Shown: piece by piece, positions 1-64,000 of the stretch | Layout of the letters: the number at the start of each line of letters is the position of its first letter | Position numbering within the stretch: position 1 is the stretch's first letter | Assembly: GCF_003918875.1 (NCBI RefSeq) | Contig: NW_025766048.1 | Span: 744,001 to 808,000 of the forward strand | Direction of reading: 5' to 3' | Length of the DNA: 64,000 nt | DNA from: Haliotis rubra | Lineage: Eukaryota | Notes under the pieces: generated by a model | Seen by the model: the letters and a program-made list of their open reading frames with translations, nothing else | Database searches by the model: none | What the model was told of the DNA's origin: nothing | Made by a program: the position numbers and the translations under genes

Positions 1-412
1 ATATGGTTACAAAACATCAACTAACAGCACCATGTGTCATTTTTGAAAGACACATTCGTTTGGTCTTGTGTTCATGTATTTTTATTGAGAATCTGTGGTG
101 CTATTTTAAGCAGTTATCATATGTGAAACCATGTATAATGGCAATAAATTATTTTTACAATGTTGGGTTATTTTATATTTATTAAAAATAAAATACAGGG
201 GACTGAGAGATGATCGCTGATAAATTTCAAGAAAACTCGGAACTCCTCGCACTGACACACAATATTCGTTATGCCCTTGGAGGTGCTGTCAAGGAGTTTG
301 GTGAGAAGGGGGACAACTCTCTGAACTCTCCACAAAGGAGGTAGAAATTTCAATGACAACAAGGAGTTGCCAATGTAAACACATTCACGTGCACTGTTCC
401 AAAAACACTACA

Positions 413-1673
413 ATGGCAGGTGCACAGCCGTTTGTTGATGCCAAATTAGCACAACGAAAGGTGCTACTGTTTTCAAAGACATACTGCCCAGATTCCAAGA
501 CAGTGAAAGAGGTTTTAGAAGGATACAAAATGCCACCTCAGACATACGAAGTTGTGGAGATTGAAAAACGCCAAGACTGCAACCAGTTGGAAAACTACTT
601 CCAGATTCTATGTCTGACTGACAGCAGAGCGGTAAACATATCACTTGCTTAACATGTTAGCTAATTAAATACTTTAAATGCAGTTTTATTAGTCTCTGGA
701 ACTAGGGTAAACACGGATGACTACATTCGTACGCATATCCGCTTGTTATGGGTGTTCAGACGCTAAGGGAGCGTTCATAATTTATGGCAAAGGGGGTGGG
801 GTGGGGTGGGGGTGATGATGATTTTTATGGATCATGTAAAATGTGAATGACATGAATGATCTGGGTTAAAATTGATCTTCAATAATCCATCCTCGTTGTG
901 AGAGGCGACTTAACGGGATTGGGTGGTCAGACTCGCTAACTTGGTTGACACATGTCATCGGTTCCCAATTGCGTAGATCGATGCTCATGCTGTTGATCAC
1001 TGGATTGTCTGGTCCATACTTGATTATTTACAGACAGCTGGAATATTGCTGAGTGACCAGAGCAGTGACTGACTGACTCGATTATTTACAGACCGCCGCA
1101 ATATAGCTGGAATATTGCTGTGTGCGGCGTAAAACTAAACTCACTCACTCACAAACACATCTGTGCACTTATTGAACTCAGTATTCAATACAATATCAGT
1201 TGTCAAACATGTCATATTTATGGGTAGCCGAATGACTTGTATGACATGAACATTTGAAATGATAATTTTTTGTTTGTGTGTGTGCCATTAAATGACTACA
1301 ATTTATGTAAATCAGTCCTTTACTTGGTTTACCTCTTAATGTCAATCATCAGATAGCATATTTTAACATCTTTTGCTGTGAGACGGCCAGTGATCAAAAC
1401 ACAACTTCTAAGTGTGTTAGTAAACAAAACAAAACAAACATCAAATTGGAGTAAACAAATGGTAAGTGAAGCGAGGTAAACAGAAGTGATACACTGTGAT
1501 ACATCTGGTGTCATTGTTGTCTTAGTGTCTGCTGTAAATGTTGAAATATTTTTCACTTTCAGGTCCCCCAACTCTTTGTGAAAGGAAAGTATGTTGGTGG
1601 CTTCAAAGAAATTACGAGATTTCACGAATCTGGGGAGTTGAAAACACTACTGAAGGAAGTGGATGCAGTGTGA
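413..1673 (+). CDS. Glutaredoxin-1-like protein, 2 exons (413-631, 1563-1673), 109 aa, CPDS active-site motif
   Basis: Exon 1 MAGAQPFVDAKLAQRKVLLFSKTYCPDSKTVKEVL...LTDSRA ends at GT (632). Exon 2 follows tttcactttcag and reads VPQLFVKGKYVGGFKEITRFHESGELKTLLKEVDAV*. Grx fold motifs present (FSKTYCP, xVP, GG, SGEL). AATAAA at ~1806 and ~2055. Confidence 0.9.
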
Positions 1674-2291
1674 CGTGTAGAGAGTACAGTACTTCACAAT
1701 TTAGCCATAAAAACTTCCACAGGTCAATTATTTTCGTTCATGCCTGCATTTTAAAAAAAGGATCCTGTAGATAACAAATCATGTCATTTGCATTATTTCA
1801 CAAGTAATAAACATAAATGAAAGCGTTGTAGAGGGTTTTTGATTGTTGTAGATTGTATTATGATTATGATGGTGTTCTGTCTTGAGGTTTATCACCTCTT
1901 TTAGTCAAAACTGTAATCAAAACTGTACTCGGTGGTCAGTTTTCACCTGAACTTCCCATACGGGTGTTACCATGGTTACTGAATAATGTCTTTGGGATGA
2001 TTCTGACTAGATCCTGCCATGGCACAATGTGAACACCAAGATTTGTTTTCAAGAAATAAAATAATCACACATTTACAGTAAATAATGCTTTTTATGTACA
2101 CCAAGTTTTACAATGAACGACACAGAGTCTGTCATCACAGACATGATAATGGTACATGATACATGATACAGCATGTGTGATCAATCATCTGAGAGCGGGG
2201 GGAGAACCTTGTCATAGGACAGTGTTGTTCTAGAAGTCATCTTTTTTTTTGCAACACGAAGTACTACCATACAATTACCAATTACCGCCTC

Positions 2292-2456
2292 TACTGTTTG
2301 CCAGAGGCCTGAATCGATAGGATGACTCAAGTTGCAGATTGCATGTAGCCCAGTCATCTGAGGTGCTACAATTCTTAATGTAGAGTTGTGTCCCTTACAT
2401 TTGTCAGGAGCATGTGATTGTGTATGATTCGGGTTGGCCCAGATCATATTTCTAGG
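2292..2456. repeat. ~165-bp segment duplicated in inverted orientation at ~7122-7285
   Basis: Near-identical reverse-complement copies (ORF-track entries 2181..2447- and 7130..7432+ share their first ~52 aa). Confidence 0.92.
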
Positions 2457-2778
2457 GACCGCCTCCGTGGTGTAGTGGTTAGAGCGTCCGCCCCGACCGC
2501 GTCATACCAAAAGACCTTAAAATATGGTACTTGTTGGTCCCTGCCTGGCGCTCGGCATTAATGGGTACAACAAGGACTGGTCGGCTCGGAGTCAGTAAAA
2601 TGTGTCTGAGTGGGGTATCCATGCTTCACTGCGGCATGGTATCTCAGTGGGCTAGCACTATAAAACCAGCTGAAGTCTGGGCTAGTACAAGCAGCCGCAC
2701 ATACACACACATGCACGTCGTCATATGAGTGAATATTCTCAAGTACGACGTTAAACCCAATTTCACCTCACCTCACCT
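2456..2778 (+). mobile_element. tRNA-derived SINE family C (V-domain-like central region)
   Basis: tRNA-like head GTGGTGTAGTGGTTAGAGCGTCCGCC, core GTCATACCAAAAGAC...AATATGGTAC...CCTGCCTGGCGCTCGGCA, (CACCT)n tail. Confidence 0.75.
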
Positions 2779-3711
2779 ACAGTTAGATGAGTCAATTCAG
2801 TCTGAGGACAAGTTAAAAAAAAATTCAAAGACAAAAACTAAAAATATCCACCTGTTATGGTTAAGGTTTCAAACCATCAACATGATTAATACTTCATGAA
2901 TCAGGATTCTGAGAATACATACAAGCCTGCCATCAGATCAATGAGCACTCAAAATAGATCAGCAATATTTCCGTGCAACAAATACCCCACACATGGTTTC
3001 AATATGAGGCAATGGTGGGGTTAGTACAAAGTTCATGCACAGTCTTCTTTCGACTTCAATGAAATAACACAAGGCCTCGTTTCATTCACAGACGAACACA
3101 GATTACTATAACACTGCTTATGTTCACAATGTATTCACAGGTGATGGAGGAATGCAAAGTTTTCAAACCATTGAAGTACTTATTAATCTAATTTAATCAT
3201 CACTGCTGGCCTCATTTTCCTTGTAATTATTACTTTTAGGCCGGGCTTCCATTAGTTTTCTTACCCCCTGGTTATATTCCACTATTGTTACCTCATCAAC
3301 TATTCCTGGATTAACAATCCCTGGCTTCAAATTGTCCATCCACCAAGATAGTGCTAATTATATCCCCCTGGCTTCCATTTGTTTTTCGTATCCCATGTTA
3401 AAGTGCCACCTTTGTTACCCTAATCATGCCTGGATTAGCGATCCCCGGCTTCCACTTGTCCATCAACCAATTAACTACTGGTTTCCCTTGTTATCTCATA
3501 AAAAATTAGGATACCCAATTGAAATCAACACAAGTGAGTACATAACTCAATGACCCAAAAAGTTATCTGTAGCTCTGTGCCACACATTGCAATTTGCAGC
3601 TATGGCAGGTCTGTATATAATCACGTCTGGACCAGACAAATCAGTGATTGACATCATGAGCATCGATCGATACAACTCAGATTTGATGTGTCAACCAAGT
3701 CAGCAAGCCTG

Positions 3712-3770
3712 TCGTATGTCTGATGTGGCATTTTGCATCCTTCTAAAACCTCTTTCACCGTCTTGGAATC
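3712..3770 (-). pseudogene. 59-bp inverted copy of glutaredoxin exon 1 (~491-549) inside a SINE
   Basis: Reverse complement GATTCCAAGACGGTGAAAGAGGTTTTAGAAGGATGCAAAATGCCACATCAGACATACGA matches exon 1 with 3 mismatches. Confidence 0.9.
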
Positions 3771-4200
3771 CAATCCTGTTTATCGCTCCTGGATCTTCCT
3801 GAGCCCTAACAGATGCTGAGTGAGATTAGTTTTATGCCACTTTCAGCAATATTCCAGCAACATCACGGCGGGGGACACCAGAAATGGGGTTCACACAATG
3901 TACCCATGTGGGGAATCGAACCCGTGTCTTCGGCGTGATGAGCTGAGGCGTTATCCACTTGTCTTCCCCTGACAAATGTAAGTATCCTTGCTAAACAAGT
4001 CAACCTTGTTCATCAAAACTTAATTATTTACAGGTTGCGGTAATATAACTGGAATATTTCAAACCGCTGCATGAAAGAAAAAGGTCCATGAACCACAATC
4101 TTTCTCCAAAGCACTACTATGTCTTGCAGCAGCTTCAGTTTTGCCATGTCTGTAACTATTTGAATCAATGCAACACCAATGAAATACTGAGAAGACACAT

Positions 4201-7200
4201 TTAGGTGCCTTCCATTTCCAGCCTCTGACGAACAAGGTCAATTAACTCTGCCGATACTTCTGGCTTCAACATTTCACTAACCTGAAACAAACAAACAAAT
4301 ACTTGGACTTGTAAGAGCCAATGGCAATGAATAAGCAGGTCATAAACATTCTTCTGCTGGCTGGTACTGTCAGACATCTTGGTTGATTGGTTACAGGATT
4401 ATTGATGGATATAGAAAATATACTAAAGATAAACATGATAAATATTCCATCACTTGATTTCTATTCTCAGCTCCCTAGGGATCATGCAACCCTAGTTACC
4501 TGAAGGTTTAGAGTCACAGTCTTAGGTGTGTGCTTCAGTTGAAGTAGCTCCAACAATTCCAAAAGCCGCCTTCTTTTGGCCATATGGGAAGTCATGCATC
4601 CTTTCTAAATGTCTGTGATGTAGATAGGATGATATTGTTTTTTGTCTAATGCCACACTCAGCAATTTTGCCAGCTATATGGTGGCGTGTAAGGCTGATAT
4701 TGAGAATATTGAACCCTTGATGCAGAGACCAAATGTGAAACCCATTCATTAAATATCCTTTCTCAACTTACTGCATAGTTCTCAGAGGCCTCGTACACAT
4801 ACAGAATAGTGGTGTCGTACATCATCACCTGGTGGTCGGCCAACGCCAGAACACAGTTTCGGAGTCGCGCTATCACCTCACGATCTGCTCTTGGGACTGG
4901 CTGCAAGGAGGTTAAAAATTCTCGTTAGTGTCACAAAAATGTGCAGATAACTACCAAAAATATCTGAAAATACTATCAAATATGATGGTGTGTGCATATT
5001 GTTTCAACAAATTCCAGCCATGTGAGTGAGTATTGTTTTACGCCGCTTTCAGCAATATTCCAGCAATGTCATGGCAGGGGACACTATAAATGGGCTTCAC
5101 ACATTGTACCCATGTAGGGAACTGAACCCAGTCCTTAGGCATGACGAGTGAACGCTTTAACCACTAGGCTACCCCACCATCCACCAGCCATGTGAGGATG
5201 GCCTGTAAGATATTGAGTCTGGGGCAGATAATCCAGAAACTGAAACGGAGCAATGAACCATATCAACACAGAGACTAGAGTTTCACTAAAAGTGTCAAAG
5301 TGCCTTTGACAGTGATGACCAATAAGATGAAATACACCACTGCTCTTGATATTCCATGACAATCTCATATTGTCTTGGTATTCCATGACAATCTCATATT
5401 GTCTTGATATTCCATGACAATCTCATATTGTCTTGATATTCCATGACAATCTCATAGTGTATTTAATGTTAATCACAGAGATTTTTTGAAACTTGATTTA
5501 CAAATCTGATGACTTCAAAACATTGATTCTGAAATAAAAGAAAGCTGTGTTTATGTTAATCTACTTTCAAAAATAAATTAAAAACTTTATTAAAAAAATT
5601 AAAATTGCTAGAGCTAAAAAAAATGAATGATTTAAATCATTATTAAAATAAGTTGTAAGTATATCTTAAAAATTACGAAAAACAATAAATAATTCATAAA
5701 AATAATTCCTCAACACTGTGACATGAACATGATAATGTTTTGGCTGCATATCTGACAAACATTGTCAACAAAGAGAGAAAGTATCAACCAATGAATATAA
5801 CGTGAAGGGGTATTTCACCTCTAGGTTTTGTTCATATCCGCCGGTGTCGTCGCTGTCCTCGTTGGCGGTTGGGGAGATCCATATGAAACCGTTGTTGCCA
5901 AGGATGATGGACGCTCCACACGGAAGGTTGTGAAAATGGGTTTTCCTCCTCTTTACGAGTGAGGGGGAGATTTGAAGCAGCGTACCCTGACCTAACTGTC
6001 AACAAACATAATAACGTCAATCTTTTATCAACCCATTACTTATTCACAAGAGTTTAAATGTTTCTAGTTCAACATGATTAATATGCACTGTGAAACTCTG
6101 TTATCCTGGATGGTCACATTCCAACTGGGATAATTTGATTAACAAACTAACTAACAATTTACAGTTGTAGGGTAATACCACATATGCATATATAGAGCAT
6201 TCACGTCCATAATTGCCAGGTTTAGAGATATACAGGGTTCTGTGAGTTAGATACCACATAGTGTCAATACCACTTTTCTGAAAATTCAATATTGGTTTCT
6301 TTTCAGTATCTCGTATTTAAGTTTCAAAACCAAGCAATAAAGAAAACATTCTTTAACTTAATTTCTGACTCATCTTTCTTGGAGCCAATTTCTGACTCAA
6401 ATTTCTTACAGCAAAATGGTTTGAATTCCCATTATACAACTGACCAACCCCAAATCATGTACCACATATAGTATGACAGGTTAATGTTGTTACAATGTTT
6501 CCAAGGTAAACATGTGGAAAGATTAAATGAGGCTCCGAGATGATTGTGTGTAATGACAACGGCAGTATCGAGTCCCCTTGTCATACCTTCCCGTACTTGA
6601 GACTTCTGGTGTGTAGAGACAAGCATCCATCCCCCATGACGTTCTGCACCTCTGCCTGGCTCAGTCAGGGAAAAATAACAGACCATATCATCAACTGATT
6701 AGCTCTAATAATCTTACGGGTAGGGTAGCCCTATTGTTAATATGTTTGCTCATCACGCTGAAGATCAAGGTTTGATTCCCCACATTGGTAAAATTAGTGA
6801 AGCATATTTCTGGAGTCCTCCGCATTGATATTGCTGGAATATTGCTAAAGCCTAGGTAAAAACCATACTCACTCACTCCAATGGTCTTTGTATTAGCTTA
6901 ATGTAAAACAGTGAGTGAATTGGGTTTAAAGCTAACAGTATGTCAGCAACAGATCCATTACATTGTACTACATTCATATATTTCTGTATATTCCTCACTG
7001 AAATTAATAAAAATATTAAAAAAACCAAAAAACACCCAGTATGTCAGCAATATCACAGCATGACAGCACAATATGGGAAGAGAGCTTTGTGAAACTTTGT
7101 GAAACCCACAAGCAGACAGGCCTAGGAATATGATCAGGGCCAACCCGAATCATTCACAATCACATGCTCCTGACAAATGTAAGGGACACAACTCTACATT

Positions 7201-10200
7201 AAGAATTGTAGCACCTCAGATGACTGGGCTACATGCAATCTGCAACTTGAGTCATCCTATCGATTCAGGCCTCTGGCAAACAGTAAAGTATTGGGAACCG
7301 ATTCTAACTAAGTCATCAATAAGGGATGTGTGTGCCTGCATCTATGAACACCAAACACAGCAGTCTTCCAACTATACGACGACAGTCTGTAGACAGAATC
7401 TGGACCAGACAATCCAGTCACTGAGATCATGAGCATCAATGTAGGCCACGACGTTATGCATCAACCTACTTCACCCATGTGACTAGCCATCCTTGTCTCT
7501 TACGACAAGCAGAGTTGCTGGAGGCCAGTTCCAACGCAGGTCTTCACTGGTAAATAAGGAATGTAATAGTTATACACCAAGGATACACTGATGAGGTCCC
7601 CTTCCTTTAGGTAATGTCTCATCAACTTCTCGTCCTCCTCCGACCTTCTTCGCTGTTGACAAAGAACCAGTCAAAATGCAGTCACTTCAACATTGATATT
7701 CGCTACTATAAAACAGGTTTTGAAACCAGAACAACTTTAGAATTCAAATTTTAGAACCAGTCCAAAAGACAACTGTTAGCCTATTTCACTGATTCTCAGA
7801 ACTTGTAGTTAGCCTGGTTAGTTCTGCTTGAACAAGACAAAACTGTTTACATTCATTTACAATTTATGTCGATTATAGTCAGCTCCAACTCGTAGAAATT
7901 CTTTGGGGCAGTGGAGAAAAATTAAGAATTACAGTCCCCAAATGCAACAAGTCATTGAGGACTGCAAGTATCAGATTTCTAGAGTCCTCAGCATAATTTA
8001 GTAGTCGTAGGCTAGCGGGTTACCATGAATGTGGACTGCTACACACACGCTTGTCTCCAACTGCAGTTCCGTAACTTTTAACCTTGCTGTCTAACCTACT
8101 ATAACCTGTAATCCTATAGATTTTGTGGTTAATATGTAACTTTGAATTCAAAAACAAATCAGAAGGACCTTTTGATTCCATGTTTCAGTCTTTCATTTTC
8201 TATGATGTAAAAAATCTGTAGACAGATAAAAAAAGAAAACACTTCTTGCCAATTCAATGTGTAAATATCCATACCAGTTCTCCCCCCGGGAGGTTGACCG
8301 AAGACAGCATTAGGACAGAGTCCAGCTTGGAGTGAGTTTCCACCTTCCAGCGTCGCTGACACACTTCTAGGATCCGACCAATCACCACATCCCCTACTTC
8401 ACCGTTATACCTGATGGAGACAAGTTGGTATCACATCACCTAACTCAACACTCATTATAAATCATCAGGGGTTGAATTTTTTTTAAAACTCCACTGGACA
8501 CAGGTCCAGTAAACTTTAAAATCCACTTGACCAAATAATAATTTGACTTGACCACAAATACCAATTTGATTTCTTTTGCAAATAATCTTTATCAATTGGA
8601 AGCAATATTGCATTTTTATTTCATCATCAAAATACTTATATCAAAACATTTGATTTCAGCAGTTTGGCACTGCTGTACCACGGTAAAGTTTATTGTTGAT
8701 ATTTACATCACCGACCGGATAATTCCACTGGACCATGGCGCCGGGCAATGGTATTTTTCAACCCCTGCATCATGCCATAAGACATGATGCTGTTTCTGGT
8801 GCCAACATTGTGGTACTCAGAGTTAGAGACAAATCAAAGAACACGCCTGAGAATCTTGACCAATCTGCTAACTTTACTATATTCACAGAGGTTCTTCATA
8901 ATAGCTAAAGGCTTGATCGATTGGTTTATTGGCTTCTTCGCAATATTCCAGCTGTATGGCGATGACCAGACAATCCAGTGATCAACAGCATGAGCATTGA
9001 TCGACGCAATTGGGATATGATGACGTGTGTCAACCAAGTCAGCGAGCCTGACCAACCGATCCCGTTAGGCTCCTCTTACACCAAGCATGGGTTACTGAAG
9101 GCCAGCAACCAGGATCTGCAGGCTGTCATGTCACACAGTCTGTACTATCGCTAACAAAAGCCTCCCAGGAAGTGTCAAATAAACTGGTTATGTTTTCTCT
9201 TACAAAGTATGTGTAGTCATTGTGTAGTGAGTGAGTGAGTGTTAACTATACTATTGCCACAGCTGCAGTACTCAGCTTGTTCCAGCTCTAGGAAGGCAGT
9301 CTATAAATAATCAAGCCTGGACCACACAATCCAATGATTGATGTCATGAGCAACATTCCATGCCCACAACGAAGCACATGTGACACATGTGGTCTCACCT
9401 TAGTCAAGTGAGTTTGTTCAAAATTGTCTCTCTTCACCCAGCAGGAAAATGGGTACCTGGTGGAAAAAGTCATATGACTATAACCTTCTAGCACCTAACA
9501 GGCAGCTTGGGTTATTCGGGGTAATAATGTGCTGTGCCTTGATTGTTAGCGCTATGAGCATACCTAGTGTGGAGTTTGGCGCTACATAAATGGACACATT
9601 ATTATTATTATAATGCCACCTTCACCATGTTCATACCATCATCCAAGCCTGACCACTCAATACATTTAGTCACATACTGTCACATCTGTTTTTGGAGATG
9701 TCAGGGACGAAAAACAATTTTTGAAACCAAAGGTTAAGGTTTTCGTTTGTGTCTGTCATGTTTTTATCAAATAACTGAGTCAGGACCAGACAATCAAGCA
9801 ACTGACATCATGGGCATTGATATGCACAAATGGCATGCTGCTATATCATGCATCAACCAAGCCATTAAGGTCACCTGCCTAGTAGATTGTCAAAAAGAAA
9901 TCATGAAAAGGTGTACTGTTTGTGCCCACCGTGTCTTGAGAGGCTTCACACAGATGAGTTTGTTGACACGCTCCACAACTCCTGCCACTGAGGAATGCAG
10001 CTTCTCATCCTCCATATAAGTCCCATGACCACTGGAAACAAAGATGACAGACTTCAAGCCATGCTTTCGTCACAACAAAATAGAAACATAACACAAGATT
10101 GAAATTAATCATTAGTTCTTGGTGATCAGCCCTACCCCCAATCATCTTTATCTAACATAAAACCCAATTATATTTCCGTTGACAGTTATGTAACAGGCGG

Positions 10201-10451
10201 ATGTGGGGCAGTAATTTTACAGATACAGACACCATTTACGGTGATCGAAAAATGGACAACCATAACTGTATCGGTATTAAACTTCATCTATCCAATGTTC
10301 ACGAATTAATCTAAATTTAAAACATTTACCGCATGAATCCGGTATCGGTTGTGATGACATCCCCAGGCGTGACAAGATTGTTGATCTCCTCGACGTCACC
10401 CGTCTTCTGTCGAACACGTGCACTTGCCAGTCGAATATCAACAGTCGCCAT
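4201..10451 (-). CDS. EXOSC2: Exosome complex component RRP4, 8 exons: 10451-10330, 10031-9930, 8410-8275, 7652-7587, 6655-6587, 5995-5819, 4900-4772, 4281-4201; 293 aa
   Basis: Spliced translation MATVDIRL...VTPGDVITTDTGFMRGHGTY...RYNGEVGDVVIGRI...LSSVNLPGGELRRRS...EGDLISAEVQ...SLHTRSLKYGKLGQG...ILGNNGFIWI...REVIARLRNC...VRQRLEMEGT* matches recalled RRP4 sequence. All introns GT-AG with consistent phases; exons sum to 882 nt. Confidence 0.97.
5345..5457. repeat. 29-bp tandem repeat, ~4 copies
   Basis: TCTTGATATTCCATGACAATCTCATATTG repeated in EXOSC2 intron 6. Confidence 0.9.
6656..7586 (-). other. U12-type (minor spliceosome) GT-AG intron 4 of EXOSC2
   Basis: Donor GTATCCTT. The 3' end TTTTTCCCTGACTGAGCCAG has a TCCTTAAC-like branch point close to the AG and no polypyrimidine tract after it. 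Confidence 0.85.
8466..8767. mobile_element. MITE with CAGGGGTTGAA TIRs in EXOSC2 intron 2
   Basis: CAGGGGTTGAA...TTCAACCCCTG. TSD not clean. Confidence 0.6.
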
Positions 10452-11465
10452 TTTGAAAATATATTATCTCCCTTGAAAAGAGATACTACATTCCTCTCTG
10501 CAGTTTATATCGATAATAAGTAAAATAAAACCTCTGTTGATATGTCAAGAAAGTGATCTCTGAGGTTTTTTCGGACATTACTGTTAAGTTCTCTAATGGG
10601 CATTTAAAAGTCAAAAGTTTTAACTGTTCTTTAAACCATAAGTATTTTTCTCTCAAAGGAGGAGGTGGAGTATTTTGTTTCTCTCTTTCTGAAATATATT
10701 ATATGTCCCGGTCAGTCAGCTTGCATGTGCTACAAGTTATCTTACTGACTGCTGAAGTTAACCTTCTGTGTGAATTATGTGATCAGAATATTGTAAATGG
10801 AACCAGGGAGTCCATATTTAGAGTTATGACTCCTACTGGGTTGACAGTAACGGCCGTTTGTCGTTGGGTCAAGTGTAGTATAATATCTGACAAGTGCTTC
10901 AAACAATATGCCTCCTTTAACAGTGCTATACGAACTATCGAGTTCGTTCATCACACCAACTTTTAGATGTCACTCAAGGAAGTTAAAGAATAAAGACCCG
11001 ATAAAGCAAAGATACCGTGTCCGAGTTACACCAAGCTCCTCTGTCCAGATGATGTTTAGTACTCAAGGTGTCCGGATATGCTGAATACTATAGAGGGTAT
11101 TACATTTGGTTGGTTATTGTTTAAAGCCGCACTCAACAATATTCCAGCTAAATGGCGGCGGTCTGTAATTAATTTAGTCTGGACCACACAATCCAGTGAT
11201 CAACATTATGAGCATCGATCTGCGCAGTTGGGATACGATTACATCTGCCAACCAAGTCAGCGAGTCTGACCACCCGACCACTCTTACAGCATGGGTTACT
11301 GAAGACCAATTCTAACCGGGATCTTTTCAAGGGTCGTATTATATTGGGGACGGTTATTAAGTGTCGGTTAGTCCTGTATTGGGACAGAAGGAAACAGCAA
11401 CTTTACCTATATATCTGTTATATCTATATTTAAATAATGTCACGGGTCCGATGTCTGCCTCACAG

Positions 11466-11490
11466 CAGAGACCATATTATATGGTCTCTG
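11466..11490. mobile_element. 25-bp TIR-only remnant (excision footprint) of the same family
   Basis: CAGAGACCATATTATATGGTCTCTG flanked by the 7-bp TSD CTCACAG. Confidence 0.8.
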
Positions 11491-12173
11491 CTCACAGCCG
11501 GGAATACTCAAGTGCCAAGAATAGCATCCGTGTATAGATGGTGAACAGTTCCTGCAAACGGAAAATTTAACGATGTTAATAAGAAATTGGATTAATGTCG
11601 ATTTCTATAATTATCCTCAGCGATAGAATGCGAGAGAATGTGTGGCAGAAATCATGATAATGCTGGAATAGACCTAGCTATCCAAGACACCACGCCGGTG
11701 TTTAATATGAATACTCCGAGCTTAAAGGTCACATGCAACCAAAAAATCAAACATAATTAAAACACAATTATCACTTATTCATGACATATAATATGCATTG
11801 CTGGTTATGAAAAAACATCTGTCTGAAGTTTGTGATGCATTTATTGGATATTATGCGTTTTAAGGGGGCACCAAGATATAAAGTCAAACAAAATGGGGAT
11901 CGTGAGGCTGGAACACAGCAAAACCAATTTCCTTGAGGTTGACAGATAATATGTAGAAAATAAAACATAAAATTTGTATCATTTTCTAGGTGAGGCTGAC
12001 TACTTTTTGAACGCCCCTCGTATCTTTGAGAAATGGTTTAGGAAAGTAGTATAATCAATATCTTAGAGTTGTCTCCCTTTGTGTGAAAACTTGGCAATGT
12101 CAGGCATTGAAAGCAATCGTAACAGCACGATTACTGCTTGATGCCTACACATTGATTATACCTGCAAGCAAAC

Positions 12174-15100
12174 ATGAATAGGAAAGTCCCAGACGAACTG
12201 AAAGAAAAATATCCAGTTGGTTGTCACCTTTTAAATAAATCACTGACTTTGACATTATTATTTATGAATGTATCTTGTCAATTTAGAATGCATGTCCTCA
12301 GGTCGAGAATAAGCTTTCACAACCGTTGTTTTAATACCGTTATACGCCAATCGAAGTATGTAGTAGTCATGATTCAAAGATCTAAGATTGGGAAACAGGT
12401 GTGGTACTTTCATCCGATTATGATAAGGAAATGAACCCATCTGAAGCATGATGAACCTTTAGTATAAGTTATATCGGTATTAACCTTGTTTAACACTGCA
12501 CTCGGCAATATTCCAGCTATATAGCGGCAGTCTGTAAAAAAAGTAAGTCTGGACCAGACAATCCAGTGATCAACATCATGAGCATCCATCTTAGCAGTTG
12601 GAACACAATGATGTGTCAACAAAAGTCAGCGAACCTGGGGCGGTGGGGTAGCCTAGTGGATAAAGCGTTGGCTTGTCATGCCGAAGACCCGGGTTCGAAT
12701 CCCCACTTATTGGGTACAATGTGTGAAGCCCATTTCTGGTGTCCCCCGCCATGATGTTGCTGGAATATTGCTAAAAACGGCGTAAAACCAAACTCAGTCA
12801 GTCAGTCAGTCAGCGAGCCTGATCACGAGATCATGTTTAGTCGTGTCTAATGATAAACCTTTAGCAATATTAGTATGAGATAACCTTGTGATATTGGTAT
12901 GATCATCATTATCATGTTTGATTTCAGCACTATGAGACATATGCCAAGTGCCAGTCCTCAGCATTCATGGGAGGGACATTTGCCTTTGCAACAGGTAAGA
13001 CAATGTTATTTCAAACATGTTTGGCAAGCCTAGTGGTCAGATTTTTCTTCCTTCTGTAGACCGGGACATTTGGGATACTATTTCTGGTGTTCCATTACAA
13101 TATATTGATGGATATTGCAGGGATTTGTCTAGACCTGCTCAGCCTTCGAAATAATTGCCAGCCTGGAGGCCCAGAACCGGTTTTTATTGTATCGGGCCGG
13201 CAGTTTCAAATATTTGCAGGCCCTTGTGGCCTTCAGTGAATTACCTGTCTTTTTTCCAGGAATCTTTCCCTTACTTATTTTCTTTATTAACGTTCAGGAA
13301 TCATCCATGATCCATCATGTTACGATAACTTACAGTTTCACTTCCTGGTACTTCAGAGCTTTGTATATAGGAATGTCGACACCAGTCTTTAACAAATAGA
13401 AACATCTCTCTACGCAATAGGCTTCGCTAATTGATTTTGTAGAAACAGTGTGAAACTGTGTACAGTGTAGTCTATTTTGTTTTTATTGGATTGACTATAA
13501 CAAAATGGGCCTGCAGATTTCATTCAGGGCCTGTAGATTTTAAAGCGGCGGCGGCAGCAGGCCCTGATGGCCAACTGGCAAATTAAAGTATTGCAAACAC
13601 TGGACCTGCTTAAACACTGATATTCAACCCCAATTCAAGTCTGCAGCCATAGTCTGTAAAATTTGCCTAATTGGAATGAGAAATTTCACAATTTATGTTG
13701 TTATTGTTATAATGTGTGAACGTATGTTTTATGGCTTTGCAACAAAATGATAAATGTCATTTGTCTCATCATTTTGAGACAAATATGCTTTGTGAAATTC
13801 AGTTTTCTGAAGGGATGTATGTTTGATTTAGAGAATCTGATCCATTAAACATTTTTTTCATATTTTTCAGCCACTGCTAGTTTGTATGTTGTACAGGAAC
13901 TGCTGAAGACACGCCTCCCGTACAACTGGTCATCCTTCTTGCTGACCTCTGTGCTAGGCGGGAGCATGATCTCGTATGCGTATACTCGCAAGAAGACCAA
14001 GGACTGTCAAGACATGTGGATGGCAATGGAGGACCGACACACTGCACTGACATCTGCTGATGGTGGGTTTAGCTGCCATGGAAACAAACACAATTTGTAT
14101 GTTTTGTAAGGCTGTAACATATGTTATATTTGGGATTACTCTTTCTTAGTAAGGCCCTACAGCGGTCTAGGCGGCTGACTTTGTGTGCTGGCGATTAGGT
14201 TCCTGACTCTGAGGGTGTGGATTCGAATCCTGCATGGGACTTAACCCCCCAAAAGTACTAGAATCTGTACTTTCCTAAGAAAGTGTAATCCCAAATATAA
14301 CATATGTTACATTTGATCACTTTCTAAAATGGCATTGTGTATTTCATTTTGTAAGGCTGTCCATAATTTTTTCTGTTTCCTTCTGTCTGCCATAAATTTT
14401 GAGTTCGGTTTGTGATATAATAGAAAGTTTTCTATCTCAATCTTACCTACAAATATGGAAATGAATACCGTGATGTCATAAAAAGAAAGAGTCTTAGTTA
14501 CGCATGTTTAAAAAAAATAGCCCAGGTCAGCCTGATGTTTCTTCATCTAAATATATTAATAACTTGTTTCTGAAACAAAGCTACATTATAAAATATTTTT
14601 TGAAGTGATCTAAGTTTTTATTATATTTATTACAAGATTAATGAAACAATTTTAAATTGTTTTGAATTTTCATCTATTTTTTGAGTGTGCCCACTGGTTG
14701 AGGTTGGAGGTGAGAAACACATAACAAAATATGGATGGCCTTATGAACATATCTTTTCAAACTTGTACAGATCTTCATCATGCACTGGCCTTAAACCTCA
14801 TTCCCTGACTATCTAGACCTTAACCTCATACTCTAAACATCAAGGCTAAAACCTCGCACCCTAAATAAAAACACCCAAACCTCGTTTCCTCCTTAACCAA
14901 AGTTAAAACCTTATACACTCATTATAGAGGCCACAACGTTATACACCTACTATATTGCAGCTGTAGAAATATACTCAAACATTCACCAATCTGGTTGTGC
15001 TGGCACTTCGCTGACCCCAGCTAGGACTGCACAATGCTGGCCTCCATTGGGTGACATCCCATATATTTACTGCAGAATAATCCCAAAACGGGTGGTTAGA

Positions 15101-15635
15101 ATCTTTTCGTAGCATTTTCATTGATACACCAGAGTAACGCCCATCGTTACTTTTAGAGAAGGAAAACAATTTTCAAGACACAAAAGTCGTTGTTACAAGG
15201 ATGACATGGATACTTTTATGACTTGACACATTGGGGCAGGGGGGTTAACTAGTGGGGTTAACTAGTGGTTAAAGCGTTCGCTCATCACACCGAAGACACA
15301 GGTTCAATTCCCCACATGGGTACAATGTTTCAAACCCATTTCTGGTGTTCCCTGCCTTGATATTGCTGGAATTTTGCTAAAAGCGGCATAAAACTAAACT
15401 CACTCACTCAACAGTATCAATGACGGTGTCTGTCTGTCATGGTGATAAATTGTTATAATATCATACCCTTCATGAAGTCTCTATTTTATAAAGATTTTCG
15501 CTGAGACAGTTTAAGCTAACCACCATAACACGTAAACAAAATATAAACAGTTACAAGATTTGGACATCATTTATGATGAAATATTTTCCATTTGTTTCAG
15601 AAAGGAAAAAAATGGAAACCAATCAAACACACTGA
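12174..15635 (+). CDS. TMEM141: Transmembrane protein 141-like, 4 exons: 12174-12215, 12928-12994, 13871-14062, 15601-15635; ~111 aa
   Basis: MNRKVPDELKEKYP|HYETYAKCQSSAFMGGTFAFAT|ATASLYVVQELLKTRLPY...GGSMISYAYTRKKTKDCQDMW...|ERKKMETNQTH* resembles TMEM141 (YAxCQSxAFM, SYxxTR...CxxxW). GT-AG junctions and phases are consistent. The last exon is less certain. Confidence 0.85.
13140..13602. mobile_element. hAT-like MITE in TMEM141 intron 2
   Basis: CAG...CTG termini with an 8-bp TSD GACCTGCT on both sides. Confidence 0.7.
14115..14346 (+). mobile_element. Element with ~37-bp inverted repeats enclosing a tRNA-like segment; partial second copy ~25538-25660
   Basis: TGTAACATATGTTATATTTGGGATTAC...GTAATCCCAAATATAACATATGTTACA. 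Internal AGCGGTCTAGGCGGCTG and GGATTCGAATCC. Flanking direct repeat TTTTGTAAGGCTG. Confidence 0.7.
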
Positions 15636-16234
15636 CATCAACTCCGTCATACCAGTGCTGAGTCGTCATTTTTTGAGCATGATGACACATACCAGGCCAC
15701 ACTCCTGTGTGACATCCTACAATACCTTTACAGTAAACTCCAGTTAGAACAAACTCAAGGCAACCACTAAGTTTAGTTTGTTATAACAGTAGTTTGTTGT
15801 ATGCATTTCGATTAAAACGGGAAAACAATTGATATATAACTATCAGTTTATTCTAAAAGTAGTTTACGGCATGTAGCACATAGTTTCACACAGGAAGCAA
15901 TGTCTCAGCAGTGTAGAACAGGGACTTTGGCCTGTTCAATTGTTTCCACTCTTCTTAACCCTGCATCGTCACGATATGGCTGAGATATTGCCGATGTGAC
16001 GTTAAATATTAACTCACTCACTCTTAACCCTGCATGCTGGATTAACATATATGACAGTAGACATTCAGATAAGCTGAATTTTGAGGACTCCAAAATGCAA
16101 TCTGTGGAAGGGGGTTGGCTTATCTACAGGTTACACTTTCAGCATTAGGCGCTCTGAAGAGGGTGGGTGGGTGAATTTATGTTTTGGGGACTTCATTACA
16201 AAAGAGACAAATTAACCAATATTTTCCACTTTAA

Positions 16235-16552
16235 GGGACCGTTCATAATTTATGGTGGGGGTGGGGTGGTGGATGATGATGATTTTAAGGGGTCACCCAT
16301 TTTGTTAGGGGATTCATCAATTTTGTACACGCATTACTAGGGGTGGTCATCAATTTTGTACATAAACATGTTTAAAATTATGCTAGAAAGTATGGGAAGG
16401 GAGGGGTGGGGTGGGGGCATCGATTTTGTACATGACATGCAAGAGGGGATCACTTATTTTGTACATAAATTTTAGGGGGGTCATTGCCATTGTACATGCT
16501 TCTCCATAAAAATCATCATCATGCCCCCTAGCCATATATTATGAACGGTCCC
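16235..16552. mobile_element. PIF/Harbinger-type MITE; partial relatives at ~765-830 and ~37950-37996
   Basis: TIR GGGACCGTTCATAAT...ATTATGAACGGTCCC, TAA TSD. Confidence 0.8.
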
Positions 16553-18599
16553 TAATATAGATAGAGAAGTACAAACAAATATCTGGATATTTACAGCATT
16601 CGGAGGTTCTGTCCAAAATGAACATAAAACATTGCCAGAATTGCTTGATTGAATGTGGAATGTGTTCCCAGTATTTATTAACAATCTGTATGAAGCATTA
16701 AATTTGTGCTAACCAATTTCAATAATCATATCTCTGATACTGCATGTTTAACCAAGTTTATATTCATGTTTTTCTACTGGCAAATATGAGCATGATGGTA
16801 AATTATCCCCCTGACCACGATATAAAATGAGGATATCATCCAGTGTATTTGATATCATGTATATCCACACAGGCCAATCAGAGCTGTGCATTTTACACAC
16901 AAGACAATGGCTATTTCTGTTTACAGTTTAAGAATGATTTTGAATGATATCTAGAATCTCAGCCTTATGCCTTTGATATCAGATATACAGACCCTGAGCA
17001 CAGGCTCATTCAGAATGGGACACACACCCTTTTGTCCTGAAAGATTATTAAATGACCATTGAAACACTCGTGGGTGAAACTGAAGTATGCAGACCCCCTT
17101 TCTCAAGAGCGTGCAAACACCCCCTCCCCCCTTTTCTCAAAAAGCTGTATACGGCCCTGTACAGTGATATAAGTTGTAAAGACATAATAATAAGAGGTCT
17201 CACTGTTGATAGTATTTATACAGAGTTTGTTCTGAGCAATTGCCATATATGTCATACATACTGTGTACACTACAATTTAAACAAAAATATGTAATCTGTC
17301 TGAATTTTAAAATATAGTTCAGCTGTTTCAAGATACATGTTCCATTATACAACAGTTAGATTTCACCCAAAGGGAACACAGTGAAGTGATTCGAACTGAT
17401 CTTCGTGAACAGTCTCGGCCTGGGCTCTGTATACTAAATGTCATGTTACCCTGGCTTGAGTTGTATCGAGGCCTGTCTTGGAGAACATTCTGGTTTGTCA
17501 GTTTGCTGGCTGCTGAGTTATGTCCCTTCTCTGTTGGATGGCTACAGCATTGTCTCCCTTGTCATGTCTGGTTGGTGAGCTGTGATCGATCCCTGACAAT
17601 CAAATCTAGTCAAAGGACATTCCTGCTTCCAGGTCAGAAATGAAGTAATTGAAGTTAATGTTTGTTATTGGATAAGTTTGTGATGCAGGTGGTAGAAGTG
17701 GTCTCCCTTAGTCACCTTGAACTTGACCCAAAGTGTATATTTTATATATTATCTTATTTTAGCACCATGGGTAATAAACAACATACCTCACTTTGGCCTT
17801 TGTTTGACATTCAGATATAGTGAAATACCATAAGTACTACATGAAATAGTAAACTTGGCTCACCCACTCATGGAGGTGACAAGATCTTGTCTTGTCAAGG
17901 AATACAATAGGCCTACACAAAGATGTACTTGGATCTGGCTAAAATGGCTGCCTTCTTAGGAAGTCCTCCTTTGAAATAAAGCCTGACTATCTTAAATTGT
18001 TGTGTGTTTTTCGTATTGTTTATTCTTATAATGGAGTGAGTATGGTTTTCCGCCACTTTTGGCAATGTTCTAGGCAATGTTCAATATCTAGGCGGGGGAC
18101 ACCAGAAATGGGCTTCACACGTTGTACCCATGTGGGGATTCGAACTCGGGCCTTTGGCGTGACGAGCGAACCCTTTAACCAGAAGGCTACTCCACCGCCC
18201 CTTTTGTAATGGAGCATTTATGTACAGCTAATTTAATGTTCTTTGTGCGTGGCAGGATTGTGTGTTTGAATCTGAATCTGAATCCGGTCAACTTCTGAAC
18301 CAAACCAAATACATGCTCATGAATAAGCTTGGGTTGGTAAAGCTGTTCATTGAAAAATGAACAGCAAAGGAAGATAGAACTGCTGTTTTCTTTGATGTAT
18401 ATCTGCACTGTTCTCAGCAGAACTTTATATACGCTCGTCACGAAGTGTGAAGCTCATTTCAGGTGTACCCCGACGTGATAGTGCTCGAATATTCGTAAAT
18501 GTTGCATAACACTAACTCACTCACTCATCTGTGTATACTTTCTAAAGCAAACTCACTCACACTCACTCCTCCACAAATAATCTGACATGCCATGATATA

Positions 18600-18841
18600 G
18601 TGAGTGAGTGAGTTTTACGCCGCACTCGGCAATATTCCAGCTATATGGCGGCGGTCTGCAAGTAATCGAGTCTAGACCAGACAATCCAGTGATCAACAGC
18701 ATGAGCATCAATCTGCGCAATTGGGAACCGATGACATGTGTCAACCAAGTCAGCGAGCCTGACCACCCGATCCCGTTAGTCGCCTCTTACGACAAGCATG
18801 GGTTACTGAAGATCAATCTTCTAACCCGGATCTTCACGGGT
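18600..18841 (-). mobile_element. SINE-like family B (~240 bp), full-length copy; shares its 3' tail with family A
   Basis: Begins CCCGTGAAGATCCGGGTTAGAA, contains GTCGTAAGAGGCGACTAA, ends GCTGGAATATTGC..GCGGCGTAAAAC(TCAC)n. Other copies at ~861-1150, 3590-3790, 7370-7550, 8930-9120, 11105-11335, 12485-12860, 25767-26008, 30525-30745, 32186-32365, 46545-46700, 50810-51010, 62180-62370. Confidence 0.88.
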
Positions 18842-19224
18842 CTCATGATATAGCTTAAATACTGTTAGTTAATTGAGCGTAAGTTAGTAAGTGAGTACGG
18901 TTTTACCCCGCTTTTAGCAATGTCCCAGCAGTATCGGGGCGGGGTTACGAGAATGGGCTTCACACATTGTACCCATGTGGAGAGTCAAACCCCAGTCTTC
19001 TGCGTGACGAACGAACGCTTTAGCCACTAGGCAACCCCACCGCCCTGAGCCGCAAGAGACAAGTCGCTTGATACATTATCTCTTTACAATGACGATCAAG
19101 AGACAGATCTGGTTACGAAACACCTTGACAAAGACAACAAACTTCATTTTTAGATGAAATCGCATTTAATACAAAATAAATATGTGTGACGTTACGTATG
19201 ATACTAGTATCAAGATGTTGGTTG

Positions 19225-22200
19225 TTATGGTCTAAAGGGGACGGGCACGCTTGTCATCGAAGTGACTGTTGACTCTAATGAAGCCTTTTCCTGTTAAACA
19301 AAAAAAGTAATACACCATTCCGGTATCCGTTATTGTCAATATCGGCTGTCATCATCATCATCATCATCATCATCATCGTCTAAGAAAAAATAAGTATTCA
19401 AGTGACGAAAGAATCATGGTATGCTGGTGTTATTGTTTGATAAATTAAAGGGCCACTGATCCAGAGCGATTAATGTTTCCAGCCAACAGTCTAATTACGA
19501 AACCTAGCTGCAAACTGGTCAGCCTCTGCTCCCTCGACCGTGACGGACACGGGGACTGGGCTACTGTCCACCTTGGCAGAATTTCTTCAACCTAATTGGT
19601 GGGACATTAGGAAGGGTGGATGCCCATCAGATGCCCTTATTTGAAAATATCCCCGCTACTTTTTGTCTGATTGTAATAAAGTATCCCAGCAGTGTAGGCT
19701 TTATCAGATTTTCAGATGTTTGGATGGTATAGTGACTGATCCAATTTGATCCTATTTCTGTGTTTTTTACCTCGATATTTAATCATGTAAAAATATGATG
19801 TCTATTACCTATGCTATGATATCAAAAACACACATTTGATATATTTGAATCCATAAACTAAACAACCCCACTTTGCCATTGCTAAAAACTCTGACATTTT
19901 ACTTAGGTACATAGGTATATACAGTTTTTAACTAAGTACACAGCAAATGCTTACATATGTTTCTTATGTAACAATGAAGTTCCGTTCGTATCCTCAAATC
20001 AGTGTCGGCCCATAAGATATTTTTCAGGCAATCAAACTTGCATGCAATACAGTGATTACTACACTCTAGCTGTAACCCTTGTTTGGTGGTAAACCTACAC
20101 ATGTTATTTGTCATCATTGACTTGATGGTCAGTTAATGAATTTACAACAGGTATAATTAGTAATAACACCGCTCAGATTACCCGACAAAGGTTCCCATTT
20201 GGCATTTCTTGTGTCTGGAGTAAATACTCAACATGATAAATTGAGGTCTTAGGTGGCAAATGTATGATATCTTATGTAATATGTGCATGGACGTGCAGCA
20301 AGAGGAATTATCAGCTGAGTTACAAAACAAACAGCGATCAAAGGATTAACCGGTAACACGCTGATTGTTTAATTGCTTTTATCCTGCACAGTGGATTTGT
20401 CAAAAGGTAGAGTTTATGTATATAGATTTACTAATCTATACTGAATACATCCTGTCGTAAAGTCTCTTTGTAAAAACAAACGCCCTTCCTTCTAAGGATT
20501 AACCGCCAATACATTCATTGATTGGCTAACTAAATTGCTCCTTTAACTTAATCTCTCCATGAAAGTGTAAGTTTGCAGCACGGAAATAATCACTATACAC
20601 TCACCAATTTACCTCACCTACTTAATCCTTATCCATACTCCTTTTATCAGGCAACATCCATGAGCTTAATGCCGATGGTAATTCACTGTGTTGTTAATAC
20701 ACGTTCAGCCAATAAACAGGAGAGCCGAGATACCGGATGCCGGTTTAGAGAGTGTTAAGTACTGTTCAAACAGTCAAATAGGCGACCTTTGTTGTGCCGA
20801 AATACGGAATACACTGACGCCGGCTTAGAGGGCGTCAATCTCATAAATTAACTAGCTTCTGTCGGGACCAAATTCTAGTGCCGATATTGAGAGCATACCG
20901 GATTGGAGGGCTGCCGAGAGCTTCCACTGTATTCTTGTGAGAGTAATAGCACCTGTTTATGCTTCAGAGTTCACTTTTCAACTTGCTCACATCTAATAGG
21001 CCAAAACAGATAGTTCCGAGTACAGGCTATACTGCGCGATTGGTCTGGTTTGTGTGACGATTCTCAGCTGTGTTTTGGTGAAGCGTTATACTTGTACTAA
21101 CCCATTCTCTTCCCACAGAGGTTACTTGTCATATCTTCCTACGAACCTCTGTTCTAATACGGCCATATTTCCCGGTTCTCGTAAAATCCCCTAGCGGCAA
21201 AAGATCGCAACACGAATTATCTCCCTTCTTTCTATCCAATCAGAACACGTGTTACATCGACTTAGATTAAACTTGACTAACACAAGCAAATGTGGGGCCA
21301 CAAATATCCTCCATCTGCCGGGGACTTGTGTTGATATTACACACAAGACGTTTAATGGCTAGCTTGTCCGTTGTCAACGAGGGCGATGGAGACGCCACTG
21401 ATCCGCCATAACATGACTGTCTAGAAGAAACGTTTGCGCATCGCGCAGGGGAAGAGGTTTAGTTTTCTCGAAGCATACGGAAATTACCGAGGCCTTGCGA
21501 ATGATCACTTTTGAAACAACGTCGCTGATTGCACAACTAAATCTGATTGCCTCCAATCACGAGTCTTGAACGCTCACACCATGAAAGGGCCGTATTAGAA
21601 CAGAGGTTACGTAGGAAGATATGACAGGAGTAACCTCTGTGGGAAGAGAATGGTACTAACCTTGTGTTCCTCGTTATAGAGATACACGGCGGTCGTGCCG
21701 AATCCCCAGTTGAAAACGTCGTAGTTGATGATGTAGTCACAGCCGATGTCTTGTTGGGGAGCAGGGGTGTTCCAGCGACCGTAGATCTGAGGAAGTGAGT
21801 AATGAGGGGCTTAACAACAGTTTCAACGCTATTGCAGTTGGTGCTGATTTAACAACTACCTGGTTGACATGAAGATGACAATATATGAAGTCCAAATTAG
21901 CCTGCTTTAGATTCCTTTCATTGCTGAAGTAAGAACAACCCCCCCCCCCCAATAAAATTAAAAGATTTTTAGAGGGTACATTTAAAATACCCCCAAAAAA
22001 CCCCAAAAACACACAACAAAACAACAACAAAACAACAACAACAACAAAACCAAAACCAACCCCAAACCAAAAACAAACAAAACAATCAAAACAAACCACC
22101 ACCACCCCCAAAAAACAACAACAAAAAAAGCAAAAAACAAACAAGAACCACCCCAAACCCCACACCCCACACCCCCGAACAAATAAACCAACCAAACATA

Positions 22201-25200
22201 AAATAAATCCCCCAAAACAACAACCAAAAAGAAAAATACAAAACAACCGAAAACCCCGCTCTGTATACCAGTGATCATCCATGCCGTAGCTTGACAGCGA
22301 TACTTAATTTGGACATTGATAACATGGATTCCGAGCCAGTCAATCCACATTTAATCCTATTAATATCGATATGCAGGTCTTCAGGTATGACGCTGCCGAT
22401 GATCGCACCACTGACCGTGCATTCAGCCGCCCATAGTTACCCAAATGTAAGAAAACACTCCGGTTAAAATCCTATCAGTGAGTGAGTGAGTTTAGTTTTA
22501 CGACGCTTTTTAGCAATATTCCAGCAATATCACGGCGGGGGACACCAGAAATGGACTTAACACATTGTGCCCATGTGGGGAATCGAACCCGGGTTTTCGG
22601 CGTGACGAGCGAACGCCTTAACCACTAGGCTACCCCACCGCCCCTAAAATCCTATCAATTTCAACATTCACATTGATACTTATTAAACATGGCAAAACCC
22701 AAACATTATTGATCACCTTGAAATGTAATGTTTTCGCAAAGACCAAGAGTCACCATCGTTTTTAAGAAAGAAGTACAGTGTGCTTTGTAATGATTTCGTG
22801 GCCCACGAAGAATCCACGTGGGGGATTCGAGGCAATAGGTCTCTAGTATCCCGCGCGTGTCGTGTGCAGTAATTGATGACCAGGTATTACAGGTAGTTCT
22901 ACTGTGTATCTTGGTGATTATGTGTAACACTGCTGCGGCGCAATACTACATTCATTCATTCTCTGAGTTAGAGTGTTCTTTCTGCTGCTACTTACTCTGA
23001 GTTTAGCACCCGGATGTAGGACATAGTCCCCGAATTTGTAGAGGATGTCGGGTTGGCCTTTTCTCTTTTTTCTCAAACTCCATCCTTGCAACTGCACCGA
23101 CTAGATGCCAAACAGAGTCATGTAGTTAGACAATGGTAGTGATACTTCGTGGTAAGTTCATGTCTGATTAAATGTTAACAAGCAGCCATCCAAACTGGTA
23201 TTGCCCTGAAACTCACCCTGCCCAGCAACGATCCAAATTGGTATTGCCCTGAAACTCACACTGCCTAGCAACGATCCAAACTGGTATTGCCTTGAAACTC
23301 ACCCTGCCCAGCAACGATCCAAACTGGTATTGCCTTGAAACTCAGCCTGCCAAGCAACGATCCAAACTGGTATTGCCTTGAAACTCAGCCTGCCCAGCAA
23401 CGATCCAAACTGGTATTGCCTTGAAACTCACCCTGCCCAGCAACGATCCAAACTGGTATTGCCTTGAAACTCACCCTGCCAAGCAACGATCCAAACTGGT
23501 ATTGCCTTGAAACTCAGCCTGCCCAGCAACGATCCAAACTGGTATTGCCCTGAAACTCACCCTGCCTACCAACGATCCAAACTTGTATTGCCTTGAAACT
23601 CAGCCTGCCCAGCAACGATCCAAACTGGTATTGCCTTGAAACTCAGCCTGCCCAGCAACGATCCAAACTGGTATTGCCTTGAAACTCACCCTGCCAAGCA
23701 ACGATCCAAACTGGTATTGCCTTGAAACTCACCCTGCCAAGCAACGATCCAAACTGGTATTGCCTTGAAACTCACCCTGCCAAGCAACGATCCAAACTGG
23801 TATATCCCTGAAACCCACCCTGCCCAGCAACGATCCAAACTGGTATTGCCTTGAAACTCAGCCTGCCCAGCAACGATCCAAACTGGTATTGCCTTGAAAC
23901 TCACCCTGCCAAGCAACGGTCCAAACTGGTATTGCCTTGAAACTCAGCCTGCCAAGCAACGATCCAAACTGGTATTGCCTTGAAACTCAGCCTGCCAAGC
24001 AACGATCCAAACTGGTATTGCCTTGAAACTCAGCCTGCCCTGCAACGATCCAAACTGGTATTGCCTTGAAACCCACCCTGCCCAGCAACGATCCAAACTG
24101 GTATATCCCTGAAACCCACCCTGCCCAGCAACGATCCAAACTGGTATATCCCTGAAACCCTATCTGCCCAGCAACGATCCAAACTGGTATATCCCTGAAA
24201 CTCACTCTGCCCAGCAACGACCCAAACTGGTATTGTCCTGAAACTCACCCTGCCCAGCAACGGTCCAAACTGGTATTGCCTTGAAACTCACCCTGTCCAG
24301 CAACGATCTAAACTGGTATTGCCTTGAAACTCACCCTGCAAAGCAACGATCCAAACTGGTATTGCCTTGAAACTCACCCTGCCAAGCAACGATCCAAACT
24401 GGTATATTCCTGAAACCCACCCTGCCCAGCAACGATCCAAACTGGTATATCCCTGAAACCCACCCTGGCCAGCAACGGTCCAAACTGGTATTGTCCTGAA
24501 ACTCACCCTGCCCAGCAACGATCCAAACTGGTATATCCCTGAAACTCACCCTGCCCAGCAACGATCCAAACTGGTATATCCCTGAAACTCACCCTGCCAA
24601 GCAACGATCCAAACTGGTATATCCCTGAAACTCACCCTGTCCAGCAACGATCCAAACTGGTATTGTCCTGAAACCCACCCTGCCCAGCAACGATCCAAAC
24701 TGGTATATCCCTGAAACCCACCCTGCCAAGCAACGACCCAAACTGGTATTGTCCTGAAACTCACCCTGCCCAGCAACGGTCCAAACTGGTATTGCCTTGA
24801 AACTCACCCTGCCCAGCAACGGTCCAAACTGGTATTGCCTTGAAACTCACCCTGCCCAGCAACGATCCAAACTGGTATTGCCTTGAAACTCACCCTGCCA
24901 AGCAACGATCCAAACTGGTATATCCCTGAAACCCAACCTGCCCAGGAACAATCCAAACTGGTATATCCCTGAAACCCACCCTGCCCAGCAACGATCCAAA
25001 CTGGTATATCCCTGAAACTCACCCTGTCCAGCAACGACCCAAACTGGTATTGTCCTGAAACTCACCCTGCCCTGCAACGGTCCAAACTGGTATTCCCCTC
25101 CGTGATTTAGCCAATCAACAAGTTGTTTTTAATCATTGTACTTTACTCTCTTTAGTGTTAAACCGGTTGTATAAACATGTCCGAACAATATAAGGGAAGC

Positions 25201-25390
25201 TAAAGCTATACACACAAGAGACAGTAAAATACAGTCCAACCTTTGACTTCGATGCAGTCGTGGTGTTCTCTATTGTTATGTAACTTCCGTCCAATGATAC
25301 TTCAACGAAGCTGACTGGTCCACGGGCTGACCGTGACAGTACCATTCGACCGGAAACGCAAGAGTTTTTTGTCTGCGCATGCGCTAACAT
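19225..25390 (-). CDS. Divergent lamin-tail-domain cassette 3 or stand-alone LTD gene: exons ~25390-25241 (5' boundary uncertain), 23100-22996, 21786-21661, 19290-19225
   Basis: MLAHAQTKNSCVSGRMVLSRSARGPVSFVEVSLDGSYITIENTTTASKSK | SVQLQGWSLRKKRKGQPDILYKFGDYVLHPGAKLR | IYGRWNTPAPQQDIGCDYIINYDVFNWGFGTTAVYLYNEEHK | EKASLESTVTSMTSVPVPFRP*. Internal exons are 105 and 126 nt as in cassette 1, sites are canonical, ATTAAA at ~19170-19165. Confidence 0.8.
21103..21652. mobile_element. MITE with ~65-bp TIRs inserted at the donor site of cassette 3 exon 21786-21661
   Basis: TIR CATTCTCTTCCCACAGAGGTTAC...; direct repeat GTACTAACC at 21094-21102 and 21653-21661. Confidence 0.85.
21935..22256. repeat. C/A-rich low-complexity tract
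   Basis: Degenerate CAA/CAAA/CCCCAAAA runs; source of spurious G/F/V/C-rich ORFs. Confidence 0.9.
22478..22644 (-). mobile_element. tRNA-derived SINE family A (~170 bp), representative copy
   Basis: A box TAGCCTAGTGG, B box GGTTCGATTCC, (ACTC)n tail, TSD TAAAATCCTATCA. Other copies at ~3820-3960, 5022-5180, 6720-6877, 12637-12810, 15233-15410, 18034-18201, 18890-19045, 38308-38437, 47549-47710, 48981-49141, 51103-51247, 54390-54531. Confidence 0.9.
23188..25094. repeat. 43-bp minisatellite, ~44 copies, in the first intron of LTD cassette 3
   Basis: Unit CCAAACTGGTATTGCCTTGAAACTCACCCTGCCCAGCAACGAT, head-to-tail with point variants. Confidence 0.97.
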
Positions 25391-26068
25391 TTCAACACGG
25401 ATATTACATCGGCCAACACAACCTGTCTCTTCAAATCAGTTCGTTTTTGTCTGTAAGGAAAATCAATAACACATTGGTTAGTTGTACACGAACACTGATG
25501 TTATATTAGTTGTATGCGTTCATAAAGTATATCGTTTGTAACATATGTTATATTTGCGAATACGCTTTCTCAATAAAGGCCAAATTTGAGTCGGTTAGAT
25601 CGCTGACTTTGTGTGCTGGCGAATAGATGACTGACTCTGAGAGTATGGGTTGGAATCCCAATTGCTTGGATCGATGGTCATCATTTGTTAAACGTGGAAT
25701 ACATACACGGATACACACAAAACATTTTTCATACTACTAACATCGTACCGGTCTTTGATGTGGCGACCCGTGAAGGTCCGGGTTAGAATTGGTCTTCAGT
25801 CAACCTGTGCTTGTCGAAAGGGGCAACTAACGGGATCGGGTGGTCAGGCCCGCTGACTTGGTTGACACATGTTATCGTATCCCAGTTACGTAGATCGATA
25901 CTCATGGTGCTGATCACTGGATTGTCTGGACTATTTACAGACCGCCGTCATATAGCTGGAATACTGCTGAGTCTGGCGTTAAGCAAAACAACAAACAAGC
26001 AAACAAACTTTGATGTGGCGACGACCGCTTTTGCCTCTCGGTTACATCATATCTGATTGAATACTTAC

Positions 26069-26167
26069 CTCCTACGACGTCTTTGTCATCTTCTGACATC
26101 ATTTACTGCAGGTGTTCTGACGCTGACCCCGAAGGGGTGAGTCCATTCAGGTCTAACGAGGGGACAA
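26069..26167 (-). other. Putative upstream exon of LTD cassette 3 (may encode MMSEDDKDVVG from 26102)
   Basis: Acceptor gctttcatatag and strong donor GAG|GTAAGT. The phase-1 end follows a short ATG-initiated frame. Confidence 0.35.
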
Positions 26168-26244
26168 CTATATGAAAGCAAAAATCAATACAAGATCATA
26201 ACACTGACACAAACGAATGCTACAGTCATTTTTAATTTTATGAC

Positions 26245-29058
26245 CAGAAATTGTGTCTGGTGTCCTGCGTTAAACTGAGACATTGTATCTGGTGCCCTGT
26301 GTTAAACTGAGACATTGTGTCTTGTGCCCTGTGTTAAATTGAGACATTGTATCTGGTGCCCTGTGTTAAACTGAGACATTGTATCTGGTGCCCTGTGTTA
26401 AACTGAGACATTGTGTCTTGTGCCCTGTGTTAAACAGAGACATTGTATCTGGTGCCCTGTGTTAAACTGAGACATTGTGTCTGGTGCCCTGTGTTAAACT
26501 GAGACATTGTATCTAGTTACCCTGCCTTAAACAGAAACATTGCATCTGGTGCCCTGCATTAAACTGAGATATTGTATCTGGTGCCCTGCGTTAACCTGAG
26601 ACATTGTATCTGGTGCCCTGCGTTAAAATGAGATATGGAAACTGGTGCCCTGTGTTAAACAGAGACATTGTATCTGGTAACCTGTGTTAAACTGAGACAT
26701 TGTATCTGGTGCCCTGTGTTAAACAGAAATATTGTATCTGGTGCCCTGTGTTAAACTGAGACATTGTATCTGGTGCCCTGCGTTAAACAGAGACAGTGTA
26801 TCTGGTGCCCTGTGTTATACTGAGACATTGTATCTGGTGCCCTGTGTTAAACAGAGACATTGTATCTGGTAACCTGTGTTAAACTGAGACATTGTATCTG
26901 GTGCCCTGTGTTAAACAGAAATATTGTATCTGGTGCCCTGTGTTATACTGAGACATTGTATCTGGTGCCCTGTGTTAAACTGAGACATTGTATCTGGTAA
27001 CCTGTGTTAAACAGAGACATTGTGTCTTGTGCCCTGTGTTAAACTGAGACATTGTATCTGGTGCCCTGTGTTAAACAGAGACAGTGTATCTGGTGCCCTT
27101 TGTTATACTGAGACATTGTATCTGGTGCCCTGTGTTAAACTGAGACATTGTATCTGGTAACCTGTGTTAAACAGAGACATTGTGTCTGGTGCCCTGTGTT
27201 AAACTGAGACATTGTATCTGGTGCCCTGTGTTAAACTGAGACATTGTATCTGGTAACCTGTGTTAAACAGAGACATTGTGTCTTGTGCCCTGTGTTAAAC
27301 TGAGACATTATATCTGGTGCCCTGTGTTAAACAGAGACAGTGTATCTGGTGCCCTGTGTTATACTGAGACATTGTATCTGGTGCCCTGTGTTAAACAGAG
27401 ACATTGTATCTGGTAACCTGTGTTAAACTGAGACATTGTATCTGGTGCCCTGTGTTAAACAGAAATATTGTATCTGGTGCCCTGTGTTATACTGAGACAT
27501 TGTATCTGGTGCCCTGTGTTAAACTGAGACATTGTATCTGGTAACCTGTGTTAAACAGAGACATTGTGTCTTGTGCCCTGTGTTAAACTGAGACATTGTA
27601 TCTGGTGCCCTGTGTTAAACAGAGACAGTGTATCTGGTGCCCTTTGTTAAACTGAGACATTGTATCTGGTGCCCTGTGTTAAACTGAGACATTGTATCTG
27701 GTAACCTGTGTTAAACAGAGACATTGTGTCTGGTGCCCTGTGTTAAACTGAGACATTGTATCTGGTGCCCTGTGTTAAACTGAGACATTGTATCTGGTAA
27801 CCTGTGTTAAACAGAGACATTGTGTCTTGTGCCCTGTGTTAAACTGAGACATTATATCTGGTGCCCTGTGTTAAACAGAGACAGTGTATCTGGTGCCCTG
27901 TGTTATACTGAGACATTGTATCTGGTGCCCTGTGTTAAACTGAGACATGGTATCTGGTAACCTGTGTTAAACAGAGACATTGTGTCTGGTGCCCTGTGTT
28001 AAACTGAGACATTGTATCTGGTGCCCTGTGTTATACTGAGACAGTGTATCTGGTGCCCTGTGTTAAACTGAGGCATTGTATCTGGTGCCCTGTGTTAAAC
28101 TGAGACATTGTATCTGGTAACCTGTGTTAAACAGAGACATTGTGTCTTGTTCCCTGTGTTAAATTGAGACATTGTATCTGGTGCCATGTGTTAAACAGAC
28201 ATATTGTATCTGGTGCCCTGTGTTAAACAGAGACATTGTATCTGGCGCCCTGTGTTAAACTGAGACATTGTATCTGGTGCCCTGTGTTAAACAGAGACAT
28301 TGTATCTGGTGCCCTGTGTTAAACTGAGACATTGTATCTGGTGCCCTGTGTTAAATTGAGACATTGTATCTGGTGCCCTGTGTTAAACAGAGACATTGTA
28401 TCTGGTGCCCTGTGTTAAACAGAGACATTGTATCTGGTGCCCTGTGTTAAACAGAGACATTGTATCTGGTGCCCTGTGTTAAACAGAGACATTGTATCTA
28501 GTGCCCTGTGTTAAACAGAGACATTGTATCTGGTGCCCTGCGTTAAACTGAGACATTGTATCTGGTGCCCTGTGTTAAACTGAGACATTGTATCTGGTGC
28601 CCTGTGTTAAACTGAGACATTGTATCTGGTGCCCTGTGTTAAACAGAGACATTGTATCTGGTGCCCTGTGTTAAACAGAGACATTGTATCTGGTGCCCTG
28701 TGTTAAACTGAGACATTGTATCTGGTGCCCTGTGTTAAACAGAGACATTGTATCTGGTGCCCTGTGTTAAACAGAGACATTGTATCTGGTGCCCTGTGTT
28801 AAACAGAGACATTGTATCTGATGCCCTGTGTTAAACAGAGACATTGTATCTGGTGCCCTGTGTTAAACTGAGACATTGTATCTGGTGCCCTGTGTTAAAC
28901 AGAGACATTGTGTCTTGTGCCCTGTGTTAAACAGAGACATTGTATCTGGTGCCCTGTGTTAAACTGAGACATTGTATCTGGTGCCCTGTGTTAAACAGAG
29001 ACATTGTATCTGGTGCCCTGTGTTAAACAGAGACATTGTATCTGGTGCCCTGTGTTAA
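26245..29058. repeat. 32-bp minisatellite, ~88 copies, with a 544-bp (17-monomer) higher-order repeat
   Basis: Unit TGTGTTAAACTGAGACATTGTATCTGGTGCCC. The variant AGACAGTG recurs at 26791, 27079, 27335, 27623 and 27879. Confidence 0.97.
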
Positions 29059-30845
29059 TCTGAAACACAGAGTGCCATGTACGAAGCTGATACAGTGTTA
29101 TAAATGCCCTGTGTTAAACTGAGAGGTTCTATATGGTGCCTTGTGTGAAGCCTATAACATATCCTAATTATATAATGTGTGGAGCTCATTGTTGATACCG
29201 ACAATCGTATCCTAGCTGCGCTGATCGATGATGACATCATCATGCCATTCGCTGCAGTTTCTGGTCCAGGGTCTATCACTTACAGATCACTGTTACATAG
29301 CTGGGATATTGCTGAGTGCAGCTTTAAACAACAAACAACAAACTGACCTCGCACGACATATTTAGACCTAGGCAAAGACGCTTAAGAAACTAGAGCGTGT
29401 GCCCTGCTTCCTCCATAAATCGTCTCTGTGTCAAGATAGACATAAATACAGTTCCTGAGTAATCGTGGTCATCCAAGTTTCCATGTCCTGACTTTAACTT
29501 CACTACTGAATTCTTGAAAACATATTCTAACCGATCGTCGTCAGGTTTGTGCGAGCATAGTGCATTCAAGGTTAAATTGAAAAGGGGGTGATTTAAACTC
29601 ACCTTGTCACTGCGCAGGCCTTGTGATTGTGTATAAGTTCTGATATGGCGTAAATCGTCAGCCTTAAGAGATCCCACAAAGGAATGTTCAAAGCAAACAA
29701 ACCTACATGCTTCTACCGAGGTATATGTTCACCTGAACTACATTTCAACTGATTAAACGCACCACACAGGTAACACACACTGGATCACATGCACCGAAAT
29801 ACAAAGAGACATTGTGTAGTCATGAAAAGAAATAGCATTCAAATTATAATGCACTCAATACTAATAGCAAGCATCCTATGATATAAATGAGGACATTTAT
29901 CAATTCATTGCATTAAACGACCATGCTACACTCCGTTGGAGATAGAATTGCCTCGGCGAATGACAACGCCCACAGCAGAGAATGAAGGTGAAAAGTACGG
30001 GGGTAAACCTGCTCTCTCGAACGCGAATGCTATATTTGTGCTCTATTATGCAGCATGTGTAATCACCATGACCTTCTGTCATAGGATGTGTCATACAATT
30101 GTGCATGCCAGTGGTCCTGGTTGTCATTCTAGCCCGCAATGGGCTCGGCATTTCCTGTATAGCATCTAAGGAAAAGTGCACGGGCCTAAGACACCCCCCT
30201 GTCTAACCACGTATCTATCAGTGCCTCCTTTAGTGCATATACTGACTTCAACTCGTTTCAAGTTTCGTCAAAATGTCATGCATAAATAATCGTGTGATAC
30301 CTGTTAAGTGTATGGGTAGACTGGTTCCGTCACAGTCAGTAATATCCCCACTAGAGCAAGGAATCCAGTAGATTGTCGAAACTGAGCCGAGCATTCAAGT
30401 GGGTGGAGGCCCAAGCATAAATTCAAGTTGTCGGAAAATGATGTCACGCTATCAACAAGGTCACACATTGTTATCTTATCTCTTACGCCGGACACGCATG
30501 GGGTACCAGGAAAGGGGCTTTTCTGGTTAACGCCTCACTCTGCAGAATTCCTGCTATATGGGCGGCATGTAAATATTAGAGACCAGACAATCAAGTGATC
30601 AACACAATGAGCATCGATCTACGTAACTGGGATACGATGACACGTCTTAACCAAGTCCGCGAGCCTGACCACCCGATCCCGTTAGTCGCCTAGTACGACA
30701 AGCATGGGTTGCTGAAAACCAATTCTAACCCGGATCTTCACGGGTAAGGGAAGGAATTAAACACGAGGATGCAGCGTCTTGTAAAACCTATAAAACTGGA
30801 ATAAAGTATATGTGCATTATTTGACCTTATGCCATTTTTAATGCA

Positions 30846-31283
30846 GGCCCGCTGACTTGGTTGACACATGTCATCGTATCCCAGTTACGTAGATCGATAC
30901 TCATGGTGCTGATCACTGGATTGTCTGGACTATTTACAGACCGCCGTCATATAGCTGGAATACTGCTGAGTGTGGCGTTAAACTAAACAACAAACAAGCA
31001 AACACACTGTGATGTGGCGACGACCGCTTTTGCCTCTCGGTTACATCATATCTGATTGAATACTTACCTCCTACGACGTCTTTGTCATCTTCTGACATCA
31101 TTTACCGCAGGTGTTCTGACGCTGACCCCTGCCATATGGGCGGCATGTAAATATTAGAGACCAGACAATCAAGTGATCAACACAATGAGCATCGATCTAC
31201 GTAAATGGGATACGATGACACGTCTTAACCAAGTCAGCGAGCCTGACCACCCGATCCCGTTAGTCGCCTCGTACGACAAGCAA
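30846..31283. repeat. Composite local duplication (copy of ~25847-26130 joined to copy of ~30550-30703) flanked by a 15-bp direct repeat
   Basis: GCCATTTTTAATGCA at 30831-30845 and 31284-31298. Confidence 0.85.
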
Positions 31284-32364
31284 GCCATTTTTAATGCAAA
31301 AAGATGATAAAATGAATTTTGGTGTTTTCCTTAATCACAGTTTAACTGTTGACAGGATAATATCGACATCTGTATGATTTCACACTAGGCATCGTGAAAA
31401 TTAGGATCGTGACTACCACAACGTCTTCTCAGTCCTACAAAAGACTCGAATATTTACAAACCGCCGCCATATTGCTGGAATACTACTGAATGCGACGTTA
31501 AACAATAAACAAACAGTCCGACGAAAGCTACAATCTTCACAACCACAGCTGTTTGAAGCGCCGCAATTCGCTGTGCAGAGTTGCGTCCCTTGGACAACCA
31601 TTAGAATTCTCAGCTAGTGTTACACGTTATACAACACTAAATGTTTTCCCATAGATTTCTATAGTAACGTTATATTTCATCCAGGCTGTTAACAGCTGTT
31701 CCATGTACACATGGGTGCAGTCTGGCCTTTAAACAACTATAAAAACACAAATTCCGGCTAACTTATCCGGCAAATTTTCCGAGCACATGAACCTGAACAC
31801 ATCAACCCCAGTTCCGCACCAAATGTCACCTACTGGAAAATATCTGCACACACAATAAACATAAGTGATGGTGATAAAAATGACAGCACCAAATACTTAA
31901 AATTGTGGTTAGTTTAAATTACTGGATGGATGTGTATTTTACGTAAAAATCTTACATTATTTCATCCAATCACAGCTGTCACATGTCTCTATATGCACGC
32001 ACGCACACATGCACCACCCGCGCAGTCACACAATACGCCAACATCATTTTTGTCTTTCACACAGAATCAATAAGTGTGTTTCCCCCCGAGTTAGTCTTTA
32101 TCAATATTCCAGCAACATCACATTGAAGGGCACCACAATCAGGGATAATATATTCCAACTCGACCCTTTACCGTGACGTGCGGTACCCGTGAAGATCCGG
32201 GTTAGAATTGATCTTCAGTAACCCATGCTTGTCGTAAGATGCGACTAACGGGATCGGGTGGTCAACCTCGCTGACTTGGTTGGCACATGCCATCGGTTCC
32301 CAATTGCGCAGATCGATGGTCGTGCTGTTGATCACTGTATTGTCTGGTCTAGACTCGAATATTT

Positions 32365-35300
32365 AGCTTAAACAGATCTTGTCCTTTTAATCATGGTAAA
32401 ATAACCCGCATGGATCTTGGCAAAAGGACTGTTTCTCCCTTAGATCTATCAATGATACAATCACCCATAGCCAGTAAGTGTAACTGGGGTGTATTTCAGG
32501 AAGATGCGTTAGGTAGTAACCATTTTCCTGTTTTTACTGAAATTCAGGTTCGACCACATCGTGATTCATGTGATAATGTCCCTTGGTGGAAATTCAAGAA
32601 GGCTAATTGGGCACTTTTTTCTGGTCTTTGTGCTGAATTGCAGAAGAGTCCATGGGAAAATCGTCTGCTATGAAAGCGGCTTTCCCGCCAAAGTACTGGT
32701 GCAATGACAGCTGTGACAAAGCCAATATCGCAAGAAGAAAGGCATTTAATAAGGTTCGCCACTCGTCATTATCATGTGACTTGGCTGATTTTCGTAAGAA
32801 ACGAGCTACGTTCCAGCGTATTGTACGGAGTACAAAACGATTAAGCTGGAGGGACTATATGCCCAATATTAATAGATTTACATCATTCACGATCGGAGGA
32901 AATAATATTCGTTCTCCTTTACTGGTAATGGGAGAAACTGGAGAACTCATATAAAAAATTCAGAAAGTAAATGCTCTTGTTAAACAATTTGAATCTGGTT
33001 GCAGTTCTGAAAATTATTGTCATGAATTTAGAGAATATAAGCAAGTCTTTGAAACAAACTTTCTGCCTGAAATGTCTTCTGTCATGTTGGAAAGTAGCTT
33101 GGATCCTAATACAGCTATCAGTCATGATGAACTTAAGGCAGCCATATCAAGAACACATAATGCGGCACCAGGTGCAGATGAGCTGTGCTATGAAATGTAT
33201 ATGCCAGAAAAGCATATGCCATATTCTACTGTAGCTGTTATTCGGGAACTTTTGAACTTAAGTTGGTGTTTGGATCCTTGCTTTGGACATGGCGTGATGC
33301 AATAAAAGTTCATGTGCCCAAACCAGGATTGCTCTCACTTCTAATTTATGTAAAATCCTGGAGAGAATAGTTACTAATCGCCTGAACTATTATCTTGAAC
33401 TATTATCCAGTCAGGATTCAGAAAGGGACGTTCATGTAAAGATCAACATGTTCGTCTGGAAACTGAAGCACAGAAAGCTTTATGCAACCAAGAAGACATG
33501 TTGTGTGTATTCCTGGACATCGGAAAGGCTTATGACATGGCTTGGAGAAATTGTTTGCTTTTTAAATTGTGGAAGCTTGAAATTAGAGGCAACATGTTCA
33601 AGTGGATATGGCCATTTTTGTCCGAAAAACCATTCACGCTCGCATAGGTAAAGAACTATTAGGCGTGCATATGATTGAAAATGGTACCCCACAAGGAAGT
33701 GTAATAAGTCCAGTTTTATTCAATATCATGATCAATGACATTTCCGAGGACCTGCCTCTAAACAAAAATGCAGCACAGTTTGCTGATGACGTGTCGTTGT
33801 GGAGACGGTTGGTAATTTTCAGTTTGTCTTAGAATCAATACAAACTTGCTTAAGTAAAGTCAGTACATGGTGTTCAAAATGGAGGTTTAAGATTTCAAAA
33901 TCAAAATCAGTGTCAATGATGATCACAAGACGTAAATTCCCTCATGATATCAATCTAACTCTTGGACACCATAAACTGGAAATGGTGTCGGTGTTCAAAT
34001 GTCTTGGTGTGTATTTTGATCAAAGATTAACATGGTCTCATCACATCACACATTTATATAACACATGTAACAAGATCATCAATCTATTAAAGTGTATTTC
34101 AAAAACAAAGTGGGGGTGCTGATAAGTCAACTATGTTATTGCTGTACAAGGTCCTTATCTTGTCCAGACTTGACTATGGTTGCCAGGTGTATATGTCGGG
34201 GCTAAATGTCATCTGAATAAGCTTGATCGAATTCAATCTAAAGTTTTGAGAATATGAACTGGGGCCTATACAACAACTCCAACCTCAGCGCTTTAAGTTG
34301 AGTGTTCAGAAATGCCCCTTCACCTTAAGACAGCAGTATCTTTGAAATATTTCTTAAAAATGAAAACCAAGAACAAACACCATGCAGTCACTGAGATTGT
34401 TAATGACTGTGTGGAATATGTCATGTGTGACTGGTCTCATGGCAAACTACCCTTTGGCTTCAATATACAGAAATTAGCTGATCAACATGGTCTTTACAAC
34501 TGTAACCCAGTTGATCCTTCTGCTGAAGCCTGGATTGAATACTGAACTCAGTTTCATAGTGAATAAGAGAATGGACCAAAACATAATAAAAGTGATAACT
34601 CAAGACTTTCTGTCTGAAAATTATTCTAATTTCACACACATATATACACTGATGCATCGAAAGAACCATCTAATGATCGTACTGCTGGGGCTTTTTGAAT
34701 ACCCAATTTATCAATCGCTAAGGTGTTCAGATTCCCTGATTATCTTTCTGTTTTTGCAGCTGAACTTTTGTCCATTTTGCAAGCCTTGAGATGCTTAGAT
34801 GAACATGACCATGAAGCAATTATCTTTACAGATTCTATGGCAGCTATCAAAGCTATAGAAGCTGGTGCAAATGGATCTAGAGATGACATTGTTCATTGGT
34901 CATAAAATTCGTCGTCGCCCAGACTTGGACACTATGGGCTTAATGCTTACAGGAGTATTATAGATAAGACGGTCTCTTCTAATTGTGGCCATTGCAATTT
35001 GGAGATGCCTGAAAATATTGAACATTATCTAATTACATGACCTGATTAATAATAGCATAAGACATAATCCAAGATTAGATTGGGTCTCGTCATCTGGAAA
35101 ATTATGTGATCTGGACAGGCTCTCAAAGGGCTTAGACAGATTTAGTTCTGTGATTTTAAATCATTTTAACGCTCTGTCATCTTAACCTATTGCTTTGTTA
35201 ATGAATAAGTATTTCATGTTTCTGAAATGGAAGCGATTACTTAAGGTTTTAATCGTAACACGAAGAAGAGGTTATTCGATATAAGTATACGTCTATTCAA

Positions 35301-35457
35301 ATGAATATTGATAGTGTTGTCGATTCTTATATGTTAACTAAACGATTCCTTTTGGCGATGAAATTACCTATGATTTTTATTATTTCAAGTCAATGTGTTG
35401 GGCCCAAATAGGCCTCTTATTGGCCCACGTCGCCCTAAAACTATAAAACCAACCAAC
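32365..35457 (+). mobile_element. 5'-truncated, frameshifted non-LTR retrotransposon with RT and RNase H (I/Nimb-like)
   Basis: Endonuclease end (LGSNHFPV), RT motifs QSGFRKGRS, GTPQGSVISPVLFNIMIND, QFADD, LGVYFDQRLTW, RNase H motifs YTDAS, SVFAAEL, IFTDS. 3' tail TAAAACTATAAAACCAACCAAC. Many stops and frameshifts. Confidence 0.9.
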
Positions 35458-35857
35458 AGCAGGGCCTGTTTGCATCTTACTGTACGTCGTTTAACAAAAG
35501 ACGTATTCGTAAATCATTTTTGGAATTCTTTATTTCAAAAAGGTCATAATGTATTATATGAGACCCTAAAATATAGAGCACCATGTGGCTACGTACAGTT
35601 TAGAAAACATAGAATTATAACAATATGAAAATATCTACTAGTTTCAGAAAGCGAAGCAGGTAGTGCGTCATGACAACATGTCAAACACTTATTGTTTGTC
35701 ATGACTCAAAACGAGACCAAACACGCGTGCATTGACATAACAATACTTTTTGTGCCTATATTATCGCTATATGAATATTTTTTACTGTTCCAGTATTAGA
35801 CGGATTGATCGTTGTGTGTTGCCTCAACAATAGGGCCGATTAATGACGTGTAACGAA

Positions 35858-35873
35858 GTGACGTCACTTCCGG
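35858..35873 (-). promoter_or_regulatory. Overlapping ETS-CRE motif CCGGAAGTGACGTCAC; second copy at 51794-51809
   Basis: Exact 16-mer retained downstream of both cassette 1 and cassette 2. Confidence 0.3.
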
Positions 35874-36019
35874 TCAACAGATCAACCCCGTCCGTATTGA
35901 CATTGAAAACCATAAAAGGCACCTTGGCAATTAACAAATGGAATTCATAACCTCAACAAAATATTTAACAATTATTGTGATTTAAGCTAGCATGTTGCGC
36001 GTTCAGTGCAGTTGGTCGT

Positions 36020-38895
36020 TTACTTCAGTCCGGCGATTGTTGATTTCAGAGAAGCCTTCTCCTGTTGATGAAAAGAAAGCAACACCGTTATATGCTGTGA
36101 TGATATGTCACAGTTACCAGAAACATTGTTCCTATCTGGAAGAGTTAACTCCCCTAGTGCCCTGTAAATAGGTCCTGTTAACGTTGTGTTTCTACAGTAG
36201 TATGATTTGTTCAAATATTGATAATATCAATAACCAAATTTTGCTGATAGCCAATACCAATTTAAATGACTCTAAACACCCGCATTTTCACGATTTCACA
36301 ATCATCAATTGGAAACCACGAGCAGATCCTGGCACACCAATGGGACGTAACTGTCTACACATGTTTCGAAAAACGCCAAGGTCCTAAAGACTTTCTCCAA
36401 AAGCAGACATCCATCGATTTATCCCCATTACAACCATAACATATCACGCCATCATACTAACGTTGTTGCTGTCGTCAAGGAGAATGGTGGTGCCGGAGCC
36501 GCCTCCCCAGGAGAAACATTCTTTGTTGATGATGTAGTCGCAGGGGATTTTGTCGCCGGGGCCTGGGGGGTTGCCAGCAGCATCGATCTAAGGGAGATAA
36601 TCAATATATGAAAGCACAAGGTGGAGAAAGGCATCGTGCGGAATGACGTTGACTGGCGACTAGCAAAAAGGTCCTGTTAACGTTTCAGGTTGAAAATACT
36701 AATGTATTTATACAATAGTATGATTAATTCAAACATGATGATATCAATAACCAAATTTGGTTCATAACCAATACCAATTTAAATGACTCTAAACACCCGC
36801 ATTTTCATGGTTTCGACAAGAGCCGTCATAGGAGGTTACTATTCCGGTATGATAATGTGCTTACAACCCAAGGTTCACAATCATCAATTGAAAACCACGA
36901 GCAGATCCTGGCACACCAATGGGACGTAACTGTCTGTACATGTTTCACCTGCCGATACCGAAACGCCAAGGTCCTAAAGACTTTCCCGGTCGCAGACATC
37001 CATCGATTTATCCCCATTACAACCATAACATATCACGCCATCATACTAACGTTGTTGCTGTCGTCGTCAAGGAGAATGGTGGTGCCGGAGCCGCCTCCCC
37101 AGGAGAAGCATTCTTTGTTGATGAAGTAGTCGCAAGGGACTTTGTCGCTGGGGCCTGGGGGGTTACCAGCAGCATAGATCTAAGGGAGATAATAAATATA
37201 TGAAAGCAGAAAGGGAGAAAGCCGCCTCCCCAGGAGAAACATTCTTTGTTGATGATGTAGTCGCAGGGGATTTTGTCGCCGGGGCCTGGGGGGTTGCCAG
37301 CAGCATCGATCTAAGGGAGATAATCAATATATGAAAGCACAAGGTGGAGAAAGGCATCGTGCGGAATGACGTTGACTGGCGACTAGCAAAAAGGTCCTGT
37401 TAACGTTTCAGGTTGAAAATACTAATGTATTTATACAATAGTATGATTAATTCAAACATGATGATATCAATAACCAAATTTGGTTCATAACCAATACCAA
37501 TTTAAATGACTCTAAACACCCGCATTTTCATGGTTTCGACAAGAGCCGTCATAGGAGGTTACTATTCCGGTATGATAATGTGCTTACAACCCAAGGTTCA
37601 CAATCATCAATTGAAAACCACGAGCAGATCCTGGCACACCAATGGGACGTAACTGTCTGTACATGTTTCACCTGCCGATACCGAAACGCCAAGGTCCTAA
37701 AGACTTTCCCGGTCGCAGACATCCATCGATTTATCCCCATTACAACCATAACATATCACGCCATCATACTAACGTTGTTGCTGTCGTCGTCAAGGAGAAT
37801 GGTGGTGCCGGAGCCGCCTCCCCAGGAGAAGCATTCTTTGTTGATGAAGTAGTCGCAAGGGACTTTGTCGCTGGGGCCTGGGGGGTTGCCAGCAGCATAG
37901 ATCTAAGGGAGATAATAAATATATGAAAGCAGAAAGGGGAGAAATGTCTTCATAAATATCATCATCATAAATAGCCATAAATTATGAACGGTCCCTTATC
38001 CACCATCAAACATGTGTTTTTTCTTTCGACTGGGGTTTGTTGTATAGGGCAGTTAGGTCTGAGGGCTAAGTACTAACAGCATCTCCGGACTACCATGACA
38101 AACTAGTTGTTCTGAATATCCTGGTTCAAATCCAAATGACTCACCCTCAGCTTTTGGCCGGGATTGAGAACGGTGTTGCCGAAGGTGTAGACGGCGTCAG
38201 CCTTGCCGGGAATGCTTCTTTTGAGCGTCCATCCGGACAGATCCTGATTCTGAAAGTCAGATAGAGGGACACTTTTACCACAAGTCTCATGGTTACATGA
38301 CAGCATGAGCGGTGTTTAAAGCGTTCGAACGAAAACCTGGGTTCTTTTGCCCACATGGGTACAATGTGTGAAGCTATTTCTGGTGTCCCCCGCCGTGGAA
38401 TATTGCTAAAAGCGGCGTAAAACTAAACTCACTCACACTTACATGATAACATGAAGAGCATATGGCAACTGGTTCAAACAGCTTTAATTCAGGCTGTCGT
38501 TGTTTAAATCGACCTCAGCACGAAGGCATTCATAACTATCATACCTTAAAGCCTTACGACAGTCGTGGCGCTAAGTTTGCGGCACCCAGATGATATCAGC
38601 TAGCATATATGTAATTGATTGCTCATTTGTCAATATGATAAATTCTAGAGAAAATGTCATCATTTTTAAGAAAATATGTAATTTCGTATTCGCTCATGTT
38701 TCTGCATTTAATTTTAATGTTTGTAATTTAAAAAAAAATAAATCATTCTCTTATTGCGACCTACTTTTCTCTTAGTTCCAGAGGTGTTGTTCTCAATCAA
38801 GATGTAACTTCCGTCAATAGATGCCTCGACGAGGCTGATTGGTCCACAAGACGACCTTGAGTGGGTCATTGTATCAGAAGCCTCGCTGTTCATGC
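36020..38895 (-). CDS. IF lamin-tail-domain cassette 2 (duplicate of cassette 1): exons 38895-38765, 38249-38145, third exon in three full copies (37902-37774, 37179-37051, 36587-36462) plus a truncated copy (37310-37220), last exon 36061-36020
   Basis: Near-identical exon sizes, phases and splice sites to cassette 1, and open frames (SMNSEASDTMTHSRSSCGPISLVEASIDGSYILIENN..., NQDLSGWTLKRSIPGKADAVYTFGNTVLNPGQKLR, EKASLKSTIAGLK*). May be a decaying duplicate. Confidence 0.65.
36497..37944. repeat. Near-identical 723-bp tandem duplication containing LTD third-exon copies
   Basis: Identical ORF-track entries offset by 723 (36826/37549, 36857/37580). Junction at ~37220. Confidence 0.95.
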
Positions 38896-39462
38896 CTGCA
38901 GAACGGTTCGTTCCAGCTATTATAATTTTCAGTCAAAAAAGGTGTGAGATTAAAATGAAATGAGTGAGGTGAAAATAAACAAAGGAATTAGATATACAGA
39001 TAATGTTAAATCCTTTAAATATTGACAGATGGGTTAAGTGCAAAGACGACGACATTGGTAGGAATTAATATTCAGTGGGTATGTGCAATATGCTTCAACG
39101 AGTCGAACATTTACTAGGCAAAATGGTTATATAAGACCACAAAGGGTTACATCGTGAGAGAACAATAGAGCGAGGTGTCGGCGGGATATATGATAATTGA
39201 TTTGCAAGCAGAGCAAGCTGGACTAGGCCAAACCGCATAAAGGCAACTTGGGACAGCTGCAATGTCTCAGTTTAACACAGGACACCAGATTCAATGTCTC
39301 AGTTCAACACAAAAAAACCCCAAATACACGTATTACCTTGTAACTCACTCTGCCTGGCAACGATGCAAAGGGGTATCGCCACGTAACAGTTATCGACAGC
39401 ACCTGGCTGTAGCGCTTGCGCAGACAGCTTGACTTATACTTCCGTAATAGAGACATCACTAA

Positions 39463-39685
39463 AGTATGGTGTCCTATAATTGCCATCGCGTGGCGCGTAA
39501 AAAAAGAACTACGCCGTGGACGACGTCGATTTTGTAATTTTGTCGTAGATCATTCTTGTGTATTTCTGCACGACGTCGTGGTCGACGTCGACGTAGTCTT
39601 TTTTATGCGACGTCGTGGGCGACGTCGCCCACGACGTAGTTCTTTTTTTACGCGCCACGCGATGGCAATTATAGGACACCATACT
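39463..39685. mobile_element. PIF/Harbinger (Tourist-like) MITE
   Basis: ~55-bp near-perfect TIRs AGTATGGTGTCCTATAATTGCCATCGCGTGGCGCG..., TAA TSD, internal CGACGTCG repeats. Confidence 0.85.
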
Positions 39686-41111
39686 TAAGCGATAGGCTAT
39701 GAGAGTTAAAATCACTCTAAGTATTTTACATTGCAGAAGTAACAAATATGAATCCTCTCGAACGACTAGACACAAACACACGTGTGTGGGAGATGTCACG
39801 TGACCATTAGTGTGTTTACATGAAGTTTCATAAATGATGAGAACGGAATGAAAATCATCCTGGCTATGTTAGGAATCTATGACATATTACAGTTCAGTCC
39901 ACTAAAAGTGCAGATTGTGATTTGCCTAAACATACCGATAATGCCAACTCTCAATCACTAACCTTTGAACTGACCTAAATTTCCATCTCCGTTTTATGGA
40001 CTCGACAGATACCATGCAGACGATACTGACAAAATATAACTAGCAGGCGACATGTCAATTATCACCTTTCTCTTTTAACTTTTCCCTGAGAAAACAAAAC
40101 ATGCCAAAATTGCAAAGACCTACTCCAACCGCGCGGCGATATCTCCACATTTCCGTCGTCTGCTCGTTTTCGTCAAAGCAGACGTAACAATTCATTTCCA
40201 CTAGCAGACTAAGATTAATAAAGCCTAGAGTTTGAACCCAATTTGTTTTCGCATTCTGTTGTAGATTTAACCGATTCTCAGTTACTGTACAGCGTCGATT
40301 ATGACAAATTAGTAATGGACGGGCTGATTTCATTCACAGCTGTTGGTAACGAATGGAATTTGCCATTGTGAATGCAAGATTCATTTATTTAATTTATTCT
40401 GTGCATATTTTTCTCTTGCAGATATTATCACATAACTTTCATATACATATTTCATGCATCATTAATGTTATCCTACTCTGTACTGTCTCGGTAGCGCAGT
40501 GCAGCTCTTCCTTCATCCCAGTGTCAGTTAATACCTCCCATCTTAGTAATCCAGCCAGCTCGGGTTCAAGCCAAGCTTTTGTAGATTTGTTCAGTTATGT
40601 TACATATCCCATAGTACCACTTTCCTGTCATGTGACCATAAAAAGCACATGTCACAGGGGGTAAGCCCTGTCTATGCTCAACCGGAAGTTGGTCGTCATC
40701 AACTACCATTTCCTCTAGTTTTAAACTTTAAGTAGATGTATTACATATAGATGTTATTTAGTATTGGCTTTCAGCCACAGTTACTACTCGATGTAAACAA
40801 TGTACAATCACTGAACTTTGTTGCTCAAACACACCTGTACAATTTTAATCAGATAAATTATGTATGATTGTTGTATATTACTGTGACTACAGCTACTGAC
40901 TGTCTTCTCTCTGAGAATGTTGTACCACTTCTGAGTCTTAGGATCCATAACCCGTAGATTTTTAGTCAGATAAACTACATCTGATGGTGTTTACTATTGG
41001 CTTATAGTTATATACTTACCTCCATGTGTTTTTGAACCTTTTCAGGTCAATAAGTATACACATCTATAGTCAGATAAATCACACCTGATATGGTAGCCTA
41101 TTAGCTCATAG

Positions 41112-43841
41112 CAGAGACCATATAATAGAGGGACGGCCCTCCCGAACAGTTTATCACTAACCATCAGCGCTACGGCCTGGCATGTAACTGATACACATCG
41201 ACACCCTGCTGCTAACTTCCCTCTTCCGGTACACATGCGCAACAAATGCGCAGACATTCGCAAATGAGCACTCTGGTAACCACGTAAACAATATTGCGTA
41301 ATATCCGGGCCGAGAGTGAATTCCCTTAGCGGGATTTCACCGGCTGCGTTTGGCAGTTAAGCATTACATGGACAGCTCCATTAAACTGATTACAATAATC
41401 TTAATTTTTATCTTATCTCTCATTTGCACATGTCAACTGACAACATCGCAGAACATGTATCATTCGCGAAATGCGTGTCGTCATAAGCCTGGAATATTTG
41501 TTTCAACATTCGGCATGGCCATGGGCGACTTAATTCATTCACTGGGATGATTCCGACTTGGACCTCGATACTTACTTGGAGAATTCACAGACTACGACAG
41601 GACAGAGAATATAAACTCAAAATACAAAAATCAAACTAACCCAGTCAGGTAAAGGCAGTTTTAACATTACAGTTGCCAATATCCCCGATGCTCCCTAAAC
41701 GTATCATCACATGGTTAATCTCAAGATTTACTTGCAAGTATTCGTTGGCACAAAACGAGGGTGTGGTCAAGCAGTCGATGAAAGTAAAAATTCCCCGCGA
41801 ATTTATAAAGAATGTGCAGATTTGCAAGCGTTAGCCAATCAGAGGACTTGCTTCGACCACACCCCTTTTGTGTGCGGACATATCGTCATCCATTTGTGTC
41901 AAGATCGTTTAGTTGAGAGTCAAAATTGGTTTTCAATCGACTTGCAGAAATAACAATAAAGAATTGGTAGGTGTCATGAGTGTTGCTCGATAGGCCAATC
42001 ATCCATGATTATGTTTACATAAAGTTTTAATCGATTGCATGCGATGGTAGCATAGCGATCGGCATCGCAGTCGGGTAGGGTGCACCCTAGAAGTGTCCGG
42101 CCTTGTCATTATGTATTGTACTGTGAAGCATTTCGAGTCGGGGTGTCATCTCAAAAACAATATTATTAAAATCATGAATCCTCGGAAAGACACGAGGGCC
42201 TGTGACTGACTGGTGTTTATTATAAAGTTTATAGTCCCAACGAAACACGATTTCACATTTTCCAAGAGCGTTAATGTTTTTATAATGCCAGTTTGGGGCT
42301 AGCAGTGATTATGCTTTGGGCCGTTTGGAGACACTTGTTGTTTTTTCAAAGGGAAGCCACTAAATACTAAAGTCACTTGCCTCCGAGCCCATGAAATATA
42401 TGTGTTAAATGGGCTGTACTACATTACCCTATCACTTAAAAAAATTCAACAAAGTGTCAACTTTAACTTGGCAGGAAAATGCAACCAATAACATTAAAAC
42501 ACAACATCACACGTTCTTATATGTACAATGTATTTATTGTAGAATAGGACCATAGATCTATATGTACAATCATGTATTACTAAATTCAACCATTTAGATA
42601 TTCTTTCAGTAAAAAAACACAGTAAATGTGAATTTCAACTGTTGCAAAATAAACTCTAAACTGAATTTGAAATTAAAATTATGCAATAGTTGGTTGCCAA
42701 TGCTCTTTCAAACAAGGTATATCTACTTAATCAAGATGGGAATATTGTACTTAATAGTAGGCTCTTTGAGTAGCCCTTCCGATGAAAACTTTCTTTTTCC
42801 TGGGCATCTACAAAACAAATGATAATTTTATGATATAAATATAATGTTGAATAATGAGTTCATTTTTCATTTTTGTTGTTGCATAAGACAGGTTGTAGGT
42901 ACTGTGTAAGCCCAGGTAAACTCATAATCAAACTTCATTAGGAAAAATAATGATAACAGAAAAATATTTGAATTGTTACATGATAAATGAGGACCTTTTC
43001 CAAGAATATAATCATCAAAATGAACAATAATGGAAATATGTACTTTATTCAAACGATTAGGTGAATGAGACTTTTGTAGAATGATTTAAATATATATTCA
43101 CGTTATATTAATGAACAAAATGAATGTTATGTCGTCTGCTACATGATAATTGAAATGTTCAGTATACGACGCAAATATGGGTTTACGCCAAAAATCATAA
43201 AAAATAAAATACCGATCGTAGCCATATAAAATGTGTACCACGCAAAAGAGGAAATCGCAATGAATGTTCACATGTTTATTTGAAACATGCTAGTAATAAG
43301 CTGTTCTTGTGAAAGCGTGCGAAAATCAAGTGTAGTGGAGTAAAATATTTCGGAAAACATCATATTTCATCGCATTGCACGAGCCAAAATAAGGAATGAC
43401 GCGAACGCCACAGACTTATAAATGACCCTATACAAATCTTTATCTTATTTTCTTTCATTACACCCCGGTAACTAAGGATTTGCATTGAGAATTAGTATCC
43501 GTTATTGAAAATCAAAATCGGGACTTTTGCCGCCGATTTTACACCTCCGCCATTGTTCTCACAGAACGACGAGCACACATGACAGTTTTCATCAAATACA
43601 AAGACAAATATATGCTTTAGCACCCCTAATACACCTGTAATGCACTGTTGCAAATGTAAGTATAGGCATGAGAATACATGAAAAAAATCAAATCTTACCT
43701 TTGCAATGAAAATACGCGAAATCAATGACTGAAGTCAACACACGTTTTTGCCAGCTTCCGGATAGGCTGCGCAGTACAAGCCGTAGCGCTGATGGTTTTG
43801 CGCACTGGCTAGAGGGCCGTCCCTCTATTATATGGTCTCTG
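41112..43841. mobile_element. 2.7-kb non-autonomous DNA transposon, P-superfamily-like termini, 7-bp TSD
   Basis: Perfect ~30-bp TIR CAGAGACCATATAATAGAGGGACGGCCCTC. TSD CTCATAG at 41105-41111 and 43842-43848. Confidence 0.85.
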
Positions 43842-44479
43842 CTCATAGTCATAGAGTGACTCTGCTTGCAGACTTTCTGCCACTGTTCAATTATTTTCAA
43901 ACATGCTTGTACATCTCTAAGCTGACAAATTACATCTGATCGTGTATACTATTGGCCTTTTGGTTTGCTATTAGCCTATAGCCATATGTGTCTTTCTTGA
44001 ACTTTGCATCTCAAACAGTCAGATTGTCTGTCTATATCTGATTTTATGTATCACTGGCATACAACCTTGAAGTTTACATTCTCTGTCAAACATTATGCCA
44101 ATCTTGAACCGGTTTGTACCAGCCGGAGATAGAGTATATCTGGTTTTATACAGCAGTTTTATATAATACTGTATATCTGTACAGCCAGTGAATTACTTCA
44201 TTACACTTTTAGATGTCCATCGCCTTGAACTTTGTTATGAAGCTTGTACAATAAGCTGATGCCTGTTCGTACCCATGTGATTGTACCCATTATGCTGGAA
44301 TAAAAACAAACCAAAAAATACCATTTCCTCGATACACAGTCAATTGTTTTACAAAAATTATGTTATTATTACTTAGGCCTTAAACAAATGCAAATATACA
44401 AAGGATTCTCGGCTGAATGGTATTTAAAAGGAGTGGACTTTTTAAAAGTACATAATACCGAATAGACAAAGTAAATTTT

Positions 44480-46520
44480 GTAAAGGGACGACATGGCAAG
44501 CCCGTGGCAGGTAGACCCGGTCCCTCACCCTTGCTAACCGCCGAGGAGGAAAGAAGCTTTGTAAATTATTTGAAATATAATTCCAAAACTGTTTTCCGAG
44601 TATGGAGCCTCTGAGAGATGGTTTAGATCATTCTTGTCTCGTCACCCTGAGCTTCAGGAGCGACGGCCAGAGAGTCAAGATTGCTCTAGAACTAGGATGT
44701 CAAATGAGATCGTTATGGGTCAGTATTTTGAATTGCTGGCCACCACACTTGACAAATTAGACCTCAGACGAACCTGGCCAGATTTTTAATGTTGATGAGT
44801 CGGGATTTATTGGGAAGGAGATGGTCAGGGAGAAAGTGACATGCCAACGAGGGACTCACTAATATCAACCACAGGCAAACTGTAGCGCAAATAGGATTGC
44901 GCAACAAAGAGAAAATGACCAGTCTTCCTATATGCAAGCGAAGCGAGCAAAGGTTGGCAATGTTCTTCTCTCGCTTCGGTTCGAAAAACATTTTTAGAAT
45001 CAAAATAAAATATCGCTACCATCAAAGGTAGACACCCATTTTCCTCTCATGCCATATCAAACCGTTCTTCGCCTCCATTACCCCTGCCAGCTTCCGGTTC
45101 AACGGAGTGAAGGAACAAGAAATTAAATAGAAATATCATATTGCGTAATTTTACCATTAAACTGTTGTATTGTTTCTACAAAAAACACTTCAGGTGTAGT
45201 GGGCGAAATGCATCCTCGATAATCTCCAGGGTATACGTTACGATCACTCTCCACTAAACCCTGGATGCATTCACGGCCTGGGGCGATGATTTTATTACCT
45301 CCCTTGGCTGGCTCCGCATTCTCACAGTAGCCAATCAGCTAAGCCGCCGTTACAACCGAGCTTGCCAAAGATTGCGGTCGCAGTTGCAAAGGTTTGTTCG
45401 TAGTGCCACTCAGATTTTTGGGGAAATAATAAAGACAAATTCACAGATCTGAAACTTTAAAAAGAATATATGAAAGAACTCCTTCTACTTCAGAGTACCT
45501 CTGCATCAATTGTGTTGCCAAGTTTAAACAGTTAGATCATTTAAGACGCGAAAGTGAGTAGTGATTGGTACGCTCAACTTCCCAGCGTAGGCACCTGACT
45601 GGATAAAAAGCCAGCAAAGGGAGGTAATAAAATCATCGCCCCAAGCCGTGGATGCATCCAGGGTATAGTGGAGAGTGATCGTAAGATATACCCTGGAGAT
45701 TATCGAGGATGGGCGAAATGAAGCAGGAGAGGTAACTTCACAAGTATTTGATATGGCGGACATGTGAATCAACAAGTATATTTAGATTTAAGTCCCCTGT
45801 TCCTTCACTCCGTTGAACCGGAAGTTGGCAAGGGTAATGGAGGCGAAGAACGGTTTGATATGGCATGAGTGGCCCTTAAAATTTTTGATTAAATATGTAA
45901 ATATATATCGCATATGGGAAGACTGGTCATTTTCTCTTTGTTGCGCAACCCTACTTGCGCTACAGTTTGCCTATGTACAAACAGACGGTGACTTCGTCGG
46001 ACCATGTGACGGCCACTATTTGTGTATGTGCCAATGGCAGGGTGTCGCCAACTATGCTTATTTTCGCCAAATCACTGCCACATAGAGATTACACTGATGG
46101 TGTCCCTGCCGACTGGCTGTTTTCTAGCTCTGTGAGTGGTTATGTTGACAGCGAGCTGTTCATGGAGTGGTGGACGTTCCAACTATGGACGTGAGAGTCG
46201 AGTTCTCCTCGATCTCAATAACCATGACTGTCATATCAGGCTTGAACTCTTGGAGTGTGCAGTTGACAACCAAATCGAATTGCTGTCCCTCGCACCTCAT
46301 ACTACCCTCACACTGCAGCCCCAAGATGTATCCATTTTTGGCCCATTAAAGGCCAAGTTCATAAACCTAGCTACAAAGCTTGGATTTGTCAACAACCAAA
46401 TGGTAATAGGGAAAGCTCGATTCCACTCAATTGACCAGGTTTGTTCGCCTTCTAGGGTCAAAGAGTCGTTCAGAAAAACACGGGAATCGTTCCGTTCTCT
46501 CCTGATGCCATCGACAAAAC
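44480..46520 (+). mobile_element. Degenerate pogo/Tigger-like (CENP-B HTH + DDE_1) transposase, interrupted by a nested element
   Basis: GRPGPSPLLTAEEE, QIFNVDESG, HVTATICVCANG, SGYVDSELF, LAPHTTLTLQPQDVSIFGPLK in broken frames. Confidence 0.88.
44874..45971. mobile_element. ~1.1-kb non-autonomous element with long multi-segment inverted repeats nested in the pogo transposase
   Basis: GGCAAACTGTAGCGCAA...GACCAGTCTTCC at the left and its reverse complement at the right. Inner inverted blocks ~45050-45120/45795-45865 and ~45215-45310/45615-45710. Confidence 0.8.
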
Positions 46521-46739
46521 CAGCTTGTCGCTCCGTCATTCCCCCAGACCAGACAGATCAGTGATTGACATCATGAGCATCGATCAACACAATTGGGATA
46601 CAATGCCTTGTGGCAACCATACCAGCGAGACTGACCACCCGATCCCGTTAGTCGCCTCCTACGTTATGCATGGGTTGCTGAAGACCTTGATCTTCACGGA
46701 TAATGGAAGGAGTTCAACACCAGGACGCAGCGTCTTGTA

Positions 46740-47432
46740 CAATCGAGGAGTAATGTGTTATTAGGAAACTATCGCTCAATGTAAAGGCTATGAACGTCAC
46801 TCTGATGCTGTATGCAGGAAGGCCTACTTTCACATAAGAAGCATCAGCCTTATCAAAAGGTACATTGGAGAGAAAGCAGTTAAGACACTTGTCCATGCTT
46901 TTGTTACATCATGCTTAGACCATTGCAATAGTCTCCTTTACGGCTCATCAGCGAAAACACTAGACAAACTACAGAGAGTCCAGAACTGTGCTGCTCGCCT
47001 CATTACTGGGACCAAACGGACAGAGCACATCAGTCCAGTACTTAAGACTCTCCACTGGCTCCTCATCAGATACAGAATCATGTTTAAGATTCTCATCTTT
47101 GTGTTAAACTCTCTCCACCTTCTGGCATCAGTATATATCAGTGACTTGATCTCACTTTACAACCCCAGAAGAGCACTGAGACCCAACTCCCCACGAGTGC
47201 TAGAAATTCCAACGACAAGAAAAAAGAATTTCGGCGTCAGAGCTTTTTCTAAAGCAGGACCGTGACTGTGGAAAAACTTGCCACCAAACATCCAGAACAT
47301 TGAAGAACTTGAACAATTCAAACGTGTCTTGAAAACTCACTTTTTTTGACAGTGCCTTTGCCTAAGCGCCTCTGAGCAAAGTTGTTGGAAAAGGCACTAT
47401 ATAAATACTAACTTTATTATTATTATTATTAT
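46740..47432 (+). mobile_element. L2/CR1-group LINE 3' fragment with (ATT)n tail
   Basis: TLVHAFVTSCLDHCNSLLYG, LQRVQNCAARLI, HISPVLKTLHWL, FGVRAFSKAGP*LW, FKRVLKTHFF, then ATT repeats. Confidence 0.9.
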
Positions 47433-47789
47433 AAAGGAACCGCATCATTCAGGCAGACCACTCAAGACGTCAGCTAGACAAGATGCAGCCCTACTTAGAC
47501 TTGTTCGGCGATTTCCCTTTGCACCAAGACCAATGTTAAAACGTCAATTGGGCGGTGAGGTAGCCTAGAGGTTAAAGTGTTCACTCGCCACGCCGAAGAC
47601 CCGGGTTCGATTCCCCACATGGGCACAATGTGTGAAGCCCATTTCTGGTGTCCCCTGCTGTGATGTTGCTGAAATATTGCTAAAAGCTGCGTAAACAACT
47701 CACTCACTCACAAAAACGTCAATCGCTTCCTCATCAACAACTCTGTTATAAAACTGTTAGAAATCGACTGAAAACAGCAGGGTATAAGG

Positions 47790-48020
47790 CCAGGAGTCGC
47801 ATATGCTCCAAGGAACATCCTGGAAGAAGTTTGATTCGGCGGGGATCCTTGATGGTATGGGTCTGTGTGTCGTGTGACTGCAAACTTCAGCTTGTGACAG
47901 CGAGAGGAAATCTCAAAGGACTAAGATATCAAGGAAATCTTGAGGAGACATGTAGTACCTCATTGTGACAATCATCCCTTATTAACAGGGCCAATCATAA
48001 TGGATGACAAGGCCCGGCCA
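47790..48020 (+). mobile_element. Tc1-family transposase fragment
   Basis: FGGGSLMVW and ILRRHVVPH...IIMDDKARP. Confidence 0.75.
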
Positions 48021-48676
48021 GCCTGGTTCCCTGGGTCTGTTGCGCTTGCGCTAACGCTCCGGCATCGACCCAGGCAACCACTGCCGAATGGCGGCCTTCA
48101 CTGCAGGGAGACGCGCCATACATTTACTGTAGGAAAATCCGAGAACGGGTGGTTAGAAATTTTTCAAAGCATTTTCATCGATAACATGGCAAAGTACACG
48201 TCACCAGAACAACGCCAATCGTTACTTTCAGTGTACGAAAACGTTATTTAAGCAGTTTCGAGACACGAAAATCGTCGCTACATTGGCGATATGTAAACAA
48301 TGACACCGACATGTTCTTTGATGTTTCGTTTCAACTCGCTATTGCCAAGAAATCGTACACATAAACCATGGATCTGAACGACCACACTGATTGAATATAG
48401 TTAGCATCTTTATTTTAGCAAATTTGATCAAGTGTAGTTCGATGATTTGGTCCCACTTTCTCCTGTTGTATGCTGGAAATAAACTGAACGCCAAGTAATA
48501 GTAACTAGAAAATAGTTGTTACCACATTATATAATGAATAATAAATAGACTTAATACATTTGAAACACATAACTGAATAATTTAACCATGTATTTTTAAC
48601 AATGTATGTGCTTTCAAAATGGAATAATAATAGAAGAATATGGCCTGTTTATTATTTATATTCATTTCGCATATAT

Positions 48677-48786
48677 ACTCATGCCAGTAATGGTTGTCAC
48701 CCCCTCCCAACCCCAACCCCCACACACCCCCACCCCTTTCCAATTACAAAAATTGAAGGGGGTGACAACCATTATAAGCATGAGTT
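48677..48786. mobile_element. Small MITE-like inverted-repeat element
   Basis: ACTCATGC..TAATGGTTGTCACCCCCT / AGGGGGTGACAACCATTA..GCATGAGT. Confidence 0.6.
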
Positions 48787-48789
48787 TAT

Positions 48790-49230
48790 CATGCAGTCGT
48801 TAACAGTCCCAAAGGTTCGATCAGTTTCATTCGGCGAGCGACCATTCCGACATGCAGCTCCATATCTATGGAATTCGTTCAACATAAACCTTTCTGATTC
48901 TCTCGCAAGTTTCAAATCTCCCTTACCAACTCTTCAAACCATCAGGTATATTTATTGTATATTATCCTCTGATTTTATTGGGGGCGGTGGGGTAGCCTAA
49001 TGGTTAAAGCGACCGCTCGACATGCTGAAGACCCGGGTTCGATTCCCCACATGGGTGCAATGTGTGAAGCCCATTTCTGATCTCCCCCGCCGTGATATTG
49101 CTGGAATATTGCTAAAAGCGGCGTCAAACCATACTCACTCACTCTGATTTTATTGTAGCGCCATGGGCATGCCCAATAGCGTGGATGCAAGCTCATTATA
49201 AATGTACATTATTATTATTGTTATTTATCA
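48790..49230 (+). mobile_element. Second L2-like 3' fragment, interrupted by a tRNA-SINE
   Basis: LTVPKVRSVSFGERPFRHAAPYLWNS and an ATT-rich tail. SINE at 48981-49141 is flanked by TSD CTCTGATTTTATTG. Confidence 0.7.
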
Positions 49231-51935
49231 TTAAAGGAGAATCCTCCATTTCTGGACAGACTCCTTGGAGAAATCAGACGGGCGGAAATGCAGAAAACAC
49301 AACGTACCAAAGACACAGGATAAATGAATAGTTTCCAAGTCAGGAGATCATTTGATGTAAGTGTTTAAGCATGTTATACGTGGAAAACCACCTCAGCGAT
49401 TCTATTCAAGATATTCTCTGCTCAGCATGGATTAGAATCTGAAGTTATCTGAACACGGCATTTCTACTCGCCATCAGCACAATAGCCTCACGTCCTGTGG
49501 GTGTTCCGACAACATTCAAACAGGCAACATTTCAATGATTACTTTGCGCTTGGGCAGATATTAGGACCGGAGTTTTCAAGTGGACAGATATTAAAAGGGG
49601 TTATGCACATACTGCAAGTTTTCTGAACATCATTCATCTGTAGCTGGCCTTTTTGAAACAGATAAAATAGAAATCTGTAGGGGTTGCATTTAAATTGAGT
49701 TTAGCTATCCTTATCCAGCGAGACAGTTTTAAACGTTGTGCGGGATTTTGCGGCATGTTGGTTAATGGTGGTTGAGTGAAACATTCTAAATACGAATACT
49801 TGGAATTCATGAAATAAACATGCTGTATGGCACCAACGCAGGTGTTGGCGACGTTGACTAGCACAACTTCTTTTCTGTCCGACGACAGACTGGGATATTT
49901 ACAGACCCCCTACATATACAGCCTGTCTGATTTCATTTGAGACCGAGTAATTGCTCACTAACACAAAATGTAATAATTGCAACCAAACCAAATTTTGCAG
50001 TCACTTGAAATCGACAGAGCAACTCTGATTATTTGTCTCATAACTTTGGACACCCGAATAAAAAAAGTTGTTCAACAAGGGTCATTATTTTGTTGTCTTA
50101 TTACGCTATATTTTACGAGGGGTGATCACTTGCTGGTAGAACAGCCGTTTATCAAAAATGGCGTGTGTAGTGAAATTTCGATTTCACACGTGTAACTCGC
50201 ACACCTGGCTGTTCTACCAGAAAGTGCCAAGCCCCTCCACCCCACCCCACCAAACACACACACACACAAAATCATTTTGTCTTGCACTCAGAATCAATAT
50301 TCCAGCAACATCGCGTTGAAGGACACCGCAATTAAAGATTCGAACCCGACCCGTCGCCCTGACGTGCGAACGCTTCAATCACTATGTTACCCAACTGTCT
50401 CTTCAAACACTGTCACAAGCCAATCGAGTTATTCCCCTTTATCTCAAATCCATGAAACTCAGGCTTCATATTGTACACTACACTTGTTTGTGTTGTATGG
50501 GAGATAATGTGCGCTTCTCCCATAAACTCTCTTAATTCAATACGAATCCGAGTGCAATATCGACTGACATTATCAGATAATGCACATCGTCAACAAACTG
50601 AAACAATAAACATTATGTAATGTGTCATTGTGAGAAAATGCCAACGTCGCTTTGTCGCATGAAACATTATTTCAGGCTATTGAAGTGATGAGAAATGATG
50701 TTGAACGTTGTTGAAGTTGAAGATTACTGCAAGATCACTGCAAGATCACTAGGCACGTGCATATTCCTCTTTATCTTCAAGTCGTCTGCCGCAGTTTATC
50801 ATAGTTTGTTTGTTTTTTTAATGCCACACTCCAATATTCCAGCTGTATGGCGACGGTCTGTAAACTTACGAACCTGGGCCAAACAATCCAGTGATCAACA
50901 GCAGAGTATCGATCTACGCAACTGGGATACGATGGCACGTGTCAACCAAGTCAGCGAGCCAGCCTGACCATCGATCTCGTTAGTATCGTTTTACGACACG
51001 CATGTGTTGCTCATAGCCACGGTCAGACACGGCTGACTGACTCTGATCGATCAGCTTTAGCGTCATCCCCATTATGCTCAATGCCAGACAACCATCTATA
51101 GTCAGTGAGTTTAGTTGTACGCCGCTTTTAGCAATATTCCTGCAATATCACGGCGGGGGACACCAGAATTGGGTTTCACACATTGTACCAATGTGGGGAA
51201 TCGAACCCGGGTCTTCGGTGTGACGATCGAACGCTTTAACCACTAGACCATGGAGGCCTCCATATCCTCAAGGTCATGTGTGGTGCTTACAATAACTTAT
51301 CTGACGACAAATAACGACCCTGGGCCTAAACCCGTACGCAGATTCTGATACACAAGTGACCTAACTGCGTATATGAAGAACAGCAGGGCCTGTTTGCATC
51401 TTACTGTATGTCGTTTAATAAAAGACGTATTCGTAAATCATTTTTTTAATTCTTTATTTCAAAAAGGTCATACATTTATTATATGAGACCCTAAAATATA
51501 GAGCACCATGTGGCTACGTACAGTTTAGAAAACATAGAATTGTAACAATATGAAAATATCTACTAGTTCAGAAAGCGAAGCAGGTAGTGCGTCATGAAAA
51601 CATATCAAACACTTATTGTTTGTCATGACTCAAAACGAGACCAAACACGCGTGCATTGACATAACAATACTTTTTGTGCCTATATTATCGCTATATAAAT
51701 ATGTTTTGCTGTTCCATTATTAGACGGATTGATCATTGTGTGTTGCGTCATCAATAGGGCCGAGTAATGATGTGTACAGCACCATGTGACGTTGTGACGT
51801 CACTTCCGGTTAACAGATCACTCTCGTCCGTACTGACAATGCAAACCACAAAGGCACCTTAACAATTAACAAATGGAATTCATAACCAGACTCTCAACTA
51901 CATATTTAACAATTATTATGATTTAATCCAGCATG

Positions 51936-52855
51936 CAAAAGACAACCCATTCTATCGACACGATGTCGAATTTCCGACCGTCCAATGTTCCCATAATCCC
52001 TTACGAAAGTATCCCGTTAACCAATGAGAGGGTCGCGTTTGGTTACATCAACGTTTTGTACAAAGAAAGACTTATTGGTAAGGCGTGCAGTTCAACATTT
52101 CCGTCGTACGAATTATGCTTGTCAAATTGATGGAAAATTCAGCTGCCGATAAAAGATCCGAAACTCACATTGTCCACGGGCACCTGTGACAGAAGCGGGT
52201 ATTTCGCTGGTTCACTTTAACCCTGTTCTGCCGATATCGTAACCACTTTACCAGCGACCTTCACCTTTAAAAATCAGGGTCATAATAACCTTGACCTTTA
52301 AACCCTGTGTCAATAAGATTCACAACCTCCAGAATGCTCTCAGCACAAAGGACATACATGGGACACCCACTCACATCAACATTATTTACAAAACAGTAAT
52401 CACAAACAAATACTAGATCTCCACTGCCGTTGGGTAATGCATGTACTAGTATGGAATTTATATATAGTTTTGTTAAGTGTATTTCACTCTGCAGGGCAAG
52501 ACTTTGATTTCAGCATAGAAGCATGATTGATTACAGTCTGACCATTCCGGTTTTCATACCTGACCACGAGCATTAAGAACATCAGAACCGACGAATGTTT
52601 TCATTCCAGTTTCTCCCACCGTTTTCAGAATCAGACATAATACTCGTTGAGCAACTGAACCAAAAATGGCTAATAAAAAATATATATTTCTGGACAACTT
52701 TCTAAGAGTGAACTAAACACTAAAGACTAAACACTGTTGTAAGACTGGCCTTTGGCAAGGAGCCCTATAAAGCCAATTAAAAGTGGAACTGAAATGTTAT
52801 GTATATTGACAGAGCAGATGTTCTAGTACTGTCTAGAACTGGTCGGCGTTCTTTG
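51936..52855. mobile_element. ~920-bp segment just downstream of the cassette 1 stop codon, absent from cassette 2
   Basis: Cassette 2 reads GCATG|TTGCGCG contiguously (~35990). Cassette 1 has CAAA...TTTG-bounded sequence at this junction. Confidence 0.55.
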
Positions 52856-52880
52856 TTGCGCGCTCAGTGTAGTTGGTCGT

Positions 52881-55013
52881 TTACTTCAGTCCGGAGATTG
52901 TTGATTTCAGAGAAGCCTTCTCCTGTTGATGAAAAGAAAGCAAAACCGTTATATGCTGTGATGATATGTCACAGTTCCCAGAAACATTGTTCCTATCTGG
53001 AAGAGTTAACTCCCCTAGTGCCCTGTAAATAGGTCCTGTTAACGTTGTGTTTCTACAGTAGTATGATTTGTTCAAATATTGAAGACATCAGCATGATAAT
53101 ATCAATAACCAAATTTTGCTGATAGCCAATACCAATTTAAATGACTCTAAACACCCGAATTTTCACGATTTCACAATCATCAATTGGAAACCACGAGCAG
53201 ATCCTGGCACACCAATGGGACGTAACTGTCTACACATGTTTCGAACAACGTCGCCTGCCTAAGGCGACGCCAACACGCCAAGGTCCTAAAGACTTTCCCC
53301 GATCGCAGACACCCATCGATTTATCCCCATTACAACCATAACATATCACGCCATCATACTAACGTTGTTGCCTTCGTCAAGGAGAATGGTGGTGCCGGAG
53401 CCGCCTCCCCAGGAGAAACATTCTTTGTTGATGATGTAGTCGCAGGGGATTTTGTCGCCGGGGCCTGGGGGGTTGCCAGCAGCATAGATCTAAGGGAGAT
53501 AATAAATAGATTAAAGCACAAGGTAGAGAAAGGGACCGTACGGAATGACGTTGACTGGCGACTAGCCAAAAGTGCAAACCTTCAATTTTGAGGGTCGTAT
53601 TTTGTTCAGAAACATTTTGGTTGTTTGTTTCACATTAAATATCTTATTCGTGGGCGCAAAGCCACAAACGTGAGAAAGCAATTATTTCAGAAAAAAGCAT
53701 TTCGAGTCATTTAGCATGTGCCACTTGCATAAGATAAGGAAACTATTTCTGAAAGAAGAGGTGGTCCGATATTGGGACAGCATGGACCACGACTTTCTAA
53801 CTTCTTAGATCAGTAGTATGCCCCGCCGCATTGAAGCCTGCATTGCTGCCCATGGTGACTTGACAAAAATACTAACTGTTCACCTGTCTTTGAATCTGGA
53901 GTTATGTTCTGCTAATATTCACATTTAATACGAGTGAAAAAATTAAAAAAATACAATCTTTAAATTCTCAAACATTTCTGGTTGTATATCTATGGAACTC
54001 CACCACTTAACAACAATTTCTCGTTTCTATCGTTTAAAGCCACCATCAAACATGGTAGCCTGTCTCACAGTCCCTGTACCATATTATTTTCCTTACTGCC
54101 AGGCCCTCCCTGCAATACTAAAGCCGTAAATAAAGCAAGTCTAGATTCCCTCACTAGTCTAGTCTAGATCTCACTGGGGCTCCTACCATGATCCGCTAGT
54201 TCTGAATATCCTGGTTCAAATCCAAATGACTCACCCTCAGCTTGTTGCCCTGCTTCAGAACGGTGTTGCCGAAGGTGAAGACGGCGTCAGCCTTGCCGGG
54301 AATGCTCCTTTTGAGCGTCCATCCGGACAGATCCTGATTCTGAAAGTCAAACAGAGGGACACCTTTACCTAAGGTTTCATGGTTACATGAGCGGTGGGGG
54401 TAGCCTAGTGGTTAAAATGTTCGCTCGTCTTGCCGGTTCGATTCCCCACATGGGTACAATGTGTGAAGCCATTTCTGGTGTCCCCCGCCGTGGAATATTG
54501 CTAAAAGCGGCCTAAAACTAAACTCACTCACACTTACATGACAACATGAAGAGCATATGGCAACTGGTTCAAACAGTTTTAATTCATACTGTGGTTGTTT
54601 AAAGCGACCTCAGCACGAAGGTGTTCATAGCTCTCATACCTTAACAAAGACTTACGGCAGTCGTAACACTAAGGTTGATGGTATACGCTAGCATACTAGT
54701 ATATGTATTTGAGTGCTCATTTGATCATATTCTGGGAAAACTGTTATCATTTTCACGAAAATATGTAATTTCGTATCAGCTCATGCTTCTGTATTTATTT
54801 TCAATGCGTTTCCAAGGTGACAAGTACAGGGGCACGTAAACATGACGTTTGTTAGTTTAAAAACATTTTCCCATTTTCTTACCTTTCCCTTTGATCCAGA
54901 GGTGGTGTTCTCAATCATGATGTAACTTCCGTCAATAGATGCCTCGACGAAGGCGATTGGTCCACGGGACGACCTTGACTGGGTCATTCTACCGGAAGCC
55001 TCGCTGTTCATGC
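52881..55013 (-). CDS. IF lamin-tail-domain cassette 1: exons 55013-54883, 54339-54235, 53489-53364, 52922-52881
   Basis: SMNSEASGRMTQSRSSRGPIAFVEASIDGSYIMIENTTSGSKGK | NQDLSGWTLKRSIPGKADAVFTFGNTVLKQGNKLR | IYAAGNPPGPGDKIPCDYIINKECFSWGGGSGTTILLDEGNN | EKASLKSTISGLK*. LTD motifs (IEN, LSGW.L, F.F, WG.G). The phase-1 acceptor matches the 58591 donor. No CaaX. Confidence 0.88.
53700..53880 (+). mobile_element. Tc1-family transposase C-terminal remnant in cassette 1 intron
   Basis: WDSMDHDFL...SSMPRRIEACIAAHGDLTKY*. Confidence 0.7.
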
Positions 55014-58000
55014 CTGCAGAACGGTTTGTTCCAGCTATTATAGTTATCAATCAAAAAGGTGTGAGATGAATATGAAAAGGGTGAGGTGAAAAGAAATAAA
55101 GGAATTAAATATACAGATAATGTTAAATCCTTTAGATATTGACAGATGGGTTAAGTGCAAACACGACTACATTGACAGAAATGTTAAGTGGTTAACATTC
55201 AATTGGTATGTGCAATATGCTTCAACGAGTAGAACATTTGCTATACAAATTGGTTATATAAGAACACAAAGGGTTACATTGTGAGAGAACAATGGGGGGA
55301 GGTGTCGGCGGGATATATGATTATTGATTTTCAAGCAGAGCAAACTAGACTAGGCCAGGCCACATAACGGCAACCTGGGACAGCTAGTCACGTGACCTGA
55401 CTGTCTCATTTACGTCACCTGTCCGGTAAAGCTTGTGTGGGCATGATCGGCACGAGTGTGGCCTCATTCACACCATTTAAAGCAGATAAGAGTAAACATG
55501 CAGAATTTCTCAATGACTGATGATGGGTGGGGGCAAATATTGAAACAATCAGGGATAGGCGACCGTTAGAAAAGCAAAGGGAGAGAACTTGTGGTAAGCT
55601 GGTTTCGGATTATTAAGGGTTATCATTTTTATAATACATCTGGATGTTAATCCTCAATTTTGGGTACCAAATTACCTTAACACACAGAGGAGCCTATAGA
55701 TTTACCTCATTGTAATATTTACTGGTCGTATACAGTAGAATATCAAGAGATTAAACGTAAAGGGTCAACTGTTTTAAAACGATATTTTCAGTTGAGTGAG
55801 CATGAAAGGATTGTGCAGTTGTTCCCATGGGCAGAAGTGTCTACGCTTCGGTGAACATGATTTACATACGATGTGCTATGACTCATAAATACAGCCCTTT
55901 CAGAAGATGCAAATCATTTAATACTTGTTAACAGAGGACCTATTCAACATGCAAGTTAGATCCAACCTCATTCTAAAAGACTTGCTGTTGTGGAAAAAGT
56001 TATGCATTAAAGTGCGCAAAGGCATTTGTGATCACATAAATGGCAACCGGTAGCAAGCAACTCTCTTTTGAAAACTATAATAAAACGGTGGGGACATAAC
56101 AATGATATCTAATTTCCCTATATACCACGCGGCAATATAAAATAGAATTCCACGCAGCTAACTCTCCAATTCACGAGCCGTAGTTTCGTAGTTCAATTTG
56201 TTCACAGCCCCCAGTCACACAAAGTCACCACAATTTTTTATTTAGCATGAAGGGCAAATACATGTAGATCCTGCTGTGAATAGCACATTGTTGAAATAGT
56301 TTCAAACAATCGGGACCGCCCCTGTTTGCTATGACAGTGACAGAGCGAACTTGTTTGTACAAGACGCCTCGCGCAGAGGGTTGAAAGGTCACCAACTCAA
56401 AGTTGCAAATCAGGTATTACTGCAAGCCTCGCTTTGGAAGGAAAGCCTCTGTTTGAACTTTAGTTCATGGATTGAGGTTTCGCCTGATTGGCTGAGCTAG
56501 ATGACTCACTGCCTCAGGTCTGCGTTCCGTCAGTGTTACAGTCCCACATAATCATTCAATTTCACTGCGTTAATGTTTTGTATGTTAGTCTGTATGGTGT
56601 CCTGAGTGTTTTGTAAGGCTTACATTTCTAGTTTAAAATCCTACTGTAAATTCCCCTTTGAACAAACCTACGTTTCTGACATTATTGCCTAGTAAATTAC
56701 ATAGTTTCACATTTTTTTTATAACTTCTATAACATATTTAAAAGTTTCGAACATATAAATGTCAGACATACACTTCCATGTTTTCCAGAAAGTAAATTAC
56801 GTACTTCATATGATTAAAAATTATTTCTACGAATATTAATTTCAACTAGCAGACCTACGTGAAATAGCATAAGGCACACGAATTGCTCTGAAAAGTATTT
56901 GAATGGACTCCTTAAGCTAGCAATTTATGAAGTAGTATTCATCGACAAGAACCTGAAAAGTATTGCTATAGGAAAGTCACAGCCACATCAAGCGAGTGAG
57001 AAACAAATCAATATATTTTTTCACGCAACTACAAAACGGGGTGATCAATCACAACAGATGCAACAGAAAAAGGGTTCAAAGACACGGCCGAAAACAAAAC
57101 TTTCACAACTGCATTTACCATTGCACTCATGACCTAAAAAATTATTGACTTTGTTTCAATTTGGGAACGGTGCATTTTTACGACTTACGTAATTCAACAT
57201 TACATACACGAATTGTTAGAAATATACATACTTTCAGATTTTGTCGCTGAAATAGAAACTAGATTCATATTCATGAACATTTTAGTCGTTACGGCAGGAT
57301 TGTGAATAATTAATATTTGTATAATATCTTTCTATGCACAAATATACTATTGGCTGTGAATATATACCATTGTAGTGATATGGGTTTATATACCTTCACC
57401 ATATATATGCATATATCTTGTTTGTGGTTATATATTATGTATATGTGTCTTAAAGGAAGATCAAGATGAATTAACATTCAACATTTTATTCGTGTGTAAT
57501 GAAAAAAACGTGACAATTCACTATATCATGATCGAAAATAGTGCTAAAATACAAAGAGTAGAATATAGGATATATTTACTTTATCACATTGATGTACACA
57601 ACCTACTTAGATCGTACGTATAGCACCGGCCTTAGAAACAAAAAGGAAATTGCATGAAACATTCATCTTCTTTGCTTTGTTACATGTGGACACGTGATTG
57701 GTCGAGTTGCATGCTGCTTGAAATTCTTTTGTGACATGGCTTGTGATTGGTCAAAATCATGCGGAGAATGGATAAGAACATGCTTGTCGTGGTAAAACAA
57801 AGGAACAGTGCGTAGTATTGCCATATGTTTGGATTCGTATATACAGGCTCAGTTTAAACTTATACGGGCTCGTAACAAACGGAACGAAATAATTTTCCAA
57901 TTTCGTCTGAGTTTTTTGTCACGAACATGGTGAAAATGCAGCCACGGCTGCGGAAGAGCGAATCACATTTATAACATGATCTCCGTGGCGATCGCCAACA

Positions 58001-58579
58001 TATGCTACATATTTACACTGTCAAGGACACGTGATAGGAAGGGAGATAACCACGTTCTTCGTGCGAAGAATTGAAGGTAAGGAAGGGAGGGTGCAAGGAT
58101 TACCTCCCCTGGGTGTAAGTGAACGCGACGTTGGGTCAAAGGTGTTAGTGTCCACACGACAGATTTGACAAAACAAAGAAAATGTTAGTGACATACACAG
58201 AAATAAAGCAGTACGTGGAATCGGTCACTCTGAGGCCTCTCTTTACAAGCATATCGTGACAGCCGGGTGGAAAATTATAAACTTTATGAAAATTATGCTT
58301 CGTTGTTGTATTTACACGTTGAAATTGGACGTTAGACACTGCGTTTTTCACCCAGTGTGACGCGACTCCTATAGATACGGTTTATAGTAGAAATATTGCA
58401 ACAGTATAGGCAAAGCGTTAACTAGCCCGACCACAAAGCAAAAATATATGCCAAATGAGAGGGCCCGAAGGTGCCCGCTTTAACGTCAGAAATAAAACAT
58501 TTGAAAGTCATGCTAGAAGATGAGGGTTTGAGTCCTCCCGGGCCGACACCTCAAGGACGATCACGTGATGGCCACGTGT

Positions 58580-58706
58580 TTACTTCTTACTGCTATGTCC
58601 AACAGCCGAGCTGGAGGAGCTTGAGGTTGTGATGAATTCACTAAGTTTTTGAGCTCCAGATCCTTGCACCCCAACTGCCTGTTCAACGATCTGTTTGAGA
58701 CCAGCC
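58580..58706 (-). CDS. Alternative tailless IF ending: read-through of the donor after 58591 gives ...AVGHSSKK*
   Basis: The donor A|GTAAGA is followed in frame by AGT AAG AAG TAA (stop 58582-58580). Candidate AATAAA on the - strand at ~57490-57485. Confidence 0.55.
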
Positions 58707-61700
58707 CTGGAAGAGAAAATTGGAAATATTTAACAATCTTGAACCGTTACTGACACGTCATATTCCACCACCACACATGTAATCTAATTTCTAAGATTAC
58801 ATTGGGTACGTTACTTATCTGAAGTTGATTATCTCCCCTTTGACCGATGACTCCAAAGATCTCACAATTCATAGCTAAGCCTTCAGCGCGTTTTCAACCA
58901 GTCCAAGCAGTCTTCTCTGTTATTTCTTACAATATCTTTCTGCATATCACTACGCTAGAATGAATAAGCTGAAAAAGGGCCAGCTCACAACACGTTCGCA
59001 TCCATCTAAAAAATGAGTCCATACTTTCGAGCAATATTATATAAGAACTGGGAAATTGGTGACGATTGCCTCACCTGTTCTCTTCACCCTCCAACAACTG
59101 CCTGTAGCAGCAGATCTCCAGTTCCAGGGACAGCTTGGCGTCCATGATGAGCTGCAGCTCGTGCAGACAGGTCTCCAGCTCGGACTGCAGACGGTCGACA
59201 TCTGTCTGGTATTTCAGTCTCAGCTCATCAGTGTCCCGACGGCTCTCGGACAGCTGGCGGGCGAGATCGTTCAACTCAGCCTCCAGGGTCCTCAGCTGAA
59301 GGGCAAATCACACATCAGTGACCTTGTAATGAAATCCGTTGTCAGGGCAACAGTCAGATGTCTGACCCAAGCTCTCACACTCCCGAAACCCCAGGTATCA
59401 TCTCTGAATTTCAGTGGTCTATTCGTGTTCTTGTTACTTCAAGTTTCAGCAATAAATTCATTCAATTTTTAACTCTTCTTTTCCTTTTACGCTAAATGGA
59501 AACTGTTACGGCATGCAATCGAGCCCACTTGTTCTCTGGTGTTGAGGTTTTCTATATACACCGTATTGAGGTTTTCTATATGCACCGTATTGAGGTTTTC
59601 TATATACACCGTATATATAACACTCACTTAACATCTATAGGGTATCGCATGAATAAAGTTGTCTAATTCATTGTGCTCAAGATACAACTGTTGAGATTTT
59701 CAAACGAATTTATATGTAAAGATATCGCATGTTCGTAGTCCAAGAATATATCTTCTTACAGAAATCCATGAAATGGGATTGATGTGTCGCGCGGGTTTAA
59801 AGAAATTGGATCAAATGAGACCAGTTGTTAGTTGTCATTACTACGTTATTCATTCACCTCATTCCTGAGGTCAATGTTTCCATAGTTTCAGTTATAACAG
59901 AAAGAAAAGGTAATGACTATAATAGTACACACTGGTGGCAATGTGTGAAACGAGATTTAAGTGGCTCCAGATCTATTGGAATAGCAAATACACTGATGTT
60001 CTTTTCAGTCCAATGCCTGAGATTATGTGATGATGTTGCCAAATGACGTCACTGAATGTAACGTAGATTACATACCCTAGCCTCGGCGTCGTTGAGAGCG
60101 CTGGTCCTGTCGGACAGGCTGCCCTTGAGTTTCTTCACCTCCTCCCTCAGATGGGTACTCTCCAAGTTGTCCTTCACGGCGCCGCTCTGGAGCTGTCTCA
60201 CCTATAAATACAAGGGAGATCATTCTCAAAACCATGTTTTAAAGGGACGTAACTCTCAATGCGTAGCTATTCCGAAAAGGGCAAATTCTACTTTTGCTGA
60301 TTTTATTACAAGTCATCATACATAATAACTATTGCGAATAGTATTATTTGGCATTCTAGGAGTTGCTGAATTGCGAATGAGATATACTGAAATTACAAGT
60401 GCATGATCTAAATCTAGGCTACAAAAGTGGCAGGTGTACATCATATGAAAGCAAAGGATCGAGTTGAATTAATAAAACAGAGTTTGAAATATTCAATACT
60501 GCGCATCGTGCTTAAGTACATTCAAAAGTAGACTGGGCCGCGTCGCAGTCGCAGGATTAACGATCGCCTAAGATGGTTTCGAAGATCGGACCACAGTTCA
60601 TAAGGGGTTAACTCACCTGAGCATTCATTCTCATCTCCATATCGTCTCTCATGGTGCCAACGACGTTCTCGTACTCGGTGGAGAGGTCTCTGATGGCCTG
60701 GGCCATCTCCTTGTCCCACCAGGCGCGCATATCCATACCGGCGATCCTGGTTGTCTGCTGTGTCTCTTGTGGGATCTGTAGGTAACAAAGTGTTAGTAAG
60801 TAACAGAAATACTTTCAAATTGAGGATAATTGAGGATTATTGAGGATTATGCTATTTTTGATAACAAATATCGTCGTTTGGCATTTCAGGTATTTTTAGC
60901 ATGTACAGATCACAATAGTACAATACACAACGGTTATAACGAACCCAAGGGGACTACAACTGTTAGTTCGTTATAACCGTTATTCCTTACACGGATTTCG
61001 ACTACAATATATAGCAAGTTGAAACAGGACATGAAATGATCCAAACAGTTCATTTTACCGGTTAGTGTGCTTGTTATAAACATTGATTACTCTATCATTT
61101 ATTGTAATTTTTTATTTAAATGTACAAGTTATGTTCTTCGAAGAAAAGACCATAAAGTCATAATCGTATACCTTGAGTAAGCCGAATATCGGTTCAATTC
61201 ACATTCAAGTGGTTTAACCATTTGTATTTCTGGGAATGTCTCAATACATTCGCTATGCGCATTTCGGCTGAACTATACAGAAAGTGGGACACAAATAAAC
61301 CCAGTTCGTTATATCCGTTGTTTTGTTATAGGTGTGTTCGTTTTAAAAGTAGTGTGCTGTATTCAGTCACGCACCTTGTCCAGAAGAGCCCTGAGGAACT
61401 CGCACTCCTCCTCGAAGGTCTGTGCCCTGTTGGAAGCCTCGATGTGGGCAGCAGTCTCACCGTCAAGGTCCTGGAAACGTGGATTGAAATTTAGTCGTTG
61501 TTCTTGTTTTTTCCCGTGTTTTTTTTTAAAATTGAATTCGTTTAAATTTTACGATTTATATACAGTTCTAGGCAAAGAATGTATTTATTGACTGAAGATT
61601 ATGTAACTTCCAAAGAGAATTGTTCATCCTTGTGATAGTACCTATTACACATAAAAATCATGATCGATCAATACTTATATGTGTTCTCAAGGTTTTACAT

Positions 61701-62010
61701 CAACTGCATTCTTAATTATAAGAAAGCATCCATTATATAGTCATCATAGTGGAACAATTATAACATACTGAGAAACGTCATGCGACAATTGGTGGTTTGA
61801 GATTTGGAGGATGCGCTACTTACGGCCCTGAATTTCTTCAGATCATCATTGGCCCTGTTGAGGAGTTCACGGATCTTTTCGTTCTCATCCTCGCTGTTCC
61901 TGATTCTCAGGCGGAGGGAGCCAAGCTCGCCCTCGTACTCTCCAACCTGGGTGGTCAATTGGTTGATCTTGGAAATGTAGTCCAGCTTATGCTTCTCAAG
62001 AATGTCGATT
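58591..62010 (-). CDS. Cytoplasmic intermediate filament protein (long coil 1b type), rod and linker exons: 62010-61824, 61470-61375, 60775-60617, 60201-60076, 59295-59075, 58706-58591; head/coil 1a exon not found, probably beyond the window
   Basis: Heptad-rich exons with consistent phases and GT-AG sites. IF rod-end signature LMDAKLSLELEICCYRQLLEGEENR-type motif (IMDAK here), followed by AGLKQIVEQ. Confidence 0.93.
59543..59614. repeat. 24-bp tandem repeat, 3 copies
   Basis: TGAGGTTTTCTATATACACCGTAT x3 in an IF intron. Confidence 0.85.
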
Positions 62011-64000
62011 CTGCAAAGGCAAAAATAACTCAGTGAACCAAAGCGTTGTGGGCTGTTTCTTTACTTTTTTGTTTGTTTCGTTCCTTCATTGCTGGTTGGT
62101 GTATGGTTTAACGCCCCACTGGGAAATATCAAAGGCGTCTGGAACAAATAGTCTTCGAGTGCTAGTGTGCATGCATCTGCGGCCACCAAGCTCAGCAATG
62201 TTCTAGCTATATGACAGCAGTCCGTAGATAATGGAATCTGGTCGACGGGATCCAGTGATTGACATCATGAGCATTTGTCCACCCAATTGGAATATGGTGC
62301 ATGTATCAATGAGAATGGGACCACCCGATCCCGTTAGTTGCCTCTTACAAGAAGCATGAGGTTCTGAAGAACTCTGACTGTCCAGTGACTTCTACGTGAA
62401 TGTGATTTGTAATGTTCACGCACAATGATTTCGAGTTAATTTCCCTTTAGAACTGTGGCATTCAGAAGGACAGAGCCCATTCCAGTTTCTTATGTTTTGT
62501 GGGACAAACGGTGGCACAAAGGGCAAGAAGGCGTTGGTCGGTTGTTCGAATCCGTTATTCACCACAAAGTTTAAGGCTAGTATATAATCATCTGAATTTC
62601 AGAAAATCTCGTACTTTTAAAACACCAAGTGTCACAAACCTTTCTACAATGATCAGGACCCTACAAGCTATAATGATTAAAGGGATATAAACATGATCCA
62701 TAACAGAAATCCCAGGCAACAAACTCTGTATCTCAACTTTGGCTGCTCAACTGAGCGTGTGTCCTTTGACTTATCAATATATTGCATGGAACTTATGTAA
62801 AAAACAGGTAGAAGTGATTGTATAAATACTAATTAGTAACACAATTTTTTAAAACAGATGAGGAAAATGTATTTCGAAAGTTTTCCTACCATGTTGCCGT
62901 ATGTGAGTAACCTTGACCTTCAAACGGGTTCATATAGATTTATTTCACTTCTTAAACTACCGCGGATATCGATCTATGGCATTCCGCCAGATACGACGAC
63001 TGAACGGCCGGAAAATCAATTTATAAGTCAACATGGACTTTCACATACTGAAGAGGCTATACTGCAAGCATAAAGTGCTGTGAAAGATAAACAAGACGTT
63101 TCACGTGTCGACCGTGATCCACTTTTGTATTTCCCTTGTGCACCGTTGGCAGTCTCCGATACGAAAATATCCAGGTCCTACTATTCGGTCGTATTTCAGA
63201 ACGTAATAACATACATACATTATTCTGCCGCCGGATTTTGCTGGTGTACATTGAAATCATTACCAAAATATGTCGCGTATTGAAGAGGTTATATTATAAA
63301 TAACCTTATTAGATATTGAGTTCATAATTCTAAAGCATTAACATTCATTAACGAAAAATATCTTAAGTTTCAAACTAATAAAGTGGTCATATGCCATCGA
63401 AATAATTTCTTATATTTCTTCTTTTGTTTGTGAAAGACAACTTAGTCCGGACCAAATGCAGACTGCTAAGGGAGGTAACTCTATTTCGACAAACTGAGCT
63501 ATGACAAATAAACAAGAGTGCTCTCCCCTTGACCAGAGCGGCAGACGAGGGAAGTGTGCTTTTGTGGAGGTGTGAGGTGTTAGTCAATACTAGCAGCCAG
63601 GCAGTTATTGATTCGGCTGCTGGAAGGCTTAACCATCCCAGGTCGTCCCGACCCTTGTCAACAGGTACACTTCTAGATACGTTACATACTTAACTACATT
63701 CCGGGTTGGTGTTTCAATCAGGAACAAAAATGCGTGTCAGGTAGAAATCTAAGGCGGAACATTGTACAATGGCTAGAAATCGAAATGATCTAGTTGAAAT
63801 CTTCAGATAAAACTCAAATGTCAGTTGGGGTAAGGTACGAAAGGTGTTAACATTTGAAATGTTCGTATTGTACTTCAGGCAGATTTCTGTTAGATCAATC
63901 AAAGCAGCTCTGTTGGGTCAAATAATTTCGTGAGAAACGTGATTCAAGACTAGGTGTGAATATTTCATAACGATTGCCACGTCAACAAGCCGTTCAGGCA

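Follow-up and report, generated by a model that had tools for sequence, protein, structure and literature searches.

The cytoplasmic intermediate-filament (IF) systems closest to the locus described here are those of gastropods, among them the non-neuronal IF-A and IF-B of Helix aspersa and H. pomatia, RGP51 of Lymnaea and IF-A of Aplysia. These genes reportedly produce proteins with long and short tails through alternative RNA processing, and a long-tail and short-tail pair is thus already known from them. The locus from the abalone Haliotis rubra carries a rod orthologous to these proteins (43-47% identity) and the same lamin-like tail, and the short gastropod isoforms end exactly at an exon boundary matching position 58591 of the abalone sequence. 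It departs from them in that the tail block is followed downstream by two additional copies, and in that a tailless isoform, predicted here from sequence, is annotated in no Haliotis species.

Two further groups of filament-family proteins invite comparison. Vertebrate LMNTD1 and LMNTD2 are lamin-tail-domain (LTD) proteins without a rod that belong, in truncated form, to the cilin/nematocilin filament lineage (bioRxiv 10.1101/2025.08.21.671432). The most distal tail copy of the abalone locus, LTD3, is likewise a filament-family protein cut down to the lamin-tail Ig domain, without a rod and in a gene of its own. Unlike them it is much smaller (148 aa), still adjoins its parent gene and appears to stem, within the abalone lineage, from a tandem duplication confined to the 3' block of a canonical protostome cytoplasmic IF gene, a route other than the rod loss of the cilin lineage; it would be an independent parallel to the LMNTD proteins. 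Lophotrochozoan lamins, for their part, obtain alternative C-termini by splicing their terminal exons in different ways (PMC10125929). Here, too, filament-family genes of molluscs and annelids switch C-termini by way of alternative 3' exons, but what is exchanged are short peptides that follow the sole tail domain, whereas at the abalone locus whole tail-domain blocks were duplicated, and swapping between them is not supported.

One rod and three lamin-tail cassettes

The window analysed is a 64-kb stretch of one H. rubra contig. Its minus strand carries a single set of rod and linker exons followed by three LTD cassettes, LTD1 to LTD3 (Table 1). Exon coordinates come from placing the NCBI proteins XP_046567556 and XP_046567557 (P0266 and P0001) and a 148-aa protein (P0273) on the sequence by exact match. 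The mapping confirmed six rod/linker exons ending in a phase-1 donor (A|gtaaga), as proposed in a first-pass annotation of the sequence; the first coding exon of the gene lies about 1.2 kb past the end of the window. The three downstream cassettes, each with its own stop, were found as anticipated and agree in exon size and phase, an exon of 105 nt being followed by one of 126 or 129 nt, each in phase 0. Their description as four-exon modules holds for LTD1 and LTD3 but not for LTD2, whose third exon is present in three intact copies and one truncated copy. The absence of rod exons between the cassettes was likewise upheld: tblastn with the rod exons revealed no further rod exon within the 64 kb, and a profile built from 101 full-length IF proteins detected no Filament-type peptide beyond the known rod exons among 3,003 stop-to-stop peptides from both strands. 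The NCBI annotation contains two isoforms with rod and LTD1, and LTD3 as a separate gene; it contains no rod+LTD2 or rod+LTD3 isoform.

Table 1. Features of the H. rubra IF locus (positions in the window; exons in order of transcription)
Feature	Position	Strand	Exons or detail	Basis
IF gene, rod/linker exons (n=6)	58591-62010	-	62010-61824, 61470-61375, 60775-60617, 60201-60076, 59295-59075, 58706-58591	Exact mapping of P0266 and P0001
Conserved block directly 3' of donor	57465-58590	-		Cross-species identity, conserved stop and AATAAA
LTD1	52881-55034	-	55034 or 55013 to 54883, 54339-54235, 53489-53364, 52922-52881 (stop)	Annotated tail, NCBI isoforms
LTD2	35455-39258	-	38916 or 38895 to 38765, 38249-38145, exon 3 copies, 36061-36020	Segmental duplicate of 51379-55385 (terminal exon block and 3' UTR), 84-91% identical
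LTD2 exon 3, intact copies (n=3)	37902-37774, 37179-37051, 36587-36462	-		
LTD2 exon 3, truncated copy (n=1)	37310-37221	-		
U2, non-coding 5' exon of LTD3 transcript	26069-26167	-		Spliced RNA contigs, runs X1, X17, X18
LTD3 gene body	19225-25450	-	25450-25241, 23100-22996, 21786-21661, 19290-19225 (stop)	NCBI model P0273 on this contig, RNA contigs

The rod-bearing gene is the H. rubra 'retrograde protein of 51 kDa-like' gene, a non-neuronal cytoplasmic IF gene. Profile searches confirmed the expected Filament and LTD matches in its product and the LTD match in that of LTD3 (see below). The coiled-coil rod of P0266 matches the Pfam Filament profile (PF00038) end to end (E = 1.3e-43; 150 bits against a cut-off of 40; residues 77-429, profile positions 1-313). 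At 353 residues for a 313-position profile, its length, taken as such and not from a heptad-by-heptad alignment, would fit a long, lamin-type coil 1b. The LTD match in the tail (residues 489-599, E = 5.4e-7) scores 30.4 bits, under the cut-off of 34.3, and the C-terminus, ...STISGLK, has no CaaX box. A lamin-homology tail lacking CaaX is the arrangement of a lamin-like protostome cytoplasmic IF. LTD1 is the normal tail of this gene, being joined to the rod in the NCBI isoforms. Its first exon has two acceptors 21 nt apart, at 55034 and 55013, which yield proteins of 608 and 601 aa, respectively; poly(A) signals lie in the LTD1 3' UTR at about 51927-51419.

A probable tailless ending

Reading through the donor at 58591 gives SKK and then a stop (...HSSKK*). 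This ending had been pointed out in the first-pass annotation, and its stop proved to be conserved among the abalones compared, as did an AATAAA at 57490-57485. Over the 1,126 nt past the donor, identity reaches 95.9% with H. asinina and 90.8% with H. rufescens, as against 87.6% and 76.5% in the remainder of the same intron and 93% and 87-90% in the neighbouring coding exons. Across the three abalone species, the block following the donor is therefore better conserved than coding sequence; it matches no Rfam family. Helix IF-B and Lymnaea RGP51 are the short snail isoforms that stop at the equivalent exon boundary. Taken together, these features of the sequence suggest that the tailless ending is probably real and that the conserved block may serve as the 3' UTR of a tailless, IF-B/RGP51-like isoform of about 470 aa, generated by intronic polyadenylation. 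Since the block is conserved above the level of coding sequence, abalone lends itself to direct tests of this isoform and of the regulation that decides between it and LTD1.

Divergent fates of LTD2 and LTD3

LTD2 has kept an open frame, all its donors and both acceptors, which are in frame with the phase-1 rod donor as in LTD1. The copies of its third exon sit within a 724-bp tandem duplication (99.7% identical). Its divergence from LTD1 is 9-16%, with a dN/dS of 0.94 between the two. Thirteen amino-acid changes arose in LTD2 versus two in LTD1; the LTD2 branch carries 15 nonsynonymous and four synonymous substitutions (ratio about 1.1, from 309 and 93 sites), and the LTD1 branch two and one. 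Purifying selection thus does not extend to every cassette. LTD2 is without annotation, and none of the database proteins of 81-259 aa matches it. From its substitution pattern, LTD2 looks like a neutrally evolving, decaying duplicate that is most likely unused.

LTD3 transcripts were found in three RNA runs from two studies (X1, X17 and X18), each with one spliced contig. These contigs join 26068 to 25449/25450 on the minus strand, skipping 618 nt with GT..AG ends. They cover 25241-25450 exactly, with zero cover in the flanking introns, and extend 105-135 nt into LTD3 exons 2 and 3. Exon 1 thus consists of 60 nt of 5' UTR and, from an ATG at 25390, a coding part (25390-25241). The exon spliced to it, U2, is bounded by an acceptor (...tcatatag|TTGTCC) and a donor (GGAG|gtaagt), is closed by stops in each of the three frames and contains the start of a 17-codon upstream reading frame. 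A splice from 58591 to LTD3 had been proposed; in all three runs LTD3 exon 1 is instead joined to 26167-26069, so that the shared rod donor is not seen joined in RNA to each cassette, although contigs lose rare isoforms and a minor junction from the rod to LTD3 (such as one using the weak in-frame site 25383) or to LTD2 would escape them.

The reading frames lead to the same result. The LTD frame contains a stop at 25438-25436, 16 codons ahead of the LTD3 ATG, and a rod donor spliced to 25450 would run into a stop after six codons. Because the LTD-frame stop lies upstream of the ATG, no rod-LTD3 fusion is possible through the acceptor in use; the tail frame is closed before the conserved ATG, and LTD3 therefore encodes a 148-aa rod-less lamin-tail protein. 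The CAG acceptor homologous to that of LTD1 is displaced by a 1-nt indel and is phase 0, out of frame with the rod donor, and the sole in-frame sites are 25383 and 25422, both weak. In-frame acceptors are thus found in LTD1 and LTD2 but not in LTD3, which has its own conserved start codon and its own non-coding 5' exons and is presumably transcribed from a separate promoter.

A contig from another organism (L003) conserves the LTD3 exon, both its acceptor at 25450 and its ATG included. The coding sequences are 87% identical, as compared to about 50% for the introns, and exon 1 has a dN/dS of 0.16. The 148-aa product matches the Pfam LTD profile (PF00932) across the whole domain (residues 20-131, profile positions 2-104 of 109) with 37.3 bits versus a cut-off of 34.3. 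Its AlphaFold2 model (pLDDT 81.8, pTM 0.75) has nine strands in a beta-sandwich fold, and the top 16 Foldseek matches are all Ig domains of lamin B1, A/C or B2, the best being 3umn_A (E = 1.7e-10; TM 0.82 by target length). LTD3 is, then, an expressed rod-less lamin-tail protein under purifying selection. In a tree it groups within the clade of Haliotis tails (support 100/98), where its branch is long; the annotations of the other abalone genomes list no LTD3-like protein between 81 and 259 aa. Intron 1 of LTD3 contains a 43-bp minisatellite.

Origin of the cassettes and competing readings

We consider it likely that the locus comprises an IF gene ending in LTD1 or without a tail, a drifting LTD2 and a stand-alone LTD3 gene, all three being the outcome of successive tandem duplications in which the 3' block of a single cytoplasmic IF gene of abalone was copied. 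The IF transcript would be spliced from the linker exon to LTD1, giving a long A-type protein of 608 or 601 aa; alternatively, the donor would be read through and the transcript polyadenylated about 1.1 kb into the intron, giving a tailless B-type protein ending in ...HSSKK. LTD2 would be a terminal-block copy that dates from about the time of the split between H. rubra and H. asinina and has since drifted neutrally. LTD3 would be an older copy turned into a separate gene, whose mRNA carries two or more non-coding 5' exons and a short upstream reading frame and, from a conserved ATG of its own, encodes a free lamin-tail Ig-fold protein. So interpreted, the locus shows the Ig-like tail of an IF copied away from its rod and caught at three ages in one place: a working tail (LTD1), a young drifting copy (LTD2) and an old copy that is now an expressed and selected rod-less protein (LTD3). 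The latter would offer a simple natural system for probing the role of a free lamin-tail domain.

The separate promoter of LTD3 might be questioned, since U2 has an acceptor and the contigs run 21-200 nt past it upstream, into further exon sequence. LTD3 transcripts could then begin at the IF promoter, with the rod spliced past LTD1 and LTD2 into U2; the IF frame would end inside U2, making a short-tailed IF, and LTD3 would be a second reading frame or an untranslated, decay-prone tail. The IF gene and the LTD3 transcript do occur in the same runs, and between the parts of the IF gene and LTD3, all on the same strand, there is no annotated gene. However, the NCBI pipeline keeps two separate genes. 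Messages with a stop far upstream of exon junctions are subject to nonsense-mediated decay, and the message in question should be degraded because its stop would lie far upstream of three such junctions. The purifying selection on LTD3 and its conserved ATG argue for translation from an ordinary message, and we regard an origin of the transcripts at the IF promoter as improbable.

Still less probable is that the RNA contigs stem from a near-identical LTD3 paralogue elsewhere, the copy in the window being silent. At 4-7 positions the contigs disagree with the window sequence (identity 98% in exon 1, only 94% in U2), and these variants are shared by all three runs. Yet the exon boundaries fall exactly on consensus splice sites of the window, and the single H. 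rubra protein of the LTD3 type on record is encoded on this contig. Abalone genomes are highly heterozygous, and the variants could therefore reflect a second haplotype.

The proposal least likely to hold is that of one rod transcript with four mutually exclusive endings (none, LTD1, LTD2 or LTD3) chosen by alternative last-exon-block splicing and polyadenylation: the single rod, the three cassettes on one strand, which match in phase and have stops and poly(A) signals of their own, the intact splice sites and frame of LTD2 and the weak in-frame AG sites of LTD3 all fit it, and the LTD1 ending is annotated and the tailless one probable, but the swapping of whole cassettes onto one rod is not supported in view of the use of the LTD3 acceptor 25450 with U2, the closed LTD3 frame, the 1-nt displacement of the acceptor homologous to that of LTD1, the neutral evolution of LTD2 and the NCBI gene models.

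With LTD3 taken as a separate gene, it seems conceivable, if rather unlikely, that its free product acts in trans on filaments of the parent gene, or that LTD2 and the weak LTD3 acceptors provide alternative tails in unsampled tissues or stages. Acting in trans, LTD3 might, for example, supply tail function to tailless B-type filaments or compete with it, in which case the choice of tail would lie between two adjacent genes and not in splicing.

Gene content of the locus

When 1.84 billion cluster representatives were searched with a 78-residue rod exon, a 601-aa protein matched at 99% identity. The cluster contains XP_046567557 and XP_046567556, isoforms X2 and X1 of the Haliotis rubra "retrograde protein of 51 kDa-like". 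The longer isoform, XP_046567556, is encoded on QXJH01000204.1 of GCA_003918875.1; because the window and the locus fetched from this record are 100% identical across 21 kb, record positions equal window positions plus 744,000. The nearest relatives of the H. rubra filament protein are its orthologues in H. asinina (92%), H. rufescens (84%) and Gigantopelta (55%), followed by gastropod non-neuronal filament proteins: IF-A and IF-B of Helix/Cornu, IF-A of Aplysia and RGP51 of Lymnaea.

Exact mapping of the NCBI proteins reproduced the exon coordinates of the first-pass annotation, and the matching exon phases that it had noted among the lamin-tail-domain (LTD) cassettes were borne out, with exon sizes agreeing as well. 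The last rod/linker exon ends at a phase-1 donor (A/gtaaga), and read-through of this site yields a protein ending in HSSKK followed by a stop codon. A tblastn search of the window with the rod exons matched the known rod exons only. The same result was obtained when all stop-to-stop peptides of at least 15 aa from both strands were scanned with a profile built on 101 full-length filament proteins. Neither search found a hidden rod exon between the cassettes, in agreement with the first-pass annotation, and the locus therefore contains one rod and three tail cassettes. We conclude that an ordinary A/B-type filament gene is followed here by a duplicate of its tail block, which is drifting, and then by a small, expressed gene encoding a lamin tail only.

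Features of the filament locus and its downstream neighbours
Feature	Position	Strand	Basis
Rod and linker exons (six)	62010-58591	-	exact protein mapping
LTD1 (four exons)	55034 or 55013 to 52881	-	exact protein mapping
LTD2	38916 or 38895 to 36020	-	alignment to LTD1
LTD3 (four exons)	25390-19225	-	exact protein mapping
TMEM141-family gene (111 aa)	12174-15635	+	public annotation
Exosome RRP4-like gene (293 aa)	below 10451	-	public annotation

The two downstream neighbours, the TMEM141-family and RRP4-like genes, are possible synteny anchors for LTD3 in other abalones. The fetched H. cracherodii locus has an annotated 288-aa gene matching no Pfam family (L007:28223-29780), which lies 4.5 kb downstream from the filament gene and on the other strand; the equivalent 10 kb in H. 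rubra contains no gene call.

LTD3 as a probable separate transcription unit

NCBI models LTD3 as a separate 148-aa protein (P0273) on the same contig as the filament gene. Assembled RNA contigs were examined on the interval 25100-26240, which lies between two minisatellites (23181-25094 and 26246-29067). In three runs from two studies, which share the species label of the runs that best match the DNA, one contig per run spans exactly 25241-25450, the flanking intron bins being empty. These contigs join 25241-25450 to 26068-26167; the 618 nt left out between them have GT..AG ends on the minus strand. Downstream they continue for another 105-135 nt, a length that fits the 105 nt of exon 2 and a further 30 nt from exon 3; upstream they extend 21-200 nt beyond 26167, and a good acceptor (tcatatag) precedes the exon there, designated U2. 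This coverage and these joints show LTD3 to be both transcribed and spliced. The first coding exon begins at 25450, a strong acceptor, and is preceded by at least two non-coding exons. The LTD3 contigs show the same 4-7 differences from the window in every run, which we attribute to the other haplotype.

The first-pass annotation had proposed that a single rod selects among four C-termini (none, LTD1, LTD2 or LTD3). Such a four-ending array is not supported: in the assembled transcripts the LTD3 acceptor at 25450 is joined to U2, and the 60 nt between 25450 and the LTD3 ATG hold a stop in the LTD frame (25438-25436). The phase-1 rod donor, if joined to 25450, would run into a stop after six codons. 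The LTD3 acceptor homologous to that of LTD1 (CAG at 25373) lies 27 nt, not 26 nt, before the shared GRM motif; this gives it phase 0, a mismatch with the frame of the rod donor. A rod-LTD3 fusion would require one of the weak sites at 25383 and 25422, neither of which is used by the assembled transcripts, a type of data that hides rare isoforms. An origin of LTD3 transcripts at the filament promoter is conceivable but less likely; in that case too, the filament reading frame would end inside U2, which carries stop codons in all three frames.

Several repeats surround these exons. The 23181-25094 minisatellite (43-bp unit, 44.5 copies) occupies the intron after LTD3 exon 1 and, when translated, shows long open frames in all three phases; the 26246-29067 array (32-bp unit, 88 copies) lies upstream of U2. 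A 131-bp segment that takes in the 3' part of U2 and its donor (26000-26130) is duplicated at 97.7% identity at 30999-31129, 5 kb further upstream and beyond the 32-bp array; the 5' part of U2 has no duplicate. A short interspersed repeat at 25763-25996 has similar copies at 30843-30995, 50804-50984, 18612-18842 and elsewhere. Its summed contig word depths in the RNA runs range from thousands to about 140,000, with many loose ends, and the family is evidently embedded in many transcripts.

Conservation and origin of LTD3

An LTD3 exon 1 orthologue is carried by a 1,055-nt contig (L003) from run DRR299178, which preserves the acceptor and the ATG as well as the coding part. Identity is 87% in the coding part and about 50% in both introns; dN/dS for the exon is 0.16 (dS 0.42). 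P0273 scores above the Pfam LTD cut-off and is predicted to fold as a nine-strand sandwich (pLDDT 81.8), its 16 best PDB matches all being lamin Ig domains. In the tail-domain tree, LTD3 groups with abalone LTD1 and LTD2 inside their clade (support 100/98); its branch is long (0.94 changes per site) and was flagged as such by the tool, which leaves the exact place unsure. Searches for LTD3-like proteins of other species with exon 1 and P0273, among proteins of 55-259 aa sharing exact words with the query, returned nothing beyond the H. rubra protein and a single 65-aa fragment encoded on Logan contig L003. No extra tail copies were found in the 10-kb flanks of the orthologous loci of H. rufescens, H. 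asinina, H. cracherodii and Gigantopelta; since LTD2 and LTD3 of H. rubra sit 14 and 27 kb downstream of the filament gene, beyond the reach of such flanks, these blanks do not show absence.

Vertebrate LMNTD1 and LMNTD2 are also rod-less lamin-tail proteins, which arose from the cilin lineage through rod loss (bioRxiv 10.1101/2025.08.21.671432). LTD3 differs in its independent origin, in which a canonical protostome filament gene had its 3' block alone duplicated in tandem. The protein is already predicted in RefSeq; a literature search found no paper describing it.

LTD2 and the endings of the filament gene

The segment 35455-39258 matches 51379-55385 at 84-91% identity, so that the LTD2 duplication takes in the terminal block in full, beginning about 350 nt before exon 1 and reaching the end of the 3' UTR. 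Its divergence approximates that between H. rubra and H. asinina introns. An assembly or haplotype artefact is unlikely, because cassette 2 is 9-16% diverged from LTD1, with indels. Cassette 2 departs from the plain 4-exon module of the first-pass annotation in that its exon 3 is multiplied, with three intact copies and one truncated copy within a 724-bp tandem duplication (36497-37944, 99.7% identical) that could be real or an assembly artefact. The reading frame and splice sites of LTD2 are intact, and dN/dS against LTD1 is 0.94. When polarised by three other abalone species, 13 amino-acid changes fall on LTD2 and 2 on LTD1; at the nucleotide level, polarised by H. asinina and H. rufescens, LTD2 has 15 nonsynonymous and 4 synonymous changes, LTD1 2 and 1. 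Several LTD2 changes strike residues invariant in LTD3 and in every abalone LTD1 tail (GRM to DTM, the R of SRG to C, ENTT to ENNT), and protein database searches found no protein matching LTD2. Judged by these patterns, LTD2 behaves as unconstrained sequence, and we read it as a probable relic. Both minisatellites recur at its upstream breakpoint (39254-39380), the 32-bp unit as about 1.8 inverted monomers (91-93% identical) and the 43-bp unit as about 1.2 monomers (82%), which links the duplication to the repeats around LTD3.

The two NCBI isoforms of the filament gene differ by 7 residues through LTD1 acceptors 21 nt apart (55034 and 55013); a tailless isoform is annotated in no Haliotis species. 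The short proteins of Helix pomatia (IF-B), Lymnaea (RGP51), Patella, Lottia and Onchidium all end at the boundary equivalent to 58591. In three-species alignments, the 1,126 nt past the 58591 donor (58590-57465) share 95.9% identity with H. asinina and 90.8% with H. rufescens. The adjacent coding exons fall below these values (93% and 87-90%), and the remainder of the same intron far below (87.6% and 76.5%); the preceding intron stands at 84% and 74.5%. The sole AATAAA within 1.6 kb, at 57490, marks the end of the conserved block, and neither it nor the SSKK stop varies among the three abalone species. The block, which has no Rfam match, would most simply be the conserved 3' UTR of a composite terminal exon. 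A putative tailless isoform is thus supported by the boundaries of the short forms, by the conservation of the block and by the shared AATAAA and SSKK stop. Paired long and short tails are the known gastropod pattern, reportedly described by Dodemont et al. 1990 (listed among the references of PMC2075511), and the abalone pair, with its putative short form, fits it.

Follow-up and report, generated by a model that had tools for sequence, protein, structure and literature searches.

The locus described here, on the minus strand of a 64,000-nt stretch of Haliotis rubra DNA (the window), raises the question of whether a duplicated tail of a cytoplasmic intermediate-filament (IF) gene has become a gene of its own that encodes a free lamin-tail domain (LTD). 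The exons at issue, termed cassette 3, are four open exons (A to D) that together encode 148 aa, with AG/GT at every exon boundary. A first-pass annotation had proposed these exons and their splice sites, a start codon at 25390 and a further donor at 29603; all are present, at most 1-3 nt from where they had been placed, and the open exons and the internal exon lengths of 105 and 126 nt were confirmed from the sequence. In the order of transcription, the features are:

29603-29700, minus strand: candidate further 5' exon, predicted from sequence, ending ACAAG/GTGAGT at 29603
26167-26069, minus strand: exon U, a non-coding 5' leader exon of 99 nt, with acceptor CATATAG/, donor GGAG/GTAAGT and four upstream ATGs
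26068-25451, minus strand: intron U-A, 618 nt, with repeats of very high copy number at about 25524-25640 and 25758-25991
25450-25241, minus strand: exon A, 210 nt, with acceptor TTACAG/ and donor AAG/GTTGGA; it holds a 60-nt leader, the ATG at 25390-25388 and then codons 1-50 of the LTD protein
25438-25436, minus strand: in-frame TGA in the exon A leader, which also holds a one-codon ATG-TAA ORF
23181-25094, no strand assigned: 43-bp satellite, 44.5 copies (Tandem Repeats Finder), most of intron A-B
23100-22996, minus strand: exon B, 105 nt, 35 codons, phase 0
about 22477-22640, no strand assigned: SINE-like repeat, 164 nt
21786-21661, minus strand: exon C, 126 nt, 42 codons, phase 0
21102-21653, no strand assigned: young MITE-like insertion, 553 nt, beginning 7 nt past the exon C donor
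19290 to about 19140, minus strand: exon D, with the final 21 codons, stop TAA at 19227-19225 and the 3' UTR
19170-19165, minus strand: ATTAAA signal in exon D, from which the 3' end is placed near 19140

The introns had been said to hold a satellite, a MITE and a SINE. The satellite was found, and exon A is bordered by satellites on either side. The MITE-like element has inverted arms of 25 and 21 nt, both perfect, and at least 1800 candidate genomic copies that are 97-98% alike. The third repeat is SINE-like, with at least 1900 candidate genomic copies that are 98-99% alike, although ARAGORN did not detect a tRNA-like head.

Upstream on the same strand is a filament gene with its rod and tail exons, the rod exons 34 kb away. 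This gene is annotated as 'retrograde protein of 51 kDa-like' (XP_046567556/7), and cassette 1 forms the C-terminal end of both its NCBI isoforms (601 and 608 aa). From the isoform sequences, the donor of the filament tail exon reads AGC A/GTAAGA (phase 1) and cassette 1 has two tandem acceptors. Cassettes 1 and 3 have in common the four-exon layout, the 105/126-nt internal exons and the phases, and the upstream acceptor of cassette 1 aligns with the acceptor of cassette 3. A gapless alignment of the two gave 68 identical codons out of 132 (52%), in keeping with the earlier count of 68 shared residues in 134, and a nucleotide identity of 62.4%. By blastn, only exons A, C and D, plus a handful of bases at splice sites, showed similarity; no intron similarity was detected between the two cassettes, and their introns, in which no obvious resemblance had been noted before, could not be aligned. 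Cassettes 1, 2 and 3 clustered as one clade with support of 100/97, in a tree without cilin sequences that bears on local origin only. These comparisons show that cassette 3 arose long ago, by partial tandem duplication, from four tail exons of the filament gene. Unlike cassette 1, which stands in frame behind the rod, cassette 3 is separated by stops from every upstream frame, and it has its own ATG, a leader exon, a C-terminus extended by 8 residues and a 2.6-fold longer branch.

Spliced contigs indicate that cassette 3 is transcribed apart from the filament tail. Contigs of runs X1, X3 and X6, from two studies, span 26068-26169 and continue at 25449/25450 after a gap of 618 nt that is bounded by GT..AG on the minus strand. 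Contigs from three runs lie exactly on 25241-25449 and leave exon A at its donor, and the contig sequence past this donor amounts to 366-383 nt, where exons B, C and D are predicted to total about 382 nt. The mapping of contigs took in exons U and A, and we infer the splicing of exons B to D from these lengths and the RefSeq model. The label of the runs as RNA is a guess, and it is the canonical spliced joints that mark them as RNA; exon A proved to be single-copy in the genome, which makes a processed DNA copy unlikely. Furthermore, the spliced model is identical to the 148-aa RefSeq predictions XP_046567552/3/4 of Haliotis rubra, which NCBI assigns, in three transcript variants, to a gene other than the 601/608-aa filament gene. 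A transcript of its own for a free LTD of roughly 148 aa, raised earlier as a possibility, is therefore supported by the spliced U-A contigs, by this gene model and by the closed reading frames described below.

The contigs extend 21 letters upstream of exon U, and the exon that precedes it must end in AG. This fits the donor at 29603 and excludes the filament tail exon, which ends in CA. A promoter belonging to cassette 3 itself would be expected between 26 and 36 kb on the minus strand. Alternatively, transcripts that begin at the filament promoter and bypass cassettes 1 and 2 could carry the chain from U to D as their 3' part. The filament ORF would then close shortly after entering exon U or A, giving a tail-less product, and the LTD ORF would follow as a downstream cistron that is not translated. 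The tandem order on one strand and the continued use of the ancestral acceptor are consistent with such read-through, and although the tail exon is excluded as the direct partner of U, a rod exon ending in AG could directly precede it. However, the NCBI gene name of the 148-aa models differs from that of the filament gene, and read-through mRNAs would hold a stop followed by three or four introns. mRNAs with a stop followed by several introns are expected targets of nonsense-mediated decay. We consider this origin of the transcripts improbable.

All three frames hold stops between the acceptor at 25450 and the ATG at 25390; the observed transcripts therefore cannot encode the LTD as an in-frame extension of the rod. 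Joining the phase 1 tail-exon donor to 25450 yields six codons and then a stop, and the partner observed at 25450 is exon U. A fusion of the rod to the cassette 3 LTD in some tissue could still arise through a minor acceptor, TTAG/ at 25384 (exon from 25383), whose phase fits the tail-exon donor: by hand reading, A + CG makes a Thr codon and the frame runs into the LTD. Contigs drop rare variants, and three small runs were examined; in these, however, the spliced contigs all use 25450 and none uses 25383. The pyrimidine tract ahead of 25384 is poor, the two filament isoforms seen in the gene's protein cluster each terminate in cassette 1, and no long protein carrying cassette 3 sequence was found by the protein searches, the sole long match above 41% identity being the cassette 1 isoform at 52%. 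Such an alternative tail is, in our view, very improbable.

In the transcripts with exon U, the ATG at 25390, with G at -3 and T at +4, is preceded by five upstream ATGs that open uORFs of 15, 17, 16, 5 and 1 codons. Because of these upstream ATGs, translation of the 148-aa ORF, predicted from the sequence, is in doubt.

The predicted product is an IF-derived domain rather than an IF protein. Its sequence matched the Pfam LTD (PF00932) with 37.3 bits against a gathering cut-off of 34.3, over residues 20-131 and positions 2-104 of the 109-position profile; single exons, being too short, scored 13-16 bits or gave no match, exon B being weak alone. No coiled-coil rod (PF00038) was found in the 148-aa ORF, which matched the LTD alone, although its RefSeq name is that of an intermediate filament protein. 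A sequence match to lamin B1 structures was obtained with E 1.6e-5. Structure prediction, suggested earlier as a check on the Ig-like character of the domain, gave a lamin-tail Ig-fold: the AlphaFold2 model has nine strands, a pLDDT of 88.8 and a pTM of 0.81, and its top 15 Foldseek matches in the PDB are all Ig-folds of lamin A/C, B1 or B2 (probability 1.00, TM up to 0.84). In a 43-sequence alignment, all eight invariant or nearly invariant LTD columns are kept (G24, G35, N42, W57, W112, G113, G115 and A130), while in a second alignment cassette 3 retains 9 of the 11 columns conserved at 90% or more, compared with 11 of 11 in cassette 1. Exon A matched database protein P0001 at 100%. A word search of the protein library returned only the protein itself at full length and no match for the open frame around exon C, in a library that seemingly lacks other Haliotis proteomes, and no annotated orthologue of the 148-aa protein was found in the protein libraries; neither a peptide nor a transcription start was found.

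The ORF might instead belong to a transcribed relic. Under this reading, cassette 3 would be a former alternative filament tail that still yields spliced RNA, either non-coding or noise, with an ORF that is translated negligibly or not at all. The upstream ATGs in the leader point in this direction, as do a remnant of cassette 1's second acceptor that lies one nucleotide out of frame in cassette 3, the want of an annotated orthologue in the protein libraries, a decay of GC3 from 0.68 to 0.57, and faster amino-acid evolution. The amino-acid branch of cassette 3 is about 2.6 times that of cassette 1, relative-rate counts agreeing, so that at the same dS the branch omega would be near 0.65-0.7; pairwise omega is 0.50 (0.28-0.82). 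In contrast, cassette 3 has accumulated no stop and no indel in 132 codons despite 38% nucleotide divergence. The local neutral ratio of indels to substitutions (0.09) predicts about 10 indels in 393 nt, and it is this argument that carries weight, the probability of no stop being about 0.05 at K = 0.35, which is weak alone.

The relic reading is also at odds with the retention of all eight near-invariant LTD residues, whereas cassette 2, far younger than cassette 3, has already lost some of the conserved positions, the R of the RGP motif among them. Likewise, the predicted fold is confident, and exon A varies by about 1% in the same contigs in which exon U varies by 6-7%. In a relative, the genomic ORF keeps the ATG and exon A is 88% identical, whereas the adjacent intron has diverged. 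Among family-conserved columns, 6 of 30 (or 3 of 22) changed where 29-36% would be expected, a modest depletion that a Fisher test overstates, as columns in which cassette 1 equals the consensus exclude cassette 1 changes by construction. The purifying selection that had been claimed is thus upheld by the stop-free gapless frame, the conserved residues and the omega of 0.50, but it is relaxed, as the 2.6-fold branch indicates. The sequence comparisons support selection that appears real but relaxed, and dN/dS alone is compatible with near-neutrality on the cassette 3 branch. Some of this selection may date from a time when cassette 3 served as an alternative filament tail. Overall, we regard the relic as possible though on the doubtful side.

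Our preferred reading, to which we assign a probability of about 0.55, is that cassette 3 is a separate transcription unit that encodes a free 148-aa LTD. A partial tandem duplication copied the four tail exons of the cytoplasmic IF gene, and the copy would have become its own transcription unit, made of one or more further 5' exons followed by U, A, B, C and D, in which the ancestral upstream acceptor of the cassette was reused. With every frame behind this acceptor closed by stops, the ATG at 25390 opens the sole long ORF, and its predicted rod-less product of 148 aa is essentially one lamin-tail Ig-like domain. The most likely function would be to act in trans, as a soluble tail, upon the network of the parent filament, where it could vie with the filament's own tail for contacts or partners, much as an isolated lamin tail does in vitro. 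More tentatively, cassette 3 might be a natural, genetically encoded trans-acting tail, a duplicate that acquired a new leader exon and, at the old acceptor, a start codon, and that now supplies a soluble Ig-like domain to modulate how the parent filament assembles or binds partners; we hold this specific proposal to be rather doubtful.

Rod-less LTD proteins are already known as a kind, and the abalone protein is already predicted by NCBI. Since RefSeq holds the model, the gain here is one of interpretation, not of discovery. If the protein is made, the locus offers a clean, datable case of domain liberation, from the tail of a structural protein to a free-standing gene, and a natural reagent for the poorly understood Ig-like tail of invertebrate cytoplasmic filaments; if it is not made, cassette 3 is an ordinary transcribed relic.

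One-LTD predictions of about 150 aa, like that of abalone, occur in Liolophura sinensis (XP_064616944.1, 157 aa) and Mactra antiquata (KAL4219588.1, 154 aa). They are 34-36% identical to the abalone protein, fall outside the Haliotis cassette clade and may be partial models. To our knowledge, neither of these LTD-only models has been studied.

The vertebrate LMNTD1 and LMNTD2 ('truncated cilins', bioRxiv 10.1101/2025.08.21.671432) are likewise IF-derived proteins that kept the LTD and lost the rod. They originated in the cilin/nematocilin lineage, where a whole-gene paralogue lost its rod; the abalone gene, by comparison, is much shorter and goes back to a recent, lineage-specific partial duplication of a canonical cytoplasmic IF tail. 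Orthology to LMNTD1/2 was considered and not retained, the domain grouping instead with the neighbouring cassettes 1 and 2 (100/97, again in the tree without cilins). Furthermore, the free recombinant tail of lamin B3 (LB3T) blocks lamin polymerisation in vitro (PMC2196852; Ig-fold work, PMC2315674). LB3T is an experimental fragment of a nuclear lamin, neither a natural gene nor part of a cytoplasmic filament, but it acts as an isolated LTD-containing tail in trans on its parent filament system, as we propose for the abalone protein.

The window, free of any N, carries on its minus strand a cytoplasmic intermediate-filament gene of the blacklip abalone (Haliotis rubra), followed by three lamin-tail (LTD) cassettes:

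Rod exons of the filament gene, about 61958 to 59076, minus strand; last rod exon with a Pfam Filament match (E 4.9e-10)
Tail exon of the filament gene, 58707-58591, minus strand; end AGC A/GTAAGA (phase 1)
Cassette 1, four-exon lamin-tail, 55.0-52.9 kb, minus strand, downstream of the tail exon
Cassette 2, four-exon lamin-tail, 38.9-36.0 kb, minus strand, downstream of cassette 1
Cassette 3, four-exon lamin-tail, 25.4-19.2 kb, minus strand, downstream of cassette 2

NCBI lists two isoforms of the filament gene under the name 'retrograde protein of 51 kDa-like': X1 has 608 aa, X2 has 601 aa, and cassette 1 forms the end of each. The 7-residue difference comes from the use of two tandem acceptors (TAATAG/ and CTGCAG/), separated by 21 nt, at the first exon of cassette 1 (55010-55040). 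Across the 1.38-Gb genome, the only significant relatives of cassette-3 exons A and C were these three cassettes.

The first-pass annotation had described cassette 3 as four open exons with internal exons of 105 and 126 nt and conserved splice sites, all of which were present:

Exon U, 26167-26069, minus strand, non-coding leader exon
Exon A, 25450-25241, minus strand, AG/GT borders
Exon B, 105 nt, 23100-22996, minus strand, AG/GT borders
Exon C, 126 nt, 21786-21661, minus strand, AG/GT borders
Exon D, from 19290, minus strand, AG border at its start, stop codon TAA at 19227-19225

The proposed ATG (25390), acceptor (25450), upstream exon (26167-26069) and donor (29603) were likewise found in the sequence. 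Cassettes 3 and 1 aligned without gaps over 132 codons, 68 of them identical, in agreement with an earlier count of about 68 matches; nucleotide identity was 62.4%. Blastn similarity was confined to exons A, C and D plus a small number of bases at splice sites, with none in the introns; the satellite, MITE and SINE said to lie in these were all found. In exon C (21661-21786), unlike the other exons, pS was lower than pN (0.35 and 0.39, against cassette 1) and GC3 reached 0.74; codon bias, splicing constraint or an old conversion tract are possible causes.

Repeats in the introns of cassette 3:

43-bp satellite, first intron
MITE-like element, young, 553 nt, 21102-21653, terminal inverted repeats of about 65 nt
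SINE-like repeat, young, 164 nt, 22477-22640, related piece near 18920-19030

A first look at the genome gave at least 1800 candidates for the MITE-like element, whose copies are 97-98% identical; it begins 7 nt past the exon C donor, which is undisturbed. The SINE-like repeat has at least 1900 candidates, with copies 98-99% identical, and ARAGORN found no tRNA-like head in it. The duplication boundary immediately upstream of cassette 2 also contains monomers of the satellite (39330-39387). Between exons U and A, 25524-25640 and 25758-25991 are very abundant repeats: word depth is extreme in each of the four runs and reaches millions in the DNA run. Immediately upstream of exon U is a 32-bp minisatellite (88 copies, 2.8 kb, 26246-29067), which presumably belongs to intron 1 of the cassette-3 transcript.

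Transcription of cassette 3 was examined with sequencing-run contigs aligned to the satellite-free stretch 25095-26245, which takes in exons A and U. In two runs of study P1 (X1, X3) and one of study P2 (X6), contigs aligned over two sharply bounded blocks, exactly 25241-25449 and 26068-26169, joined across a 618-nt skip with GT..AG ends on the minus strand; the DNA control, run X5, was colinear with the genome. The upstream exon postulated from sequence is therefore spliced to acceptor 25450. A processed DNA copy as the source of these joints is unlikely because no second copy of exon A was found in the genome. No contig continued into the intron below 25241, though this intron lies within the aligned stretch; beyond the exon A donor the contigs extend 366-383 nt elsewhere, and predicted exons B, C and D together span about 382 nt, with the poly(A) site placed some 25 nt past ATTAAA (19170-19165). 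The contigs extend 21 letters beyond the 5' end of exon U, so that there is at least one more 5' exon. Since the alignment runs on to 26169, which lies two bases outside exon U, the preceding exon ends in AG, which fits donor 29603. A rod exon ending in CAG could possibly precede exon U directly. The filament tail exon was ruled out in this position, as it ends in CA rather than the required AG.

The reading frame also separates cassette 3 from the filament. Past acceptor 25450, each of the three frames runs into a stop ahead of the open LTD frame; a TGA at 25438-25436 closes the LTD's own frame. Joined to 25450, the phase 1 tail exon would read six codons and then a stop; joined to exon U, it meets a stop within that exon. 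The LTD of cassette 3 thus cannot be a filament tail in the observed transcripts, and the U-A joint together with the closed frames favors the proposed separate transcript for a free LTD over an alternative tail. Acceptor 25450 aligns with the upstream acceptor of cassette 1, and the ancestral site is therefore still used; about 57 extra nucleotides lie between it and the LTD codons. In cassette 3, what remains of the second cassette-1 acceptor is shifted out of frame by one nucleotide. A poor acceptor (TTAG/) at 25384 would be in phase by hand reading, and no contig of X1, X3 or X6 used it.

A search with the open frame around exon A retrieved P0001, a 148-aa H. rubra protein (XP_046567552.1, XP_046567553.1 and XP_046567554.1, 'non-neuronal cytoplasmic intermediate filament protein-like') identical to the spliced cassette-3 model from the window. 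RefSeq thus already predicts the stand-alone gene by automated annotation, giving it three transcript variants that all encode one protein; no paper on it was found in the literature searched. Sequence searches were run with single exons and with P0001. P0001 scored 37.3 bits against Pfam LTD (cut-off 34.3) and matched lamin B1 tail structures in sequence. Its predicted structure is a nine-strand beta domain (pLDDT 88.8, pTM 0.81), and each of the 15 top structural matches is a lamin Ig-fold. Because the rod is absent, the RefSeq name is misleading: P0001 represents a domain of IF origin rather than an IF protein.

The claim of purifying selection was supported, but the selection is relaxed. 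Pairwise comparison of cassettes 3 and 1 gave dN 0.44, dS 0.88 (bootstrap 0.58-1.44) and omega 0.50 (0.28-0.82). The three cassettes grouped as one clade (support 100/97) in a 35-sequence LTD tree, where the cassette-3 branch was 2.6 times as long as that of cassette 1 (0.73 vs 0.28); relative-rate counts agreed (typically 15 vs 9, up to 19 vs 4 with the closest outgroups). After the branch split, omega on the cassette-3 branch would be roughly 0.65-0.7, so near-neutrality is compatible with dN/dS alone. With a neutral indel:substitution ratio of 0.09, taken from non-coding parts of cassettes 1 and 2, a neutral cassette-3 branch would have accumulated about 10 indels in 393 nt (P(none) about 1e-4), and none was observed. 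None of the 8 invariant or nearly invariant LTD residues has been lost. Cassette 3 also keeps 24 of the 30 positions at which cassette 1 equals the family consensus (43% identity elsewhere), a modest depletion against the 29-36% change expected, since this choice of columns excludes cassette-1 changes. On a relative's Logan contig, a 65-aa ORF (P0002) retains the ATG and shows 88% identity across exon A, past which it reads into much more diverged intron. The spliced run contigs differ from the reference by 6-7% in exon U, where they form two haplotypes, and at 2 of 209 positions in exon A.

Cassette 2 (35900-39400) is a much younger copy of cassette 1, with dS about 0.07 and omega about 0.96 against it, and bears all cassette 1/2 differences in the tree. 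It has lost conserved residues (e.g. RGP to CGP) and holds three full and one truncated copies of its third exon (37902-37774, 37319-37221, 37179-37051 and 36587-36462). Both filament-gene isoforms that were seen lack it, and it looks like a decaying pseudo-cassette. Cassettes 1 and 2 differ very unevenly along their length (52580-55380 vs 35720-39262): by 16% in intron A-B, by 11% upstream and by 2% in intron C-D, with 3' flanks that are unalignable. This pattern suggests gene conversion or stepwise duplication. The decay of cassette 2, the absence of indels, the kept residues, P0002 and the variation in exon A versus exon U are stronger arguments for selection than dN/dS.

The selection detected may nevertheless date from a past life of cassette 3 as an alternative tail. 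Against a working gene argue the five upstream ATGs (uORFs of 15, 17, 16, 5 and 1 codons) in the leader, which consists of exon U and the first 60 nt of exon A, and a fall in GC3 from 0.68 to 0.57, towards the intronic 0.35-0.43. In X5 and X6, a T>A change (plus strand) at 25409 removes the one-codon ATG-TAA from that allele.

As regards the stand-alone gene, a partial duplication has reused the ancestral acceptor behind a new leader exon and a closed upstream frame, and yields spliced RNA with an intact LTD. Transcription would start from its own promoter and translation at ATG 25390, and the soluble tail domain might act in trans on the parent filament. A precedent for such a putative role comes from the lamin B3 tail: as a free fragment it binds lamin B3 and prevents lamin B3 from polymerising (PMC2196852). 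The observation of an old, intact cassette is confirmed, and its interpretation as a stand-alone LTD is supported as far as testable. The cassette-3 gene, already predicted by NCBI, adds another putative rod-less LTD protein to a known class, like vertebrate LMNTD1 and LMNTD2 (bioRxiv 10.1101/2025.08.21.671432) and the short LTD-only gene models in a chiton and a clam.
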